A stretch of DNA of 64,000 nt from an uncultured Sphingomonadales bacterium. Its GTDB lineage: Bacteria > Pseudomonadota > Alphaproteobacteria > Sphingomonadales > Sphingomonadaceae. A program made the translations under genes and the position numbers. The DNA is taken from the NCBI GenBank assembly GCA_903848655.1, contig CAINGT010000076.1:12426-76425 (forward strand), in the 5' to 3' direction. This document shows, piece after piece, positions 1-64,000 of the stretch. How positions within the stretch are numbered: position 1 is the first letter of the stretch; the number at the start of each line of letters is the position of its first letter. The notes beneath the pieces were generated by a model that was given only the letters and a program-made list of their open reading frames with translations, made no database searches and was not told where the DNA came from.

Positions 1-586
1 GCCGCCGCTTTTCGCCCATGAACGCGCCCAGCAGCCACAGCCGGGGATTGCGCCGGATCAGATCATCCGCTTCGCCATGCGCGCCGTGCTGGTCGGGATC
101 GGCGGGGCCTGCCACCAGCACTTCGGGGATGACCAGCCCCGCCAGCCGGGCCAAGACAATCGCATGACGGCCACGCCGGTCTTCGACCAGCGCAAAACCG
201 CCCGGCAAAATCGTGTGCAGCACGAGCACACCGCCATCGGTGCAGCGCACCAGCGCGGGCACATCGTGCGGCTGCAACCGGTCGGGCGACACCGCCAGCC
301 AATGCGCCAACAGCCCGACACGCGCCAAAGCTTCGGGCGCAAACGCCGGTGCCATCGCGCCATCGACGGCGGACAGCGCACCGACCAGATCGGCGGCGCT
401 TGCGGTGCGCCCCAGCGCCGCACACAACGCCGCCAGCCCGGCTGCCATGGTAAATGGCTCAAGCGGTCCGGCCATCGCCGCCGGTTCGGCTGGATCACCC
501 GCAAGCAACCGGTCACCGCCCGCGCGCAGCCAGCGGCCGATCAGCGTTTTTGCCCGTATGCGGGGATGGGATGGCGGTGTCTGCAT
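1..586 (-). CDS. Type I secretion ABC transporter permease/ATPase, N-terminal C39-like region (partial, runs off the window start)
   Basis: Hand translation of the minus strand from ATG at 586: MQTPPSHPRIRAK...MAAGLAALCAALGRTASAADLVGAL...APEALARVGLLAH...HDVPALVRCTDGGVLVL...RRNPRLWLLGAFMGEKRR. The frame is open to the edge, has a GAGG SD 8 nt upstream and an in-frame TAA at 614-616. It resembles the C39-like domain of HlyB/LapB-type exporters and neighbours hlyD. TM and ATPase domains lie outside the window. Confidence 0.72.
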   Translation of the reverse strand, partial: MQTPPSHPRIRAKTLIGRWLRAGGDRLLAGDPAEPAAMAGPLEPFTMAAGLAALCAALGRTASAADLVGALSAVDGAMAPAFAPEALARVGLLAHWLAVSPDRLQPHDVPALVRCTDGGVLVLHTILPGGFALVEDRRGRHAIVLARLAGLVIPEVLVAGPADPDQHGAHGEADDLIRRNPRLWLLGAFMGEKRR

Positions 587-594
587 CAATCGAG

Positions 595-609
595 CCTCGG
601 TTACCGAGG
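595..609. promoter_or_regulatory. Perfect inverted repeat CCTCGG-TTA-CCGAGG overlapping the SD of the ABC gene
   Basis: Seen directly. Function (operator or SD-sequestering hairpin) is inferred. Confidence 0.45.
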
Positions 610-765
610 ACGGTTAAGCATTGTTTGCGGTAATCTGGCGCTAAACCGGGCTAAGCGTTTGCCCATAGCGCGCGTCCAAGCAGTTGTGCACCACACGACC
701 CTAGTTTCCACCCGGTTCGGAGCCGGGGCCAATCGCGGCCCGCGCGTCTGTGGCCGAGGTATCGC

Positions 766-2172
766 ATGGTGTTCAATTTTGCCCGCGACCGCATCATTCG
801 CGCGATGGGCGGCGGCGGCCTGTTCGAGGACGTGTCCCCCGATGAAACGCAAGCGGCGTTCGCGGGCGCGCGTCCATTGGCGCATCAGCCGGTCGCCGGG
901 CTAACCCCGTGGAGCGCGCGCACCCGCACCGACCATCAGGGGCGAACTTTGCGTCTGCTGGCGCTGATGATCGGCGCGTTTCTGGTCTGGGCCAGCCTGT
1001 TCACGCTCGACAAAGTCACGCGCGGCAGCGGCCGGGTGCTGCCGGGGGTGCAAAACCAGATCGTGCAGCATCAGGAAGGCGGGATTATCCAGCAAATTCT
1101 GGTGCAAGAAGGCGCGCGCGTGCAGCAGGGCCAAGTCTTGATGCGCGTGGCGAATGTTACCACCGGCACCGAATTTGCCACCAGCCAGACCGATGTCTTG
1201 GCCAAACGCATTACGCTGGCGCGGCTCGATGCCGAAATTGCCGGGGCCGCTGCGTTCACTGTCCCGCCCGAACTTGCCAGCGCCGCGCCCGATATTGCGC
1301 GCGATGAAGAGGCGCTGTTCCGGTCCCGGCTGGCCCAGCGGCGGCAGGCTTCGGGCATTATCGGCGAACAGATGCGCCAGCATCAAGCCGAAGTCGCCTC
1401 GTTGCGCGCGCGGCTGATCAATCTGCGGACCGAAGAAAATCTGGGCCAGCAGCAATTGGCCAAGCTGGAACGCGCCTATCAGGAAGAGGCGATTTCCGAA
1501 CGCGAAGTGCTCGACAAACGCCAGGCGCTGGCCGCGTTGCGCACACGCATCGAGGATGTCGTCAACCAGATCCCGCAAAGCGCGGCGCAGATTTCCGAAG
1601 CGGGGGCACGACGCGGCGAAGTGTTCACGCGCGATATGGAAGATATCAAGGCCAAAGCCGCCATGGTGCGAATGGAACTGGCCAAAGCCGGCGAAACGCT
1701 CAACGCCGCGCGCGACAAGAACACGCGCGAAGAAATCCGCGCACCGCTTGGCGGCGTGGTCAACAAATTGTACCTGCAAACCATCGGCGGGGTGATCCGC
1801 CCGGGCGAACCGGTCGCGGAAATCGTGCCGGTGGACAAAGTGGTCACCATCGAAGTGCACATCGCCCCGCGTGATCGCGGCAATGTGTGGCCGGGACTGC
1901 CCGCGCGGGTCAAGATTTCGGCTTATGACTCGGCGGTTTATGGCGGGCTTGACGCCACCGTCAGCGATGTGTCCGCCGATGTCATCCAAGACCCGAAGGG
2001 CGACGCTTATTACCGCGTGCGGCTGCGCGCCGATACCCGCGATTTCGGCCCCAAGCGCCCGGTGATCCCCGGCATGACCGCCGAAGCCAATATCGTGTCG
2101 GGCAAACAGACCATCCTCGACTATATCCTTGGCCCACTGATCCGCATCCGCGACGCCGCCTTGCGCGAATGA
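766..2172 (+). CDS. HlyD-family type I secretion periplasmic adaptor (membrane fusion protein)
   Basis: Single TM near the N-terminus, then VTRGSGRVLP..QNQIVQHQEGGIIQQILVQEGARV, a long coiled coil, EIRAPLGGVVNKL...GGVIRPGEPVAEIVP, ARVKISAYD...YGGL, IPGMTAEANI..G..TILDYILGPL. GAGGT SD 5 nt before the ATG. Confidence 0.96.
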   Translation: MVFNFARDRIIRAMGGGGLFEDVSPDETQAAFAGARPLAHQPVAGLTPWSARTRTDHQGRTLRLLALMIGAFLVWASLFTLDKVTRGSGRVLPGVQNQIVQHQEGGIIQQILVQEGARVQQGQVLMRVANVTTGTEFATSQTDVLAKRITLARLDAEIAGAAAFTVPPELASAAPDIARDEEALFRSRLAQRRQASGIIGEQMRQHQAEVASLRARLINLRTEENLGQQQLAKLERAYQEEAISEREVLDKRQALAALRTRIEDVVNQIPQSAAQISEAGARRGEVFTRDMEDIKAKAAMVRMELAKAGETLNAARDKNTREEIRAPLGGVVNKLYLQTIGGVIRPGEPVAEIVPVDKVVTIEVHIAPRDRGNVWPGLPARVKISAYDSAVYGGLDATVSDVSADVIQDPKGDAYYRVRLRADTRDFGPKRPVIPGMTAEANIVSGKQTILDYILGPLIRIRDAALRE

Positions 2173-2184
2173 CGCTGCGGCGGG

Positions 2185-2215
2185 GCCAAGCCGCTGCATG
2201 GCCCGCAGGCTTGGC
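2185..2215 (+). terminator. GC-rich hairpin between hlyD and the SNF2 gene (GCCAAGCC...GGCTTGGC), no U-tract
   Basis: 8-bp perfect stem seen. Without a U-tract, terminator function is uncertain. Confidence 0.3.
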
Positions 2216-2247
2216 ATAGCGCGCCGGTTGGCATATCCGCTGGTGCG

Positions 2248-5200
2248 ATGATACGCGCGATTACCGACAAAATGATCCGCAAGCTGGTGCGAAGCGACTC
2301 GATGGCGCGCGCCGGGCTGTCGTATTTCCGCAACGGGCGGGTCAGCTTCGTTCAGATCGACATCGAAACCAAGACGGCCAGCGCGCGTGTGCGGGGCAGC
2401 GGCAGCAATCGCTATCACACCGCGGTCGATTTTGCGGATGATGAGCTGTTCCCTGCGACCGATACGGTGTGTTCGTGCCCGGTCGGTTATGGCTGCAAAC
2501 ATGTCGCAGCACTGCTCTATGCGCTCGAGCAAGAATTGCAGGAACCGCCCCGCCTAAAGATCGCTGCGGGGACAGAGGCAGCGGGCATCGTATCGCGTGA
2601 CGTTGGGGACTGGCTGGCGCGGGCGCGGCGCGAACGCCAGAATGCGCTGATCGAAACGCTGTCGGTGTGCTTCGTGATCGAGCCCAAACGCACGGTCAAA
2701 CCGCCGCCGCGTGCCAAAGCACAGGCCGCATCGCCCGGCCCTTGCGCGCCCGCGCGGTTTCTGATGCAAATTCGCGCGTTCTGGACCGCCGATAAGGCGC
2801 GGCAATGGCGGGTCTTGCAGTATTATGAATTGCAATCCCACCTGATACCGTTCGATCCGCTGGCCGCGCGGCTGGTGGCGCGGATGACACCGGCGGCGCA
2901 GGGCGGCGATTTCACGGCTGACAAGACGCCGGCTGGCCCATATGGCTGGCAGTGGCTCGGCGAAGCGGCTGCGGCGGGTCTGCTGCGCTGGAAACAGCAG
3001 CAAGGGCGGCAGGTCCGCGTGGCATCCGAAGTCCTGACGGCAACGCTCGAATGGCAGACCGGTGATGACGGGCACAGCTGGCTGGCGCTGACCGGATTGC
3101 CCGATCACCTGACGGTGTTTGCCCACGACCCGCCCGCTTGGTATGATGAAGACGCTGGCGTGATCGGGCAGATCGACACTGGCATCGCCCCTGATCTTGC
3201 TGCGCGGCTGCTGGCAATGCCGCCGATTGCGGCCATCGACATCCCGCAGATCGCCGACGACTGGACCGCGATCACCGGCAATGCCATTGCCCCGCCGACG
3301 CTTGGTGACATGGTTCGGATCGCGCAAGTTACGCCAAAACCGGTACTTCGGTTCATGATCGATCCGGTCGATGTACGCGAAGCGCACTATCGCTGGCAAC
3401 CTTCGGCGTGGAAGCCAAAGCCGCAGCGTATCGCCCATCTGGAATTCGATTATGCCGGGCACCGCATCGCGGCACCCGCGCCGCTTGGCAACATGATCGT
3501 CAACACCGATGGCGTGCGAGCGCGGATCGCGCGCGATCTGGCAGCAGAACAGGCTGCGGTTGACCGGCTGACGCATACCGCACTGATTCCGCTGGCCTTG
3601 GTCGATGGGATCCGGGTTAAGCCGAAGCAGGCGTGGGACCATGCACTGGCGGCGGATTCGGGCACGTATCCGCAGATGCTGGTCAATGAGATCAGCGTGC
3701 TGGCAGGCGAAGGCTGGCTGATCGAATATGCGCCCGACTGGCCGCATCGGCTGGAACCGCTCGACACGCCCCCGCCGGGGCTGGAAATCAATCCCGGCGC
3801 GGGCGATCCGGATGCGCTAGCACCGGATGGTATCGATTGGTTCGATGTCGAATTGCCCGCGCTGGTGGCGGGCCGCCGGGTCGATATCCTGCCCGCGTTG
3901 CGCCAAGTGCTGGCCAGCGAAGGGCAGGCCTTGCTTGATCGCGATGATGATTTTCAGGTCGCGCTGACGCTTGATGCGGGGCGGTGTACCGCGGTTGCGC
4001 TGGGCACCGTGCGCCCGCTGCTGATGGCGCTGCTGCGGCTGGCGCTGGCGGATCGCGCGGGCGGCACGCTGCGCGTCAATCGCTATGATCTGGGCACGGT
4101 GCACGATCTGGGCGGTGACGGGGTCGGCTGGACGAGCGCCGATGCGCTGCGGCGGCTGGCAGCGGCGCTGCACGATCCCGATCAGATGGATTATACGCCG
4201 CCCGCCGCGTTGATGGCAGATTTGCGCGGGTATCAGCGCACGGGCGCGGGCTGGCTGGGCGCGCTGCATGGTGCGGGGCTGGGCGGGATTCTCGCCGACG
4301 ATATGGGGCTGGGCAAGACTTTGCAGGCAATTGCGCATATCTTGTGGGTGCGCGCGGGCCAGACCGCGCCTGCGCGTCAGGCGGTGCTGGTGGTTGCGCC
4401 GACATCGGTACTGCCCAACTGGCAGGCCGAACTGGCGCGCTTTGCCCCCACGCTCGATTGTCTGCTGTGGCACGGGCTGGACCGCCGCGCGCAAGAAGGC
4501 GCGCTGGCGGGTGCCGATATCGTGCTGACGAGTTATCCGCTGCTGGCGCGGGACAAGGCGCTGTTGACGGCGGCGCACTATGATCTGGTGGTGCTCGATG
4601 AAGCGCATGTTTTGAAAAACCCCGCCACCGTCGGGTTCAAGGCGGCCGCCGCGCTCAAATCGCGCCAGACTATCGCACTGTCGGGCACGCCCATCGAAAA
4701 CCGGCTGAACGATATCTGGGCTTTGGCCAGCCTGACCAATCCCGGTCTGCTCGGCGGCTTCGACACGTTTCGCAAGACGTATCGCACCCCGATTGAAAAG
4801 CAGGGCGATCAGGCGGCGCGCACCGCATTGGCGCGGCGGTTGCGCCCGTTCATGCTGCGGCGGACCAAAGACCAGGTGGCGACCGAATTGCCGCCCAAGA
4901 CGCTGATCCCCGAACGGATCGATCTGACCGAAGCGCAAGCGCGGCTTTATGAAAGCCAGCGTTTGCTGATGAACCAGCGCGTGCGCGATGAAATCCGCCG
5001 CGTCGGGCTGTTGCGCTCGCAAATCATCGTGCTCGATGCGATGCTGAAACTGCGGCAGATTTGCTGTGATCCGACGCTGCTGCCCGGCGGGCAGGGCGAA
5101 GGCGTGGCTTCAGCCAAGCGCGCGCGGTTGCTGGAAATGGTGCCCGAACTGATCGGCGAAGGACGACGGGTGATCGTGTTCAGCCAGTTTACCGCAATGC

Positions 5201-5616
5201 TCGACCGGATTTCCGCCGATCTGGCCGGGGCGGGCATTGCGCACGAACACTTGCGCGGATCGACACGTGATCGCGCCGCGCCGGTCCGCCGGTTTCAGGC
5301 GGGCGAAGTGCCGGTGATCCTGGTCAGCCTGAAGGCGGGCGGCGCGGGGGTCAACCTGACCGCCGCCGACACCGTGATCCTGTACGACCCGTGGTGGAAC
5401 CCGGCGGTCGAAGCCCAAGCCATCGACCGCGCGCACCGCATCGGCCAGACCCGCCCGGTGTTCGTCCACCGCATGATCGCCACCGGTACGATTGAAGAAA
5501 AAATCCTGACGCTGCAAGACCGCAAGAAAGACCTTGCCGACATGCTGTGGAGCGAAACCGGCACTGTGGCCGGAGCGGGACTGGATGATGCGGATATCGC
5601 GTTTCTGCTGGGGTGA
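2248..5616 (+). CDS. SWIM zinc finger plus SNF2/Swi2-family helicase-like ATPase
   Basis: SWIM motif CSCPVGYGCKH; helicase motifs LADDMGLGKT, LDEAH, SGTPIENRL, LRRTK, FSQF, SLKAGGAGVNLTAAD, DPWWNPAVEAQAIDRAHRIGQ. Confidence 0.95.
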   Translation: MIRAITDKMIRKLVRSDSMARAGLSYFRNGRVSFVQIDIETKTASARVRGSGSNRYHTAVDFADDELFPATDTVCSCPVGYGCKHVAALLYALEQELQEPPRLKIAAGTEAAGIVSRDVGDWLARARRERQNALIETLSVCFVIEPKRTVKPPPRAKAQAASPGPCAPARFLMQIRAFWTADKARQWRVLQYYELQSHLIPFDPLAARLVARMTPAAQGGDFTADKTPAGPYGWQWLGEAAAAGLLRWKQQQGRQVRVASEVLTATLEWQTGDDGHSWLALTGLPDHLTVFAHDPPAWYDEDAGVIGQIDTGIAPDLAARLLAMPPIAAIDIPQIADDWTAITGNAIAPPTLGDMVRIAQVTPKPVLRFMIDPVDVREAHYRWQPSAWKPKPQRIAHLEFDYAGHRIAAPAPLGNMIVNTDGVRARIARDLAAEQAAVDRLTHTALIPLALVDGIRVKPKQAWDHALAADSGTYPQMLVNEISVLAGEGWLIEYAPDWPHRLEPLDTPPPGLEINPGAGDPDALAPDGIDWFDVELPALVAGRRVDILPALRQVLASEGQALLDRDDDFQVALTLDAGRCTAVALGTVRPLLMALLRLALADRAGGTLRVNRYDLGTVHDLGGDGVGWTSADALRRLAAALHDPDQMDYTPPAALMADLRGYQRTGAGWLGALHGAGLGGILADDMGLGKTLQAIAHILWVRAGQTAPARQAVLVVAPTSVLPNWQAELARFAPTLDCLLWHGLDRRAQEGALAGADIVLTSYPLLARDKALLTAAHYDLVVLDEAHVLKNPATVGFKAAAALKSRQTIALSGTPIENRLNDIWALASLTNPGLLGGFDTFRKTYRTPIEKQGDQAARTALARRLRPFMLRRTKDQVATELPPKTLIPERIDLTEAQARLYESQRLLMNQRVRDEIRRVGLLRSQIIVLDAMLKLRQICCDPTLLPGGQGEGVASAKRARLLEMVPELIGEGRRVIVFSQFTAMLDRISADLAGAGIAHEHLRGSTRDRAAPVRRFQAGEVPVILVSLKAGGAGVNLTAADTVILYDPWWNPAVEAQAIDRAHRIGQTRPVFVHRMIATGTIEEKILTLQDRKKDLADMLWSETGTVAGAGLDDADIAFLLG

Positions 5617-5651
5617 GGCGGTTGAGGCAGATGACTTCAGAAAAGATATTG

Positions 5652-5673
5652 TTTTATTGCGATAAAATGCGCG
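5652..5673. repeat. AT-rich palindrome TTTTAT-TGCG-ATAAAA; possible degenerate arm of the CIR-type element
   Basis: The palindrome is seen directly. TTGCGATAAAATGCGCG (5657-5673) matches TTGCAATAAATCACGCG (36565-36581) at 13/17 positions. Confidence 0.4.
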
Positions 5674-5712
5674 GATGTGTCGGTCAGCCGCGATGGTCTC
5701 ACCCAGACGAGA

Positions 5713-5775
5713 GGCCCCACCCCCAACCCGCGTTCAGAGGCAAGGGACTCTGAACGCCCCTGAAGGTGAGGGGGC
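5713..5775. repeat. REP-like element (GGCCCCACCCCCAACCC...CCCTGAAGGTGAGGGG) interrupted by a 10-bp hairpin GCGTTCAGAG-GCAAGGGA-CTCTGAACGC
   Basis: The flanks match the reverse complement of 46495-46542 (GGCCCCACCCCC...CCCCTGAAGGAGAGGGG). The internal perfect stem is at 5730-5739/5748-5757. It lies between convergent genes. Confidence 0.65.
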
Positions 5776-5787
5776 TATTCTTTCCCC

Positions 5788-8700
5788 TTACGCCACGGTT
5801 AGTTTGGCGATTTGGGTGGTGAGGGTGGCGTCGCTGTAGAACACATAGTCGGCGCCGGGGTGGGTGTAGAAGCTGCCACCGGCGACCGAGATCGTGTCAT
5901 CGCCGTTGAAATTGACGGTGAGCGCCGAGGCGTTGCCCGCGCCGACGATGGACTGGATGAACGATGAACTGATCGTCAGGTTGGCGGCGGTGGCGGTGGC
6001 GGTGAAGTCGATATCTTCGACATGGGTCAAGACCCCGGTCAATTGCGCCTGGGTTACAGTGCCGCTGGCGGTGGCGAGCTTGACTGTGTCAAACCCTGCG
6101 CCGCCTTCGACGCTCCAGCCATTGCCGAGCGTGAGTGTGAACTGATCGGCATAGCCCGATCCGATCACCGCTTCGATGCCGGTCAGCACATCGCCCGATG
6201 CTTCGCCCAGCGTGCCGCTGCCCGTGCCCGCCCCGTTGAGCGTAAGCGCAATGGCCGAAGCCGCGCCTGAATAATCGATCGTATCGGCCCCTGTGCCGCC
6301 ATCCATCGTATCGGATCCCAGCCCGCCGATCAGCGTGTCATTGCCCGCGCCGCCCGCCAGCGAATCGGCGGTGGTGGTGCCGACCAGCTTGTCGGCAAAG
6401 GCCGAACCGTTGATCGCCTCGATCGTGGTCAAGACATCGCCCGCCGCGCTGCCACCCACGCCGACCGTGCCGTCAAGGTACACGGTAACGCCAGCGGTCG
6501 AATCCGAATAATCGGCGGTATCGGTGCCCGCGCCGCCATTGAGCGTATCGGCCCCCAGCCCGCCCTGAAACCAATCGTTGCCCGCGCCGCCGGTCAGGAC
6601 ATTGGCCGCGCTGCTGCCAGTAATGGTATCATTATACGCCGAACCGGTGATATTTTCGATATTTTGCAGCGTATCGCCGCTGGCATCGCCGAAATTGCCG
6701 GTACCGATGCCGCTGACCGGGCTGAGGTCGATGGAAACGCCCGCGCTGCTCGCGCTGTAATCGGCGGTATCGGTGCCGTTACCACCGTCGAGCGAATCAC
6801 CGCCAGCCCCCCCGATCAGCGTATCGTTGCCCACCCCGCCATAGATCGAATCCGCCCCCGCTCCACCGACAAGCGAGTCGTTGCCGGCATTGCCAGTGAG
6901 ATAGCAATTGGTCGCACCGCCAATGATCGTATCGTCGTAGGCGGACCCCTGAACACCGATGAAATTGCTGAGAATATCGCCCGCCGCATCGCCCACGGTG
7001 CCGGTTCCTGCCAGCAGCGAAACAGCGATGGCCGATCCAGCATTGGTATAAGACAGCGCGTTGCTGCCCACTCCGCCATCGAGACTGTCGGCACCCGCGC
7101 CGCCTTCGAGCGTGTCGTTGCCAGCGCCGCCGAGTAGCGTATCGTTGCCCGCGCCGCCCATCAGGCTGTCATCACCCGTCGAGCCGTCGATATAGTTGGC
7201 ATTGGCATCGCCGATCAGCGTGTCGTTAAAAGTGCCCCCTGACACATTCTGGATATTGATGAACACATCACCCGCCGCATCGCCGGCCGTGCCGGTGCCG
7301 GTGGCAAGGTTGACCGCGACACCGGTCAACGCATAGCCATAAACAGCTGTATTGATTCCTGCGCCGCCATCGAGTGTATCCGCCCCCGCCAGGCCCATGA
7401 GCGTGTCATTTCCTGCGCCGCCGGAAAGGTAGTTGTTGCCCGCAGTGCCGCCGATAAAGTCCGCATAATTTGAACCAATGGCGTTTTCGACATTGTAGAA
7501 GACGTCACCCGCTCCATCACCGCCCGCGTTGACCACTCTGTTATCGAGATAAATTTGCACCCCTGCCGAACTGCTCGAAAAATCGACCACATCGGTACCC
7601 GCCCCGCCGTCCATCGTATCGGCCCCCGCGCCGCCGATCAGCGTGTCATTGCCGTTGCCACCCTGGATCGAATCGTTGCCAGCGCCGCCGTTGACAAGGT
7701 CGTTGCCGTCGTTGGCAAAGATGAACTCACTCGCCGCCGTGCCAACGAACGTGTCATCGTATTTCGACAGATTGAAGTTCTCGAAATTGGTCACGACTTC
7801 GCCTGCCGCGCCGCCGGACGACAAACCGGGGGATGGCAGGTTGAGCCCGATCCCGCTGGTCGCAGCGGTAAAATCGAGCATATCGGTGCCAAGCCCGCCA
7901 TCGATCGTATCGGCGCCGAGGCTGGCGTAAATCGTGTCGTTGCCCACGCCAGCGGAAATTGAATCGGCATTGCCCGAACCATAGACCACGTCAGCAAACG
8001 ACGATCCGATGATCGCCTCGATATTGACGAGGACATCACCACTGGCATCGCTGGCGATGCCCGGTGTGCCGTCAAGATAGACGGTAACCCCGCCCGATGC
8101 CGAATAATCGACCGTATCGAACCCCGCGCCGCCATCGAGATAATCGGCCCCCGCGCCGCCCACCAGCGTGTCATTGCCCGCGCCGCCATAGAGCGAATCA
8201 TTGCCCGCTGTGCCGGTGAGGGAGTCGTTATAGGCTGATCCGGTCAGCCGTTCGACATTTGTCAGGACATCGCCCGCCGCATCACCGCCAACGCCAACAA
8301 TGCCGGTAAGATAAGCCTTAACCCCCGCCGCGCTGGCCGAATAGTCGACCATATCGGTGCCGGTGCCGCCGTCGATGGTATCGGCCCCCGCCACCGAGAC
8401 AAAATAATCGTTGCCCCCCTGGCCATAGAGCGTCGATCCGAACGTGGCCGCGCCGCGCAAAGTATCGTCATAAACCGAACCGAAGATCGTTTCGACATTG
8501 GTCAGCGTGTCGCCTGCGGCCCAGCCACCAATGCCCACGCTGCCATCGGTGCCGATATTGACCCCGGCGTTTGACGCGCCATAATTGACCAGATCGTTGC
8601 CTGCGCCGCCATCGACCTGATCGGCCCCCAGCCCGGTGTTGAACGAATCGTTTCCGGCATCGCCATAGAGCGTATCGTTGCCGATATTGCCAGTCAGGAC

Positions 8701-11700
8701 ATCATCGCCGCCACCGCCATAAATCAGCGATCCGGCCGATGCCGCGCGGATCGCATCGGCCTGGGCCGAACCGATAACTTCCTCAATAGCATACAGCCGG
8801 TCCCCCGCTGCATCGCCACCGAGGCCAAAGCCGCCATCCATATAGATGGTCATGCCGACACTGGCAGAGCCGGAATAATCGACAATATCGAACCCCGCGC
8901 CGCCATCGAATGTATCCGCCCCGCCGCTCGACAGGAACGTGTCGTTGCCCGCCCCGCCCGCAAAGCTTTCATCGGCAGCCGATCCGGCAAATGTATCGTC
9001 ATAGGCGCTGCCGATCACCGCCTCGATCCCGGTCATCGTATCGCCTTGCGCATCGCCGCCGGTCGACGTGCCCCCGGTGCGGACATATACCGCTGCTGCG
9101 CTTGCCGAATAATCGGCGGTATCATAGCCCGCGCCGCCATCGAGCGCATCGGCCCCGCCGCCGCCGATCAGCGTGTCATTGCCATTGCCGCCCGCCAGCG
9201 AGTCATTACCCGCGCCGCCGGTCAGCGTGTCGTTGCCGTCATAGCCATCGAAATTGGCGGCGCTGGCACCCGCGATCATCGCGTCGGCCCCGCTGGATCC
9301 GACGAATTTTTCGATTTGGGCGAATGTATCGCCTTGGGCATCGCCACCGCTGGCCAGGCCGGTGGCCAGATTGAGCGTAATGCCGACCGAACTGTCGGCA
9401 TAGCTGACGGTGTCAGTGCCCGCGCCGCCGTCCATGCTGTCTGCCCCCGCCCCGCCACGCAGCAGATCGTTGCCGGTGCCGCCGGTCAGCGTATCGTTGC
9501 CCGCAGCCCCGATCAGCGTGTCATCGCCCGCGCCGCCATCGAGCACATCATCGGTATAGCTGCCGGTAAACTGGTCAGCATAGGCCGATCCGATCAGCCG
9601 GGTGATCCCGGTCAACTGATCGCCTTGCGCAATATCACCGCTGCCGGGGCTGCCATCGAGCGCGACGATCACGCCGAGCGCCGCCGCCGCATATGTCACG
9701 ACATCATTGCCGCCGCCGCCGATAATCACATCCGCGCCGCTGCCGGGATTGAACGTATCATCGCCAAGACCGCCCGACAGCGTATCGGCGCTGGCCCCGC
9801 CCGACAGCGTGTCGTTATAGTCCGAGCCGATCACGTGTTCGATGCCGATCAGCGCATCGCCCGCCGCGTCGCCGGCGCTGCCGCTGCCCGAAGCCAGCGA
9901 TACCGCCACCGCAGCCCCGGCATTGGCATAAGATGCCGCATCGGTCCCCGCGCCGCCATCGAGGGTATCCGCGCCCGCGCCGCCAATCAGCGTGTCATTG
10001 CCCGCCCCGCCCGACAGATATTCCGCCGCCGCCGTGCCCACCAGCATATCGGCATAAGCCGATCCGATCACGCGTTCGATAGTGCTGACAATATCGCCCG
10101 TCGCGTCGCCGCCGTACGATTCGGTCACCCCGTCAAGATAGACGGTAACGCCCGCGCCGCTTGCCGAATAATCGACCGTGTCGGTGCCCGCGCCGCCATC
10201 GATGCTATCCGCGCCAGTGCCGCCGATCAGCGTATCGTTGCCCGCGCCGCCCGACAGACTGTCCGCCCCGCCCGCGCCCGACAGCCAATCGTCACCCGCG
10301 CCGCCGATCAGCGTATCGGCGCTGCTGCTGCCCGCCAGCGTGTCGGCAAAGGCACTGCCGATCAGCACTTCGATGGCGCTGATGACATCGCCTGCGGCAT
10401 CGCCGCCGCTGCCAAGCCCGGTGGACAGATCGACCGCGATGCTCGCGCTGCTGGCCGAATAATCGAGCGTGTCGATCCCTGCGCCGCCATCGAGCGTATC
10501 GGCCCCGGCGCTGCCGAGCAGCGTGTCGTTGCCATCCATCCCCAGCAACAGATCGGCCCCGGTGAAGCCGTTGAGCACATCGGCAAACGCCGAGCCTTTG
10601 ATCGCTTCGATCCCTGACAGCACATCGCCCGCCGCATCGCCGCCGATGCCCGCCGTGCCATTCAGCCATACCGATACGCCCGCGCCGCTGGCGCTGTAAT
10701 CGGCCAGATCGGTGCCGCTGCCGCCGACAAGCGTATCCGCACCGCTGCCGCCGATCAGCGTGTCATTGCCCGCGCCGCCATCGAGCGAATCGCTGCCTGC
10801 GCCGCCGGTCAGCGCATCACTGCCCGCGCCGCCCGCAATCGTATCGGCATTGGCGGTGCCGGACAGCGTATCGTCATAGCCCGACCCGATCAGCACCGCG
10901 ATATTGGTCAGCACCGTGCCCGCCGCATTGCTAGAAATGCTGGCGATGCCATCCATCCGCACGGCAATCGCGCTCGCTGCGCCCGAAAAATCGGCAGTAT
11001 TGACCCCGCTGCCGCCATCGAGCGTTTCGGCATAGGCCCCGCCCACCAGCGTATCATCGCCCGCGCCGCCGGACAGGCTGTCAGTGCCGCCGCCGCCGCT
11101 CAGCACATCGTTGCCCGCGCCGCCTTCAAGCGTTTCTGACGCCGCTGTGCCCGTGATCGTGTCGGCAAAGGCGGTGCCGATCACCCGCTCGATGCCGGTC
11201 ACCACATCGCCCGCCGCATCGCCGCCCACGCCCGCGCTGCCATCGAGCGCCAGCGCGAAACCTGCACTGCTGGCGGAATAATCGACCGTATCGATCCCCG
11301 CACCGCCGGTCAGCGTATCGGCCCCGGCGCTGCCATAGATCGTGTCGTTGCCCGCGCCGCCAAACACACTGTCAGCACCGGCGCTGCCGTAGACCACATC
11401 ATCGAGCGATGATCCGATTACCCCCTGAATATTGACCAGCACATCGCCCGCCGCATCGCCGCCGATGCCAGGCGTGCCATCAAGGTACACGGTTACCCCG
11501 CCCAACGACGTCGCATAATCGGCGGTGTTGAACCCAGCCCCGCCATCGAGCGTATCGGCCCCCAGCCCGCCGATCAGCGTATCGTTGCCCGCATCACCAT
11601 AGAGCGCATCGTCACCGCCGCCGCCGGACACGGTATCGTTGCCCGCGCCGCCACGGATGGTTTCGGCCAGATTGCTGCCATTCAAGCGGTCATCAAAGGC

Positions 11701-14700
11701 TGAACCGGTCAATTGCTCAATATTGCTCAGCGTATCGCCCTGCGCATCGCCGCCCGAACCCGCCGTGCCATCAAGATAGACCGTCACCGCAGCGGTGCTG
11801 GCGGTATAATCGGCACTATCGATCCCGCTGCCGCCGTCGATCCGGTCTGCGCCCGTGCCACCGATCAGCGTATCGTTGCCGGTGCCGCCCGTCAGCGTGT
11901 CATTGCCCGCGCCGCCGGTCAAAAGATCATTGCCATCGCCGCCGATCAGTTCGTCATCGCCCGTCGATCCCGCCAGCGCATCGTTGTAACTTGACCCGAT
12001 CAGCCGCTCGATGCTGGCCAGCGTATCGCCTTGCGCCTCTGCCCCGCTGCCCGCGCTGCCATCGAGCGCGATAGTTACCCCGCCGGTCGCAGCCGAATAG
12101 TCTGCGGTGTCGGTGCCGCTGCCGCCGTCGATGACATCAACCCCCGCGCCGCCATAGACCGTATCGTTACCCGCCCCGCCGGTCAGCGTGTCATTGGCGG
12201 TACCAGCGCGGAAACTGTCGGCATTGCCCGATCCGATCACGACTTCGATGCTGGTCAGCAGATCGCCCTCGGCATCACCGCCCGACGACAATTGCCCGTT
12301 CAGATTGACATTCACTCCGACCAGTGATGCGCTGTAATCAGCGGTGTCGATCCCCGCGCCACCATCGAGCGCATCCGCGCCCGACCCGCCGATCAGCGTG
12401 TCATTGTCCGCGCCGCCCGTCAGCGTGTCATTGCCAAGACCACCGGTCAGCGAATCATTACCCGCGCCGCCATCGAGCGCATCATCGCCCGTGCTGCCCG
12501 TCAGCGTATCGGCAAAGGCTGATCCGATCAGACGTTCGATCCCGCTCAGCCGATCCCCGGCGGCATAGCCGCCCGTGCCCGCGCTGCCATCGAGCGCAAT
12601 GCTGACCGCCGCGTCAGAACCGCGGTAATCGACGCTATCGGTACCCAGCCCGCCAATCAGCACATCGGCCCCGGCTGAACCGACCAGCATGTCATCGCCC
12701 GCGCCGCCATCGAGCGTTTCACTGCCCGTGCCGCCGCGCAAAGTATCGGCAAAGCCCGAACCGGTGATCGCCTCAATCGCGATCAGCGTATCACCCGCCG
12801 CATCGCCGCCGCTGTTGGCTGCGCCATCGAGCCCGGCATTCACCCCTGCGCTCGAATCGGCGTAAGTCGCGCTATCGAACCCGGTGCCGCCATCGATGAC
12901 ATCGGCCCCGGCCCCACCCTGGAGCGTATCATCGCCCGCGCCGCCCAGCAGCGTATCCGCGCCCGCGCCGCCAAAAATCTGGTCGTTGCCAGCCCCGGCT
13001 TCGAGCGATTCGTCGGCATCAGACCCGTGCAGCGTATCGGCATAGGCCGTGCCGATCACGCGCTCGATGCCATCGAGCGTATCGCCCGCCGCCTGCCCGC
13101 CTTGCGACACCGAACCATCGGTATAGACATTGATCGCCGACGTTGACCCCGCATAGTCAACCGTATCGAACCCCGTGCCGCCGATCAGCGTATCGGCCCC
13201 GGCGCTGCCCGCTAGCGTGTCATCGCCCGCCCCGCCGTCAAGCACTTCGGCCCCCGCCGCGCCCAAGAGCCGGTCGGCATAGTCAGACCCGGTCAGCCGC
13301 TCAACCCCGGAGATGACATCGCCCGCCGCATCGCCGCCGATACCCGCCGTGCCATCGAGATAGGCGGTGACCCCGGCGGCGGATGTCGCATAAGTCACCG
13401 TATCATTGCCATTGCCGCCGGTGAGCGTGTCGGCCCCGCCGCCGCCGATCAGCACATCATCGCCGCTGCCGCCGGTCAGCACATCGTTGCCCGCGCCGCC
13501 CGCCAGCGTGTCATCGCCCGCGCCGCCCGACAGCGTATCGTCGCCCGCGCTGCCGGTCAGCGCATCGTCGAGCGCCGAGCCGATCACGCGTTCGATACCG
13601 GTCAGCGTATCGCCCTGCGCATCGCCGCCGCTGCCGGTCCCGGTGGACAAGTCCACGCTGACCGCCGCCGCGCTGGTGGAATAATCGGCGGTGTCGGTCC
13701 CAGCGCCGCCATCGAGCGTATCACCGCCGGTTCCACCGACCAGCGTGTCGTTGCCCGCGCCACCATTGAGCGCGTCGGACCCGCCATTGCCGGTCAGCAA
13801 GTCATCGCCCGCGCCGCCATCGAGCGTTTCGCTGCCGCTGCCGCCAGTCAGGATATCGTTGAACGCCGATCCGGTCAGGTGTTCGATGCTGATCGCTTGA
13901 TCGCCCGCCGCATCACCGCCGCTGGCGGCAGAGCCGTCGAGGATCACTTGCACGCCCGCGCCGCTGGCCGAATAATCGACCGTGTCGATCCCCGCGCCGC
14001 CATCGAGCAAATCCGCGCCGCCGCTGCCGATCAGCGTATCGTTGCCCGCGCCGCCAGACAGCGTATCGGCCCCCGCGCCACCGGTCAGGCGGTCATCGCC
14101 AGTGCCGCCGTCCAATTCGCTGGCGGCGTCCGACGCGATCAGCGTATCGTTGTAATCGGACCCGACGACCCATTCGATAGCGCTCAGCACGTCGCCCTGG
14201 GCATCGCCGCCGCTGCCGGTGCCGTGCACCAGATCGACCGCGACGGCGGCCCCGCTGGCCGAATAATCGACCGTATCAAAGCCCGATCCGCCATCGATGC
14301 CGTCCGCGCCCGCGCCGCCGATCAAGAGATCGTTGCCGGTTCCGCCCGCCAGCGTGTCGTTGCCGAGACCGCCGGTCAATGTGTCGTTGCCCGCGCCGCC
14401 CGCCAAGCTGTCATCGCCCATGCTGCCGCCCAGCGCATCGGCAAAGCGCGATCCGGTGATCGCCTCGATCCCGCTCAACTGGTCGCCCGATGCATCGCCG
14501 CTGCCGCCAATCGTCCCGTCGAGCGCGACCGTCACGCCGCTGGCCGAGCCGGAATAGTCGGCGGTATCGAACCCGGCCCCGCCGATCAGCGTATCGCTGC
14601 CCGCGCTGCCGAACAGCGTATCATTGCCCGCGCCGCCATCGAGCACATCGTTGCCCGATCCGCCGCCCAGCCGATCATCGAAGGCCGAACCGGTCAGACG

Positions 14701-17700
14701 GCTGATATTCATCAGCACATCGCCCGCCGCATCGCCGCCCGCCCCGGCCGAACCGTCGAGCGAGACTTGCACGGCGGCGCTGCTGGCCGAATAATCGGCG
14801 GTGTTGGTGCCAGCGCCACCATCCAGTGTATCGGCCCCGGCGCTGCCAAGCAGCGTGTCGTTGCCCGTTCCCCCTTCGATCCACTCCGCGCCGCTGCCGC
14901 CGCCCAGCACGTCGGCGTAGTTCGATCCGATCAGATGTTCGACATTGCTGATGACATCGCCTTGCGCGGTGCCGCCGCTGCCCGCGCTGCCATCGAGCGC
15001 GATTTGCACCCCGGTGTTGGAATTGGCGTAATCGGCGGTGTCGGTACCGCTGCCGCCGTCAATGGTATCGGACCCTTCGCTCGAAACGATGGTGTCGTTG
15101 CCGCTGCCGCCCGCCAGACTGTCGGCCCCCGCGCCGCCTTGCACCACGTCATCGCCCGCGCCGCCTTCAAGCGTGGAGCCGCTGCCGCCACCGACCAGCG
15201 TATCGTTGAACGCCGATCCGATCACATGCTGGATCTGGACCAACTGGTCACCGGCGGCATCGCCGCCCAGCCCCAGCCGTCCATCAAGATAGGCCGCCAC
15301 GGCCGATGCCGAAGCGGCATAGCTGACCGTGTTGACCCCGCTGCCGCCATCGAGCGTATCGGCCCCGGCGCTCCCCAGTATCAGGTCATCGCCGCCGCCC
15401 GCCAGGATCGCTTCGGCCCCGGCCCCGCCGCCCAGCGTATCGGCATAGTCCGACCCGATCAGGTTTTCGATATTGGTGAGTTGATCGCCCAGCGCATCGC
15501 CCGCCATGCCCGCTGCGCCCGACAGATCGACCGCCACCCCGCTGGTGGCATTGGCATAGCTGGCGGTATCAGTGCCCGCGCCGCCGTCAATCACGTCCGC
15601 GCCCGCACCGCCCAGCAGCGTATCGGTGCCCGCGCCGCCCAGCAGCGTGTCGTTGCCCGCGCCGCCCGCGATCCAGTCATCGCCCGCGCCGCCATCGATG
15701 GTATCATCGGACGGGCCGCCGGTGATCGTATCGGCCAGCGCCGAACCGATCACGCCTTCGATAGCGATCAGCACATCACCTTGCGCATCGCCGCCCGCAT
15801 TGGGGGTGCCATCCAGATGGACATTCACCCCGTCGAGCGACCCGGCGTAAGACACGGTGTCTTTGCCCGCGCCGCCATCGATACTATCGCCGCCTGCGCC
15901 GCCAATAATCAGATCATCGCCCGTGCCGCCATACAAGCTGTCGCTGCCTGCGCCGCCAAAGAGTGTGTCATTGCCCGCCCCGCCATCCAAAATATCCGCC
16001 GCACTGCTGCCGGTCAGCACGTCGGCAAAGGCCGATCCGGTGATTGCGTCGATATTGACGAGCACATCGCCCTGGGCATCGCCGCCCGCGCCGGTCGAAC
16101 CGTCCAGTCCGGCGATGACCGCCGCACCGCTCGCCGAATAGTCAGCCGTATCGATCCCCGCCCCGCCATCGAGCGTATCGGCCCCCGCGCCGCCTGCCAG
16201 CGTGTCGTTGCCCGCATCGCCGAACAGGCTGTCTGCACCCGCACCGCCGCTGACCAGATCATTGCCCGCGCCGCCGTGGATTTCATCATCATTGGCGCCG
16301 CCCGCCAGCGTATCGGCAAAGCTTGATCCGCGCACGATCTCGATCGAGATAAACCCATCGCCCGCCGCATCGCCCGCCGTGCCACCGCTGTCGAGCGACA
16401 GGCCGACGCCTGCGCCGGCGCTGCCGTAATCGGCGGTATCGATCCCCGCGCCGCCATCGAGCGTATCAGCCCCCGCGCCGCCGATCAGCGTATCGTCGCC
16501 CGAACCACCGTGCAGCGCCTCATCCGCCGCCGTGCCGATCAGCCGGTCGTCATAGGCCGACCCGATCACCGCCTCGATAGCCATCAGCCGGTCGCCTTCG
16601 GCATCGCCGCCCGCGCTCGCCCCGCCATCGAGCCGCACCGTCACTGCCACGTTCGAAGCGGTATAGTCGATCGTGTCGAACCCGCTGCCGCCATCGATCA
16701 GATCGGCACCGGCGCTGCCGATCACACTGTCATCGCCCGCACCACCGGTGATCGTATCGATCCCGCCGCCGCCGATCAGCGTATCATTGCCCGCCCCGCC
16801 ATCGAGCGCATCATTGTCCGCTCCGCCCTCCAGCCGGTCGGCAAAGGCAGAACCCGACAGCTTTTCGATGCTGATGAGCTGATCGCCCGCGGCATCGCCC
16901 AGCGTTCCCAGCCCGGTGGCGAGCGACACCGCCACGCCCGACCCGGCATCGCTGTAATCGGCGGTGTCAAACCCCGCCCCGCCATCGAGCACATCGGCCC
17001 CGCCGCGCCCGGTCAGCACATCATTGCCCGCCCCGCCGGTCAGCGTGTCATTGGCCAACGTGCCCGCCAGCCCATCATCATAGGCCGATCCGACGAGCCG
17101 CTCGATAGCGAGCAACTGATCGCCTTCGGCCGCGCCGCCGGTCGAAGTCGAACCATCGACCGACACATGCACCCCGGCGGTCGAATCGGAATAATCGACG
17201 GTATCGATTCCCGCCCCGCCATCGAGCAGATCGGCCCCGCCGCCGCCCGTCAGAGTATCATCGCCAGCCCCGCCGAGCAGCGTGTCATTGCCGCCATTGC
17301 CGACGAGCAGATCATTGCCCGCTCCGCCGCTCAACAGATCGGTGCTTTCAGAGCCGGTCAGGCGGTCATCATAGGCCGATCCGATTGCGCCTTCGATACC
17401 GATCAGGCTATCGCCTTGCGCATCGCCGCCCTGGCCAAGGCTGCCGTCGAGCGCGACCGTTACCGCCGCGCTGCTGGCCGAATAATCGACCGTATCGAAC
17501 CCCGCGCCGCCGTCCATGACATCGGCGCCCGCGCTGCCCAGCAGCAGGTCATTGCCCGCGCCGCCGTGCAGCGTGTCATCGGCAGTTCCCCCGCCGAGCG
17601 TATCATCCAGCGCCGAACCGGTCAGCACTTCGATCCCCGACAGCACATCGCCTTGCGCATCGCCGCCATGGCCGGTGCTGCCATCGAGCGCTACCGCCAC

Positions 17701-20700
17701 GCCCGCCGCTGATCCCGCATAGTCCGCCGTGTCGATCCCCGCGCCGCCGATCAGCGTATCGGCCCCTGTGCCGCCGTTCAGCACATCGTTGCCTGATCCA
17801 CCGTCAAGCACTTCGCTGCCCGCGCCGCCCAGCAGCGTATCATCGCCCGCGCCGCCGATCAGCGTGTCAGCCGCAGTCGTTCCAGTCAGCCGGTCATCGA
17901 AACTCGATCCGATCAAGACTTCGACACTGGCGATCTGATCGCCTTGTGCATCGCCGCCCTGGCTGATCGAGCCCTCCAGCCCAACGGTCACGCCTTGCAG
18001 CGATCCTGAATAATCGACCGTGTCGATCCCGTCGCCACCATCGAGGCGATCAGCCCCGCCGCCGCCGACCAGTGTGTCGTTGCCCGCATCGCCATACAAC
18101 GCATCATTGCCCCCGCCGCCGGTCAACGTGTCATCGCCACCCCCGCCATGCAGCGTCGCCGCCTGGCTACCCGCCCACAGCCGGTCAGCATAGGCCGAAC
18201 CGGTCAGGTTCTCGATTGATATCAGGGTATCGCCCTGGGCATCGCCGCCGCTCGCCGCCGACCCGTCCAGCCCCACTGCCACCGCCGCGCCCGAATCCGC
18301 ATAATCAACCGTATCAAGGCCGCTGCCGCCATCGACCACATCGGCCCCCGCACCGCCGCGCAGCGTGTCATCGCCCGCACCGCCGAGCAGCGTGTCACTG
18401 CCATCGCGCCCGATCAGCAGATCATCGCCTGCCCCGCCGTCGATCACATCGGCGCTGATGCCGCCTGCCAGCGTATCCGCACCGGCAGAGCCGATCAGTT
18501 GCTCGATATTGCGCAACACATCGCCTTGCGCGTCGCCGCCCAGTGCGGTCCCGGTGGCAAGGTCGATGTTGATCGGCGCCGCACTGGCCGAATAATCGGC
18601 AACATCCTGGCCCGCCCCGCCGTCAAGCGTATCGGCACCGGCACCGCCCACCAGCGTATCGTTGCCCGCCCCGCCTTCGAGCGATTCATTCGCGGCAGTG
18701 CCATACAAGCGGTCGTCATAGGCGCTGCCGATGACATGTTCGATCCCGGTCAACACATCGCCAGTGGCATCGCCGCCAAGGCTGGTACGGCCATCCAGCC
18801 AGACGCTGACCGCGCCGCTTGATGCGGTGTAATCGACGGTATCGAACCCCGCGCCGCCATCAATGCTGTCAGCCCCGGCTCCGCCAACCAACCGATCATC
18901 GTCGCTGCCGCCAATCAGTGTATCGGCACCCGCGCCGCCTGTCAGCGTGTCGTTGCCCGCCCCGCCTTCAAGCACTGCCGCCGTGCTGCCCGCCGACAGC
19001 GCATCGTCATAGGCCGATCCGATCAGCCGCTCGATCCCGGTCAGCACATCGCCTTGCGCATCGCCGCCCTGGCCGGCCGAACCATCGAGCGATACCGTCA
19101 CTGCATCGTCCGATGCGCTGTAATCGGCGGTGTCAAAGCCTGCTCCGCCGTCAAGCGTATCGGCACCCGCGCCGCCGATCAGCACGTCATCGCCGCTACC
19201 GCCTTGCAACAGATCGGCACCGGTACCGCCATCGAGCGTATCGTTTCCTGCCCCGCCGATCAGCGTGTCATCGGCGCCATTGCCAGCGAGATGGTCATCA
19301 CCCGCGCTGCCGTCGATCGTTTCAGCCGCTGCGGTGCCGGTCAGCGTGTCGTCATACAGCGATCCGATCAGGCGTTCGACCTGGGTGATGCGGTCGCCTT
19401 GCGCATCGCCGCCCTGGCCCGCGCTGCCTTCGAGGCCGATATTGACCGCATCGCTGCTCGCCAGATAGCTGACCGTATCCAGCCCTGCGCCGCCGTCGAT
19501 GGTATCGGCCCCTGCGCCGCCCAGCAGCGTATCGTTGCCATCGCCGCCGATCAGCACATCATTGCCCGCTGATCCGGTCAGGCTGTCATCGAATGCGGAC
19601 CCCACCACGCGTTCGACACCCGACAGGCTGTCACCTTCGGCATCGCCGCCCGAACCGCTGCCGGTGGCCAGATTGACACTGACGGCTGCACCCGATGCGC
19701 TGTAATCGGCAGTGTCGAACCCCGCGCCGCCGATCAGCGTATCGGCCCCGGCGCTGCCCATCAGCGTATCGTCACCCGCCCCGCCATTGAGGATATCGGC
19801 ATTGTCCGAACCATCGAGCACATCGGCGTAACTGGTGCCGATGATCCCCTCGATCGCGATGAACGTATCGCCTTCGGCATCGCCGCCGTGGTTGGCGCGG
19901 CCATCAAGCCCCGCGACGATGGCGGCGGTCGAAGCCGAATAATCGGCCAGATCAGTGCCTGAACCGCCATCGAGCACATCCGCGCCCGCGCCGCCCGCCA
20001 GTGTATCGTTGCCCGCGCCACCGGTCAGCGTGTCATCGCCCGCGCTGCCGGTCAGCCGGTCGGCAAACGCGGAACCCGTCAACTGCTCGATATGGACCAG
20101 CGTATCGCCTTGCGCATCGCCGCCTTCGCCCAGTGACCCGTCGAGTGCAACAACCACTGCGCTGCGCGACTGGCTGTAATCGGCGGTATCGATTCCCGCC
20201 CCACCGTCGAGGAAATCGGCCCCCGCGCCGCCAACCAAAGTGTCATCGCCCGCGCCACCCGCCAGCGCATTGTTGCCCGTATCGCCGGTCAGCGTGTCAT
20301 CGAACGCCGATCCGGTCAGCCCTTCGACAGCGATCAGCGTATCGCCTTCGGCATCGCCGCCATGCGCGGTGCCGGTGGCCAGATTGACGTTTACTGCCGC
20401 CGCCGACGTACTGTAATCGGCAATATCGGTGCCATCGCCGCCATCAAGGATATCCGCGCCCGCCCCGCCCGCCAGCGTATCGTTGCCCGCCCCGCCGCTT
20501 AACTGGTTGGCCCCGTTATCCCCGATCAGCACGTCATTGCGATCAGACCCGATGACATTTTCGATCAACTGATAGCTGTCGCCTTCGGCGGTTCCGCCGG
20601 CACCAGTGCCGGTGGCCAGGTTCACGGAAACCGCCAGCGCTGAATCGCTGTAGTCTGCGCTATCGGAGCCATCGCCGCCGATTAGCGTATCGGCCCCCAG

Positions 20701-23700
20701 CCCGCCGCGCAGCGTATCATCGCCCGCGCCGCCAGCGAGTTCGTTCGCCGCCGAATCGCCGATCAGGCGGTCGGCATAAGCGCTGCCGACCGCGCGCTCG
20801 ATGCCCAGCAGCACATCGCCTTCGGCAACATCGCCCGATGACGCCTGCCCATCGAGCCGCACCGTCACCGGGGCCTGGGCAGCCGAATAATCGGCGGAGT
20901 CAAAACCCGCCCCGCCCATCAGCGTATCGGCACCATAGCCCCCCGCCAGCGTATCATCGCCAGCGCCGCCGACCAGCAGATTGGCCCCGTCATTGCCGGT
21001 CAGGCTGTCGGCAAAGGCCGAGCCGGTCAGGTTTTCGATCCCCGCCAGCACATCGCCTTCGGCATCGCCGCCATGACCGGTGCTGCCATCAAGCGCGACT
21101 GCTACCCCGCTGGCCGAGCCGCGATAGTCGGCGGTATCGATCCCTGCGCTGCCAACGAGCGTGTCCGCCCCCGCGCCGCCGATCAGCGTATCATTGCCCG
21201 CCCCGCCATCGAGGCTGTCTGCGCTCGCGCTGCCGCTGATCAGATCGTCGTAGCCCGATCCGATAACATGTTCGACCAAAGTGATGACATCGCCTTGGGC
21301 ATCGCCGCCCCGGCTGACCCGGCCATCGAGAAAGACTTCGACCGCAGCGCTGGACGCGCTGTAATCGCCCGTATCAAACCCATCACCGCCATCGATAGTA
21401 TCGGCCCCGGCCCCGCCGACCAGCGTATCATCGCCGCCGCCGCCTGCCAGCGCATCATTGCCCGCCCCGCCGATCAGCGTATCGTTGAACGCCGATCCTG
21501 CCAGCCCTTCGATGCTGATGAAGCTATCGCCCAGCGCGTCGCCCGACTGCACCGTGCCGTCGAGCGAGACTGCCACGCCCGATGCCGCCCCGGCATAAGA
21601 GGCGGTATCAAAACCATCGCCGCCCTTGAGCACATCGGCCCCAGCGCCGCCTTCGAGCGTATCATCGCCCATGCCGCCGATCAGCGTTTCCGCAGCCCCT
21701 GCGCCGACCAGATGATCGGCAAAGGCGGTGCCGGTCAGATATTCGATATTGGCATATGTATCGCCTTCGGCATCGCCGCCGTGGCTGGTGCGGCCATCGA
21801 GGAACACTTCGACCCCGACCGGAGAGTCGGCAAAATCGACCGCATCGAGCCCTGCACCGCCGTCGATCTGGTCAGCGCCCGCGCCGCCCTTGATCGTGTC
21901 ATCGCCCGCGCTGCCCGTCAGCGTGTCGTCATGCGCCGATCCGATCAGCACTTCGATCCCCGACAGCACATCGCCTTCGCCATCGCCGCCATGGCCACCG
22001 CTGCCATCGAGCGCGACGTGCACGCCCGCCGCGCTGGTCGCATAGTTGGCGGTGTCGATCCCCGCACCGCCGATCAGCGTATCGGCCCCGCCGCCGCCGA
22101 TCAGCGTGTCATTGCCCGCGCCGCCATCGACCATGTCTGCCGCCGTGCTGCCCACCAGCAGATCGGCGCGCGCTGTGCCGATGGCGTGTTCGATATTGAC
22201 CAGCGTATCGCCTTCGGCGCTGCCGCCATGGCTCACGCTGCCATCGAGATGGATTTCGACGCCCGGCACCGTGCCCGCAGCGACCCCGGCGGGCACCGCC
22301 TGCCCATCAAACGCATGGGTGTAATCGACGGTATCGAACCCTGCGCCACCGTCGATATGATCGGCTCCAGCTCCCCCGTCGAACACGTTATCATGCGCAT
22401 CGCCGGTCAGCGTGTCGTTGAACGCCGATCCGGTAACATTCTGGATATTGGTATAAGTATCGCCTTGGGCAGAACCGCCGCTGCCTTTGCCCGCGCCCAG
22501 ATCGGCGCTGACGCCTTCGCCGGACAAGTCATAGACCACGGTATTGGTGCCGCTGCCGCCATCGATCTGGTCTGCGCCCGCGCCCGCGTGGATGGTGTCA
22601 TTGCCATCACCCGCCGCGATCACATTGCCCGGCGGGTTGGCGAACAGCACATAGACCGGATCGCCCGTGATCGTATCGGTTACGGTCATGTCGCTGGCGG
22701 AATTGACAACTTTGACGCCGAAATGGTTCGACACTTGGGTGGCAAATGTCGATGTGGTGCCATCGCCCGACAGGCCAAGCTGCACCGGAAGATAGAATTC
22801 CTTTTGAAACCCCGCTGCATTGGCAGCGGTTGCGGTCGAAGGCAAACTGTAGATCAACTGCACATCAAAGCTGAAAAAGCTCTCGCTGGCAGGCGCGGTC
22901 TTGACCGACGTAAGGCCGGTTGCCGGGTCGGTGACGGAGACCTCCGTCAGCTTGGTAATATTGCCTTGCGACACATCGACCAGCCAGCCATCGGCGGTGT
23001 GCGTGGCATTGGCAACGCTGTACCCATCGGGCAGCGACGGGATCAGGATCTTGAGCAGGCTCAGGTTCTTGGCCGGGACTTCGGCCACGACATGCAGCAA
23101 CCGGAACGTATCACCCGCCGGGGCATGCGCGGTGCTGTCGGCGTAGATCACATCGTCGCCACCGCTGCCGGTCAGCGTTTCCTTGGCCGACTGTGCGGCA
23201 AAGCTGGCGTCCTTTGATGAACCGGTGGCGCCGGTATCGCCCTTGATGACGGTCTGCCCGCCTTCGGTAGTGGTGGTCACGCCTTCGGAGTTGAACAGCG
23301 CATAGGTCAGCTTGGGCACCAGTTTGCCGATCCCGGCGGGGCCAAGCGCATCATCGGGGGCAGGGGTGACCGCGCGCGCCGAAATGACCCCTGCGGGAGA
23401 GGCGGGCGCGGACACGGTGCTGCTGATCTTCTCGGTCAGCGCTCGGCCGATTTCGTCGGCTTTGTGGCTGTTCGCTTCTTGCTGTTGCGCATCCGTCTGG
23501 GTCTGCGCGGAATCGGCGGGCTGCACCGCAGCGCTTTTGTCCGCAACATCGCCGGTCTGGGTGCCCGACGCCAGCTTCATCGAGATCGCGGTATCCTGCT
23601 CCTTGATCTCACCCACTTGCGCGACCAGATCTTCTGCGGTCAGCGTACGGTCGGTAAACATAATGGCTGGCTTGTGGCCCGAAAACGCGGCCAGCGCCAT

Positions 23701-23967
23701 GTTCGGCACGATGATCCGGCTGCCGTCGCCAAACACCAGCACCACATCGACGTCGATGATTTCGACCTTGAACGGCGCATAAGCCATGCCAAGACGCGCC
23801 TTGTCGGCACCATCCATCTGCACGACGGTGGCCAAGCCAGAGCCGAAACTGCCACCGGAATGGCTGGAATCAGCGGCTTCGTGCGGGTTCGAATCGACCG
23901 GGTTCGGCACCGCAGTGCGCGTGCGCGGCGTGGCTTTGCCCAGCTTTGACCGCGAAATCCGAACCAT
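5788..23967 (-). CDS. Giant RTX (hemolysin-type Ca2+-binding repeat) protein, 6059 aa; probable T1SS-secreted adhesin or surface protein
   Basis: Uninterrupted 18,180-nt ORF with very many GGxGxDxLx nonapeptides. These alternate with about 63 hand-counted modules of consensus GxDTADYSASxAAVxVxLDGxxGxGGDAxGDxLxxIExLxGS. No Sec signal; non-repetitive N-terminal ~450 aa and C-terminal ~120 aa. AAGGGG SD 6 nt before the ATG. T1SS genes are nearby. Confidence 0.95.
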   Translation of the reverse strand: MVRISRSKLGKATPRTRTAVPNPVDSNPHEAADSSHSGGSFGSGLATVVQMDGADKARLGMAYAPFKVEIIDVDVVLVFGDGSRIIVPNMALAAFSGHKPAIMFTDRTLTAEDLVAQVGEIKEQDTAISMKLASGTQTGDVADKSAAVQPADSAQTQTDAQQQEANSHKADEIGRALTEKISSTVSAPASPAGVISARAVTPAPDDALGPAGIGKLVPKLTYALFNSEGVTTTTEGGQTVIKGDTGATGSSKDASFAAQSAKETLTGSGGDDVIYADSTAHAPAGDTFRLLHVVAEVPAKNLSLLKILIPSLPDGYSVANATHTADGWLVDVSQGNITKLTEVSVTDPATGLTSVKTAPASESFFSFDVQLIYSLPSTATAANAAGFQKEFYLPVQLGLSGDGTTSTFATQVSNHFGVKVVNSASDMTVTDTITGDPVYVLFANPPGNVIAAGDGNDTIHAGAGADQIDGGSGTNTVVYDLSGEGVSADLGAGKGSGGSAQGDTYTNIQNVTGSAFNDTLTGDAHDNVFDGGAGADHIDGGAGFDTVDYTHAFDGQAVPAGVAAGTVPGVEIHLDGSVSHGGSAEGDTLVNIEHAIGTARADLLVGSTAADMVDGGAGNDTLIGGGGADTLIGGAGIDTANYATSAAGVHVALDGSGGHGGDGEGDVLSGIEVLIGSAHDDTLTGSAGDDTIKGGAGADQIDGGAGLDAVDFADSPVGVEVFLDGRTSHGGDAEGDTYANIEYLTGTAFADHLVGAGAAETLIGGMGDDTLEGGAGADVLKGGDGFDTASYAGAASGVAVSLDGTVQSGDALGDSFISIEGLAGSAFNDTLIGGAGNDALAGGGGDDTLVGGAGADTIDGGDGFDTGDYSASSAAVEVFLDGRVSRGGDAQGDVITLVEHVIGSGYDDLISGSASADSLDGGAGNDTLIGGAGADTLVGSAGIDTADYRGSASGVAVALDGSTGHGGDAEGDVLAGIENLTGSAFADSLTGNDGANLLVGGAGDDTLAGGYGADTLMGGAGFDSADYSAAQAPVTVRLDGQASSGDVAEGDVLLGIERAVGSAYADRLIGDSAANELAGGAGDDTLRGGLGADTLIGGDGSDSADYSDSALAVSVNLATGTGAGGTAEGDSYQLIENVIGSDRNDVLIGDNGANQLSGGAGNDTLAGGAGADILDGGDGTDIADYSTSAAAVNVNLATGTAHGGDAEGDTLIAVEGLTGSAFDDTLTGDTGNNALAGGAGDDTLVGGAGADFLDGGAGIDTADYSQSRSAVVVALDGSLGEGGDAQGDTLVHIEQLTGSAFADRLTGSAGDDTLTGGAGNDTLAGGAGADVLDGGSGTDLADYSASTAAIVAGLDGRANHGGDAEGDTFIAIEGIIGTSYADVLDGSDNADILNGGAGDDTLMGSAGADTLIGGAGFDTADYSASGAAVSVNLATGSGSGGDAEGDSLSGVERVVGSAFDDSLTGSAGNDVLIGGDGNDTLLGGAGADTIDGGAGLDTVSYLASSDAVNIGLEGSAGQGGDAQGDRITQVERLIGSLYDDTLTGTAAAETIDGSAGDDHLAGNGADDTLIGGAGNDTLDGGTGADLLQGGSGDDVLIGGAGADTLDGGAGFDTADYSASDDAVTVSLDGSAGQGGDAQGDVLTGIERLIGSAYDDALSAGSTAAVLEGGAGNDTLTGGAGADTLIGGSDDDRLVGGAGADSIDGGAGFDTVDYTASSGAVSVWLDGRTSLGGDATGDVLTGIEHVIGSAYDDRLYGTAANESLEGGAGNDTLVGGAGADTLDGGAGQDVADYSASAAPINIDLATGTALGGDAQGDVLRNIEQLIGSAGADTLAGGISADVIDGGAGDDLLIGRDGSDTLLGGAGDDTLRGGAGADVVDGGSGLDTVDYADSGAAVAVGLDGSAASGGDAQGDTLISIENLTGSAYADRLWAGSQAATLHGGGGDDTLTGGGGNDALYGDAGNDTLVGGGGADRLDGGDGIDTVDYSGSLQGVTVGLEGSISQGGDAQGDQIASVEVLIGSSFDDRLTGTTAADTLIGGAGDDTLLGGAGSEVLDGGSGNDVLNGGTGADTLIGGAGIDTADYAGSAAGVAVALDGSTGHGGDAQGDVLSGIEVLTGSALDDTLGGGTADDTLHGGAGNDLLLGSAGADVMDGGAGFDTVDYSASSAAVTVALDGSLGQGGDAQGDSLIGIEGAIGSAYDDRLTGSESTDLLSGGAGNDLLVGNGGNDTLLGGAGDDTLTGGGGADLLDGGAGIDTVDYSDSTAGVHVSVDGSTSTGGAAEGDQLLAIERLVGSAYDDGLAGTLANDTLTGGAGNDVLTGRGGADVLDGGAGFDTADYSDAGSGVAVSLATGLGTLGDAAGDQLISIEKLSGSAFADRLEGGADNDALDGGAGNDTLIGGGGIDTITGGAGDDSVIGSAGADLIDGGSGFDTIDYTASNVAVTVRLDGGASAGGDAEGDRLMAIEAVIGSAYDDRLIGTAADEALHGGSGDDTLIGGAGADTLDGGAGIDTADYGSAGAGVGLSLDSGGTAGDAAGDGFISIEIVRGSSFADTLAGGANDDEIHGGAGNDLVSGGAGADSLFGDAGNDTLAGGAGADTLDGGAGIDTADYSASGAAVIAGLDGSTGAGGDAQGDVLVNIDAITGSAFADVLTGSSAADILDGGAGNDTLFGGAGSDSLYGGTGDDLIIGGAGGDSIDGGAGKDTVSYAGSLDGVNVHLDGTPNAGGDAQGDVLIAIEGVIGSALADTITGGPSDDTIDGGAGDDWIAGGAGNDTLLGGAGTDTLLGGAGADVIDGGAGTDTASYANATSGVAVDLSGAAGMAGDALGDQLTNIENLIGSDYADTLGGGAGAEAILAGGGDDLILGSAGADTLDGGSGVNTVSYAASASAVAAYLDGRLGLGGDAAGDQLVQIQHVIGSAFNDTLVGGGSGSTLEGGAGDDVVQGGAGADSLAGGSGNDTIVSSEGSDTIDGGSGTDTADYANSNTGVQIALDGSAGSGGTAQGDVISNVEHLIGSNYADVLGGGSGAEWIEGGTGNDTLLGSAGADTLDGGAGTNTADYSASSAAVQVSLDGSAGAGGDAAGDVLMNISRLTGSAFDDRLGGGSGNDVLDGGAGNDTLFGSAGSDTLIGGAGFDTADYSGSASGVTVALDGTIGGSGDASGDQLSGIEAITGSRFADALGGSMGDDSLAGGAGNDTLTGGLGNDTLAGGTGNDLLIGGAGADGIDGGSGFDTVDYSASGAAVAVDLVHGTGSGGDAQGDVLSAIEWVVGSDYNDTLIASDAASELDGGTGDDRLTGGAGADTLSGGAGNDTLIGSGGADLLDGGAGIDTVDYSASGAGVQVILDGSAASGGDAAGDQAISIEHLTGSAFNDILTGGSGSETLDGGAGDDLLTGNGGSDALNGGAGNDTLVGGTGGDTLDGGAGTDTADYSTSAAAVSVDLSTGTGSGGDAQGDTLTGIERVIGSALDDALTGSAGDDTLSGGAGDDTLAGGAGNDVLTGGSGDDVLIGGGGADTLTGGNGNDTVTYATSAAGVTAYLDGTAGIGGDAAGDVISGVERLTGSDYADRLLGAAGAEVLDGGAGDDTLAGSAGADTLIGGTGFDTVDYAGSTSAINVYTDGSVSQGGQAAGDTLDGIERVIGTAYADTLHGSDADESLEAGAGNDQIFGGAGADTLLGGAGDDTLQGGAGADVIDGGTGFDSATYADSSAGVNAGLDGAANSGGDAAGDTLIAIEAITGSGFADTLRGGTGSETLDGGAGDDMLVGSAGADVLIGGLGTDSVDYRGSDAAVSIALDGSAGTGGYAAGDRLSGIERLIGSAFADTLTGSTGDDALDGGAGNDSLTGGLGNDTLTGGADNDTLIGGSGADALDGGAGIDTADYSASLVGVNVNLNGQLSSGGDAEGDLLTSIEVVIGSGNADSFRAGTANDTLTGGAGNDTVYGGAGVDVIDGGSGTDTADYSAATGGVTIALDGSAGSGAEAQGDTLASIERLIGSSYNDALAGSTGDDELIGGDGNDLLTGGAGNDTLTGGTGNDTLIGGTGADRIDGGSGIDSADYTASTAAVTVYLDGTAGSGGDAQGDTLSNIEQLTGSAFDDRLNGSNLAETIRGGAGNDTVSGGGGDDALYGDAGNDTLIGGLGADTLDGGAGFNTADYATSLGGVTVYLDGTPGIGGDAAGDVLVNIQGVIGSSLDDVVYGSAGADSVFGGAGNDTIYGSAGADTLTGGAGIDTVDYSASSAGFALALDGSAGVGGDAAGDVVTGIERVIGTAFADTITGTAASETLEGGAGNDVLSGGGGTDSLSGGAGDDTLVGGAYAETLDGGSGVNTADFSGAASAIAVRMDGIASISSNAAGTVLTNIAVLIGSGYDDTLSGTANADTIAGGAGSDALTGGAGSDSLDGGAGNDTLIGGSGADTLVGGSGTDLADYSASGAGVSVWLNGTAGIGGDAAGDVLSGIEAIKGSAFADVLNGFTGADLLLGMDGNDTLLGSAGADTLDGGAGIDTLDYSASSASIAVDLSTGLGSGGDAAGDVISAIEVLIGSAFADTLAGSSSADTLIGGAGDDWLSGAGGADSLSGGAGNDTLIGGTGADSIDGGAGTDTVDYSASGAGVTVYLDGVTESYGGDATGDIVSTIERVIGSAYADMLVGTAAAEYLSGGAGNDTLIGGAGADTLDGGAGTDAASYANAGAAVAVSLASGSGSAGDAAGDALIGIEHVIGSDYNDTLSGGASADTLSGGLGDDTFNPGSGADVIIGGGGNDVVTYAAAALGVIVALDGSPGSGDIAQGDQLTGITRLIGSAYADQFTGSYTDDVLDGGAGDDTLIGAAGNDTLTGGTGNDLLRGGAGADSMDGGAGTDTVSYADSSVGITLNLATGLASGGDAQGDTFAQIEKFVGSSGADAMIAGASAANFDGYDGNDTLTGGAGNDSLAGGNGNDTLIGGGGADALDGGAGYDTADYSASAAAVYVRTGGTSTGGDAQGDTMTGIEAVIGSAYDDTFAGSAADESFAGGAGNDTFLSSGGADTFDGGAGFDIVDYSGSASVGMTIYMDGGFGLGGDAAGDRLYAIEEVIGSAQADAIRAASAGSLIYGGGGDDVLTGNIGNDTLYGDAGNDSFNTGLGADQVDGGAGNDLVNYGASNAGVNIGTDGSVGIGGWAAGDTLTNVETIFGSVYDDTLRGAATFGSTLYGQGGNDYFVSVAGADTIDGGTGTDMVDYSASAAGVKAYLTGIVGVGGDAAGDVLTNVERLTGSAYNDSLTGTAGNDSLYGGAGNDTLVGGAGADYLDGGAGFDTVDYSASGGVTVYLDGTPGIASDASGDVLVNIEAIIGSSFADVVYGSGNADSISAGVGNDTIYASLGADTIDGGLGTDMLDFTAATSGIGLNLPSPGLSSGGAAGEVVTNFENFNLSKYDDTFVGTAASEFIFANDGNDLVNGGAGNDSIQGGNGNDTLIGGAGADTMDGGAGTDVVDFSSSSAGVQIYLDNRVVNAGGDGAGDVFYNVENAIGSNYADFIGGTAGNNYLSGGAGNDTLMGLAGADTLDGGAGINTAVYGYALTGVAVNLATGTGTAGDAAGDVFINIQNVSGGTFNDTLIGDANANYIDGSTGDDSLMGGAGNDTLLGGAGNDTLEGGAGADSLDGGVGSNALSYTNAGSAIAVSLLAGTGTVGDAAGDILSNFIGVQGSAYDDTIIGGATNCYLTGNAGNDSLVGGAGADSIYGGVGNDTLIGGAGGDSLDGGNGTDTADYSASSAGVSIDLSPVSGIGTGNFGDASGDTLQNIENITGSAYNDTITGSSAANVLTGGAGNDWFQGGLGADTLNGGAGTDTADYSDSTAGVTVYLDGTVGVGGSAAGDVLTTIEAINGSAFADKLVGTTTADSLAGGAGNDTLIGGLGSDTMDGGTGADTIDYSGAASAIALTLNGAGTGSGTLGEASGDVLTGIEAVIGSGYADQFTLTLGNGWSVEGGAGFDTVKLATASGTVTQAQLTGVLTHVEDIDFTATATAANLTISSSFIQSIVGAGNASALTVNFNGDDTISVAGGSFYTHPGADYVFYSDATLTTQIAKLTVA

Positions 23968-24064
23968 CTGTTACCCCTTGGGCCTGTGCAACAGTGGTTT
24001 ATGGCGCACGAACGGTTACAACGCGGCCTCTCGCAGATTGGGTGTTTCCACGTATCGCCTGATG

Positions 24065-24135
24065 CGCGGGGATTGAACCTGAATCAGACTATCGACGCCT
24101 TGTTTTTGCGTGATTTATCGCAAGGATCCGGTATC
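24065..24135 (-). repeat. Degenerate copy of the CIR-type element in the RTX/GT4 divergent promoter region
   Basis: TGTTTTTGCGTGATTTATCGCAA (24101-24123) equals the reverse complement of 36565-36587 at 21/23 positions. In both places it is followed, in register, by 4 nt and CCGGT. GAATC lies at 24081-24085. Confidence 0.65.
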
Positions 24136-24162
24136 CGCCCCTTCACAGCCCGAGACCCCGTC

Positions 24163-25398
24163 ATGCCCGTGCCCCCGTGCGATATTCTGTTCATCCACCA
24201 GAACATGCCGGGCCAGTTCCGCTATCTGGCCCCGGTGTTTGCCGCGTCGCCCGATTTTCGCATCACATTCCTGACGCGGCGCGAAGGCGTCGATCTCGAT
24301 CGCGTCCGCACCGTCCGTTACCCTGCGCCTGAAGAAAAGCGCGAAACCAGCGACGCGCTGCTTGCGCCGGTTGAAAAAGTGCTGCGATTTGGCCGCGCGG
24401 TGCTGACCGCCGGGCTGGAATTGCGCGCCCAAGGCTATCGCCCGCGCCTGATAATCGTCCATCCCGGGTGGGGCGAGGGGCTATTCTTGCGCGATATCTG
24501 GCCCGAAGCCCGGATCGTGACATATGGCGAATACTATTACCGCGCCGATGGCGGCGATATCGGGTTTGACCCGCTGTTCCCCGTGACCGCGCAAGGGCTG
24601 GCACGATCCCGCATGATGAACACGCATCTGCTGCTGGCGCACGAACAGGCGGACCGCGTGCTGTGCCCGACCCATTGGCAAAAACAGCGCCACCCGGCAT
24701 TTTTGCAAGCCAAGACCGATGTGATCTTTGACGGCATCGACACCACCCGCGCGCGCCCCAATCCCGCCGCGCGCGTTGCGCTCGATAATGGTCCGGTGCT
24801 GACCGTGACCGACGAAGTGATTACATATGTCGCCCGCAATCTGGAACCGCATCGCGGCTTTCACGTGGTTATGCACGCTTTGCCCGCGCTGCTGGCGGCG
24901 CGGCCGCGCGCGCACGTCGTCATCGTGGGTGGCGAAAATGTCAGCTACAGCCCGGCGGCTCGCGCGCCCCACGCCAGTTGGAAAGCGCAATTGCTGGGCG
25001 AAATCGATCTGGGTGCTCAGGCGGCGCGGGTGCATTTCGTCGGCCAACTGCCCTATCAGGTGTATCTCGATCTGCTCGCGATCTCGTCAGTGCACCTCTA
25101 CCTGACTTATCCGTTCGTGCTGTCGTGGAGCTGTTTGGAGGCAATGGCCGCCGGTTGCCTGATGGTTGCGTCCGACACCGGCCCGGTGCGCGAAGTCATC
25201 AGCCATGGCGAAAACGGGCTGCTGTTCCCGTTTTTCGACCGCGCCGCGCTGGTTGAAACGGTCTGCACCGCGCTTGATGATCGGGCGCTGGATACTCGGC
25301 TGCGCGCCAACGCGCGCGAAACCGTGCTGACCCGCTATGACTTGCGCGCGTGCCTCGCCGCGCAAGCAAAGCTGATCGAGCGGATGTTAAGGCCCTGA
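24163..25398 (+). CDS. Glycosyltransferase family 4 (Glyco_trans_4_3-like N-domain), cytoplasmic
   Basis: ILFIHQNMPGQF, HPGWGEGLFLRDIWPEAR...YGEYYY...GDIGFDPLFP, ITYVARNLEPHRGF, and the GT-B signature YLTYPFVLSWSCLEAMAAGC..VASDTGPVREVI. Start reassigned from 23986 to ATG 24163. No signal peptide. Confidence 0.92.
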   Translation: MPVPPCDILFIHQNMPGQFRYLAPVFAASPDFRITFLTRREGVDLDRVRTVRYPAPEEKRETSDALLAPVEKVLRFGRAVLTAGLELRAQGYRPRLIIVHPGWGEGLFLRDIWPEARIVTYGEYYYRADGGDIGFDPLFPVTAQGLARSRMMNTHLLLAHEQADRVLCPTHWQKQRHPAFLQAKTDVIFDGIDTTRARPNPAARVALDNGPVLTVTDEVITYVARNLEPHRGFHVVMHALPALLAARPRAHVVIVGGENVSYSPAARAPHASWKAQLLGEIDLGAQAARVHFVGQLPYQVYLDLLAISSVHLYLTYPFVLSWSCLEAMAAGCLMVASDTGPVREVISHGENGLLFPFFDRAALVETVCTALDDRALDTRLRANARETVLTRYDLRACLAAQAKLIERMLRP

Positions 25399-25405
25399 AT
25401 CAACC

Positions 25406-27760
25406 TCATGTCCGCAGCCGTTCGATCCCTTGCGCCAGCGCGACATACAATTTGCCCATGTCCGATGACAGCAGTGTCACCCCCACGGCATTGCCGTCGC
25501 GGGTGGCCAGCAACTGGCGCAGCATCGCTTCGAAATCGTGGATATAGCGGTTGACGTGGATGCGGAATTCTTCGTCCGCCTCATAGTGGTGCTGCACCGC
25601 CCGTGCATCGGCGCTATCGAGCAGCGATACCGCCCGGCGGGTGAAAATCCCGCGTTCACCGCGCAGATAAGCTGCCCACGCGCTTTCCGACACTTCGGCG
25701 GACAAAATGCGGCTGATGTCGATGGCGATGGAATTGAGGCTTTCGGTAATCAGCGCGGTGCGTCGGGCGAAATCGCTGTCGATGTGGTCTTCGGCACGAT
25801 CACGCAACTGGCTGACACGGATTTCCAGATTGCCCGCCAGTTCATCGATCCCTGCGAGTTGATCGCGCAAGTGCCCTGCTGTGTCGCGCGCGGCGCGCGA
25901 GGCACTGTCCATCGCCGATTCCAGCCGGTTGACCAGCTTCGCGCCCTCGCCTTGGGCGACTTGCGCCAGCGCGGCGCTCGCTTCATCGCCAAACCGCGCG
26001 GCAATCGCGCTGATCTGTGCGGCTGCTGCCTCGCCCAGTTCGCCCGTGGCGGTGCGTGCGGCCTGCTCCAATTCGGCAATCGCCGCTGCCAGCCGTGCCT
26101 CGATGGCTTCACCCAATGCATCGCTGTCGGTCCGCGCCGCGCGCAAGGCAACGCGCATCGCTGCCAGCCGCGCTTCCTGTTCGGCCGTATGCGCCAGCAC
26201 GGTGGCGTTAATCGTGGCAATTTCGTCAAGCACGGTGCCAAGCCGGTTGCGCGACTGATCGACCGTGCCCGACAATGCGGCACCGGCATCGCCCGCCTCG
26301 CGCAAGGTGTCGCGCAAACCGACCACGCGCTGGTCCACATCGCCAAGCCCGGCAATCGCGCTGCGCAATGCTTCGGGCAACTGGGTGCGGGTGTGATCGC
26401 TGGCCGCTTCGACCAGTTCGAGCAGACGCGCTGCCGCAGCGGTCAAATTTGCCACGCTGGCCCCGCTGTCGCCCAGCACGGTGCGCGCGCTGTCAAGCCG
26501 CGCCGTCAGAGTGGCCAACGCGTCGTCAAGCTGCGCAGCGGTGCGCGAACTTTCGTCGGCGGTGCCCGCGATTGTGCTGGCAAAGCCGGCGACGCGGTGT
26601 TCAAGGCTGGCGCAAACAGCGGCAAGCTGCGCAATCGCTTCGCGCTGGCGTTCGTGCTGGGCATCGAGCGTGGCATCGATCTGCCCCGCTTCTTCGCGCA
26701 GCGCACGGCCCAGCGCCCCGGCGCTGGCTTCAAAGCGGTTCAGGCGATCCCCGGCGGCGGTGATAAGGTGCTCCTGATCGCGCCCGATATCCGCAACCGC
26801 GCGCGCCAGATCTGCCGCCAGCGCTTCGGCGCGCTCGCGGATTTTCGCCAGCGCAGCGGCTTCTTCGCGATCGAGCCGCTCTCGCTGGTCGGCCAGCGTC
26901 ATGATTACCGCCTCCAGCCGCGATTCGCCTGCCATGCCGATACGTTCCCCGGCGCGGGCAAAAGCGGAGACCGCAATTTCGACCTGGCTGTAAAGTTCGG
27001 TAACTTTGCGCGCGCTTGATGCGCTGGAACTGTCGAGCCGGTTGAATGCGGCGATCAACGCGGCGAGTTGCCCGTCGGCGGTGCGCCCGGCATGGGCAAT
27101 CGCATTGGCAAGGTCTTTGGTTGAATTGCTGGCGACCGGCAGATGCGCACGCAATGCGGTGATATTGTCCAGCGCGGTCGCCGCGACGATGCCGATATTG
27201 TCAAGATCCTGGCCTTGTCCAGAGATCACCTCTTTCAACCGCTCGGCCGATCCGGCCAGCCGTTCAACCGCCACCCGCCCCAGTGATTCCAGATCACGGC
27301 TTTGCGCGGCGATGAAATCGCGCGCCAGCGACAGCTCGGTGTTCATCGATCGCAGCCGCGCTTCGAGCAGGCGGCTTTCGCCCGAAAGTGCCTGAACAAC
27401 AGCGGCATGGCGGCTGATGTCGCGCAAAGTGTGGCGCGCGATCAGCACTCCCAGCAACACCAGCGCTACCGGCATCGCCCATTGCGCCACCCACTCGACC
27501 AGCGTGTCGGCGTGTAACGGGCCATGTAGTGTCCCGGCTTTGCCCAACGCAAACGCTCCGGTCCAGGCCGCGATCAGCGCAGCGGCCACACCCGGCACGA
27601 TCCAGCGCCGGGCACCGGGCGGATCGAACACCGCTGGCGGTGGCGGGTCGATACTGGTATCGGCATCAGCGGGCGGCTGGCGCCCGGGCGGCTGATCGTC
27701 GGGCAGGTCGGCCTCGACCGGGCTGCCATCAAGCGCGAAAATGCGGGTTCTGCCGTTCAT
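25406..27760 (-). CDS. TipN/GPR(RgsE)-like polar landmark protein: two N-terminal TM helices, a long Ala-rich coiled coil and a conserved C-terminal domain
   Basis: TM segments WIVPGVAAALIAAWTGAFAL and WAMPVALVLLGVLIA. The C-terminus AWAAYLRGERGIFTRR...EEFRIHVNRYIHDFEAML...LSSDMGKLYVALAQ resembles, from memory, the TipN/GPR C-terminal domain. Start set at ATG 27760 (MNGRTRIF). Confidence 0.65.
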   Translation of the reverse strand: MNGRTRIFALDGSPVEADLPDDQPPGRQPPADADTSIDPPPPAVFDPPGARRWIVPGVAAALIAAWTGAFALGKAGTLHGPLHADTLVEWVAQWAMPVALVLLGVLIARHTLRDISRHAAVVQALSGESRLLEARLRSMNTELSLARDFIAAQSRDLESLGRVAVERLAGSAERLKEVISGQGQDLDNIGIVAATALDNITALRAHLPVASNSTKDLANAIAHAGRTADGQLAALIAAFNRLDSSSASSARKVTELYSQVEIAVSAFARAGERIGMAGESRLEAVIMTLADQRERLDREEAAALAKIRERAEALAADLARAVADIGRDQEHLITAAGDRLNRFEASAGALGRALREEAGQIDATLDAQHERQREAIAQLAAVCASLEHRVAGFASTIAGTADESSRTAAQLDDALATLTARLDSARTVLGDSGASVANLTAAAARLLELVEAASDHTRTQLPEALRSAIAGLGDVDQRVVGLRDTLREAGDAGAALSGTVDQSRNRLGTVLDEIATINATVLAHTAEQEARLAAMRVALRAARTDSDALGEAIEARLAAAIAELEQAARTATGELGEAAAAQISAIAARFGDEASAALAQVAQGEGAKLVNRLESAMDSASRAARDTAGHLRDQLAGIDELAGNLEIRVSQLRDRAEDHIDSDFARRTALITESLNSIAIDISRILSAEVSESAWAAYLRGERGIFTRRAVSLLDSADARAVQHHYEADEEFRIHVNRYIHDFEAMLRQLLATRDGNAVGVTLLSSDMGKLYVALAQGIERLRT

Positions 27761-27793
27761 GCGCTCTACTCTAGCACGGTTTTTGACGGCTGT

Positions 27794-27808
27794 GTAACCC
27801 TGCCTTAA
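27794..27808 (-). promoter_or_regulatory. CtrA-like binding site TTAA-GGCAGGG-TTAC
   Basis: The plus strand reads GTAA-CCCTGCC-TTAA, a 1-mismatch match to TTAA-N7-TTAA, 34 nt upstream of the tipN-like start. A GANTC site lies nearby at 27845-27849. Confidence 0.6.
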
Positions 27809-27895
27809 CCATAGGCGGACCACGCCGCGATGACCGGCAGCGGGGATTCGGTGCTGGCCGGGTCAACCGGCAGGGATTGAAGGAGAACAGGTTCG

Positions 27896-29104
27896 TTGCG
27901 CGTCGCCTTGCTGTCCCTGACTGATGCCGTTGCGGGCGCACCGCAAGGCTTGCGCGGCGATCTGACGATCGGCGGACGATCACTGGCGCGCCATCAATTG
28001 GGGCTGGTGCTGGCGCTGGGGTGCACGCGGGTGGTGCTGGTAACCGAAACGCTGACGAGCGGCGTGATCGCCCTGCAACGCGCAACAGAGGCGGCGGGCG
28101 CGCGGTTTCATGCGATTGCCACAGCCCATGCACTGCTTCCGCTGGTCAACGCTGATGATGATCTGATCGTGCTGGCCGATGACCTGCTCGCGCTGCCCGA
28201 AATCGCGCTGGCGCAGTTGGGCGAAGCACGCGGCGTGCTGGCGCTGCCGGTTGAAGCGGGCCTTGCCGCCGGATTTGAACGTATCGATATCAATCATGCC
28301 AGCGCCGGGGCGATGCGCCTGCCGGGTCGGGTGGTGGCAGGATTGGGCGATCTTCCGCCCGAATGGAATGCCCCCGCCGCACTGCTGCGGCTGGCGGTCC
28401 AGGCGCGGGTGCCGCTGCACCTGTTGCCCGAAGCGGTGGCCGCCGACGGGCGCTGGGCGCTGGTTCGCAGCGAAGCCGAAGCGCAGCGGATCGAGCCGGT
28501 GTGGCTGCACTTGCACACCGACAGCGCGCGCGGGCGCAGCCCGGGTGAATGGATCGCCGCACGCATCGTGCAAGCGGCGGGCCCCGCGTTGCTCCATGCC
28601 GGAACCCGGCCATGGGTCGTGGCACTGGGCGGGGTGGTGGCGCTGCTGCTCGCGCTCGGATCGGGTTGGTTCGGCTGGCGCACCCCCGGTTTCGTGCTGC
28701 TTGCGCTCGCCTGGGTGTTGGCGAGGGTGGCCACGCTGGTATCGCGGATTGAACAGCAATCGCTGCTTGAACCGGGCCGGTCTGCCCCCGTCGGGCAGTG
28801 GTTCGAACTGATGATCGATGGGGCCTTCGTCGTGCTGGCGGTGTGGCGCAGCCAGCTTTCCGATGTGCCGGTGGTGGTCCGCTGGTTTGCCCCGGTCATG
28901 GCGATGTTGCTGCTGCACTGGTTGCCCCGCGTGCTGCCCGGCGGTCGCTGGACATGGTGGCTGCGCGATCGGCTGGTGGCCGGGGCGGCGCTGGCGGTGA
29001 CCAGCGCTTTGCTGCCGTTTGACGTGTGCTTGCGCGCTGGCGCGCTTGCGCTGGTGATCTGGGCGATGACGATGACCCCGGCGCAGGCGGGTGGCGCGCG
29101 ATGA
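27896..29104 (+). CDS. Membrane protein of unknown function; nucleotidyltransferase-like N-terminus and CDP-alcohol phosphotransferase-like TM C-terminus, both apparently degenerate
   Basis: TTG start after an AAGGAG SD. N-terminal LTIGGRSLARHQLGLVLALGCTRVVLV; about 5-6 C-terminal hydrophobic helices containing G-QWF-E-LMI-D. ATGA overlap with the next gene. Confidence 0.6.
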   Translation: MRVALLSLTDAVAGAPQGLRGDLTIGGRSLARHQLGLVLALGCTRVVLVTETLTSGVIALQRATEAAGARFHAIATAHALLPLVNADDDLIVLADDLLALPEIALAQLGEARGVLALPVEAGLAAGFERIDINHASAGAMRLPGRVVAGLGDLPPEWNAPAALLRLAVQARVPLHLLPEAVAADGRWALVRSEAEAQRIEPVWLHLHTDSARGRSPGEWIAARIVQAAGPALLHAGTRPWVVALGGVVALLLALGSGWFGWRTPGFVLLALAWVLARVATLVSRIEQQSLLEPGRSAPVGQWFELMIDGAFVVLAVWRSQLSDVPVVVRWFAPVMAMLLLHWLPRVLPGGRWTWWLRDRLVAGAALAVTSALLPFDVCLRAGALALVIWAMTMTPAQAGGAR

Positions 29105-29982
29105 TCCACGCTGATTTTGCCCCCGGTGCGGCGGCGAGGCCCGCCGACGATATCCCGCTGCAACTGGCACGCGCCGATGATCGCCTCGCTGCTATCGCCA
29201 GCGCGCTGGAACAGCATGTCGTGCTTGGCCCCGCGCGGCTGCTCGATGACGAAACGGTAATCCGCGCGCGCGCGCTGGCGGGGGATCTGGCCCGCCAACT
29301 GGCCGATAGCGGACACGTGATGATCGACCGGGTACGCGATCTGTTGGCCGCCAATCGCCCGGTCATGGCGCATCTTCATGCGCTCGTGGTCGAATGGCGG
29401 GTGGCGAGCGCGCTGGCCGAACAGCGCGCGCTTGACCCGGTGTTGCCACCGCTGTGGCAACGGCGGCTCGATCCCGAGGTGGTCGGCAATGATGCCGCGA
29501 TGCTGACCACTGCGCTCGTCACCGCGCAAACCCGCATGGGCGAAGCGCTGCGACAGATGCGGCTGCCATTGGCCGAATTGCCCGGCGATCTGCACCATTT
29601 GGCGCAGCAGATTGCCGCTGCGGCGGGTGGCGATCCTGCCTCGGCGCACCGTTCGCCCGACGCCCCGGCGACACGGCTTGTGCTGCTTGAACGCGCGCTG
29701 GCGGGGCTTGGAAGCGACACGCTGCGGGCGTTGCGCATCGACGAGGCCGGTCTGGCGTTGTTTTTGACCGCATTGGCGGGTGCCGCCGGGTGTTCGCGCG
29801 AAACGGTGGCACTGGCCATGGCCGAAGATACCCCGATCAGGCTCGCGTTGCTGCTGCGCGCTGCCGGATTGCCGCGCGATCACGCCGCGCGGCAATTGCT
29901 GGCCATCCGTCCTGATGCCGATCCCGCGCTGGTCGCCGGTGTCGCCGATGGCACTGCTGCCGAACAGGTGCTGGGGCGATGA
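29101..29982 (+). CDS. DUF2336-like all-helical protein
   Basis: Start at ATG 29101 (MIHADF), coupled by ATGA overlaps on both sides. The C-terminal LFLTALAGAAGCSRETVALAM...RLALLLRAAGL resembles DUF2336 from memory. Confidence 0.55.
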   Translation: MIHADFAPGAAARPADDIPLQLARADDRLAAIASALEQHVVLGPARLLDDETVIRARALAGDLARQLADSGHVMIDRVRDLLAANRPVMAHLHALVVEWRVASALAEQRALDPVLPPLWQRRLDPEVVGNDAAMLTTALVTAQTRMGEALRQMRLPLAELPGDLHHLAQQIAAAAGGDPASAHRSPDAPATRLVLLERALAGLGSDTLRALRIDEAGLALFLTALAGAAGCSRETVALAMAEDTPIRLALLLRAAGLPRDHAARQLLAIRPDADPALVAGVADGTAAEQVLGR

Positions 29983-31346
29983 GCGCGCCAGCGCCCGTGC
30001 AAGGCCGGTGCGATCTGGCAGACCGGCTGGTCGAGGCGGATGTCACGCTGGCCGCATTGCATCAGCGCTGTGGCGGTGATCCCGCAGGGGTGCTGGCGGT
30101 GCCCGCGCTGCTGACCTTGGTGCGCCAGACCCGCGTTGCCGGAGTGGCACAAATGCGCCGTATCCGCGCGGTCGATGATGGCAAACCGATTACCTTTCTG
30201 GCCGAAGCCACGCCCGACCCACACGGCACCCGCATCGCGTTGACGCAGTGGCGGCTGGCGGGTGATACGCTGGGCGAACTCGATACGGCAGACGCAGTGC
30301 TGAACCAGATTGCCGCCGTCCATGGGCTGCTCGACAGCGAACAGCGCGTGCTGGCGGTCGATCTGCGCGAAGCGGCGGGCGACGATCCGGCGCTCGCCGC
30401 GCTTGCCGATCGGTGGCGCGCGGCGCGCCAGCCGTGGCACGCTGCGGTTGATCTGATCGGCGTGGCAACGCACCACCCGCTGCACTGGCGGATGCTGGAT
30501 GATGTGGCGTTTCGGCTGGCGGGATCGCCAACGGTGTGGCGCGCCCGGCTGCTGCCCAGGAGCGATGCCGGGTTTGACCTGCTGGTCTTGCCCGATGCAG
30601 CGGCACCGATGATCGCCATTACCGCTCCGGCACCGGCACTCGCCAGTGACAGTCGGCTGATCGGGCGCGATCTGGCCCCGGCCTTGCGGCAGCCGGTGCG
30701 CCGCATCATGGCGAGCGCCGAAATCATCCGCACCCGGCTGATTGGTCCATTGGCCGACGATTATGCCATGTATGCCGCCGATATTGCCGAAGCGGCGCGC
30801 CACTTGCTGGCGCTGGTCGAAGACATGGCCGATCTCGACGCGGTCGAATCGCCCGACTTCATGCCCGCGCGCGATGCCATCGATTGTGCCGATTGCGCCC
30901 GCCGCGCCGCCGCGATGCTGACAATCCGCGCCGCCGAACGCGATATCACGCTGGTGGTCCCGCCCATGCCCAGCCCGGTTCCGGCCATCGGCGAAGCACG
31001 CCGGGTGATGCAGATCCTGCTCAACCTGGTGACCAATGCGATCCGTTACAGCCCGGCGCAATCGACCATTACCATGACGTGCGGCAGCGATGGCGCGCAC
31101 GCATGGATTGCCGTCGCCGATCAAGGTCCGGGGTTGAGCGACGAACAGGCGATCAGCGTGTTCAACAAGTTCGAACGGCTGGGCCGCAGCGGTGATGGCG
31201 GGGCTGGGCTGGGGCTCTATATCGCGCGGCGGCTGGCGCGCGCGATGCGCGGTGATCTGGTCGTCGCCGGGCGCGGGCCGAACCTTGCGTCCGATGCGGG
31301 CGCAAGGTTCGTGCTGACGCTTCCCGCGCGCTTACCGTTGCGCTAG
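29979..31346 (+). CDS. Soluble histidine-kinase-like protein lacking the phospho-acceptor His (pseudokinase)
   Basis: HATPase boxes are intact ([25 protein letters not shown]). The DHp helix reads DLAPALRQP where SHELRTP is expected, followed by [31 protein letters not shown] as in PleC/DivJ-type DHp domains. Confidence 0.85.
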
Positions 31347-32618
31347 CGGAACATAATCGCGCGGCGTCGGGCCGGTGTACAACTGGCGCGGGCGGCCGAT
31401 TTTCTGGCCTGGATCGGCGATCATCTCGTTCCATTGTGCCACCCAGCCAACCGTGCGCGCCAGCGCGAACAGCACGGTGAACATCGTGGTCGGAAATCCG
31501 ATGGCCGACAGGATGATCCCCGAATAGAAATCGACATTGGGGAACAGCTTTTTCTCGACGAAATAGGGATCGCTCAGCGCGATTTCTTCGAGCCGCAGCG
31601 CGGTTTCAAACAGCGGATCGGTGACGTTCAACGCCTGAAACACTTCGCGCACGGTAGACTGCATGACCGTCGCGCGCGGGTCATAGTTTTTGTAGACGCG
31701 GTGGCCAAATCCCATCAGGCGGAACGGATCGTTCTTGTCCTTGGCGCGATCAATATAGTGTTGGATGCGATCCGGCGTACCGATTTCGCGCAACATATTG
31801 AGCGCGGCCTCGTTCGCGCCACCATGCGCGGGGCCCCACAGACAGGCAATCCCCGCCGCCATGCAGGCAAACGGATTGGCCCCCGATGATCCCGCCAACC
31901 GCACGGTCGATGTCGATGCGTTCTGTTCATGATCGGCATGAAGGATAAAGATGCGGTCGAGCGCCTTTTCCACTTCGGGCACGACATGGTATTCCTCCGC
32001 TGGCACCGCAAACGTCATGCGCAGGAAATTGCCGGTATAAGACAGCCGGTTGTCGGGATAGACGAAAGGCTGGCCGACCGAATATTTGTAGGCCATCGCG
32101 GCAATCGTCGGGATCTTGGCGATCAGCCGGTGCGAACTGATCTTGCGCAAGACCGGATCGGCAATATCGGTCGAATCGTGATAGAACGCCGACAGCGCGC
32201 CGACCACCCCGCACATCACCGCCATCGGATGCGCATCGCGGCGAAACCCGCTGTAAAAGCTGCTCAACTGCTCGTGCACCATCGTGTGCCGCGTGATCGT
32301 GCGCGAAAAATCGTCAAGCTCCGCCTGGCTGGGCAATTCGCCGTTGAGCAGCAGATAGCTGACTTCCATGAACGACGAATTTTCCGCCAATTGCCCGATG
32401 GGATAGCCCCGGTGCAGCAGCACGCCTTCATCGCCATCGATATAAGTAATCGCGCTGTCGCAGCTTGCCGTGCTGGTAAAGCCGGGGTCATAGGTAAACG
32501 CGCCGGTCTGGGCATAGAGCTTGCGCACGTCGATCACGTCGGGGCCGATGGTCCCGCTATGCACCGGCAGGTCGATGGTCTTGCCATCGATGTTCAGCGT
32601 TGCCTGGTTCTCGCTCAC
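31332..32618 (-). CDS. gltA: Citrate synthase (type II)
   Basis: [79 protein letters not shown] start at 32618 after a GAGGAGG SD. Confidence 0.97.
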
Positions 32619-32690
32619 GTCTGATACCTCCTCGTGCAATAGTGGCCGGGAACCCGGTCTGATAAGTCTGTCTGAATAGCGCCCGCGCGA

Positions 32691-34169
32691 TCAGGTGATC
32701 GGTGCGGGCACGCGCTGGTCACCGATCCGGCCCAGCGCTTCATCGCGCCCGAGCAGCACCAGCACATCGTAAATCCCCGGCGATGTGGTCGCACCGGTCA
32801 GCGCGGCGCGCAGCGGCTGGGCGATCTTGCCAAGGCCCATGCCCAGCTCTTCGGCCAAGGCCTTAAGCGCGGCTTCGAGCGCGGGCAGCGTCCAGTCGGG
32901 CGTGGCATGCAGCCGGGTGAACACCGCATCCAGCACAGGGCGCGCGGCTTGGCTCAACAGCGCGGCGGCTTTGTCATCGGGCGTGATCGGGCGCTGCGCA
33001 AACAGGAACCGCGCGCCTTGCGCCAGTTCGTTAAGATCGGCGGCGCGCACTTTGAGCACCGGCATCGCCGCTGTCAGCACGTCCGCTTGCGCCGCATCGG
33101 TCAGCCCCAGCATGGGCGCGATCAAGCCCGCCAGCCGCGCATCATCGGCCTGGCGCAGATAGAGCGCGTTGACATTGAGCAGCTTTTTGAGGTCGAACCG
33201 CGCCGCGCCTTTGTTGACCGCGGCAATATCGAACCATGCCACCGCTTGGTCGCGCGTGATGATCTCGTCATCGCCGTGCCCCCAGCCGAGCCGCAGCAGA
33301 TAGTTGACCACCGCCTCGGGCAACAGGCCCAGCTCATCGCGATAGGCATCGACCCCCAGCGCGCCGTGCCGCTTTGACAGTTTCGCCCCGTCGGCCCCGT
33401 GAATCAGCGGGATATGCGCATAAGCGGGAAGCGGCCAAGCCCCGGTACCGTCGGCTTGTTCAATCGTATGCATGGCGTCGATGACAACGCGCTGGCGAAA
33501 GGCATTGTTGATATGGTCATCGCCCCGGATCACGTGGGTCACGCCCATATCATGATCATCGACCACCACCGCGAGCATATATGTCGGCGTGCCGTCGCCG
33601 CGCAGAATCACGAAATCATCGAGTTCGCGGTTGCTCACGGTGATGCGGCCCTGCACCAGATCATCGATCACGCTTTCGCCGTCGCGCGGGGCCTTAATGC
33701 GGATGACATATGGCTGATCGTCGGGCCAAGTCGCAGGGTCGGCATCGCGCCATTCGCTGTCGATGCGGAACGGGCGGCGTTCGGCGGCTGCGGCTTCGCG
33801 CCGCGCGGCCAATTCGGCCTGCGTCAGATAGCAGCGATAGGCATGACCAGCGGCGAGCAAGCGGTGCGCGACTTCGGCATGGCGGTCGGATCGGGCAAAC
33901 TGGAACACTGGCGGCGCATCGCCTTCGAGCCCCAGCCAGCCAAGCCCGTCGAAAATCGCGGCGATGGCGGCATCGGTTGACCGCGCGCGATCGGTATCTT
34001 CGATCCGCACCAGATATGTCCCGCCGTGGTGGCGCGCGAACAGCCAGTTGAACAGCGCGGTGCGCGCGCCGCCGATGTGCAGAAATCCGGTGGGCGAAGG
34101 GGCAAAACGGGTGACGACCGCCGGATTGCGGGCCAAATCGGCAGAACTGGTCACAGTCGCACTTGCCAT
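32691..34169 (-). CDS. gltX: Glutamate--tRNA ligase
   Basis: [38 protein letters not shown]. Start set at ATG 34169. Confidence 0.96.
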
Positions 34170-34199
34170 CCCCGGCGCAATCCCTTTTGTTCGCAAGCT

Positions 34200-36416
34200 A
34201 TGGCAGACCCTGCGTTCGCACGATCCCCGCCGCTGCCCGCAGACTCTGCCGCAGCCAGCGTGAATCACGACGCCGGACCACCGCTCAGCCCCGCCGGGCA
34301 TTGCGGCAGTTTGGCGCGCTTGTCCAGTGTGCAGCGCACCATTGAACAATTCCTTGACGCCCGTCCGTTCGAACGCGGACCTTGGCTCGCGGTCGGATTT
34401 GGCGCGGGAATCGCGGGCTGGGCGGCACTGCCGGGGCCATGGCAATGGGCGGCGCTGATCGCCTTGTGCGCTGCGGCCATGGTGTTCGCCGCGCTGCTGG
34501 GGCGCGGCACCGGGGCGGACCATACCGCGCGCGCGATCATGGCCATGGCGCTGATGGTGGCGGCGGGTTGCACCACGATTTGGGCGAAATCGGCGCTCGT
34601 CGGCACGCCACCGCTGGCTTTACGCCAGACCGCGATGCTGACTGGGCGCGTGGTTGACCGGATCGACACGGGCGGAGCCGGGCCGGTGCAAATCGTGCTG
34701 GCAGCGCGCATCGCCGGGGTGGAGCGGCCCATGCTGGTCAAAGTGATCGTGCCCGACGCGCTCGACCAGCCCGGCCTAATCGTCGGGGCGACGATCACGG
34801 CGCGCGCGCGGATCGGCCCGCCGCCTCCGCCAATGTTGCCCGGTGCGCACGATTTCGCGTTTGCCGCGTGGTTTGCCGGGATTGGCGCGACCGGATCGCT
34901 GGCCGGGCCGGTCACGCTGATCGAAAGCGCCCCGCCGCGCCCGTCGCTGCGCCGGGTGCAAGCGGCGCTCCACGCGCATGTCGTGGCGCATTTGCCCGGA
35001 TCGGCAGGCGCGATTGCGGCCACGCTGGTCAGCGGGGATCGCGGTGCGATTGCGCGCGCCGATGCCGATGCGATGCGCGATGCCGGGTTTGCGCATTTGC
35101 TGTCGATCAGCGGGTTGCATGTCAGCGCGGTGATCGCCGGGGTCTATCTGCTGCTGCTGCGCACGCTGGCGCTGATCCCGTGGCTGGCGCTGCGCGTACG
35201 GTTGCCGCTGCTGGCGGCGCTCGGCGGCGCGCTGGCGGGGGTGGCCTATTGCCTGATTACCGGGTCGCAAGTGCCGACGATCCGGTCTGCCGCAGGCGCG
35301 GTGCTGGTGCTGGGCGCGCTCGCGCTTGGGCGCGATCCGCTGTCGATGCGGCTGCTCGCGGCGGCGGCGCTGGTGGTGATGCTGTTCTGGCCCGAAGCGG
35401 TGCTGGGGCCAAGCTTTCAGATGAGCTTTGGCGCGGTCATCGCGGTCATCGCGCTCTATGGTGCCGCGCCGGTCAAACGCTTTATCGCGCGGCGCGATGA
35501 AAGCGCGGTAATCCGGCTGGCGCGGCACGGCGCGATGCTGCTGATCAGCGGGCTGGTGATCGAAGCCGCGCTGATGCCGATTGCGCTGTTCCACTTTCAC
35601 CGCAACGGGGTCTATGGTGCTTTTGCCAATCTCTTGGCGATCCCGCTGATGACGCTGGTGACGATGCCGCTGCTCGCGCTGGCGCTCGCGCTCGATCTGA
35701 TCGGGTGCGGCGCACCGGCGTGGTGGGCGACGGGCCAATCGCTCGACGCAATGCTGTGGATTGCGCACACCACCGCCAGCCTGCCGGGCGCGGTCACCAC
35801 GCTGCCGATGATGCCGGGCGGGGTGTTTGCGCTGTGTGTCGCCGGGCTGCTGTGGCTTGCGCTGTGGAGCGGGCGGGTGCGCTGGTATGGCCTGATTCCC
35901 GCCGTAATCGGCGCGGCGGCGCTGGCCGGAACGCGCGCGCCCGATATTCTGATCGCGGGCGATGGGCGGCACGTCGGGATTACCGGGCTTGGCCCCGATC
36001 TGGTGGTGCTGGGCGAAACGCGCGGGCATCTGGCACGCGACAGCCTGTTGCAGGCCGCAGGCATGGCCGGGATTCCGCAAGCGCTCGAAGACTGGCCCGG
36101 CGCGCGTTGCACGCATGATTTCTGCGCGCTGGCGCTGACCCGCGCGGGCCGCCGCAGCGTGCTGCTGATCGCGCACAGCCATCGCCGCATCGATCCCGAA
36201 ACGCTGGCCCCGGCCTGCGCTCAGAGCGATATCGTGATCGCCGACTATACGCTGCCCGCCAGTTGCCACCCGCGTAGCTTGCGCGTCGATGCTGCGTTGT
36301 TGGCGCGCACCGGCGGCATGACGATCAATCTGGCCAGCGGCACGGTCCGCACTGTCGCCGCAACCAGCGCAAACCACCCCTGGCTGCGCTGGCGCATCGC
36401 CAGCGACGGACAGTGA
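34200..36416 (+). CDS. comEC: ComEC/Rec2 competence membrane protein
   Basis: Multi-TM protein with [37 protein letters not shown]. Start set at ATG 34200; divergent from gltX. Confidence 0.9.
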
Positions 36417-36476
36417 AACGGGCTGGCGGTACCGCCGTCAGCCAATCTCGCTCCTGCCGCGACCGGATCGATCTGC

Positions 36477-36510
36477 AATGTGCGCGAGACTATAATGTGC
36501 GCGAGACTAT
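36477..36510. repeat. Perfect tandem duplication of the 17-mer AATGTGCGCGAGACTAT
   Basis: Copies at 36477-36493 and 36494-36510. Confidence 0.9.
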
Positions 36511-36530
36511 CTGCTTTCGCGTGCTTATTT

Positions 36531-36635
36531 TAGAGCGTGATGCAAAAAAGTGGGAACCGGTTTTTTGCAATAAATCACGCGAAAACACAGACTCTAGAGC
36601 GGAATGCGATTCAATCTAATCGCATTCCGCTCTAG
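36531..36635. repeat. CIR/RIME-type alphaproteobacterial intergenic palindromic element (MITE-like) with GANTC sites
   Basis: TAGAGCGTGATGCAAAAAAGTGGGAACCGGTTTTTTGCAATAAATCACGCGAAAACACAGACT, then a perfect 18-bp hairpin CTAGAGCGGAATGCGATT-CAATCT-AATCGCATTCCGCTCTAG (36594-36635). GACTC at 36590 and GATTC at 36608. The family name is assigned from memory. Confidence 0.75.
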
Positions 36636-37151
36636 GAGAGCGGGCACCCGAAGGGGTGCATCACGCCCTTCTGCCGGCGATAGGGCGGCAGTAACGGTAT
36701 CGGGATAGATGAAACCGAATGCCGGGGAAGGGCGCAAGCCAAGCGCGCCCGTGCGGGCAAACCATACCCGTACTTGCGACCAGTCACCCGCGTCCGACAC
36801 ATCAACCGCCATTACCCCGCGCTCGACCATGCCGGGGCGCGACCAATTGGCGTGGTTCAGCAAAACGTGGCGATCATCAAGCACACTGCTGACCACGGCG
36901 ACATGGCCCATCGGCATCGCCCGCGTGGCGCGAAACGCGATGACCGCGCCGCGACGCGGGGCAGTGCCCCGGTCATAGGCCCCTGCGGCGTTGGTCCACC
37001 AGTCGCGGGCATTTCCGGCAAGCTGCACCGCCGAATTGTGCCGCGCAAAAGCCACGCATTGGATCCGCGCCTGCACGACTGGGGGCATGGCCACCACGCT
37101 CAAGAGCGCCAACAGAGCGGCAAAAGTACGGACGATGGAATGGCGCTGCAT
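36594..37151 (-). CDS. Secreted CHAP-domain (cysteine/histidine-dependent) peptidoglycan hydrolase-like protein
   Basis: Signal-peptide-like N-terminus; IQCVAFAR, GNARDWW, GAVIAF, MGHVAVV, NHANW. Confidence 0.88.
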   Translation of the reverse strand: MQRHSIVRTFAALLALLSVVAMPPVVQARIQCVAFARHNSAVQLAGNARDWWTNAAGAYDRGTAPRRGAVIAFRATRAMPMGHVAVVSSVLDDRHVLLNHANWSRPGMVERGVMAVDVSDAGDWSQVRVWFARTGALGLRPSPAFGFIYPDTVTAALSPAEGRDAPLRVPALLERNAIRLNRIPL

Positions 37152-37282
37152 CAGATTTTTCTAGGGGGTTGCGCCGATTCGCGAACCCTGCGGGCGGCTC
37201 GCTTCGCCGTGTCCATCCCACTGCTCGTCCCGTCGCGGCAGCGCGCTTGTGGAAAACCCCAATGCCTTTATCGCGCTGCAAC

Positions 37283-37317
37283 AAAAAACGGCGCCCGGAC
37301 GCTATGTCCGGGCGCCG
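37283..37317 (-). terminator. Rho-independent terminator of glnA
   Basis: 12-bp perfect stem CGGCGCCCGGAC/GTCCGGGCGCCG with a 5-nt loop, followed on the minus strand by TTTTTT; 22 nt after the glnA stop. Confidence 0.88.
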
Positions 37318-37339
37318 CCTTACGCGCAATCTGTCGCGA

Positions 37340-38749
37340 TTAAGCGCTGTAGTACATATCGAATTCGACTGCCGACGGGGTGGTTTCCCAGCGCGACACT
37401 TCGGGCCATTTCAGTTCGATATAGGCTTCGATCTGATCCTGGGTGAACACGCCACCATCAAGCAGGAAGGCGTGGTCTGCTTCGAGTGCGTTCAGCGCCT
37501 CGCGCAAGCTGCCGCACACGGTCGGCACCAGCGACAGTTCTTCGGGCGGAAGATCGTAAAGGTTCTTGTCCATCGCTTCGCCGGGGTGAATCTTGTTCTT
37601 GATCCCGTCAAGCCCGGCCATCAGCAGCGCGGCATAAGCAAGATAGGGATTGGCCATCGCATCGGGGAAGCGGAATTCCACGCGCTTGGCTTTGGCACCG
37701 GCCCCATAAGGGATACGGCACGATGCCGAACGGTTGCGCGCCGAATACGCCAGCAGCACCGGCGCTTCATAGCCCGGCACCAGCCGCTTATAGCTGTTGG
37801 TGGTGGGGTTGGTAAACGCGTTGAGCGCTTTGGCGTGTTTGATCACGCCACCGATGAAGTACAGGCACATGTCTGACAGCCCGGCATAGCCATTACCGGC
37901 AAACAGTGGCGTGCCTTTGTCCCAGATCGAAATGTGCGTGTGCATCCCCGAGCCGTTGTCGGACTTGATCGGCTTGGGCATGAAAGTCGCCGTCTTGCCA
38001 TAAGCTTGCGCAACCTGATGCACGACATATTTGTAGATCTGCATCCGGTCGGCGGTCTGCACCAGCGTGCCGAAAGTCAGCCCGAGTTCGTGCTGCGCGG
38101 CGGCGACTTCGTGGTGATGCTTGTCGCAGGGCAGGCCCATGTCGAGCATCGTCTTGACCATTTCGCCGCGAATATCGACGAGGCTGTCGACCGGCGCGAC
38201 CGGGAAATAGCCGCCCTTGGCGCGCGGACGGTGGCCGAGATTGCCGCCGTCATAGGCTTTGCCAGTGTTGGTCGGCAATTCGATATCGTCGATGCGGAAC
38301 CCGTTGCCGTCATAGCCATCGTAGAACGTGACATCGTCGAACACGAAGAATTCGGCTTCGGGGCCGACATAGACGGTATCGCCGATCCCGGTCGATTTCA
38401 GGAACGCTTCGGCGCGCTTGGCGGTCGAACGCGGATCGCGCGAATAGAGTTCACCGGTCGAAGGTTCGACGATGTCGCAATTGATGATCAGCATGGGCGA
38501 GGCCGAGAACGGATCGATATAGACCGAATCGAGATCGGGCTTCAGGATCATGTCGGATTCGTTGATCGCCTTCCAGCCTTCGATCGATGATCCGTCGAAC
38601 ATCAGCCCGTCTTCGAGTTCATCTTCGCCGAGCACCGATGAGACCATCGTCAGATGCTGCCACTTACCCTTGGGGTCGGTGAACCGCAGATCAACCCATT
38701 CGATCTCTTCGTCTTTGATCCGGGCGAGAATGTCCGTCGCATTTGCCAT
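37340..38749 (-). CDS. glnA: Glutamine synthetase type I
   Basis: [65 protein letters not shown]. Confidence 0.98.
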
Positions 38750-38901
38750 TGGTGATCCTTCTGGTTGCCCCGGCGCGCGGGGCGATCATAAAAGTGCGGG
38801 GTGATGGGTGGAACTGCCCCTGCTGGCCGGCCCCCGCCCTGCCAGTGGACAGACATCCCGCGCGCGCCGCCATGCCAGCGGCTAGCGGCGCGCCGGGGCG
38901 A

Positions 38902-39252
<351 letters not shown>

Positions 39253-39336
39253 CTAAAATCCGGGCCGCCCGCGCGCGCGGCGTTGGTGCCGACGCCTGAC
39301 AGTCCCGCAGGTGTTACCCGTTGTCGCCCAATCCAT

Positions 39337-39351
39337 CCAAGAATCGTGCCA
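39337..39351 (-). promoter_or_regulatory. Sigma54-like -24/-12 promoter for glnB-glnA (TGGCACGATTCTTGG)
   Basis: Matches TGGCACG-N4-TTGC with one change at -12; about 100 nt upstream of glnB. Confidence 0.6.
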
Positions 39352-39437
39352 CGTGCGATGCCGGATTTCTAGGCGATTGAAGCGCTTTGCGAAAGCCGCA
39401 AAATGCGCGGTATCTGGCGCGCGCAATGGCCTGCCCA

Positions 39438-39476
39438 TGCGCAAAATTTGCGCAAGGCCTGCTTAATAATCAGGCA
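39438..39476. promoter_or_regulatory. Tandem NtrC-like enhancer sites TGCGCAAAATTTGCGCA and TGCTTAATAATCAGGCA
   Basis: Two TGC-N11-GCA palindromes about 90-125 nt upstream of the sigma54-like promoter. Confidence 0.55.
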
Positions 39477-40312
39477 GCGGCTGCGGGCTCATAAGGCGGG
39501 CGATGCAGCCCTGCCGGGCTTTCGGTGAAAATCTCGCAGCCCTGTTCGGTAATGCCCACCGAATGTTCGAATTGTGCGGACAACGACCGGTCGCGCGTAA
39601 CGGCGGTCCAGCCGTCATCGAGCAGTTTGACCGCCGCTTTGCCCAGATTGATCATCGGCTCGATGGTAAAGATCATGCCGGGGCGCAGTTCCGGCCCGGT
39701 GCCCGCGCGCGCGGCATGGACCACTTCGGGCGCATCGTGGAACAGGCGGCCCACCCCGTGCCCGCAGAATTCGCGCACCACGCCATAGCGCTGGCGTTCG
39801 GCATGGTCTTGAATCGCTGCGCCAATATCGCCCAGCCGGGCACCGGGGCGCGCGGCTTCAATCCCGATCATCAGGCATTCATACGTCACATCGACCAGCC
39901 GCCGCGCCTTGAGCGGCACATCGCCGACAAGGAACATCCGGCTGGTATCGCCGTGCCAGCCATCAAGCAGCGGCGTGACATCGATATTGACGATATCGCC
40001 ATCGCGCAGCACGCGGTCCGAAGGAATGCCGTGGCACACCACATGGTTGATCGAAATGCAGCACGAATGGGCATAGCCGCGATAGCCGAGCGTGGCGGGC
40101 AGCGCGCCCGCCGCCAGCGTCATGTCGCGCACCACGGCATCGAGATCGGCAGTCACCGCGCCGGGCACCACCAGCGGCACCAGCGCGTCAAGGATTTCTG
40201 CCGCCAGCCGCCCGGCCTTGCGCATTCCGGCAAATCCGGCGGGGCCGTGCAGCTTGATCGTGCCGTCGCGCGGCTGCAAATCGGTTTCATCGGCGATCAC
40301 ATAGTCGGTCAT
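39470..40312 (-). CDS. map: Methionine aminopeptidase type I
   Basis: CISINHVVCHGIP, DIVNIDVT, GWHGDTSRM, CGHGVG..FH, FTIEPMIN, SAQFEHSV. Start set at ATG 40312. Confidence 0.96.
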   Translation of the reverse strand: MTDYVIADETDLQPRDGTIKLHGPAGFAGMRKAGRLAAEILDALVPLVVPGAVTADLDAVVRDMTLAAGALPATLGYRGYAHSCCISINHVVCHGIPSDRVLRDGDIVNIDVTPLLDGWHGDTSRMFLVGDVPLKARRLVDVTYECLMIGIEAARPGARLGDIGAAIQDHAERQRYGVVREFCGHGVGRLFHDAPEVVHAARAGTGPELRPGMIFTIEPMINLGKAAVKLLDDGWTAVTRDRSLSAQFEHSVGITEQGCEIFTESPAGLHRPPYEPAAAA

Positions 40313-40392
40313 GCCCGCACTGTAGCGGCGCAGCGCGCGTCTGGCGAGAGGGGGCGATTGCACTTTGCGCGCGGAGGTCTAAGTCTGGCGCG

Positions 40393-41805
40393 ATGACCGA
40401 ACGCAATGCAGTGATCGAACCGGACCGTGGGCAAGCGGCAATTGCCCTTCATCTCGTGGACAAAGCCGGATGGGACAGTCTGTTGCGCGCGCTGTCCGAA
40501 GGGCAGCGCGCGGTCTTGGCGGCCCAGAAATTTGCTGCTGCGCCCGGCGATGTGGCCATTGTGCCCGATGGCGCGGGCTGGCTGGCGTTGGGCGGGATCG
40601 AACCGCGCGCCGCGCTTGGCACGTGGTGTCTGGCGCGGTTGGCGGAAACGCTGCCGGGCGGAACGTATCGCATCGTGGCACACCCGGCGCAATCGGGCGT
40701 GCCGGGGCTGGCGGCGGCGCTGGTGGGGTGGATCGCCGCGCAATACCGGTTTGACCGCTACAAGACCGATGGGGCCAGCCCCGAACCGCGCGTGCTGTTG
40801 ACCACGGACTTGCGCGCAATTGCCCCGGCCCAGGCCGAAGCGGGCGCGATCATGCTGGTGCGCGATCTGGTCAATACCCCCGCCGAAGACATGGGCCCGG
40901 CGCAATTGGAAACCGAGGCGCGCGCGCTCGCCAAACGCCATGGCGCGGAGATCCATGTGGCCACGGGCGATGCGCTCGAACGCGATTATCCGATGGTTCA
41001 CGCGGTGGGGCGCGCCGCATCGCGCCACCATGCCCCGCGCCTGATCGAACTGGAATGGGGCGATCCGCGCCATCCGCGCGTGGGCATCATCGGCAAAGGC
41101 GTCTGCTTTGACAGCGGCGGGCTGGACTTGAAGCCGAGCGCGGGCATGGCGCTGATGAAAAAGGATATGGGCGGCGCGGCCCATGCGCTCGCGCTCGCCG
41201 GGCTGGTGATGGACCATGGCTTGCCGGTGCGGCTGCATCTGCTGATCCCGGCGGTGGAAAACGCGGTGGCGGGCAATGCCATGCGGCCGGGTGATATCTT
41301 GCGATCCCGCGCCGGGCTGTCGGTCGAAATTACCAACACCGATGCCGAAGGGCGGCTGGTGCTGGCCGATGCTTTGACGCGCGCTTGCGCGGCGGGCCCG
41401 GCGCTGCTGATCGATTTTGCCACGCTGACTGGCGCGGCGCGTGTGGCGCTTGGCCCCGATCTGCCCGCGATGTTCGCCCGCCATGACGATACCGCTGCCG
41501 CGCTGAGTGCTGCCGGGCTGGATCGCGATGATCCGGTGTGGCGGCTGCCGCTGCACCAGGCCTATCGTGACTGGTTGAAATCCGATGTCGCCGATCTGGT
41601 CAACAGCCATGCGACCGGGTTTGCCGGGGCAGTGGTGGCGGCGCTGTTCCTTGACCGGTTTGTCGGCAATGGGCTGGACTGGGTGCACTTCGATACGTTT
41701 GCCTGGCGCCCGACCGGCCTGCCGGGGCGGCCCAAAGGCGGCGAAGCGCTGGGGTTGCGCGCCGCGTGGGGGCTGTTGCTGGCGCGCTATGGCCGTGATG
41801 CTTGA
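40393..41805 (+). CDS. M17 leucyl aminopeptidase family protein (PepB-like)
   Basis: IGKGVCFDSGGLDLK, MKKDMGGAA, NTDAEGRLVLAD, DFATLTGA. Confidence 0.94.
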   Translation: MTERNAVIEPDRGQAAIALHLVDKAGWDSLLRALSEGQRAVLAAQKFAAAPGDVAIVPDGAGWLALGGIEPRAALGTWCLARLAETLPGGTYRIVAHPAQSGVPGLAAALVGWIAAQYRFDRYKTDGASPEPRVLLTTDLRAIAPAQAEAGAIMLVRDLVNTPAEDMGPAQLETEARALAKRHGAEIHVATGDALERDYPMVHAVGRAASRHHAPRLIELEWGDPRHPRVGIIGKGVCFDSGGLDLKPSAGMALMKKDMGGAAHALALAGLVMDHGLPVRLHLLIPAVENAVAGNAMRPGDILRSRAGLSVEITNTDAEGRLVLADALTRACAAGPALLIDFATLTGAARVALGPDLPAMFARHDDTAAALSAAGLDRDDPVWRLPLHQAYRDWLKSDVADLVNSHATGFAGAVVAALFLDRFVGNGLDWVHFDTFAWRPTGLPGRPKGGEALGLRAAWGLLLARYGRDA

Positions 41806-42233
41806 ACGCCATGGCCAATTCGCCTAACCGCCGCACTTTGCCGCTGCGGGATACCCGACCTTTGAGTGCTGAACTCTTGCCCGACGATCCGGCTGGACCG
41901 GACTTTGACGCTTTGACCGGGCGCGACTTTGTGCTGGCGCGCCCGTCCGAAGCGTTTGACCCGTTGCACCGCCCAGTGCGCGGTGATCTGGCGCATATCC
42001 GCTGCGCCGGGCGGATTTTCGTGCCGCATTATGCCGTACCGATGCCGCATCGCGTGGGTGCAGGCGGGGCCGCGCTGGTGCGCAGCGCTGCAGCCGATGC
42101 ACCGGTGCTGACCACGCTGGCACCGGGCGCGCGGTTCAATGTGCTCGATCTGGCGGGCGGCTGGGCTTGGGGTCAGCACGATGAGGCGGGTCTGGTCGGC
42201 TATGTGCCGATCAGCGCGCTGGAGGCGGTGTGA
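41802..42233 (+). CDS. Stand-alone bacterial SH3-like domain protein
   Basis: FDPLHRPVRGDLAH...LAPGARFNVLDLAGGWAWGQ...GLVGYVP resembles the SH3 N-half of alphaproteobacterial NlpC/P60 proteins. No catalytic domain follows. Confidence 0.7.
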   Translation: MNAMANSPNRRTLPLRDTRPLSAELLPDDPAGPDFDALTGRDFVLARPSEAFDPLHRPVRGDLAHIRCAGRIFVPHYAVPMPHRVGAGGAALVRSAAADAPVLTTLAPGARFNVLDLAGGWAWGQHDEAGLVGYVPISALEAV

Positions 42234-43159
42234 CTACTACGCTGTTTATTGATGGCGCCGCGGGGACCACCGGGCTGGAAATCGCCGCGCGGCTGGCAGG
42301 GCGCAATGAATTTGCGCTGATCGCACTCGATGATGCCCAGCGCAAAAATGTGCGCGCGCGTGCCGAAGCGCTCAATGCTGCCGATGTGGCGATCTTGTGC
42401 TTGCCCGATGATGCCGCGCGCGATGCGGTTGCACTAATTACCAATGACCGCACCCGCGTGATCGATGCATCGAGCGCGCATCGTGTTGCGCCGGGCTGGA
42501 CATATGGGTTTCCCGAAGTGGTCGGGCGCGATGCGGTGGCGGCGGCGCGGCGCGTGTCCAATCCGGGGTGCTATCCCACCGGGTTCATCGCATTGCTCGC
42601 GCCGCTCGTGCGCGCGGGGTTGCTGCCGGTGGCGTGGCCTTATGCGTGCCATGCGGTGTCGGGCTATTCGGGCGGGGGCAAAGCGCTGATCGCGCGGATG
42701 GCGCAAGAAGCGGATTTGGCGTGGCGCGGCTATGCGCTCGAATTCGGGCACAAACATGGGCCCGAAATGCAGGCTTATGCGCATCTGGCGATTGCGCCGC
42801 TGTTTTGCCCGGCGGTGGTTGCGGCCTATCGCGGCATGGTGGTCGAAGTGCCGCTGCCTCTGGCAATCATCCCCGGCGCGCCCGATCCGGCTGCTTTGCG
42901 CGCTGCGCTGGCGGCGTTCTATGCCGGATCAGCGGTGGTCAGCGTGGCCGAGGCAGCGCCCGCCAGCGGTGAGATCGTGCTGCGTGAAGGTGCGCCAGGT
43001 TGGGACGGGTTGCGGCTGCACGTGATCGCCAGCGCCGATGGCAGTCAGGCGCGGCTGATCGCCGAGCTTGATAACTTGGGCAAAGGTGCCAGTGGCGCGG
43101 CGGTGCAAAGCCTTAATCTGATGTGCGGATTGCCGGAGACGGCTGGGTTGGTGGTGTAG
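42230..43159 (+). CDS. argC: N-acetyl-gamma-glutamyl-phosphate reductase (short type)
   Basis: FIDGAAGTTGLEI, IDASSAHR, SNPGCYPTG, SGYSGGGK, DNLGKGASGAAVQ. Confidence 0.95.
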   Translation: MTTTLFIDGAAGTTGLEIAARLAGRNEFALIALDDAQRKNVRARAEALNAADVAILCLPDDAARDAVALITNDRTRVIDASSAHRVAPGWTYGFPEVVGRDAVAAARRVSNPGCYPTGFIALLAPLVRAGLLPVAWPYACHAVSGYSGGGKALIARMAQEADLAWRGYALEFGHKHGPEMQAYAHLAIAPLFCPAVVAAYRGMVVEVPLPLAIIPGAPDPAALRAALAAFYAGSAVVSVAEAAPASGEIVLREGAPGWDGLRLHVIASADGSQARLIAELDNLGKGASGAAVQSLNLMCGLPETAGLVV

Positions 43160-43187
43160 GGCGAGGGCGTGGGCTACCATCCCAGCT

Positions 43188-43206
43188 CCTCCCCCAAAGG
43201 GGGAGG
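43188..43206. repeat. REP-like hairpin CCTCCCCC-AAA-GGGGGAGG between convergent genes
   Basis: Perfect 8-bp stem of the same C-rich/G-rich type as the elements at 5713-5775 and 46495-46540. Confidence 0.6.
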
Positions 43207-43223
43207 ACCTTGATTTGCTATCG

Positions 43224-44591
43224 TCAGGGCAGGATCGGCAAAGGGGGTTTTTCTGCGGCGGGCAGCGTTGCGCCCATCGCGCGGGCCAAAGTCGGGGCGA
43301 TGGCGCGCATGTCGATTTCGCCCAGATCGCGCGCTTTGGCGATGCCGGGACCGGCGATCAGAAAGGTTGATCGCATTTCGGGCGCGGCGGGGAAATAGCC
43401 GTGCATACCTTTGGTGCCGGTTGATGGCAGCGTCAGTGGCTTGTCCCTGCCCAAATAGGGCGTGGCCACTGCGCCCAGTCGCAGATTGACATAGAACGCC
43501 GCGCGCGGGTTGCCGCCGAGCGCGGCGATGTCTGGCTCTGTCACCACTTGCGCGATGTGCGCCGCTGGGTCAGCGGCCAGCCGGTCGAGCAAAGCAGCGA
43601 CTTTGGCGCGCAAGGCGGCATCGCCGGGCCGCGCCAGCACCACGGCATAAGACCCGCCGGTTGCCCACGGAGTCGCCTCCCAGCCGGAGATCGCGCCGCT
43701 GCCATCGACCGAAATCAGCCCGGCGTCGATGAACGGGCGGAACAAATTGACTGCGGTATCGACCGGGGCAAAGCCGTGATCGCTGACCACCGCGATGACC
43801 GCATCGGGGTGGAACTGGCGCTCCACCGTGATGATATCGCCCACCAGCCCATCGATGGTTTCCAACGTGCGGTGCGCTTCGGGCGATCCGGGGCCGGTCA
43901 GATGCTGCTGATGATCGAGCGCCGTCAGATAGACGGTGAGGAAACCGGGCTGATGGTGGCGGATCAGCGATTGGGCAAAACCGGCGCGCACTTTGTCGCC
44001 GGGCAGCGTTTCGTCTTTGCCATCGGCATAACCTTCGCGGCGTTGCGCTTCGATTTCGGCGACCAGTCCGGGGGTGGCCAGCGCGCGCACCAGCTTGCGA
44101 TCATCGGCATGGCCGGTTCGCCAGATCTGCGGCAGGTTCCACGTGACATGGCCTGCCCCGACCGACACCGGCCAATGCACATTGCCGGTGGTCAGCCGCG
44201 CGCGGAACGCCGCATCCCACAGCGTATCGGCCTTGTTGTCCTGCGCATACCAGAACCAGCCATCGTCATTGATATGCAGCGGGTCGAACGTGGTATTGGC
44301 CACGATGCCGTGGCGGGCGGGGGATTGACCCGTCATCAGCGTGGTGTGGCTGGGATATGTCAGCGTCGGCAGCACGCCGATCACGCCCGTGGCATAAGCG
44401 CCGGTGGTCAGAAATGCGGTCAGATTGGGCAAATCCAGCCCGCGCTGGCGCGCATTGATGACATCGCCGGGGCGCAACCCGTCAATCGAGATCAGCAGGA
44501 CCGGCCGCGCCAGCGCGGGCAGCGGCATCAGCGCCAGCAGGCTGGCGATGATCGTTGCGAAAACCGCGCTAAGCCCGAACCGCTGTGCCAT
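43224..44591 (-). CDS. Secreted alkaline phosphatase superfamily nucleotide pyrophosphatase/phosphodiesterase
   Basis: Signal peptide; LLISIDGLR, PTLTYPSHTTLMTG, LDHQQH, VSDHGF, GMHGY. Confidence 0.9.
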   Translation of the reverse strand: MAQRFGLSAVFATIIASLLALMPLPALARPVLLISIDGLRPGDVINARQRGLDLPNLTAFLTTGAYATGVIGVLPTLTYPSHTTLMTGQSPARHGIVANTTFDPLHINDDGWFWYAQDNKADTLWDAAFRARLTTGNVHWPVSVGAGHVTWNLPQIWRTGHADDRKLVRALATPGLVAEIEAQRREGYADGKDETLPGDKVRAGFAQSLIRHHQPGFLTVYLTALDHQQHLTGPGSPEAHRTLETIDGLVGDIITVERQFHPDAVIAVVSDHGFAPVDTAVNLFRPFIDAGLISVDGSGAISGWEATPWATGGSYAVVLARPGDAALRAKVAALLDRLAADPAAHIAQVVTEPDIAALGGNPRAAFYVNLRLGAVATPYLGRDKPLTLPSTGTKGMHGYFPAAPEMRSTFLIAGPGIAKARDLGEIDMRAIAPTLARAMGATLPAAEKPPLPILP

Positions 44592-44615
44592 GATTGCCTC
44601 CCCTACCCGATCCGC

Positions 44616-44933
44616 TCAATCTTCTGGTGCGATAGTCACGATCAGCCCGTCGAGCGCGTCGGTGATCGGCAATTGGCACGACAGGCGTGATTGGGCCGAC
44701 CGGTGGTCGGAACTGTCGAGCAGATCGTTTTCATCTTCGCTCAACTTGGCCAGCTTGTCGGCAAACGCCGGATCGACATAGACGTGGCACGTCGCGCACG
44801 AACAGCACCCGCCGCACAGCGCCAGCAATTCGTCAAAGCCGTTGTCGCGGATCGCTTCCATCACGGTGGTGCCGGTGGTGGCGGTGATGGTGCTGGCTTC
44901 GCCCGCGCGGTTGATCACTGTCAGCTTCGGCAT
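44616..44933 (-). CDS. 2Fe-2S ferredoxin (adrenodoxin/putidaredoxin type)
   Basis: [14 protein letters not shown]...SRLSCQ. Start set at ATG 44933. Confidence 0.95.
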
Positions 44934-45045
44934 TGTCCCCAAACTCCCTCGTCATGCGCATCTGTCGTCTGTCGGAGGCGGCTGCTATCGCCCGCGTGTG
45001 ACTTTGGCAAGACTCACCCTTATACGGGGCGAAAAGGATGGGCGG

Positions 45046-45663
45046 ATGGGGCTGAATGTCGAACAGATTCGCGATGGGCTGGACCACGCCGGGCGGATCA
45101 GCGCGCCCTTGGCCGAGGCGATCACCCGCGTCGGCTATCCCGAACCGCGCTTGCGCGCGCGCGGCTGGATCACGCTGTTGCGCACGATTGTCGGCCAACA
45201 AGTCAGCGTGGCAGCCGCTGCGTCGGTCTGGGCGCGGATTGAGGCTTTGCTGGGCCCTGAAATCACCCCCGCTGCGGTGCTGGCGGCCAGCGCCGATGAT
45301 TTGCGCGGCTGCGGCCTGTCGCGGCAGAAGCAGAGCTATGCGTGGTCGTTGTGCGACAAAGTGGTGGCGGGCGACATCGATTTTGACGATCTGCCCGCCG
45401 ATGACGAAGCGGCCATCGCGCTGCTGACCGCAATCAAGGGGATTGGCCGCTGGTCGGCGGAAATCTATCTGCTGTTTGCCGAAGGCCGCGCCGATATCTG
45501 GCCCGCCGGGGACTTGGCCGTGCAGGCTGGCCTTGCACGGTTGCTGGCGCTCGACACGCGGCCCGATGAACGCACCACCCGCGCGCTGGCGGAGAGCTGG
45601 CGGCCGCATCGCGGCGCGGTGGCGATCTTTACCTGGCATTGTTATAATAATCCCGCTTTGTGA
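45046..45663 (+). CDS. alkA: DNA-3-methyladenine glycosylase II family (HhH-GPD)
   Basis: LLRTIVGQQVSVAAA, GLSRQK, LTAIKGIGRWSAEIY, WPAGDLAV, WRPHRG. Start set at ATG 45046. Confidence 0.88.
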   Translation: MGLNVEQIRDGLDHAGRISAPLAEAITRVGYPEPRLRARGWITLLRTIVGQQVSVAAAASVWARIEALLGPEITPAAVLAASADDLRGCGLSRQKQSYAWSLCDKVVAGDIDFDDLPADDEAAIALLTAIKGIGRWSAEIYLLFAEGRADIWPAGDLAVQAGLARLLALDTRPDERTTRALAESWRPHRGAVAIFTWHCYNNPAL

Positions 45664-45678
45664 CAGGACGCTTTGATA

Positions 45679-46476
45679 ATGACACAGACACGCGCAATTT
45701 TCATCTCTGGCGGCGGATCGGGGATCGGGCGCGCGGTGGCGCAAAAGTTCGGGCAAGCGGGCTGGCAGGTTGGGATCGGCGATATCAGCGCGGCGGGAAT
45801 GGCCGAAACGCGCGCCCTGCTGCCCTCAGGACGCTGCTTTACGGTATCGCTCGATGTGCGCGACCGGGCGCAGTGGGATCAGGCGCTGGCGGCTTTTGCC
45901 GAGGTTGCGGGCGGCATCGATGTCGTGTTCAACAATGCCGGTATCCCGCTCGGCGGGCCGCTCATCGCGCAGACGGCGGACGAGATCGAACGCACGCTCG
46001 ATATCAATCTCAAAGGCGTGATCTTTGGCGCGCAAGCCGCGTGGCCATGGCTGAAGGCGCGCGCGCCGGGATCGTGCCTGCTCAATACCGCCAGCGCGGC
46101 GGGGATCTATGGCGTGGCGGGCGCGGCGGTCTATGCCGCAACCAAGTTCGGGGTGCGCGCCTTGACCGAATCGCTCGATGGCGAATGGGCGGCTGACGGG
46201 ATCGCGGTGCGCGATCTGATGCCGGGGTTCATCGAAACCCCGCTGCTCGCGATGGCCCCCAACCGCGCCAGCAATGAATTGATCCGCGACCGCGTGCTTG
46301 CCGCCGGGCTGGAAATCACCCCCGCCAGCGCGGTGGCCGATGCGGCCTGGAGCGCGGTGCATGGCGACCGGCTGCACACGCTGGTCGGCAAGACCGCCCA
46401 TTCCGCGCAGCTGTTCGCGCGGTTCCTGCCCGGCGCGATGCGCCGCCGCAACCGCCGCCCCAACCGCCCGCTGTAA
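45679..46476 (+). CDS. Short-chain dehydrogenase/reductase
   Basis: ISGGGSGIG, FNNAGI, NTASAAG, YAATK. Confidence 0.93.
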   Translation: MTQTRAIFISGGGSGIGRAVAQKFGQAGWQVGIGDISAAGMAETRALLPSGRCFTVSLDVRDRAQWDQALAAFAEVAGGIDVVFNNAGIPLGGPLIAQTADEIERTLDINLKGVIFGAQAAWPWLKARAPGSCLLNTASAAGIYGVAGAAVYAATKFGVRALTESLDGEWAADGIAVRDLMPGFIETPLLAMAPNRASNELIRDRVLAAGLEITPASAVADAAWSAVHGDRLHTLVGKTAHSAQLFARFLPGAMRRRNRRPNRPL

Positions 46477-46494
46477 TACGTTCAACCCGAATCT

Positions 46495-46540
46495 CCCCTC
46501 TCCTTCAGGGGAGGGGCCGGGGGTGGGGGTGGGGGTGGGG
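46495..46540. repeat. REP-like element CCCCTCTCC-TTCA-GGGGAGGGG followed by a (GGGGGT)3-type G-run tract
   Basis: Hairpin at 46495-46516, then CCGGGGGTGGGGGTGGGGGTGGGG; lies between the convergent SDR and phhB genes. Confidence 0.7.
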
Positions 46541-46604
46541 CCGTGCCCCACACGCTCACCAAGCCGATGCCCCCCAAAGCAGAGGAGGTTATTACAACCC
46601 CCCT

Positions 46605-46898
46605 TCAGGCGTCGAACTGGTCGATCAGCTTTGCCAGCGCGATATCGCGCTTGGACAGGCCACCGGCATCGTGCGTGGTCAGGCGGATATCCACGCGGTT
46701 GTAGACGTTGAACCATTCGGGGTGGTGGTCGGCGCGTTCGGCAAGGATCGCCACGCGCGCCATAAAGCCGAACGCTTGGGCAAAATCGGCAAAGATCAGG
46801 CTGCGGGTGATTGCCAGCCCATCGGCGCTGAGCGTCCAGCGGGGCAGTTCGCCCAGCGCCAGCGCGCGTTCGTCCGGGGTTAGCGGGGATATCGCCAT
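46605..46898 (-). CDS. phhB: Pterin-4-alpha-carbinolamine dehydratase
   Basis: [11 protein letters not shown]...[31 protein letters not shown]. Confidence 0.93.
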
Positions 46899-46958
46899 CG
46901 GGTTTGCTCCTGCGGGGGTGCTTGTTCGTGTCCGGGCTTTCGCCTATCGGCTGGCGCG

Positions 46959-47534
46959 ATGCAACCGTGCCGTCTTGTCGCCCAAGCGCTCGCCTGCCGC
47001 CGGGGTGACCGGCTGTTGCTGCGCGGCGTGGATTTTGCGCTGGAACCGGGGGCGGCGCTGCATCTGTCGGGGCCGAACGGGATCGGCAAATCGAGCCTGT
47101 TGCGCATTCTGGCGGGGCTGATGCGGCCCTTTGCCGGGGCGGTGATCGCGGAAGGGGCGATTGGCTTGTGCGATGACCATCTGCCGCTCGACGGGCACCG
47201 GCCGCTCGCGCACGCGCTCGCGTTTTGGCGGCGGCTTGATGGCGCGGGCGCGGCGCGCGCCGATTTCGGGTTGGATGATCTGGGCGATGTGCCGGTGCGC
47301 TTCTTGTCCACCGGCCAGCGCAAGCGTGCCGCGCTGGCCCTGCTGGCGCACAGCGCCGTGCCGATCTGGCTGCTCGATGAGCCGTTGAACGGGCTGGACC
47401 GGCATTGGGTCGGCGTGGCGCAAGCGGTGATCGCGAGCCATTGCGCAAGTGGCGGGATCGCGGTGATCGCATCGCATCAGCCGCTCGATCTGCCGGGGCT
47501 GGCGGTGCTGGCGCTGGCGGAGCACTGCCCATGA
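46959..47534 (+). CDS. ccmA: Heme exporter ATP-binding subunit
   Basis: GPNGIGKSSLLR, LSTGQRKR, WLLDEP; coupled to ccmB. Confidence 0.9.
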   Translation: MQPCRLVAQALACRRGDRLLLRGVDFALEPGAALHLSGPNGIGKSSLLRILAGLMRPFAGAVIAEGAIGLCDDHLPLDGHRPLAHALAFWRRLDGAGAARADFGLDDLGDVPVRFLSTGQRKRAALALLAHSAVPIWLLDEPLNGLDRHWVGVAQAVIASHCASGGIAVIASHQPLDLPGLAVLALAEHCP

Positions 47535-48205
47535 CAGCGCGCACGGGCGCGCAACTCGCGCTGATCTTTCGGCGCGATTGCGCCAATCTGTTGGGCGGCG
47601 CGCGCGGACGCGGCGGCGCGGTGCTGCCGCTGCTGTTTTTTTTGGCGGTGGCGATGCTCTATCCGTTCGGCGTCGGGCCGGATGCGCGCCTGCTGAACCG
47701 CACGGGCGCGGGTGTGATCTGGGTCGCGGCGCTGCTGGCGGCGATCCTGCCGCTCGACCGGCTGGTCGAGCCCGATATCGAGGGCGGATGGTTCGACCAA
47801 TGGGCCTTGCGCGGCTTGTCGGAAGAGGCGTTGATGCTGGTGCGGATCGCGGCGCACTGGCTGTGTTTCGGGGTGCCGCTGCTGATTGCCACGCCGCTGG
47901 CGGCGGGCCTGCTGGCGCTCGATGGCGGGCAATTGGCGCGGCTGGAACTGGGGCTGCTGGCGGGCACTCCGGCGCTGGCGGCGATTGGCGTAACGATTGC
48001 TGCGCTGACCGCCGGGTTGCGCGCGGGCGCAGCGCTGGGTGGATTGCTGCTGATCCCGCTGGCGGTGCCGGTGCTGATTTTTGGCGCGGGGTCGATGCAG
48101 CCGGGCGGGGAAAGCGGAGTGCTGCTGCTGCTCGCCGCGAGTCTGGTGGCGCTGGCGGTCGCGCCGTTTGCGGCGGGCGCGGCAATCCGCGCCGCGCGCG
48201 AATAG
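47531..48205 (+). CDS. ccmB: Heme exporter permease subunit
   Basis: LPLLFFLAVAMLYPFGVGPD..LL...GAGVIWVAALLA, D...G..DQW, LLIPLAVPVLIFG. Start set at ATG 47531 (ATGA overlap). Confidence 0.9.
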   Translation: MTARTGAQLALIFRRDCANLLGGARGRGGAVLPLLFFLAVAMLYPFGVGPDARLLNRTGAGVIWVAALLAAILPLDRLVEPDIEGGWFDQWALRGLSEEALMLVRIAAHWLCFGVPLLIATPLAAGLLALDGGQLARLELGLLAGTPALAAIGVTIAALTAGLRAGAALGGLLLIPLAVPVLIFGAGSMQPGGESGVLLLLAASLVALAVAPFAAGAAIRAARE

Positions 48206-48268
48206 CTGTGGCGCACCGGTGCGGATTTGGCATTGCCGAGCGCGCGGGTCTTTCCTACCTGTAACACC

Positions 48269-49267
48269 ATGACCTTGACCCGCGCGCTGCCCGACACGTT
48301 AAGCCTGATCGGCAATACCCCGCTGGTGCGGCTGCACGGGCCGAGTGCGGCGGCAGGGGCGGAGATCTACGGCAAGTGCGAATTTGCCAATCCCGGCGGA
48401 TCGGTCAAGGACCGCGCCGCGCTGTTCATCGTGCGCGACGCCGAAGCGCGCGGCGCGTTGCAGCCGGGCGGCACGATTGTCGAAGGCACCGCAGGCAATA
48501 CGGGCATCGGGCTGGCGCTCGTCGCGAATGCGCGCGGGTACAAGACGGTCATCGTCATCCCCGAAACGCAGTCGCGCGAAAAAATGGATACCTTGCGCGC
48601 GCTCGGGGCCGATCTGGTGCTGGTGCCCGCCGCGCCGTTTTCCAACCCCGGCCATTTCGTCCATACCAGCCGCCGCTTGGCCGAAGAGACCGAGGGCGCG
48701 ATCTGGGCCAACCAGTTCGACAATATCGCCAACCGCCGCGCCCATGTCGATACCACTGCGCCCGAAATCTGGCAGCAGATGGACGGGCGGATCGATGGCT
48801 TTACGTGCGCGGCGGGCACGGGCGGCACGTTGGCCGGGGTCGGGCTGGGGTTGAAAGCGTTTGACGATGCGGTGACCATCGCGCTGACCGATCCGCATGG
48901 CGCGGCGCTCTATGCGTATTACGCGCATGGCGAATTGAAGCCCGAAGGCACCTCGGTCGCCGAAGGGATCGGGCAGGGCCGCATTACCGCCAATCTTGAA
49001 GGCGCGCCGATCGATACCCAGTTCCGCATGTCTGACGAAGAAGGGCTGTACTGGGTCACGCGCCTGCTTGCCGAAGAAGGGCTGTGCCTGGGGCTGTCGA
49101 GCGGGATCAATGTTGCGGGCGCGGTGGCGCTGGCGCGGCAGCTCGGTCCGGGCAGCCGCGTGGTGACGATCTTGTGCGACAGCGGGTTCCGTTATCTGTC
49201 ATCGTTGTATAATCCAGCGTGGCTGACGGCCAAAGGGCTGCCGGTATTCCCCTGGTTGCGCGATTGA
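48269..49267 (+). CDS. cysK: Cysteine synthase (PLP-dependent O-acetylserine sulfhydrylase family)
   Basis: IGNTPLV, KCEFANPGGSVKDRAA, EGTAGNTGIGLA, GTGGT, EGIG, GLSSG. Start set at ATG 48269. Confidence 0.9.
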   Translation: MTLTRALPDTLSLIGNTPLVRLHGPSAAAGAEIYGKCEFANPGGSVKDRAALFIVRDAEARGALQPGGTIVEGTAGNTGIGLALVANARGYKTVIVIPETQSREKMDTLRALGADLVLVPAAPFSNPGHFVHTSRRLAEETEGAIWANQFDNIANRRAHVDTTAPEIWQQMDGRIDGFTCAAGTGGTLAGVGLGLKAFDDAVTIALTDPHGAALYAYYAHGELKPEGTSVAEGIGQGRITANLEGAPIDTQFRMSDEEGLYWVTRLLAEEGLCLGLSSGINVAGAVALARQLGPGSRVVTILCDSGFRYLSSLYNPAWLTAKGLPVFPWLRD

Positions 49268-49281
49268 GCTATGATCCGGGA

Positions 49282-49641
49282 ATGGCGCTATTCGGTAGTA
49301 CCCCTGACCGGCTGAAACAGCTTCGCGGCCCGACTGCGGATCCTGCCTTGGCGGCGGGCGATGCTGCCTCGGGCGCACGCGCGCTGCGCGCTCAGGCTGT
49401 GCACCGGCTGCAGGTGGGGATGTTCGGGCTGGCGGCGATGCTGCTGCTGGTAAGTCTGGCCAGTGTCATCACCCAGCGCGTGCAGACCGCGGACCGCAGC
49501 ACCCAGGCGATCACCCCGTCCGCCAGCGCCAGCGCGGCCACGGCCAATGACCCGCTCGCCGATCTGGGCGTTGCGCCCGAAGTGCCGGTGGCCGCAACCA
49601 CTGCGGCGCACAAGCCCGGCAAGCCCGACCCGACCCGCTGA
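49282..49641 (+). CDS. Small single-TM protein of unknown function
   Basis: MALFGSTPDRL..., TM segment LQVGMFGLAAMLLLVSLASVI, Ala/Pro tail with DPLADLGVAPE. Confidence 0.65.
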   Translation: MALFGSTPDRLKQLRGPTADPALAAGDAASGARALRAQAVHRLQVGMFGLAAMLLLVSLASVITQRVQTADRSTQAITPSASASAATANDPLADLGVAPEVPVAATTAAHKPGKPDPTR

Positions 49642-49691
49642 TCCCCGCCGTCCCTGATTGGGGCGATTCGCGGCGCGATGACCGGGGCGGA

Positions 49692-49710
49692 TGCGGGAAA
49701 CTGCGGGAAA
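49692..49710 (+). promoter_or_regulatory. Two TGCGGGAAA direct repeats at 10-bp spacing (putative MraZ boxes, inverted relative to the main array)
   Basis: ATGCGGGAAA CTGCGGGAAA seen directly. Confidence 0.45.
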
Positions 49711-49853
49711 GCCGTGCCACTTCGGTGATCGCGCGTGCTGCCGGGTGTCAAAAACCGCACAATTCTGCGATTCCTGCGCAGGTAATGCGAAGCCGCAGCC
49801 CTCTCCCCGCGCGCCCAAGGACTCGCTCTAGACCGTTAGAAAATCAAAGATTC

Positions 49854-49897
49854 TCGGGAATATCCCGGATTTTCCCGTTGTTTCCCGCGCTATCCCG
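49854..49897 (+). promoter_or_regulatory. Putative MraZ operator: four T(A/T)TCCCG repeats at exact 10-bp period
   Basis: TATCCCG 49861, TTTCCCG 49871, TTTCCCG 49881, TATCCCG 49891. The first also forms CGGGA-ATA-TCCCG. The array is upstream of mraZ. Confidence 0.7.
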
Positions 49898-50012
49898 CGA
49901 TATGACCTTGCGATCAGGACGAATCCTTTGCCGCATCCATGGGGGATGAACCGCCACGCCCTGCGCGCGGCGGATCGGCGGGGGTTGGTCGCTTCAGGCT
50001 GGGTGCTGGTTT

Positions 50013-50513
50013 GTGGCGAGTGCGGCGCAAGGATATTATGGCAATGGCTTTTCGCCGCGCGGCGAAAAGGATCGCTATGTCCTGCCCGGCGATTTTCGCG
50101 CGGCGGTGCTGACCGCTTCGGCCAATCAGCCGATCTTGTGTCTGGATACGCATCACCAATTGCCCTGCCTCGTCGGGTTCGGGCTTTCGCGCGCCGATGG
50201 TTTTGCCGATCAGATCAGCCACGAAGAACGCATCGCGCTCGAACGTGGCGAACCGTTTGATCGCGAAGAACGCGGAGCGCAGCTTTATGGCTTTGTGCGC
50301 AGCAAGTTCGATGACTCGGGCCGCTTCATCCTGCCCGATTATCTGGGCGAAGCGATCAGCGTGGATAAAGCACTGTATTTCCACGGCGGCGGCAGCCATT
50401 TCACGATCTGGGCGCCCGATGTGCTCTACACGATGGGTCCCGGCTGGGACAATGCCAAGCGCAAATGCCGCAAGCTGATCGCCGATGCCCCGATCCGGGG
50501 TAAACGCGCATGA
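50013..50513 (+). CDS. mraZ: Division/cell wall cluster transcriptional repressor MraZ (divergent)
   Basis: First gene before rsmH; two AbrB-like motifs, GEKDRYVLP and [10 protein letters not shown], and a C-terminal [11 protein letters not shown]. Confidence 0.85.
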
Positions 50514-51463
50514 CCGCCGCGCATATTCCCGTGCTGCTTGACGAGGTCGTGGCGGCGCTATCCCCGGCACCGGGCGCGGTGATCGCCGATGGCACATTCG
50601 GCGCGGGCGGCTATGCGCTGGCGCTGATCGCGGCGGGCGCGCGGGTCCATGCGTTTGACCGCGATCCCGATGCGATTGCAGGCGGGCGCGCGCTGGCGGC
50701 GGCGCAAGGGGCTGATCCGCAGCTCGTGCTTTACCACCGGCGCTTTTCCGAACTGGCCGATGCCTTGCGCGATGCCGGGGTGGGGGCGCTTGACGGCGTC
50801 GTGCTCGATATCGGGGTCAGCTCGATGCAGCTCGATCAGGCCGAGCGCGGGTTTGCCTTTGGCAGCGATGGTCCGCTTGATATGCGTATGGATCGCGCCG
50901 GGCCAAGCGCCGCCGATTTCCTTAATGGCGGCGATGAAACCGCCATTGCCAATGTGCTGTTTCAATACGGCGAAGAGCGGCAGTCGCGGCGCATCGCGCG
51001 CGCGGTTGTCGCCGCGCGTCCGTTGACCACCACGCGCCAGTTTGCCGATGTCGTGCGCCGCGCGCTCGGCTGGCACACGGGAATGCCCAAAGACCCGGCC
51101 ACGCGCAGCTTTCAGGCGGTGCGCATCCACGTGAATGGCGAACTGGACGAACTGGCCGCCGGACTGGCCGCCGCCGAAGCGGTGCTGGCACCCGGCGGGC
51201 GGCTGGCGGTGGTAACCTTTCACAGCCTGGAAGACCGCATGGTCAAACAGTTCTTGCGCACCGCATCAGGGCTGGTGCCCGGCGGGTCGCGCCATTTGCC
51301 CGATCAGCCGCGCAGCGCCGCCCCCAGCTTTGCCCGCCCGGCCCCGGCGATCCGCCCCGGCGCGGCGGAACTGGCGCGCAATCCGCGCGCGCGGTCGGCC
51401 ACTTTGCGCTGGGCCGTGCGCAGCGATGCCCCCCCGCGCGATGCCCGGGATCTGGCGGCATGA
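50510..51463 (+). CDS. rsmH: 16S rRNA m4C1402 methyltransferase
   Basis: [65 protein letters not shown]. Confidence 0.97.
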
Positions 51464-52161
51464 CGAAATCCTTGCACGCCCCGCGCTCGCTTGGCTGGAT
51501 TGCCGCGCTGATGATCGGTTTGGCGCTGGTCACGGTGCTGGCATTCCGCGTCAACGCCTTGCGCAGCCAGGTGCACAAGACCGACGCCGCGATCATCGCA
51601 TTGCAGCAGGAAACGCTCTATCTGGAAACCGAATTCGAGGCGCGTGCCAGCCAGCACCAGTTGAAGGCGTGGAATGATGTCGAATTCGGCTTTGTCGCAC
51701 CGGGCGCGGCGCAATATCTCGACAGTGAACGCCAGTTGGCCGCCTTTGCCAAACCGGCTGAACCGGGTGCCCCCGCGCCAGTGCGCGTGGCCAGCGCCGA
51801 TGATGATGCGGCTGCGGCGATGGCGTTTCCGGCGATGGTTTCGCCACTGACCGGTCGTCCGGTCGAACCGGTTCGCGCCAGCGCCGAACCGGCCGATGAC
51901 GCTGCGCCACCGCGCGTCGGATCTGCACTGGCGGACCGGATCGGCACCGTGCGCCACCGCGCAAACGACACCGAACTTGCGGTCAAGCCGAAACGACCTG
52001 TGCACATCGCGGTCGCCAAGACCACGGCCGAGCCGGAACCAAGCGCGCGCGGCCAGCATTCCGCCCGGACTTTGCTGGCGAATACTACGACCCACGCCCG
52101 AGCCGAGCGTACCGACGCGCCGGCAAAGACAGCGCACAAGGATCGGGGGCCGGCGCGTTGA
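51460..52161 (+). CDS. ftsL: FtsL-like cell division protein with a long low-complexity C-terminal tail
   Basis: Lies between rsmH and ftsI; single TM followed by a coiled coil ([31 protein letters not shown]). Confidence 0.75.
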
Positions 52162-53918
52162 CCGATATCAGCCCGACATTGGGCGCGCCCAACCTGCCTG
52201 CCCACCCGGCCACCACCGGGCGGTTGCACTTTGCCGATTTGCGCCAGCGGTCGGTTGAAACCGCGCGTTCGCGGCTGATCTGGGTGGTGATCGGGTTTGT
52301 ATTCTTTGCGCTGACCGCGTTCGCGCGCATCGGCCAGCTCGGTTTTGGTGCGGCGGCGCTGGCGCATGACGATGGCGCCGCGATGGCACCGCCGCGCGCC
52401 GAAATCACCGACCGCAACGGGGTGCCGCTGGCGCGTGCCTTTCCCGGCTATGCGCTGCGGTTCAATCCCGAAGCACTGGGCGGGAGCGGATCACCGCTGG
52501 TAAAAACCCCCGAAGAAGTCGCGCGGGCGTTGGTGCAGATCTTTCCCGACCTCGTTTATGGTGTGGTGCTTGACAAGCTGAAAGCCGGGGAAGCGACCGA
52601 ATTGCGCGGGCGGGTCTTGCCCGAACAGGCCAATGCGGTGCAGGCGCTGGGCGAACCCGCGCTCGAATTTCCGATCGTGCCGCAGCGGTTCTATCCCCAA
52701 GGCTCGCTCGCTGCGCATGTGATCGGCTATCTTGAGGCGGACAAGACCGGGTTGCATGGCAAGATCGGGATCGAAGAGACGCTTGATGCGCGGTTGCTCG
52801 ACAAAGCGCGCCGCGCCGAACCTGTGGCACTGAGCCTTGATGCGCGCGCGCAGGGTGCGCTGGAAGATGAACTCGCACGCGGGATTGCCGATACCCACGC
52901 CACCGGTGGCGGCGGGATCGTGCTCGATGCCGACAATGGCGAAATCATCGCGCTGGCCTCGCTGCCCAGCTTTGATCCGAACCGCCCCGACCTTGCGCTC
53001 AACCGGCTGGTGTTCAACCGCACGTCGAACCAGGTCTATGAACTGGGTTCGACATTCAAGCCGTTCACGATTGCTGCGGCGATTGATGCCGGGGTCGTCA
53101 CCGATCTGGCGGTGCGCTACCCGGCCACCCCGTTCAAAATAGCCGGGCGCACGATCAGCGACAGCCACAATCTTGGCGCTTCGCTCAATGTCCCGGAAGC
53201 GCTGATCCATTCGTCGAACATCGTTACCGCGCAAGTGGCGGACAAATTGGGCGGGCAGAAACTGCGCGACACGATGATCGCGCTGGGCATGAACACCCGC
53301 CCGCCGATCGAGATTTCCGCGCGGGGCAAGCCCTTGTGGCCGCAGGGCGACTGGTCACGCCTGACCACGATGACGGTCAGCTATGGCCACGGCCTGTCGG
53401 TCACGCCGCTGCATCTGGCGACGGGCTATGCCGCGCTGGTCAATGGCGGACTCTGGCGCCCGGCCACGCTGTTCAAGGTCGATCCCGCGCATGTGCCCGA
53501 AGGTCGCCGCGTGTTTCAGGCCGCAACGAGTGCGCGGATGCGGCAGTTGCTGCGGCTGATCGTGGTCGATGGGACCGGCAAACGCGCCGATGCGGCGGGT
53601 TTTCGCGTTGGCGGCAAGACCGGCTCGGCGGAAATCGCCGGCGCGCATGGCGGCGCTTATCGCAAAAACGCATTGATCGCGACATTTGCCGCCGCATTTC
53701 CCATGGACCGCCCGCGTTATGTGGTGATCGTCATGCTTGATGAACCGCAGGGCACCGAGGCCACGTCGGGCCAGCGCACGGCGGCCTATAACGCCGCGCC
53801 CATCGTCGGGCGGCTGGTACCCCGCATCGGCCCGATGCTGGGGGTCGCGCCCGACCGTCACCGTGATATCGACGTGTCCGATCTGACCCCGCTGGTCGCC
53901 AATGGAGAGGGCGAATGA
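52158..53918 (+). CDS. ftsI: Septal peptidoglycan transpeptidase PBP3
   Basis: RAEITDRNG, YELGSTFK (SxxK), HSSNI (SxN), GGKTGSA (KTG). TTG start. Confidence 0.95.
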   Translation: MTDISPTLGAPNLPAHPATTGRLHFADLRQRSVETARSRLIWVVIGFVFFALTAFARIGQLGFGAAALAHDDGAAMAPPRAEITDRNGVPLARAFPGYALRFNPEALGGSGSPLVKTPEEVARALVQIFPDLVYGVVLDKLKAGEATELRGRVLPEQANAVQALGEPALEFPIVPQRFYPQGSLAAHVIGYLEADKTGLHGKIGIEETLDARLLDKARRAEPVALSLDARAQGALEDELARGIADTHATGGGGIVLDADNGEIIALASLPSFDPNRPDLALNRLVFNRTSNQVYELGSTFKPFTIAAAIDAGVVTDLAVRYPATPFKIAGRTISDSHNLGASLNVPEALIHSSNIVTAQVADKLGGQKLRDTMIALGMNTRPPIEISARGKPLWPQGDWSRLTTMTVSYGHGLSVTPLHLATGYAALVNGGLWRPATLFKVDPAHVPEGRRVFQAATSARMRQLLRLIVVDGTGKRADAAGFRVGGKTGSAEIAGAHGGAYRKNALIATFAAAFPMDRPRYVVIVMLDEPQGTEATSGQRTAAYNAAPIVGRLVPRIGPMLGVAPDRHRDIDVSDLTPLVANGEGE

Positions 53919-55351
53919 AGCTGGTAGCGCTGACCGGCGACAGCACCGCCCCCGATGTGCGCGTGACCGGGTTTGCCATCGACCATCGCAAAGTTGCGCC
54001 AGGCACGGTGTTTGGTGCCTTTGTCGGCACCCGCGTCAATGGCGAGGATTTTATCGAAGCGGCGATTGCGGCGGGCGCGGTGGCGGTCGTGGCGCGGCCA
54101 TCGGCACACGTGCGCGGCGCGCTGCATATCTCCGCCGATGAACCGCGCCGCGTGTTTGCCGAAATTGCCGCGCGGTTCTTTACCCCGGTGCCCGCAACGG
54201 TGGTGGCGGTGACCGGCACCAATGGCAAGACCTCTACCGTCGAACTGACCCGCCAGATCTGGCGCATGGCTGGGCACCGCGCCGCCTCGATCGGCACATT
54301 GGGGGTGACCACCGCCGATGAAACGACCGCAACCGGGCTGACCACCCCCGATATCGTGACATTTCTGGCCAATGCCTCAGGCCTTGCGCGCGAGGGGATC
54401 ACGCATCTGGCCTATGAGGCTTCGAGCCACGGGTTGGACCAGTATCGCAACGAAGGGCTGCCGGTCATGGCCGGGGCCTTTACCAACTTGTCGCGCGATC
54501 ATCTCGATTATCACCTGACGTTTGAGGCCTATTTTGCCGCCAAGATGCGGCTGTTTGACGACGTGGTCGCCGATCAGGGCAGCGCGGTGGTGTGGGCGGA
54601 CGATGCGTGGAGCGCGCGCGCCATCGCCCATGCCCGCGCGCGCGGGCTGACATTGGTCGATGTGGGAATGGCGGGCGAAACCATCCGTTTGACCGCGCGC
54701 ACCCCGACATTGCTGGGCCAGACGCTCGAAATTGTCCACCAAGGCCGCGCGCGGACCATCGCCTTGCCCTTGATCGGGGCCTATCAGGCGGCCAATGCGC
54801 TCGTCGCGGCGGGGCTGGTGCTGGCCACCGGCGGCGATCCCGACCGCACGTTTGAGGCGCTGGCGCGCGTGCAGCCGGTGCGCGGGCGGCTGGAACGCGC
54901 GGCGATCACCGCCGCCGGAGCGCCGGTCTATGTCGATTACGCGCATACTCCCGATGCGCTGGCGGCGGCCTGCGCAGCGCTGCGCCCGCATGTCGCCGGG
55001 CGGTTGAGCGTGGTGTTCGGCGCGGGCGGAGATCGCGATGCGGGCAAACGCGCCGCGATGGGCGCGGCGGCGAGTGCGGGGGCGGACCAAGTGATCGTGA
55101 CCGATGACAACCCGCGCGGCGAGGACGCGGCCACGATCCGCGCCGCCGTGCTGGCAGGCTGTGCGCCGGGCGCGCGCGAAATCGCCGATCGGCGCAGCGC
55201 GATTGCCGCCGCGATTGGCGCAGCGGGGGCGGGCGATATCGTGTTGATCGCGGGCAAAGGCCACGAACAAGGCCAGATCATCGGGCGCGGCGATGCCATG
55301 CGGGTGCTGCCGTTCGACGATGTGCTGGTCGCGCGCGAGTGCACCGCATGA
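53915..55351 (+). CDS. murE: UDP-MurNAc-dipeptide:meso-DAP ligase
   Basis: VTGTNGKTS, EASSHGL, FTNLSRDHLDYH, VDYAHTPD, and DNPR (meso-DAP specificity motif). Confidence 0.97.
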   Translation: MKLVALTGDSTAPDVRVTGFAIDHRKVAPGTVFGAFVGTRVNGEDFIEAAIAAGAVAVVARPSAHVRGALHISADEPRRVFAEIAARFFTPVPATVVAVTGTNGKTSTVELTRQIWRMAGHRAASIGTLGVTTADETTATGLTTPDIVTFLANASGLAREGITHLAYEASSHGLDQYRNEGLPVMAGAFTNLSRDHLDYHLTFEAYFAAKMRLFDDVVADQGSAVVWADDAWSARAIAHARARGLTLVDVGMAGETIRLTARTPTLLGQTLEIVHQGRARTIALPLIGAYQAANALVAAGLVLATGGDPDRTFEALARVQPVRGRLERAAITAAGAPVYVDYAHTPDALAAACAALRPHVAGRLSVVFGAGGDRDAGKRAAMGAAASAGADQVIVTDDNPRGEDAATIRAAVLAGCAPGAREIADRRSAIAAAIGAAGAGDIVLIAGKGHEQGQIIGRGDAMRVLPFDDVLVARECTA

Positions 55352-56853
55352 CCGCGATTCTCGACTGGCCGGTCACCGCCAATGATGCGCTGGGCATCGA
55401 TTTGTGGACCGCCGATGCGATTGCCGCCGCGACGGGCGGCAGCGTGGCAGGCGGGCCTTTCGCAGTGGCAGGGGTCACCACCGACAGCCGCGAGGTGATC
55501 GCGGGCGACCTGTTCATCGCGCTGTCGGGCGAAAGCGCCGATGGTCACCGGTTCGTCGATGGTGCAATGGCGCGCGGTGCAGCGGGCGTGCTGGTCGAAC
55601 ACCCGGTGCCGCACCCGCACGTGCTGGTCGCGAATACGGCGGCTGCGCTCAATGCGCTGGGCCGGGCGGCGCGCGCGCGGCTGGGGGCAGATGCGCGGGT
55701 GATCGGGGTAACCGGGTCGGCGGGCAAGACCGGGGTGAAAGAGGCGCTGTTCGCCGCGCTCGACCGGGGCAGCCCCGGCGCGGCGCACCGTTCGGTCAAA
55801 AGCTACAACAACCATGTCGGCGTGCCGCTCAGTCTGGCGCGGATGCCCGCGCGCAGCCGGTTTGGCGTGTTCGAAATGGGCATGAACCATGCGGGCGAAC
55901 TGGCCGCGCTGACCCGGCTGGTGCGGCCTGATGTGGCGATCATCACCACGATTGCGCCCGCGCATATCGGCCATTTTGCCAATGAAGCCGCGATTGCCGC
56001 CGCCAAAGCGGAAATCTTTGAAGGCTTGCAGCCCGGCGGGGTGGCGATCATCCCTGCCGACAATCCGCATGATGCGCTGCTGACGCACGTGGCCCGGCGC
56101 CATGCCGCGCGCGTCATCCGATTTGGCAGCGCGCATGATGCCGATGTACGGATGCTCGATGCCATCCCCACCGCCAGCGGGGGCGCACTGGTGACCGCCG
56201 AATTCGGCCCCGGCAGCGGGAGGCCGCGCAAAGTGTGCTACACCGTGTCGCAGCCCGGCGCGCACTGGGCGGTCAATTCGCTGGCGATCATGGCGGCGGT
56301 GGCTGCGGTCGGCGGTGATCTGGGCGCAGCCGGGCTGGCGCTGGCCGAATTGCCCGATCTGGCCGGACGCGGTGCGCGGCACCGGATCGCAGCCAAAGGC
56401 GGCGATCACTCGGGCCATGCGCTGCTGATCGATGAAAGCTACAACGCCAATCCCGGTTCGATGCGCGCGACTTTGGCGCAATTGGCGGCAACCCCGGCGC
56501 GGCGGCGGCTGGCGGTGCTGGGCGCGATGATGGAACTCGGCGATGGCAGCCATGGCTATCACGCCGCGCTGGCCGATCCGTTGCTCGCCGCCGGGGTCAG
56601 CCACGCGCTGCTGGTGGGCGCGGAAATGGCGGCATTGGCCGAAGCGCTGGGGAAAATCGCAACATCCCGGCTTGCCGCGCCGGTCACATTCGTTCACGTG
56701 GCCGATGTCGCTGCGGCGCGTGCCGTTCTGGAAACAGGCGACTGGGCACCGCAAGGGGGCGATGCGATCCTTGTCAAAGGGTCGAATTCAGTCGGGTTGG
56801 CGGCGCTGGTCAGCCATCTGGTGCAGCGCGCAAGTCCGGCCGGGGACGATTGA
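55348..56853 (+). CDS. murF: UDP-MurNAc-tripeptide:D-Ala-D-Ala ligase
   Basis: VTGSAGKTGVKE, SYNNHVGVPLSL, FEMGMNHAGE, IDESYNANP, LVKGSN. Start set at ATG 55348. Confidence 0.96.
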   Translation: MTAILDWPVTANDALGIDLWTADAIAAATGGSVAGGPFAVAGVTTDSREVIAGDLFIALSGESADGHRFVDGAMARGAAGVLVEHPVPHPHVLVANTAAALNALGRAARARLGADARVIGVTGSAGKTGVKEALFAALDRGSPGAAHRSVKSYNNHVGVPLSLARMPARSRFGVFEMGMNHAGELAALTRLVRPDVAIITTIAPAHIGHFANEAAIAAAKAEIFEGLQPGGVAIIPADNPHDALLTHVARRHAARVIRFGSAHDADVRMLDAIPTASGGALVTAEFGPGSGRPRKVCYTVSQPGAHWAVNSLAIMAAVAAVGGDLGAAGLALAELPDLAGRGARHRIAAKGGDHSGHALLIDESYNANPGSMRATLAQLAATPARRRLAVLGAMMELGDGSHGYHAALADPLLAAGVSHALLVGAEMAALAEALGKIATSRLAAPVTFVHVADVAAARAVLETGDWAPQGGDAILVKGSNSVGLAALVSHLVQRASPAGDD

Positions 56854-57918
56854 ATGCTGTATATTTTTGCACAATGGCTGCATTTCGAAGGGCTTGCCAA
56901 CCTGATCCGGTACCAATCGTTCCGGTCGGGCGCGGCGTTGTTGACTGCGCTGGCGACCGGCCTGCTGATCGGCCCGCGCTTTATCACGATGTTGCGGATG
57001 CGGCAGGGCAAAGGCCAGCCGATCCGCGCCGATGGGCCGCAGACCCACCTTGCCAAACGCGGCACGCCGACGATGGGCGGGCTGATGATCGTGATCGCGC
57101 TGTCGGTGGCGTTGTTGGCGTGGATGGATCTGGGCAGCCGCTATGTCTGGGCCTGTCTGGTGGTGACGCTGGGGTTCGGGCTGATCGGTTTTCTCGACGA
57201 TTATGACAAAGTCACCAAACAAGCGCACAAAGGCGTGTCGGCGCGGTTGCGGCTGCTGGCCGAATTCATCGTGGCGGGGATCGCGGTCGCGCTGGTGACC
57301 GACGGGACCAATCTTTATGTGCCCGTGTTCAGCAATCTGTATGTGCCGATGGGGCCGGTGTATTATCTGTTTGCCGCTTTCGTGATCGTCGGCGCGGGCA
57401 ATGCGGTCAATCTCACCGACGGGCTGGACGGATTGGCGATCATGCCGGTGATTATCGCGGCGGGCACTTTTGCGATCATCGCTTATCTGGCGGGCCGCGC
57501 CGATTATGCGCATTATTTGGGCATTCCGCATGTTCCACGCGCGGGCGAACTGGCGATTTTCTGTGCTGCGGTGATGGGCGCGGGGCTGGCGTTCCTGTGG
57601 TTCAACGCGCCGCCCGCCGCCGTGTTCATGGGCGATACCGGCAGTCTGGCGCTCGGCGGCACGCTGGGGGTGATCGCGGTATCGGTGCACCACGAAATCG
57701 TGCTCGCCATCGTTGGCGGGCTGTTCGTGATGGAGGCGGTGTCGGTGATCGTGCAAGTGCTGGTGTACAAACGCACCGGGAAACGGGTGTTCCGCATGGC
57801 ACCGATCCACCATCATTTCGAACAGTTGGGCTGGCACGAATCGACCGTGGTGATCCGGTTCTGGATCGTGTCGATCGTGCTGGCGCTGCTCGGCCTCGCC
57901 ACACTAAAGCTGCGGTGA
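56854..57918 (+). CDS. mraY: Phospho-MurNAc-pentapeptide translocase
   Basis: [49 protein letters not shown]. Confidence 0.98.
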
Positions 57919-59237
57919 TCGCAGCGATGCTGACCTCTCCCCGATTTGCCGGTCAACGGTTTGCGGTGCTCGGGCTGGCGCGGTCCGGGCTGGCGAGCGT
58001 TGCCAGCCTGATCGCAGGCGGCGCGGACGTAACGGTGTGGGACAACCGCGAAGACGCCCGCGCCGCGCTGGCGGATCGCGCCACCGTCGCCGATCCGCTG
58101 ACGCTTGATCTGACCGGATTTGCGGGCGTGGTGGTCTCGCCCGGCGTGCCGCTGAACCGCCATCCGATTGCTGCCCACGCCGCAGCGTACGACGTGCCGG
58201 TGATCGGCGATATCGAACTGTTTGCGCAAATCCGCGCCGATCTGCCACCGCACCGGGTGGTGGCGATCACCGGCACCAACGGCAAATCGACCACCACCGC
58301 GCTGATCCACCATATCTGCCGTGCCGCCGGGCTGCCCGCGCGCATGGGCGGCAATATCGGGGTGCCGGTGCTGGGTGAAGCGCCATTGGCGGCGGGCGGG
58401 GTCTATGTGCTGGAACTGTCGAGCTATCAGATCGATCTGACACGCAGCCTTGCCGCCGAAATCGCGGTGCTCATCAATCTTAGCCCCGATCATCTTGACC
58501 GGTATGACGGCTATACCGGTTATACCGCCGCCAAAGCGCGGCTGTTTGCGATGCAGACCGCTGACCAGATTGCGGTGTTCGGGCGCGGGGATCGCGATAC
58601 GCTGGCCATCGCCACGCACGTTGCCGCCGCGCGCGGGTCCGATCCGGTGCTGATCCCCGATCCCGCCGCGCTGACCGGGCAAGCCGACTGGCCCGCGCTG
58701 CAAGGGCCGCACAACCTGCAAAATGCCGCGATTGCGGTGGCGGTAGCCCAAGTTCTGGGGATTGACGAAGACGTGTGGCGCGCAGCGCTCGCCAGCTTTG
58801 GCGGATTGCCGCACCGCATGGAGCGGGTGGCCGAAGCGGGCGGGGTGCGCTATGTCAACGATAGCAAGGCGACCAACCCCGCCTCCGCCGCGCCCGCGCT
58901 GGCAGCTTTTGCGCGCATTCACTGGATTTGCGGCGGACTGCCCAAAGCGGATAATCTCGATGATTGCGCGCCGTGGTTCGGCCATGTCATCGCGGCTTAT
59001 GTCATCGGCGAAGCCGGTGCGCGCTTTGCCGAAATTCTTGACGGCCATGTGCCAGTGGTGCGCAGCGAATTGCTGGCCAATGCGGTGCGCCAGGCGATGG
59101 CGGCGGCGCGCCCGGGCGACGTGGTGCTGCTGAGCCCGGCTTGTGCCAGCTTTGACCAGTTTCGCGATTTTGAGGCGCGCGGGCAGGCATTCAGCGATAT
59201 TGTCGGCTCGCTGCTGGCCGACCGGGAGCAAGCATGA
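57915..59237 (+). CDS. murD: UDP-MurNAc-L-Ala:D-Glu ligase
   Basis: [59 protein letters not shown]. Start is GTG 57915 or ATG 57927. Confidence 0.96.
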
Positions 59238-60469
59238 TGGCAACGCGCCCCGCCTCCACCACGATCCCGGTGCCGACTGGCGATGGCACGGTACGCATGA
59301 TTGATCGCGCCAATCGCTATCGCCGCAGCCGCCGCAGCGAATTGGTGATCTGGTGGCGCGAAATCGACCGGGTGCTGCTGGGGCTGGTGCTGCTGCTGGT
59401 GGTGATCGGCGCAATCGGCGTGGCGGCGGCATCTCCGGCGAGCGCGCACCGGCTGTCCACCGCGCAAAAGACGCTGGGCGATCTCTATTTCTTCTGGCTG
59501 CATCTGCGCTGGCTCGGGCTGGGGCTGGTGGTGATGGTGGCCGCTGCGATGCTGCCGCGCGATACGGCAAGGCGGTTGGCAATCGTGCTGGCGGCGGCGA
59601 TGATTATCGGCCTGGTGCTGGTGCCGCTGGTCGGCACGCCGATCAAAGGCGCGCAGCGCTGGCTGAAGCTCGGGATGACCGGGATCACGCTGCAACCGTC
59701 GGAATTTCTCAAGCCCGGGTTTGCGATTGCGCTGGCCTGGGTGTTGTCGTGGCGGATCCGCGATCCACGCATTCCGGTCGTACCGCTGTCAATCGGGATG
59801 ATCGCGCTGGTCGGCGCGCTGTTGATGATGCAGCCCGACTTTGGATCGACCGTGCTGTTTATCGGCGTGTGGTTCGTGCTGGTGCTGATGTCGGGGCTGT
59901 CGGTCGGGCGGATTGCTGCCAGCATGGGCGCGGGTCTGCTGGTGTTGGTGCTGGCTTATCTGTTCTATCCCAATGCTACCCACCGCATCGACGCGTTTTG
60001 GACCGGGGGCAGTGATTTCGATCAGGTCGATCTGGCGATGCGCACGTTGCGCAACGGCGGTTGGACCGGCACCGGGCTGTGGCTGGGTTGGCGCAAGATG
60101 GCCTTGCCCGAGGCGCATACCGATTACATTTTTTCGGTGATCGGCGAAGAATTCGGGCTGGTGATGTGCGGCGTGATCGTGCTGGTCTATTGCGCGATTG
60201 TGGTGCGGGTGCTCTTGCGTTTGCTGGATGAAGACGATCTGTTCACACTGCTCGCCGCCACCGGACTGACCGCGCAACTGGCGGGGCAGGCGTTCATCAA
60301 CATTCTGGTCAATCTGCAACTGTTCCCGTCAAAGGGGATGACTCTGCCGCTTATCAGCTATGGCGGGTCATCGACCGTCGCCTTGCTGCTCGGGGTGGGG
60401 TTTCTGCTGGCGATCACGCGCCGCAATCCCTGGCTGTCGCGCGCGCCTTCGGCTACGCTTGGCACATGA
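59234..60469 (+). CDS. ftsW: SEDS peptidoglycan polymerase FtsW
   Basis: GAQRWL, LQPSEFLK, QPDFG, PEAHTDYIFSVIGEEFG, KGMTLPLISYGGSS. Confidence 0.97.
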   Translation: MMATRPASTTIPVPTGDGTVRMIDRANRYRRSRRSELVIWWREIDRVLLGLVLLLVVIGAIGVAAASPASAHRLSTAQKTLGDLYFFWLHLRWLGLGLVVMVAAAMLPRDTARRLAIVLAAAMIIGLVLVPLVGTPIKGAQRWLKLGMTGITLQPSEFLKPGFAIALAWVLSWRIRDPRIPVVPLSIGMIALVGALLMMQPDFGSTVLFIGVWFVLVLMSGLSVGRIAASMGAGLLVLVLAYLFYPNATHRIDAFWTGGSDFDQVDLAMRTLRNGGWTGTGLWLGWRKMALPEAHTDYIFSVIGEEFGLVMCGVIVLVYCAIVVRVLLRLLDEDDLFTLLAATGLTAQLAGQAFINILVNLQLFPSKGMTLPLISYGGSSTVALLLGVGFLLAITRRNPWLSRAPSATLGT

Positions 60470-61641
60470 ACGCCGGTGTCTCACGCCATTATGTGCTGGC
60501 CGCCGGGGGTACCGGGGGCCATCTGATCCCGGCATTTGCGCTGGCGACCGAACTGGCGCAACGTGGCCACCATGTCGCGCTAATCACCGATGATCGGGGC
60601 ATGAAAATCCCCGGCAAGCCCGATGATTTGCCTGCGTTCGTGCTGCCTGCTGGCCGTCCGGGGCGCAGCCCGGTCAGCATGGTGCGCGCAGCCGCCGCGA
60701 TCTGGCGCGGGCGCGCGATGGCGTTGCGGCTGTTCGACAGTTTTGCCCCGGCGGCGGTGGTCGGGTTTGGCGGCTATCCGGCGCTGCCCGCGCTGCTGGC
60801 GGCGCAATCCGCGCGCATTCCGACGCTGATCCACGAACAGAATGCGGTGCTCGGGCGGGTCAACCGGTTGCTGGCACGCCGGGTCACTGCCATCGCCACC
60901 GCTTATCCGCACGTCGCACGGTTGCACCCGCGCTGGGCCGCCAAAGTGCATCTGGTCGGCAATCCGGTGCGCGCCGATCTGGTCGACTTGCGGGGGCAGC
61001 CGTTCCCCACATTTGATGAGGAGGGCTTGTTGCGGGTGCTGGTAACCGGGGGCAGCCAGGGCGCAACGATCCTGTCTGACGTTGTGCCCGACGGGCTGGC
61101 GCTATTGCCGCCCGCTTTGCGCCACCGCCTGCAAGTGACGCAGCAATGCCGCCCCGAAGATATCGCGGCGGTGCGCGCGCGCTATGCCGCGCACCAGATC
61201 CCGGCGGAACTCGGCACCTATTTTGAAGATATGGCCGACCGGCTGGGCGAAGCGCATCTGTTCATCGGCCGCGCGGGCGCATCGACGATTGCCGAATTGA
61301 CCGTGGTTGGCCGCCCGGCGATTCTGGTGCCACTGCCCGGCGCGACCGACGATCACCAGACCGCCAATGCCCGCGCGCTGGTGGCAGCAGGCGGCGCGCG
61401 CGCGATCCGCCAAGCGGGGTTTACCGCAAAAGAACTGGCCAAGCAGGTGCAGGCCATCGCGCTGGCCCCCGCCACGCTGGCCAACGCCGCGCACGCCGCA
61501 TGGAATCAGGGGTTGCCCGATGCGGTTAGCGATCTGGCCGATCTGGTCGAAGCGCAAGGCGCAGCGCCGGTAATGGACGTGATCCGCACCACTCCGGCAC
61601 GCCAGCGCGGGGCCGCGCGCGCGGCAGCGGTGGCGCGATGA
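60466..61641 (+). CDS. murG: Lipid II GlcNAc transferase
   Basis: [47 protein letters not shown]. Confidence 0.97.
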
Positions 61642-63062
61642 AGGGCGTCGGCATCGATATCGGCACGATCCATTTCGTCGGCATCGGCGGGATCGGCATG
61701 TCGGGAATTGCCGAAGTGATGCACAATATGGGCTATAGCGTGCAAGGATCGGACAGCGCCGCCAGCTATGTCGTCGAAGGGTTGCGCGCACGCGGCATCA
61801 CGGTGATGATCGGTCAGCAGGCCGAAAACGTTGCGGGCGCGTCGGTGGTCGTGACCTCCACCGCGGTCAAGCGCGACAATCCCGAAGTCGTCGCCGCGCT
61901 TGAAGCGCGCATTCCCGTGGTGCGCCGCGCCGAAATGCTGGCCGAACTGATGCGGCTGAAAAACACCGTGGCCGTGGCCGGAACGCATGGCAAGACCACG
62001 ACGACCTCGATGGTGGCCTGTTTGCTCGATGCCGGGGGGATCGATCCGACTGTCATCAACGGCGGGATCATAAATTCCTATGGCTCGAACGCACGGCTGG
62101 GCGATAGCGACTGGATGGTGGTCGAAGCCGATGAAAGCGATGGCTCGTTCTTGCGGCTCGATGGCACGATTGCGGTCGTCACCAATATCGATCCCGAACA
62201 TCTCGATCATTATGGCAGCTTTGACCGGGTCAAGGCGGCATTCGTCGAATTCATCGAAAACGTGCCGTTCTATGGCGCGGCGGTGCTGTGCATCGATCAT
62301 CCGGTGGTGCAAGCGGTCATCCCGATGGTGCGCGACCGCCGCGTGGTGACGTATGGCTTTTCCGCGCAAGCCGATGTGCGTGGCGAACATGTCCTGCCCG
62401 AGCCGGGTGGCAACCGCTTTACCGTTGCCTTGCGCCAGCGCGATGGCAGCTTTCGCCGCATTACCGATATCGCGCTGCCGATGGCGGGGCGGCACAATGT
62501 GCAAAATGCGCTGGCGGCGATTGCGGTGGCGCGCGAACTGGGCGTGGCGGACGATGTCATTCGCGGCGGTTTTGCCAAATTTGCCGGGGTCAAGCGGCGC
62601 TTTACCCACGTCGGGACGATTGCGCTCGATGGCGGCAGCGCGGTGGTGATCGATGATTATGGCCACCACCCGGTTGAAATCCGCGCGGTGCTGGCCGCCG
62701 CGCGCGAAAGCGCCGCCGGGCGGGTGATCGCGGTGGTGCAACCGCACCGCTTTACCCGGCTGCGCGATCACCTCGAAGATTTTCAGGGCGCGTTCAACGA
62801 TGCCGATGTGGTCTATGCCGCGCCGGTCTATGCGGCGGGCGAGGCAGCGATTGCCGGGATCGATTCCGCCGCGCTGGTCGCCGGGATCAAGGCGCGTGGC
62901 CACCGCTCGGCGCACCTGATTGCCGACGCGGACGCGCTGGCGCGCGAATTGGCGCCGCTGCTGCGTGCCGATGATAGCGTGGTGTGCCTTGGCGCGGGTG
63001 ATATCACGCGCTGGGCGGCAGGACTGGCCGATGCGGTTGCGCGCGAACGGGGGCAGGCATGA
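61638..63062 (+). CDS. murC: UDP-MurNAc:L-Ala ligase
   Basis: [53 protein letters not shown]. Confidence 0.98.
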
Positions 63063-63955
63063 TAGCCCCGCGTGGCCGGTTGACCGCCGACGCGCCGCTG
63101 GCCCCGCTGGTGTGGTTCAAGACCGGCGGCGCGGCGCAATGGCTGTTCGAACCGGCTGACAGCGATGATTTGTGTGCGTTTCTTGCCGGGCTGGACCCCG
63201 CCGTACCGGTAATGGCGCTGGGGCTGGGGTCGAACCTGATCGTGCGCGATGGCGGGGTGCCCGGCGTGGTGGTACGGCTGGGCAAAGCCTTTGCAACGGT
63301 CGAGCGCTGCGATGCCACCTCGCTGGCCTGCGGTGGCGGGGCAAGCGGCATTCTCGTTGCGTCCGCCGCGCGCGATCAGGGGATTGCGGGCCTGGAATTT
63401 CTGCGCTCGATCCCCGGCACGGTCGGCGGCTTTTGTCGCATGAACGGCGGTGCATATGGCCGCGAGGTCAAGGACATTCTGGTCGATTGCGACGTGGTGC
63501 TCCGCTCGGGCGAGCAGATCTGTGTGCCGCTGGCCGCGATGGGTTACCGCTATCGCCATTCTGCCTTGCCCGCGGGCGCAATCGTCATCGCCGCGCGGTT
63601 TCGCGGCACGCCCGGCGATGCGGCGGCGATCCAGGTCGAAATGGACCGCATCACCGCCGCGCGCGAGGCCAGCCAGCCATTGCGCAGCAAGACCGGCGGC
63701 AGCACGTTCAAGAACCCCGCCGGGCACAAAGCATGGGAACTGATCGATCAGGCCGGGTGTCGGGGCCTGACGCTTGGCGGCGCGCAAGTCAGCGAAAAGC
63801 ACACCAACTTCCTCATCAACACCGGCACCGCCACAAGCGGCGAGATCGAAGCGCTCGGCGAGACAGTGCGCGACAAAGTGCGCGCGGCATCGGGCATCGA
63901 TCTGCACTGGGAAATTCAGCGGGTGGGCAACCCTGTGCCGGGGGATGACGCATGA
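63059..63955 (+). CDS. murB: UDP-GlcNAc-enolpyruvate reductase
   Basis: [19 protein letters not shown]...[29 protein letters not shown]. Confidence 0.97.
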
Positions 63956-64000
63956 CTCTGCCCAAACTCCACATCGCGGTGCTGATGGGCGGCTGGTCGA
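63952..64000 (+). CDS. ddl: D-alanine--D-alanine ligase, 5' fragment
   Basis: [16 protein letters not shown] with an ATGA overlap on the murB stop; the expected dcw position. Confidence 0.85.
   Translation, partial: MTLPKLHIAVLMGGWS

What the first reader, a model, noticed from the sequence alone, without database searches (positions are those of the whole stretch)
1..25398. Candidate system: T1SS, 6059-aa RTX protein and a dedicated cytoplasmic GT4 (a possibly glycosylated giant surface protein)
Seen: an ABC exporter N-terminus, HlyD, a giant RTX gene and a signal-less GT4 sit together. The GT4 and RTX genes are transcribed from one ~195-bp divergent region. Established: T1SS substrates go from cytoplasm to exterior unfolded, so any modification must be cytoplasmic. 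RTX/T1SS/glycosyltransferase couplings are known in Sinorhizobium exp (wge/wgd) and Synechococcus swm loci. Sphingomonads use glycosphingolipids instead of LPS, so the LPS-anchored RsaA model cannot apply directly. Inference: the GT4 decorates the Ser/Thr-rich giant protein or makes its surface anchor, giving a glycosylated fibrillar adhesin or coat that I do not know to be described in this group.
Basis: partly seen in the sequence, partly recalled or inferred. Interest (0 to 1): 0.85.

Follow-up and report, generated by a model that had tools for sequence, protein, structure and literature searches.

The report
Giant RTX protein with ExpC-like glycosyltransferase
A freshwater Novosphingobium-like bacterium encodes a 6059-residue calcium-binding repeat (RTX) protein, its type I secretion machine and one cytoplasmic sugar-adding enzyme; relatives of that enzyme sit next to such secretion systems in many bacteria, so the two probably work together, but whether the sugar goes onto the protein itself is untested.

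Summary
The window carries an ABC exporter N-terminus (2-586, -), HlyD (766-2172, +), a 6059-aa RTX gene (5788-23967, -) and a signal-less GT4 (24163-25398, +) across a 195-bp divergent gap.

Left of the window the same contig holds the rest of the ABC gene, MotB-like, MotA-like and PilZ genes, and TolC, so the T1SS is complete.

- 35 of 80 species with a GT relative have RTX and/or ABC+HlyD genes within 10 kb.
- All but one of the Novosphingobium orthologues examined keep a giant surface-protein gene beside the GT despite rearrangement.
- Several beta- and gammaproteobacteria have ABC-HlyD-GT-RTX operons.

The GT is 40% identical to the gene at the ExpC/WgcA position of the Sinorhizobium meliloti galactoglucan cluster, next to ExpD1/ExpD2/ExpE1. 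Unlike that cluster, this window has no other polysaccharide gene.

Functional coupling is well supported. Direct cytoplasmic glycosylation of the RTX protein is the most economical reading but is only inferred. Synthesis of a partner glycan is a serious rival.

Verdict: a new variant of a known kind, of moderate to high interest.

The parts
2..586 (-). N-terminal 195 residues of the T1SS ABC permease/ATPase. The gene runs off the left edge; the full protein is 750 aa on the same contig (L001 7569-9821).
   Evidence: Translation. TIGR03375 LssB-type at E 2.4e-6 for the fragment. Full protein: 580 bits, plus PF00664 and PF00005.
587..765 (.). 179-bp divergent intergenic region between the ABC operon (minus strand) and HlyD (plus strand).
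   Evidence: Gene coordinates. The same divergent ABC/HlyD layout occurs in the 76% relative L085.
766..2172 (+). HlyD-family T1SS periplasmic adaptor (membrane fusion protein), 468 aa.
   Evidence: TIGR01843 at 341 bits (cutoff 209), PF13437. Public gene call identical.
5788..6117 (-). C-terminal ~110 residues of the giant protein. This is a non-RTX tail ending ...QIAKLTVA, the presumed T1SS secretion signal region.
   Evidence: Sequence. Conserved at 48-59% in the Novosphingobium orthologues L004 and L005 and similar in L087. Its function as a signal is inferred.
6118..22617 (-). RTX module array of about 60 modules of 79 or 97 aa (237/291 nt). Each module is 3-5 nonapeptides plus a ~45-aa spacer. 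Consensus: GGAGNDTLxGGAGADTLxGGAGxDTADYSASxAAVxVxLDGSxGxGGDAxGDxLxxIExxxGSAxADxLxG.
   Evidence: 195 GG.G.D motifs and module lengths. Consensus. DNA periods of 237/291 nt at 60-79% identity. PF00353.
22618..23967 (-). Lineage-specific N-terminal ~450 residues of the giant protein. It has a conserved beta-rich block at aa ~50-125, an acidic/Gln-rich linker, and a second conserved region at aa ~195-450.
   Evidence: Only 13 homologues, the only named one from Novosphingobium. No Pfam or NCBIfam adhesin or retention-module hit. AF2 pLDDT 44.8.
23968..24162 (.). 195-bp divergent intergenic region between the RTX gene and the GT gene.
   Evidence: Sequence. No sigma-70-like site and no Rfam match. 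Only the ~100 nt next to the RTX start are conserved with L085 and L003.
24163..25398 (+). Cytoplasmic GT4 (GT-B, retaining-type fold) glycosyltransferase, 411 aa, of the ExpC/WgcA-like family (PF12000 + PF00534).
   Evidence: Pfam. AF2 pLDDT 94.9 and Foldseek top hits to GT4 enzymes. 40% identity to the S. meliloti pSymB gene at the ExpC position. Synteny with T1SS/RTX genes.

Best explanation
This is a stand-alone 'T1SS + giant RTX substrate + ExpC-like GT4' module in a freshwater Novosphingobium-like bacterium.

**Shown**
- A complete T1SS is present: an LssB/HlyB-like ABC with an N-terminal extension, a HlyD adaptor and a TolC. MotB-like, MotA-like and PilZ genes sit inside the same operon.
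- It lies beside a 6059-aa protein that is almost entirely RTX modules with a conserved non-RTX C-terminal tail.
- A soluble GT4 is transcribed divergently from that gene.
- Relatives of this GT are linked to T1SS/RTX genes across Alpha-, Beta- and Gammaproteobacteria.

**Inferred**
- The giant protein is made in the cytoplasm, where RTX repeats are unfolded because free calcium is low.
- It is exported C-terminus first through ABC-HlyD-TolC.
- It folds into a long beta-roll fibre outside the cell.
- The GT acts on it before export, adding sugar from a nucleotide sugar to Ser/Thr in or next to the RTX modules. The conserved DYSAS, GS and NDT positions are candidates.

The product would be a glycosylated surface or secreted fibre. 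The PilZ protein suggests control by c-di-GMP. I put functional coupling of the GT with the RTX/T1SS module at about 0.8. The confidence given in this field is for the fuller statement that includes direct glycosylation of the protein.
For: **The T1SS is complete.**

**Orthologue-level synteny survives rearrangement.**
- L085 (76%): RTX of 7267 aa, divergent GT, then TolC-PilZ-MotA-like-MotB-like-ABC, then HlyD.
- L003 (72%): the same core.
- L004 and L005 (60% and 59%) and N. flavum L087 (69%, RTX of 9100 aa): GT convergent with the RTX gene, 31-62 bp apart.

**Family-level linkage.**
- 35 of 80 species loci have RTX and/or ABC+HlyD within 10 kb. That is 10 of 29 loci with full flanks and 25 of 51 truncated ones.
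- Same-strand ABC-HlyD-GT(-RTX) arrangements with 14-50 bp gaps occur in Chromobacterium, Aquipseudomonas, Methylobacterium and three MAGs.
- Linked loci are scattered over most major branches of the GT tree.
- Annotated records agree: Polaromonas JS666 ABC-HlyD-TolC-GT, with the GT overlapping TolC by 4 bp; Methylobacterium aquaticum, a 2565-aa T1SS-target protein divergent from the GT; Phaeobacter, Pseudosulfitobacter, Phyllobacterium and S. meliloti.

**Evidence for the protein as acceptor.**
- No other polysaccharide gene lies in the 64-kb window or in the 10 kb to its left.
- Minimal operons contain only ABC, HlyD, GT and RTX.
- Where RTX is absent, the GT can sit next to other giant or large surface proteins. 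Examples are autotransporter-like proteins of 7422 and 2064 aa in N. sediminicola, an SdrD_B-repeat protein in Accumulibacter, and an fn3/PKD protein.
- The presumed acceptor (N-terminal) domain is 40% identical across distant hosts, including the Novosphingobium clade. By textbook knowledge sphingomonads lack LPS, which argues against an LPS acceptor.
- Glycosylated RTX proteins exist: SwmA and oscillin (PMC3034196).
Against: - There is no direct evidence of protein glycosylation.
- The structure is a generic GT4, closest to enzymes that act on small molecules or lipid-linked sugars (MshA, BshA, PglA, PimA, SPS). It has no special likeness to protein O-glycosyltransferases.
- The best-studied homologue, S. 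meliloti ExpC, is assigned as a galactosyltransferase of galactoglucan synthesis (PMC1403797; bioRxiv 10.64898/2026.08.21.746188).
- Several relatives sit among polysaccharide genes (Phaeobacter, Polaromonas, Bradyrhizobium) or next to waaC (Ralstonia).
- About half of the loci with full flanks show no T1SS or RTX within 10 kb.
- I ran no matched control family for the enrichment. The base rate of 0.4-2% per 20 kb is my own estimate.
- In this window the T1SS and the RTX gene are separated by an unrelated helicase gene, so the pairing of exporter and substrate is inferred from relatives.
Confidence: 0.45

Rival explanations
1. The GT does not touch the protein. It makes or extends a glycan (exopolysaccharide, glycolipid or surface oligosaccharide) that works together with the RTX protein. 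The glycan could be its surface receptor or anchor, as with Caulobacter RsaA on its O-antigen. Or it could be a polymer whose production or export depends on the T1SS and its RTX substrate, as with S. meliloti galactoglucan, ExpD1/ExpD2 and ExpE1.
For: - The GT is 40% identical to the S. meliloti gene at the ExpC position, which lies beside ExpG, ExpD1, ExpD2 and ExpE1.
- Relatives in Phaeobacter, Phyllobacterium, Polaromonas and Bradyrhizobium sit with pyruvyl transferases, further GTs and rfb genes.
- The fold resembles GT4 enzymes that act on sugar or lipid acceptors.
Against: - The window and its 10-kb left flank hold no priming transferase, flippase, polymerase, nucleotide-sugar gene or second GT apart from the peptidoglycan genes mraY and murG.
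- The minimal ABC-HlyD-GT-RTX operons also lack them.
- One single-domain GT4 normally adds one sugar.
- The acceptor domain is conserved between the LPS-less Novosphingobium clade and LPS-bearing beta- and gammaproteobacteria, which argues against a host-specific envelope glycan.
- The ExpC assignment rests on homology, not on an enzyme assay.
Confidence: 0.35
2. The adjacency is not functional in this genome. The GT serves an unrelated pathway, such as core oligosaccharide or glycolipid synthesis, and merely neighbours the giant gene.
For: - In Ralstonia solanacearum OE1-1 the homologue lies next to waaC, with no T1SS within 10 kb.
- In Azospirillum brasilense Sp7 p5 and in the Roseomonas and Bradyrhizobium chromosomal loci no T1SS or RTX is nearby.
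- No shared promoter element or RNA motif was found in the divergent region.
Against: - The pair is kept in all but one of the Novosphingobium orthologue contexts examined, in three different orientations. That pattern is what selection for linkage produces.
- Same-operon arrangements exist in distant classes.
- 44% linkage is far above my estimated chance rate.
Confidence: 0.12
3. The MotA-like and MotB-like genes and the SNF2 helicase around the T1SS form a Zorya-like anti-phage system, and the 'T1SS locus' is a mixture of unrelated systems.
For: - The helicase domain hits DpdE and ZorD models strongly (PADLOC, 560 and 346 bits).
- The 560-aa and 238-aa proteins hit ZorA and ZorB weakly (E 3e-7 and 2e-3).
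Against: - The MotB-like, MotA-like and PilZ genes lie between ABC and TolC in one operon. They are kept there in the 76% relative, which has no helicase at all.
- The gene order (B before A) and the absence of ZorC do not fit Zorya.
- The helicase matches cover only the generic SNF2 core.
- Only 2 of 80 GT loci hold a helicase homologue.
Confidence: 0.03

Closest known systems
Sinorhizobium meliloti galactoglucan (EPS II) exp/wg cluster: ExpC (WgcA), ExpG (WggR), ExpD1/ExpD2 (WgdA/WgdB) and ExpE1 (WgeA)
   Same: - The GT is homologous: 40% identity over 98% of its length.
- It lies next to a T1SS ABC plus HlyD adaptor and an RTX calcium-binding substrate.
- Genetics there tie the T1SS and its RTX substrate to a glycan product (PMC1403797).
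   Different: - ExpE1 is 219 aa; the protein here is 6059 aa.
- The ABC there is the short PrtD type; here it has an N-terminal extension and is LssB/HlyB-like.
- The exp cluster has about 25 genes, with further GTs, pyruvyl transferases, a methyltransferase and rml genes. Here the GT is the only such gene.
- There is no MarR regulator here. MotA/MotB-like and PilZ genes are present instead.
- I identified the pSymB gene as ExpC from gene order and the literature, not from a named annotation.
Giant RTX adhesins with LapB/C/E-type T1SS (Pseudomonas LapA, Marinomonas MpIBP, Salmonella SiiE, Vibrio FrhA)
   Same: - A megadalton-class repetitive T1SS substrate with C-terminal RTX repeats and signal.
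- An ABC exporter with an N-terminal extension, plus a HlyD adaptor and TolC.
- A hint of c-di-GMP control (PilZ).

The comparison rests on my own knowledge of these systems.
   Different: - The body of the protein is RTX modules throughout, not Ig-like repeats.
- There was no hit to any retention-module or adhesin N-terminal family in NCBIfam.
- No LapG protease or LapD receptor lies in the locus.
- As far as I know, an accessory glycosyltransferase is not part of those systems.
Glycosylated cyanobacterial RTX surface proteins (Synechococcus SwmA/SwmB, Phormidium oscillin)
   Same: - These are RTX proteins reported as glycosylated, forming S-layers or fibrils (PMC3034196).
- In Synechococcus the genomic island that holds swmA also holds a glycosyltransferase, and SwmB is a giant protein (PMC7522525).
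   Different: - The hosts are cyanobacteria and the function is motility.
- The responsible transferase is not defined, and I did not test whether it belongs to the ExpC-like family.
- The one cyanobacterial GT relative in my set (L081) has no RTX gene within 10 kb.
Cytoplasmic glycosylation of adhesins before export (GtfA/GtfB on serine-rich repeat proteins with accessory Sec; HMW1C on HMW1; Aah/TibC on AIDA-I/TibA; flagellin glycosyltransferases)
   Same: - The logic is the same: a soluble transferase encoded next to a large secreted protein modifies it in the cytoplasm before an export route that takes unfolded chains.
- GtfA is also a GT4.

The comparison rests on my own knowledge of these systems.
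   Different: - The secretion routes differ.
- The model shows no specific structural or sequence likeness to these enzymes.
- Glycosylation here is unproven.
Caulobacter crescentus RsaA S-layer with RsaD/E/F T1SS and neighbouring O-antigen genes; Campylobacter fetus sapCDEF
   Same: - An RTX surface protein exported by a T1SS, with glycan genes nearby that make its anchor.
- SapC-family genes occur in several GT-linked T1SS loci.
   Different: - Sphingomonads lack LPS (textbook knowledge).
- There is a single GT here, not an O-antigen pathway.
- The protein is some six times larger than RsaA.

Membership tests
Type I secretion system | ABC permease/ATPase with fused transmembrane and nucleotide-binding domains | tested here: met
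   PF00664 and PF00005. TIGR03375 at 580 bits, below its 693-bit cutoff, so LssB-like rather than a certified member. The window holds its first 195 aa.
Type I secretion system | HlyD-family periplasmic adaptor | tested here: met
   TIGR01843 at 341 bits, cutoff 209.
Type I secretion system | TolC-family outer membrane channel | tested here: met
   TIGR01844 at 245 bits, cutoff 225. PF02321 in two copies. Located on the same contig left of the window.
RTX protein family | Tandem GGxGxDxUx calcium-binding nonapeptides | tested here: met
   195 GG.G.D motifs. PF00353 at E 1e-61 in the last 704 aa and 1e-33 in the first 700 aa.
RTX protein family | Uncleaved C-terminal secretion signal recognised by the T1SS | tested here: inconclusive
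   A non-RTX C-terminal ~110 aa is conserved among orthologues and ends in a hydrophobic tail. No model or assay for signal function was available.
LapA-like RTX adhesins | N-terminal retention module, with LapG protease and LapD receptor | tested here: not met
   No retention-module or adhesin N-terminal family among the NCBIfam hits (E <= 0.01) and no Pfam domain in the first 450 aa. No LapG- or LapD-like gene in the locus or 10 kb either side. The N-terminal model was too poor to judge the fold.
Glycosyltransferase family 4 (GT-B, retaining) | Two Rossmann-like domains, a GT1/GT4 C-terminal nucleotide-sugar domain and conserved Glu/Arg motif residues | tested here: met
   PF00534 (E 1e-21) and PF12000 (E 3e-51). 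AF2 pLDDT 94.9. Foldseek top hits are GT4 enzymes, E about 1e-20, TM up to 0.78. E326, E344 and R231/G232 are invariant in 56 homologues. Catalytic activity itself was not tested.
ExpC/WgcA-like GT4 (S. meliloti galactoglucan cluster) | Full-length homology to ExpC and location beside a T1SS ABC/adaptor and an RTX protein | tested here: met
   40% identity over residues 8-408. Synteny. The identity of the pSymB gene as ExpC is inferred from gene order (MarR regulator, then GT, divergent from the ABC) and from PMC1403797.
ExpC/WgcA-like GT4 (S. meliloti galactoglucan cluster) | Embedded in a polysaccharide biosynthesis cluster (further GTs, pyruvyl transferases, rml genes) | tested here: not met
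   None of these lie in the 64-kb window or its 10-kb left flank.
Protein O-glycosyltransferases acting on secreted adhesins (GtfA, HMW1C, BAHT) | Specific sequence or structure relation to a known protein glycosyltransferase, or demonstrated protein acceptor | tested here: not met
   None of these appears among the listed sequence or fold matches. The acceptor cannot be tested with these tools.
Zorya anti-phage system | zorA-zorB with zorC/zorD (type I) or zorE (type II), in that order | tested here: not met
   Only weak ZorA/ZorB hits. The gene order is reversed, there is no ZorC, and the pair is embedded between ABC and TolC. The helicase is absent from the close relative.

The most novel reading that the evidence does not exclude
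ExpC-like GT4 enzymes (PF12000 + PF00534) may be a widespread, unrecognised family of cytoplasmic protein glycosyltransferases dedicated to T1SS substrates. They would add sugars to RTX repeats while these are still unfolded in the low-calcium cytoplasm, so that many RTX 'calcium-binding proteins' leave the cell as glycoproteins. If so, the long-unexplained need for ExpD1/ExpD2/ExpE1 in S. meliloti galactoglucan production could reflect a glycosylated or glycan-priming RTX protein. The transferase behind glycosylated cyanobacterial RTX proteins could then be sought among relatives of this family.
Probability: 0.3. Interest if true: 0.85.

Novelty: new variant of a known kind. Interest (0 to 1): 0.6.

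Why it matters
The only well-established dedicated modification of T1SS substrates is acylation of RTX toxins. Glycosylated RTX proteins are known only as scattered observations (SwmA, oscillin), with no enzyme assigned.

A conserved transferase family sitting inside or beside T1SS operons in hundreds of species would make 'T1SS-coupled glycosylation' directly testable. Several hosts can be cultured, for example S. meliloti, Phaeobacter inhibens, Methylobacterium aquaticum and Chromobacterium.

It would also bear on two open points:
- why the S. meliloti T1SS and ExpE1 are needed for galactoglucan;
- how LPS-less sphingomonads display giant surface proteins.

If the rival is right, the finding still defines a minimal three-part module (GT, T1SS, RTX protein) shared with the exp cluster. 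That would be useful for dissecting that system.

Tried and rejected
- **Sequence and fold search of the GT against solved structures.** Only generic GT4 matches. This says nothing about the acceptor.
- **N-terminal 450 aa of the giant protein.** Only 13 narrow homologues. The AF2 model has pLDDT 44.8, so I ran no fold search and can make no statement on a retention or plug domain.
- **Rfam scan of the whole window.** No match, so no c-di-GMP riboswitch or other known RNA ahead of the giant gene.
- **Promoter scan and three-way alignment of the divergent region.** No sigma-70-like site. Only the RTX-proximal ~100 nt are conserved.
- **Public sequencing runs.** Only pond-metagenome DNA and no RNA, so co-transcription could not be examined.
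- **Spacer module of the RTX repeats as a shared acceptor motif.** It is found in the Novosphingobium orthologues and a few others, but not in most distant GT-linked RTX proteins. A common acceptor, if any, would have to be the nonapeptide region itself.
- **Zorya/Dpd reading of the helicase and MotA/MotB-like genes.** Rejected; see the rival explanations.
- **Literature searches for a described link between this GT family and T1SS.** Nothing found beyond the exp cluster and the cyanobacterial glycoproteins.
- **One lookup failed.** The ORF start was wrong, so I annotated the right half of the window with Pfam instead.
- **Becker et al. 1997.** The library does not hold it.

Full report
**What is in the sequence**

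The left 25 kb of the window holds the following genes.
- The first 195 codons of an ABC exporter, on the minus strand at 2-586, running off the edge.
- A HlyD-family adaptor at 766-2172 (+), divergent from the ABC gene (TIGR01843, 341 bits).
- An uninterrupted 6059-codon ORF at 5788-23967 (-).
- After a 195-bp divergent gap, a 411-aa glycosyltransferase at 24163-25398 (+), with PF12000 and PF00534.
- A 784-aa membrane and coiled-coil protein with no family match.

The same contig is present in a public lake/pond metagenome assembly. There the DNA left of the window completes the ABC gene (750 aa). It continues in one minus-strand operon with four more genes:
- a 238-aa MotB/OmpA-like protein;
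- a 560-aa MotA/ExbB-like protein with a coiled-coil tail;
- a 112-aa PilZ protein;
- a TolC (TIGR01844, 245 bits).

**The giant protein**

Its composition is G 22%, A 14%, D 13%, with S+T 16.9%. It has three parts.
- A lineage-specific N-terminal ~450 aa.
- About 60 modules of 79 or 97 aa, which differ by two nonapeptides. The module consensus is GGAGNDTLxGGAGADTLxGGAGxDTADYSASxAAVxVxLDGSxGxGGDAxGDxLxxIExxxGSAxADxLxG.
- A conserved non-RTX tail of ~110 aa ending in LTVA.

There are 195 GG.G.D motifs. At the DNA level the 237- and 291-nt units are only 60-79% identical. The array is therefore old and the assembly is believable.

The N-terminal region has only 13 homologues; the only named one is from Novosphingobium. 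It matches no retention-module or adhesin N-terminal family, and its predicted structure is unusable (pLDDT 44.8). I therefore cannot say whether the protein is retained on the cell like LapA or released.

**The transferase**

The AF2 model is confident (pLDDT 94.9). It is a soluble two-domain GT-B enzyme, and its nearest solved relatives are GT4 enzymes such as MshA, sucrose-phosphate synthase, PglA, BshA and PimA, at 15-21% identity. The residues expected for catalysis are invariant in 56 homologues. Nothing in the sequence or fold identifies the acceptor.

More than 598 species in the genome collection encode a relative of the GT. I examined the best 80 loci, at 42-72% identity.
- 35 have an RTX ORF and/or an ABC plus HlyD pair within 10 kb: 10 of 29 loci with full flanks and 25 of 51 truncated ones. 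Contigs tend to break at RTX genes, which fits the higher rate among truncated loci.
- I estimate chance at roughly 0.4-2% per 20 kb, but I ran no matched control.

The arrangement matters more than the count.

In the close relatives:
- L085 (76%) and L003 (72%) have the GT between the giant RTX gene and the TolC-PilZ-MotA-like-MotB-like-ABC operon.
- L004, L005 and N. flavum have the GT convergent with RTX genes of at least 3300 to 9100 aa.

In distant relatives:
- Chromobacterium, Aquipseudomonas, Methylobacterium and several MAGs have same-strand ABC-HlyD-GT(-RTX) arrangements with gaps of 14-50 bp.
- Undibacterium, Accumulibacter and Bradyrhizobium have GT-ABC-HlyD.

Linked loci are spread over most major branches of the GT tree. 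Annotated plasmid records give the same picture for Polaromonas JS666, Methylobacterium aquaticum, Phaeobacter inhibens, Pseudosulfitobacter and Phyllobacterium.

Linkage is frequent but not universal. Ralstonia (next to waaC), Azospirillum brasilense Sp7 p5, a Bradyrhizobium plasmid and the Roseomonas clade show none.

**The known relative**

The plasmid search also hit Sinorhizobium meliloti pSymB. The matching gene is 40% identical over 98% of its length. It follows a MarR regulator and is divergent from an ABC exporter, a HlyD adaptor and a 219-aa calcium-binding protein. Further GTs, pyruvyl transferases and rfb genes lie around it.

This is the galactoglucan exp cluster, and by its position the gene is ExpC (WgcA). 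Its neighbours are ExpG, ExpD1, ExpD2 and ExpE1. In that system the following is reported.
- ExpC is listed among the glycosyltransferases of EPS II synthesis.
- ExpE1 is secreted by ExpD1/ExpD2.

**What differs here**

The whole window to the right of the GT is housekeeping:
- a sensor kinase, citrate synthase, glutamyl-tRNA synthetase and ComEC;
- glnA, argC and ccmB;
- the dcw cell-wall cluster.

The 10 kb to the left adds nothing glycan-related. The GT is the only glycan gene that is not part of peptidoglycan synthesis. The minimal operons in other classes are equally bare.

Where RTX is absent, the GT can sit next to other giant or large surface proteins:
- autotransporter-like proteins in N. 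sediminicola;
- an SdrD_B-repeat protein in Accumulibacter;
- an fn3/PKD protein.

The presumed acceptor domain is 40% identical between distant hosts, including the Novosphingobium clade. Sphingomonads lack LPS by textbook knowledge.

These points favour a conserved acceptor that travels with the secreted protein. The simplest candidate is the protein itself, which is unfolded in the low-calcium cytoplasm. This is inference. The rival, that the GT builds a partner glycan as is assumed for ExpC, is not excluded. I give it 0.35 against 0.45 for direct glycosylation.

**Other systems considered**

The helicase is absent from the compact locus of the 76% relative, and homologues occur in only 2 of 80 GT loci. 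It is an unrelated insertion. Its strong DpdE and ZorD hits cover only the SNF2 core. The MotA/MotB-like pair and PilZ are conserved inside the T1SS operon. They are more likely accessory parts of this secretion system than a Zorya system.

**Novelty and verdict**

Glycosylated RTX proteins are known (SwmA, oscillin; PMC3034196), and so is a T1SS/RTX/GT cluster (exp). I found no paper that treats this GT family as a T1SS partner, and none that describes such a module in sphingomonads.

The finding is a real, non-chance association, and it is a new variant of a known kind. Its mechanism remains to be shown by simple experiments in culturable carriers.

Noticed in passing
window 2248-5616 (+): A 1122-aa SWIM zinc-finger plus SNF2 helicase sits between HlyD and the giant RTX gene. 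It hits PADLOC DpdE and ZorD models strongly, but only over the helicase core. It is missing from the compact locus of the 76% relative (L085), so it looks like an unrelated insertion, possibly a lone defence-type helicase.
   Followed up: partly
L001 4760-7550 (-), same contig just left of the window; also L085 12916-15752 and L003 6412-6947: Three genes lie inside the T1SS operon between ABC and TolC: a MotB/OmpA-like protein (238 aa), a MotA/ExbB-like protein with a long coiled coil (560 aa), and a PilZ protein (112 aa). They are conserved in close relatives. A stator-like pair and a c-di-GMP reader inside a T1SS operon were not described in the papers I could search. They may control release or retention of the giant protein.
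   Followed up: partly
window 25406-27760 (-) and 27896-29982 (+): A 784-aa protein with two predicted membrane helices and a long Ala-rich coiled coil is followed by proteins of 402 and 293 aa and a sensor kinase. None of the first three has any Pfam, NCBIfam or PADLOC match. The 784-aa protein, the only one of them searched for, has no counterpart in the 80 GT loci.
   Followed up: partly
L088 1-9489 (Novosphingobium sediminicola): Here the GT orthologue (62%) lies next to two giant autotransporter-like proteins (7422 and 2064 aa). The one seen whole has a signal peptide; both have a C-terminal barrel-like ending, 20-24% Ser+Thr and no RTX repeats. No T1SS substrate is present. This hints that the enzyme follows giant surface proteins rather than one secretion route.
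   Followed up: partly
L059 3113-7975, L046, L018, L042, L025, L012, L011: In Undibacterium and several alphaproteobacterial or planctomycete loci the GT plus T1SS is accompanied by a SapC-family protein, SEC-C/TPR-methyltransferase fusions, TPR proteins and a TPR plus GT9-like protein. This looks like a larger modification island for a T1SS substrate.
   Followed up: partly
L086 841-9930: Public gene calls place five plus-strand 'genes' without any domain on the antisense strand of the giant RTX gene. The minus strand is one open frame of 3282 codons with 104 RTX motifs. This is an annotation artefact typical of GC-rich repeat genes.
   Followed up: yes
L003-L082 as a set: Loci cut short by contig ends are linked to RTX genes more often (25 of 51) than loci with full flanks (10 of 29). 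Assemblies break at RTX repeats, so short-read genomes undercount this kind of linkage.
   Followed up: partly
window 50510-63955 (+): An ordinary dcw cell-division and cell-wall cluster (mraW, ftsI, murE, murF, mraY, murD, ftsW, murG, murC). The locus is therefore in core chromosome, not on an island or plasmid.
   Followed up: yes
L093 8164-11230 (Ralstonia solanacearum OE1-1 megaplasmid): The GT homologue (45%) lies directly after waaC (LPS heptosyltransferase I) and near T6SS effector genes, with no T1SS nearby. This is the clearest counter-example to a protein-only role for the family.
   Followed up: no

Follow-up and report, generated by a model that had tools for sequence, protein, structure and literature searches.

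A class I histidine kinase is recognized by a DHp helical hairpin, a GHKL catalytic (CA) domain, and a phospho-accepting histidine followed by an acidic residue (position H+1). Protein A, encoded in a 64,000-nucleotide stretch of DNA from an uncultured member of the Sphingomonadales (the whole stretch being referred to here as the window), has the hairpin and the catalytic domain, but carries Pro234 and Ala235 where the histidine and its acidic neighbor should stand. Knowledge of pseudo-histidine kinases comes mainly from a single protein, DivL. The locus raises the question of what a kinase relative does when it has kept its ATP-binding apparatus and lost the residue to be phosphorylated, how widely the loss is shared, and whether another protein might supply what is missing.

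Architecture of protein A and its operon

Protein A is a soluble PAS-PAS-DHp-CA protein encoded by a single-copy gene, the ATG of which overlaps the stop codon of the gene upstream (ATGA); its features are collected in Table 1. The AlphaFold model (pLDDT 86) consists of two PAS-like alpha/beta domains, a helical hairpin (residues 226-253 and 259-290), and the CA domain. PAS-like domain 2 is homologous to the pre-DHp PAS domain of kinases in sister families, and orthologs from Sphingomonas have precomputed PAS_4/PAS Pfam matches there. The HATPase_c match is strong (E 3.6e-21), and the HisKA score of 25.4 bits falls slightly short of the 26.9-bit cut-off, with the match beginning only at profile position 13, past the histidine. 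When the family profile is aligned to solved kinases (best E 5.6e-34, to an ordinary kinase), the H-box stretch lies on 'nMSHEIRTPLNG' with proline under the phospho-histidine, and Ala235 occupies the catalytic Glu/Asp position. With both residues lost, A is, as judged from its sequence, unable to autophosphorylate at the canonical site. All four nucleotide-binding boxes are present, and N349, N353, R356, D381, G383, G385, F395, F398, R400, G408, G410, and G412 are each kept in 238-240 of 240 homologs; for all of these but R356 and G385 the figure is 239-240. No transmembrane segment was found in A; the highest 19-residue Kyte-Doolittle mean (1.42) falls in the proline-rich linker. A first-pass annotation of the window, made from the letters alone, had read the H-box as LAPALRQP with proline at the phospho-histidine position, the N, G1, F, and G2 boxes as intact, and the protein as lacking a membrane segment, and these readings hold.

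Table 1. Positions in the window of protein A, its parts, and the two genes preceding it
Feature	Window positions	Strand	Residues	Remarks
mem402	27896..29104	+	402 aa	First operon gene; cytoplasmic N-terminal domain, then C-terminal multi-helix membrane domain
mid	29101..29982	+	293 aa from ATG at 29101	Directly upstream of A; all-alpha, weak DUF2336 likeness
A, open reading frame	29979..31346	+	455 aa	His-less kinase relative
PAS-like domain 1	29997..30257	+	7-93	AlphaFold secondary structure, pLDDT mostly >90
PAS-like domain 2	30285..30593	+	103-205	AlphaFold model
Pro/Ala-rich flexible linker	30594..30653	+	206-225	pLDDT <50 at 209-222
DHp helical hairpin	30654..30848	+	226-290	PleC/DivJ type
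Degenerate H-box LAPALRQP	30672..30695	+	232-239	Pro234 in phospho-His column
Pro234 codon	30678-30680	+	234	CCG
His275	30801-30803	+	275	DHp helix 2; sole invariant His (240/240)
CA (HATPase_c) domain	30873..31328	+	299-450
N box	31011-31049	+	345-357
G1 box	31119-31133	+	381-385	DQGPG
F box	31161-31178	+	395-400	FNKFER
G2 box	31197-31217	+	407-413	GGAGLGL

Conservation is concentrated in the CA and DHp domains, which have the highest mean majority-residue frequencies (0.72 and 0.69); the PAS domains reach 0.43-0.53 (domain 1, 0.53) and the linker 0.28. Among 30 genera-level orthologs, 13 of the 65 DHp columns are invariant. Aligned to the intact kinases of sister families, the DHp shows no gaps and has 'G.L...Y..YA.DI..AGRHLL.L..D' in common with them across the loop and helix 2, and the best NCBIfam model for A is DivJ (NF050805), although at 100 bits it fails the curated threshold of 1000. 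The PleC/DivJ-like DHp proposed in the first-pass annotation is thus upheld.

Since the only invariant histidine of the family lies about one helical turn from the former acceptor by helix register, autophosphorylation of A might be imagined to have moved to His275. We regard this as highly improbable, because an equivalent histidine is found in intact relatives ('AGRHLL', 'AGHHLL') and in HK853 ('NHL'), where we take it not to be an acceptor. The residue is therefore ancestral, and its role is probably structural rather than compensatory.

The three genes mem402, mid, and A form a translationally coupled operon (the ATG of mid likewise overlaps the preceding stop, ATGA) that is conserved from a low-GC genus to Novosphingobium. 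The operon was not part of the first-pass annotation, nor were the intact orthologs and the partner protein B described below. No solved fold resembling the model of mid (pLDDT 89) was found, and its DUF2336 matches are weak: E <= 0.01 is reached by 2 of 86 members, and 6e-5 by one Sphingomonas ortholog. The N-terminal domain of mem402 has a faint likeness to MobA-like NTP-transferases (NTP_transf_3, E 0.004 in one ortholog). A single near-match to a CtrA box (GTAA-N7-TTAA at -91) precedes the operon in the window, and across eight orthologous loci neither a conserved CtrA box nor a conserved GANTC was seen. A literature search on pseudo-histidine kinases in sphingomonads, DUF2336, and SpmY returned nothing on A.

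Reach of the histidine loss and the surviving intact orthologs

All 120 of the closest homologs of A have proline in the phospho-histidine column, and no histidine occurs there in about 130 representative clusters (300-520 aa). Outside the closest homologs the column is hypervariable (P/R/Q/A/K/S/G/E/T/D), with histidine in 3 of 240 homolog sequences, and H+1 is alanine in 238 of the 240. The ATP-binding and catalytic residues are kept in divergent His-less orthologs as well. The CCG codon of Pro234 is two base changes from either histidine codon, so that a single base-call error is no explanation; sequencing error was rejected on this ground and because the His-less state is family-wide, as was decay peculiar to one strain. 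The latter had been named in the first-pass annotation as what orthologs with a retained histidine would indicate. Once run, that comparison placed an intact H-box in only 4 of 61 sampled genera, and the His-less pseudokinase first noticed in this one sequence represents a fixed, nearly family-wide condition.

Those four deep genera (G156, G159, G166, and G185) possess orthologs of A with the canonical SHELRTPLNAIIGF. In G156 and G159 the orthologs are intact over their full length and follow the same upstream gene, with the A-family profile spanning positions 5-450 of 454 (E ~1e-86); in G166 and G185 the canonical H-box was read over the DHp-CA part. Where A has its flexible Pro/Ala-rich linker, the G156 and G159 orthologs have a helical one of about 35 residues. 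A further difference concerns the helix-1 positions (H+7/8 and H+11/12) with which other kinases contact response regulators, and which in A read xR..AN (RIIANAET) against the ancestral NA..GF; the intact orthologs retain NAIxGF. From these comparisons, A descends from an intact histidine kinase of the PleC/DivJ type that four deep genera still hold, and in most Sphingomonadaceae it has shed the phospho-histidine with its acidic neighbor, as well as the helical linker between PAS and DHp. As read from the orthologs, the loss of the histidine is ancient, extends across nearly all of the family, and appears to have occurred more than once. Since a few genera still have the ancestral form, the transition is open to direct comparison.

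The intact orthologs also bear on whether A might be an active kinase for another substrate, such as a serine, threonine, or tyrosine (or a histidine) on mid or mem402. Kinases with non-histidine substrates exist in the GHKL fold, among them the anti-sigma kinases and the branched-chain ketoacid dehydrogenase kinase; the CA domain of A is intact, its operon is coupled and conserved, and mid stands upstream in all examined genera, even beside an intact kinase. We nevertheless consider this unlikely. The operon is already present where the kinase has its histidine, so the partnership is older than the loss and requires no new chemistry; no acceptor motif was recognized; and the DHp is among the most conserved parts of A, which is unexpected for a GHKL serine kinase, to which a DHp is unnecessary.

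A protein with the mirror defect and co-occurrence with DivK

The genome that encodes A also encodes DivK (best solved relative 1m5t, E 1.2e-36), ChpT, DivL, and a CpdR-like regulator (the last read by eye), and no intact kinase of the PleC/DivJ type was found in it. DivK is present in 53 of the 61 sampled genera, and the 8 genera that lack it all lack both A and a second kinase relative, B. The two proteins are jointly absent from 11 genera and occur together in most others with few discordant cases (54 genomes were searched for A, B, and DivK). In G154, B is present and A absent; in G202, A is absent and the histidine of B is replaced by aspartate. On an RpoC tree the losses are scattered, with at least 4-5 independent losses of A, and B never shifts in the opposite direction; over 4-5 independent contrasts the co-loss of A and B is not significant (sign test, p 0.125-0.5). 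Three genera hold DivK yet neither A nor B, so DivK must have another input or role there. It is this co-occurrence, and nothing further, that bears out the connection to DivK made in the first-pass annotation, and from it we place A, by inference, in the DivK arm of the alphaproteobacterial network for cell cycle and polarity.

Protein B (584 aa; G000:C43:271-2025), like A specific to the family, carries a helical domain at its N-terminus, a PAS-like domain, and an H-box of the HisKA type, LHELRTPxNAIxGF, which includes the HExxT kinase/phosphatase motif and in which the histidine is kept in 32 of 33 orthologs. The N-box asparagine, DxGxG, and GxGxG are missing from its CA domain, and HisKA is its only Pfam match. 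B is therefore, by its sequence, the kind of partner that a split kinase calls for, with an acceptor histidine and apparently no working catalytic domain. The profiles of A and B align across 130 columns covering the end of the PAS domain and the DHp (probability 98.7, E 3e-16); the DHp alignment is free of gaps, and in both proteins only about 10 residues precede the histidine position. In a tree of 64 sequences over the PAS end, DHp, and CA, A and B are each monophyletic (support 100), with a backbone that the tree does not resolve. The genes are not neighbors in any examined genome, and that of B lies among an Lrp-type regulator and metabolic genes, a neighborhood with no functional clue. 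Homology between mid and the N-terminal domain of B was considered and rejected (hhalign probability 0.1), as was identity of B with ChpT, a separate copy of which is present in the genome (PF10090, E 1.2e-32).

Because A has intact ATP-binding boxes and no histidine, and B the opposite, the pair may be one kinase distributed over two proteins. Our preferred reading, held tentatively and at somewhat less than an even chance, is that A and B together are a split kinase acting on DivK, in which A is the half that binds ATP and B the half with the acceptor histidine and phosphatase motif. The two would bind each other by way of their DHp hairpins, which are equally short, the CA domain of A would phosphorylate the histidine of B in trans, and B~P would hand the phosphoryl group to DivK, from which free B may also strip it; the PAS-like domains and the operon partners mem402 and mid would probably set where or when the complex forms. 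This arrangement is suggested by a histidine loss that is fixed in A while the catalytic residues are held nearly invariant, by the opposite state in B, by the aligned profiles, by the absence of both proteins from every DivK-less genome and the parallel changes in G202, by the ancestral PleC/DivJ regulator contacts kept in B, and by a genome with DivK, DivL, ChpT, and a CpdR-like regulator and no intact PleC/DivJ-type kinase. Against it stand the separation of the two genes and the identity of the conserved operon partners of A, which are two other proteins; a DHp-CA tree in which A and B are not resolved as sisters; the discordant G154 and the three DivK-bearing genomes without either protein; and co-loss contrasts that fall short of significance and that a shared pathway predicts equally well. 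The differing helix-1 surfaces of A and B could equally signal different partners.

The retained phosphatase motif of B also weighs on the suggestion that A is itself a dedicated phosphatase or phosphate sink for DivK or another regulator. Some kinases, such as EnvZ, retain phosphatase activity without their histidine, and A co-occurs with DivK. Even so, A lacks the E/DxxT/N motif of HisKA phosphatases: H+1 is alanine in 238/240, and H+4 varies (Q 119, T 44, A 25, G 16, L 14, S 10, and N 5 of 240). The regulator-contact residues of A also differ from the ancestral set, and it is B that retains HExxT and NA..GF. The phosphatase role entertained in the first-pass annotation is accordingly disfavored for want of the motif, the response-regulator sink is doubtful given the change from NA..GF to xR..AN, and we judge either to be very unlikely.

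A more serious rival is suggested by DivL, which demonstrates that a His-less kinase relative with ATP-binding boxes can function without catalysis. A would then be a non-catalytic pseudokinase for which the nucleotide is a structural or regulatory ligand only; its PAS-like domains would sense a signal or a partner (one of DivK, B, DivL, and CckA), and it would change the activity of the partner by contact, with no transfer of phosphoryl groups. DivL is an established precedent in the same network and also keeps N, G1, and G2; the disappearance of the helical PAS-DHp linker and the rebuilding of the helix-1 contacts fit a departure from ordinary kinase signaling; a shared pathway explains the co-occurrence with DivK and B equally well; and the fold neighbors of A include the non-phosphorylating NifL and RetS. 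We therefore regard such a regulator as nearly as likely as the split kinase. What it leaves unexplained is the invariance of the catalytic Arg400 and of all Mg/ATP ligands, even in seemingly independent His-less lineages. It would also leave DivK with no evident phosphodonor where no intact PleC/DivJ-type kinase exists, and a histidine column ranging from Arg/Lys to Glu/Asp/Pro is hard to square with specific recognition of a phospho-aspartate there. A further point against it is that between the G1 and G2 motifs of the DivL of this genome, which along with N are kept in the alignment, no F box was recognizable when the sequence was read by eye.

That DivL ortholog (785 aa, 'MSYEFRTPL', contig C51 of G000) has DivL 4q20 as its best solved relative (E 2e-35), to which A is only a middling match (E 3.2e-21), and A was accordingly rejected as the DivL of sphingomonads. 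Given a genome with its own DivL and no intact PleC/DivJ-type kinase, A is by sequence a second pseudokinase, independent of DivL as the first-pass annotation had it, with a DHp of the PleC/DivJ type. It provides another example within the network of DivL, fixed across a large and ecologically important family. For the Sphingomonadales, 'degeneration or complete loss' of DivJ-PleC-DivK has been described (Brilli et al. 2010, PMC2877005), and the present data show what form this degeneration takes, in that most genera with DivK have two half-disabled relatives of kinases as well, instead of none. If A and B are indeed one kinase, it would be, as far as we know, the first example in the DHp/CA class of a split kinase occurring in nature, and would identify the phosphodonor of DivK in Sphingomonadaceae.

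Comparison with known systems

Kinases of the DivJ/PleC/PdhS type, to which the intact orthologs and sister-family relatives of A belong, share with it the DHp loop and helix-2 signature 'GP(L)xxxYxxYAxDIxxAGRHLLxLIxDxxD..ES' and the co-occurrence with DivK. Unlike them, A has no histidine, no acidic H+1, and no membrane anchor, and its regulator-contact residues are altered. DivL of Caulobacter crescentus (PDB 4q20) resembles A in being an alphaproteobacterial HisKA/HATPase_c protein with recognizable ATP-binding motifs and no phospho-histidine, in having PAS domains upstream of the DHp, and in belonging to the DivK/CckA network. DivL has tyrosine at the histidine position and, in about 770 residues, a membrane segment at the N-terminus and several PAS domains. 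The two are separate lineages: the histidine column is hypervariable in A and a fixed tyrosine in DivL, H+1 is alanine in A and glutamate in DivL, and A, at 455 residues, is soluble and has no helical PAS-DHp linker.

In fold neighbors and sequence matches A also resembles NifL of Azotobacter vinelandii and RetS of Pseudomonas aeruginosa, PAS-DHp-GHKL or DHp-CA proteins that signal by contact, RetS acting through pairing with the kinase GacS. Both presumably still have the histidine in their H-box, and they serve unrelated pathways with no specific sequence relationship to A. ChpT, like B, combines a histidine-bearing DHp with a CA-like domain unable to bind ATP, whereas B is set apart by its 584 residues, N-terminal helical domain, PAS-like domain, and HisKA-type H-box.

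The idea of a split kinase is well established. The case that has been tested is CheA3/CheA4 of Rhodobacter sphaeroides, and further candidates have been suggested among HisKA proteins that have HE/DxxN/T and no HATPase (PMC3591291). In theory, a split kinase of such a type can yield switch-like behavior (PMC3591291). A and B resemble CheA3/CheA4 in proposed logic only, in that one protein has a catalytic domain and no histidine, the other has the histidine and phosphatase activity but no catalytic domain, and neither autophosphorylates alone (PMC3591291). CheA3 and CheA4 are of the CheA class (P1-P5) and are split by missing domains; A and B are of the DHp/CA class I, and each keeps both domains with one of them inactivated by point decay, their pairing being predicted from sequence. 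What the comparison suggests, tentatively, is a natural split class I histidine kinase that would have arisen when two full-length PAS-DHp-CA relatives decayed by point changes in complementary domains, and that might replace the missing DivJ/PleC pair for DivK in most Sphingomonadaceae.

A kinase core with proline at the acceptor site

Pseudo-histidine kinases are a known kind of protein. In the searchable literature we found no description of the family of protein A, the His-less kinase relative of the window, of its intact orthologs, or of its complementary partner, protein B, a second DHp protein with a canonical H-box and a degenerate CA domain. Alignment of a profile built from 107 A-family members with solved kinases places the proline of the A H-box exactly beneath the phospho-histidine (stretch MSHEIRTPLNG); this residue, Pro234, is encoded by CCG, two substitutions away from any His codon. 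The Pfam HisKA match starts at profile position 13 and scores just below cut-off, HATPase_c is clear (E 3.6e-21), and the ATP-binding boxes are complete (N box; G1, DQGPG; F, FNKFER; G2, GGAGLGL). Protein A thus cannot use the canonical acceptor site and retains all ATP- and Mg-binding residues together with the catalytic Arg. The best NCBIfam model is DivJ, and the DHp aligns without gaps to sister-family kinases, which read 'MSHELKTPLNAIIGFA....FG.LDDRYKAYARDIEKAGRHLLALINDLLD'. No stretch of A reaches transmembrane-level hydrophobicity (highest 19-residue mean, 1.42), and its AlphaFold model (mean pLDDT 86) has PAS-kinases, NifL, RetS and DivL cores as fold neighbours. These results bear out the first-pass annotation, which had read a PleC/DivJ-like DHp with Pro for the phospho-His, intact N, G1, F and G2 boxes, and no transmembrane segment.

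Coordinates of protein A, its neighbours, protein B and cell-cycle regulators (G000, the window's own genome; C, its contigs)
Feature	Position	Strand	Remark
805-aa coiled-coil membrane protein	25406-27823	-	other side of operon in most genera
mem402	27896-29104	+	first operon gene; TTG start; stop overlaps ATG of mid
mid	29101-29982	+	second operon gene; all-alpha; weak Pfam DUF2336 likeness
A, open reading frame	29979-31346	+	455 residues
A, H-box LAPALRQP	residues 232-239; 30672-30695	+	ORF translation
A, PAS-like domains	residues 7-93 and 103-205		AlphaFold model
A, disordered linker	residues 209-222		AlphaFold model
A, DHp hairpin	residues 226-253 and 259-290		AlphaFold model
A, CA domain	residues 299-450		AlphaFold model
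B	G000:C43:271-2025	-	outside window; 584-aa ORF
DivK	G000:C133:10470-10805		
DivL/DivK/CpdR-like/ChpT set, further coordinates	G000:C142:4630-4956 and C6:44345-44722		

The gene for A closes a translationally coupled operon, in which ATGA overlaps occur at 29101 and 29979. The first gene, mem402, encodes about 230 aa of cytoplasmic N-terminal domain ahead of a multi-helix membrane domain; in one ortholog the N-terminal part faintly matches MobA-like NTP transferases (E 0.004). The product of mid is modelled confidently (pLDDT 89, pTM 0.83), no solved structure resembles the model (best Foldseek E 0.33), and it may represent an uncharacterised fold family tied to the A kinase lineage. From Novosphingobium-like genera to a genus of 42% GC, mem402, mid and A come in this order and are followed by convergent gltA, gltX and comEC. 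These operon partners pointed to no function, and a role of A as kinase for one of them is a minor possibility. The 805-aa protein across from the operon has a TipN-like architecture: membrane segments at the N terminus, then a very long coiled coil, then a C-terminal domain of some 190 aa, to which conservation is limited in tblastn comparisons. Orthologous loci do not share the CtrA-like half-site found near the start of this protein.

Age and ancestry of the histidine loss

Protein A is single-copy in its own genome (2.95 Mb, 145 contigs), and in a first sample 37 of 38 genomes from the window's family, Sphingomonadaceae going by the names given to homologs, have a full-length ortholog; in the nine other families of the order, the kinase core alone matches, to ordinary kinases. 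All 120 closest homologs (50-66% identity; Novosphingobium where named) carry Pro in the His column. With 120 further homologs from a search seeded with a Sphingomonas ortholog (n=240), the column holds P 120, R 83, Q 18, A 8, K 6, H 3, S 1 and G 1, while H+1 is Ala in 238 and H+4 is Q, T, A, G, L, S or N. The three His-bearing sequences, all from Sphingomonas, read DHALR and still miss the acidic H+1 residue; since Arg and Gln codons lie one step from a His codon, these histidines appear to reflect drift at a site under no constraint. Searched exhaustively, a set of 1.84 billion representative proteins gave 231 matches at E <= 1e-30, and no protein of 300-520 aa among the best 150 of these has His in the column (P 47, R 18, S 13, Q 10, E 10, A 8, T 8, D 5, others). 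The loss is old and fixed, and the strain-specific decay against which the first-pass annotation had advised checking orthologs does not fit these counts. The nearest His-bearing matches in the representative library are 860-1420 aa long, each with two complete HisKA H-boxes in tandem kinase cores (P0353, P0354, P0366-P0372, P0377, P0380, P0382, P0385).

Across the 240 homologs, N349, N353, R356, D381, G383, G385, F395, F398, R400, G408, G410 and G412 are each retained in 238-240, and mean majority-residue frequency is highest in CA (0.72) and DHp (0.69), with 0.53 and 0.43 in the PAS-like domains and 0.28 in the linker. The sole invariant histidine is His275 in helix 2; as His-bearing relatives carry it too, it is an ancestral residue rather than a substitute acceptor. 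Autophosphorylation there is a minor possibility.

In a second sample, 4 of 61 genera (G156, G159, G166, G185) have A orthologs with an intact H-box, 'SHE(L/F)RTPLNAIIGFAEAM' (loci L149, L150, L160 and L157, respectively). The G156 and G159 proteins, checked at full length, cover positions 5-450 of the 454 in the A-family HMM (E about 1e-86) and follow the same upstream gene as A, which identifies them as orthologs preserving the ancestral state. In both, a helix of about 35 residues joins PAS2 and DHp, where A has a Pro/Ala-rich linker; A no longer has the rigid helix from sensor to DHp, and its helix-1 surface is rebuilt. The intact orthologs in four genera provide natural 'before' states for comparison. 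Two further genera, G165 and G172, lack the His yet keep the intact-type AEAM in place of the ANAETI of mainstream A, which suggests, from sequence, more than one His loss in a family tree whose root is not fixed.

Protein B and the company of DivK

Scanning the genome in six frames with the HMM of the A core turned up no intact PleC/DivJ-type kinase; behind A itself, a TorS-like hybrid kinase scored best. The same DHp type recurs in one other protein of the genome, protein B, which reads 'LHELRTPINAIQGFAELIQSQVLGPTPHQYRSLAASIAADAARML'. It comprises an N-terminal helical domain, a PAS-like domain, a canonical H-box (LHELRTPINAIQGF) and a CA-like domain; Pfam detects HisKA only. Of 33 B orthologs, 32 retain the His together with Glu at H+1, Thr at H+4 and the contact residues NA..GF. 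The N-box Asn, DxGxG and GxGxG are all missing from the CA region. Profile-to-profile alignment of A with B extends across 130 columns, from the last PAS strands through DHp (probability 98.7, E 3e-16), and in both only about ten residues precede the His position. B-like proteins accompany the intact A ortholog in G159, G166 and G185, so B predates the His loss.

The six-frame scan also found a separate DivL of 785 aa on contig C51. It contains several PAS regions and the Tyr-type motif MSYEFRTPL, and its best solved relative is Caulobacter DivL (E 2e-35; next match, 7e-23). Identification of A as DivL is accordingly rejected, and the independence from DivL proposed in the first-pass annotation stands. 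The genome also encodes DivK (best solved relative 1m5t, E 1.2e-36; next PleD, 3e-22), ChpT (PF10090, E 1.2e-32) and a CpdR-like regulator identified by eye from sequence; a contig ends about 200 bp away from divK. For DivJ-PleC-DivK in Sphingomonadales, Brilli et al. (PMC2877005) had earlier noted 'degeneration or complete loss'.

Full-length B was present in 40 of 40 family genomes of the first samples (21/21 and 19/19) and found in none outside the family; a later 54-genome set includes 11 genera without it. DivK is single-copy in 53 of the 61 sampled genera. The other eight lack B entirely and are scored as lacking A, because their best 'A' matches are ordinary His-bearing kinases; among sampled genera A occurs only with DivK. 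Three genera (G169, G186, G194) have DivK and neither A nor B, G154 has B and no A, and A was not found in the draft assembly of G137. In G179, the syntenic position beside gltA has no more of A than an open frame of 247 aa (L152, G179:C4:107000-120968), either a truncated variant or a pseudogene; this frame holds part of DHp plus CA, with a shortened helix 1. G202 lacks A and keeps B with the H-box VDDLRGPL, Asp replacing His (L144, G202:C17:583000-586200), a single case that may reflect decay of B after A was lost. Genomes without A and B are scattered on the RpoC tree, where A must have been lost independently at least 4-5 times; in 2-4 of the 4-5 contrasts B shifts the same way as A, and it never shifts the opposite way (sign test p 0.125-0.5). 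Given the small number of contrasts, the association counts as suggestive but not as proven.

A candidate two-protein kinase

We tentatively propose a two-protein kinase for DivK, in which the catalytic domain would come from A and the acceptor His from B. Nearly as likely, A is a non-catalytic regulator resembling DivL, the established paradigm, which explains the co-occurrence equally well but accounts neither for the strict conservation of catalytic residues in A nor for the absence of an evident phosphodonor for DivK. A phosphatase role, also raised in the first-pass annotation, is disfavoured, as A misses the E/DxxT/N motif. The logic suggested for the A/B pair is that of CheA3/CheA4, and split-kinase candidates already put forward include HisKA proteins that lack HATPase but carry an HE/DxxN/T motif (PMC3591291).
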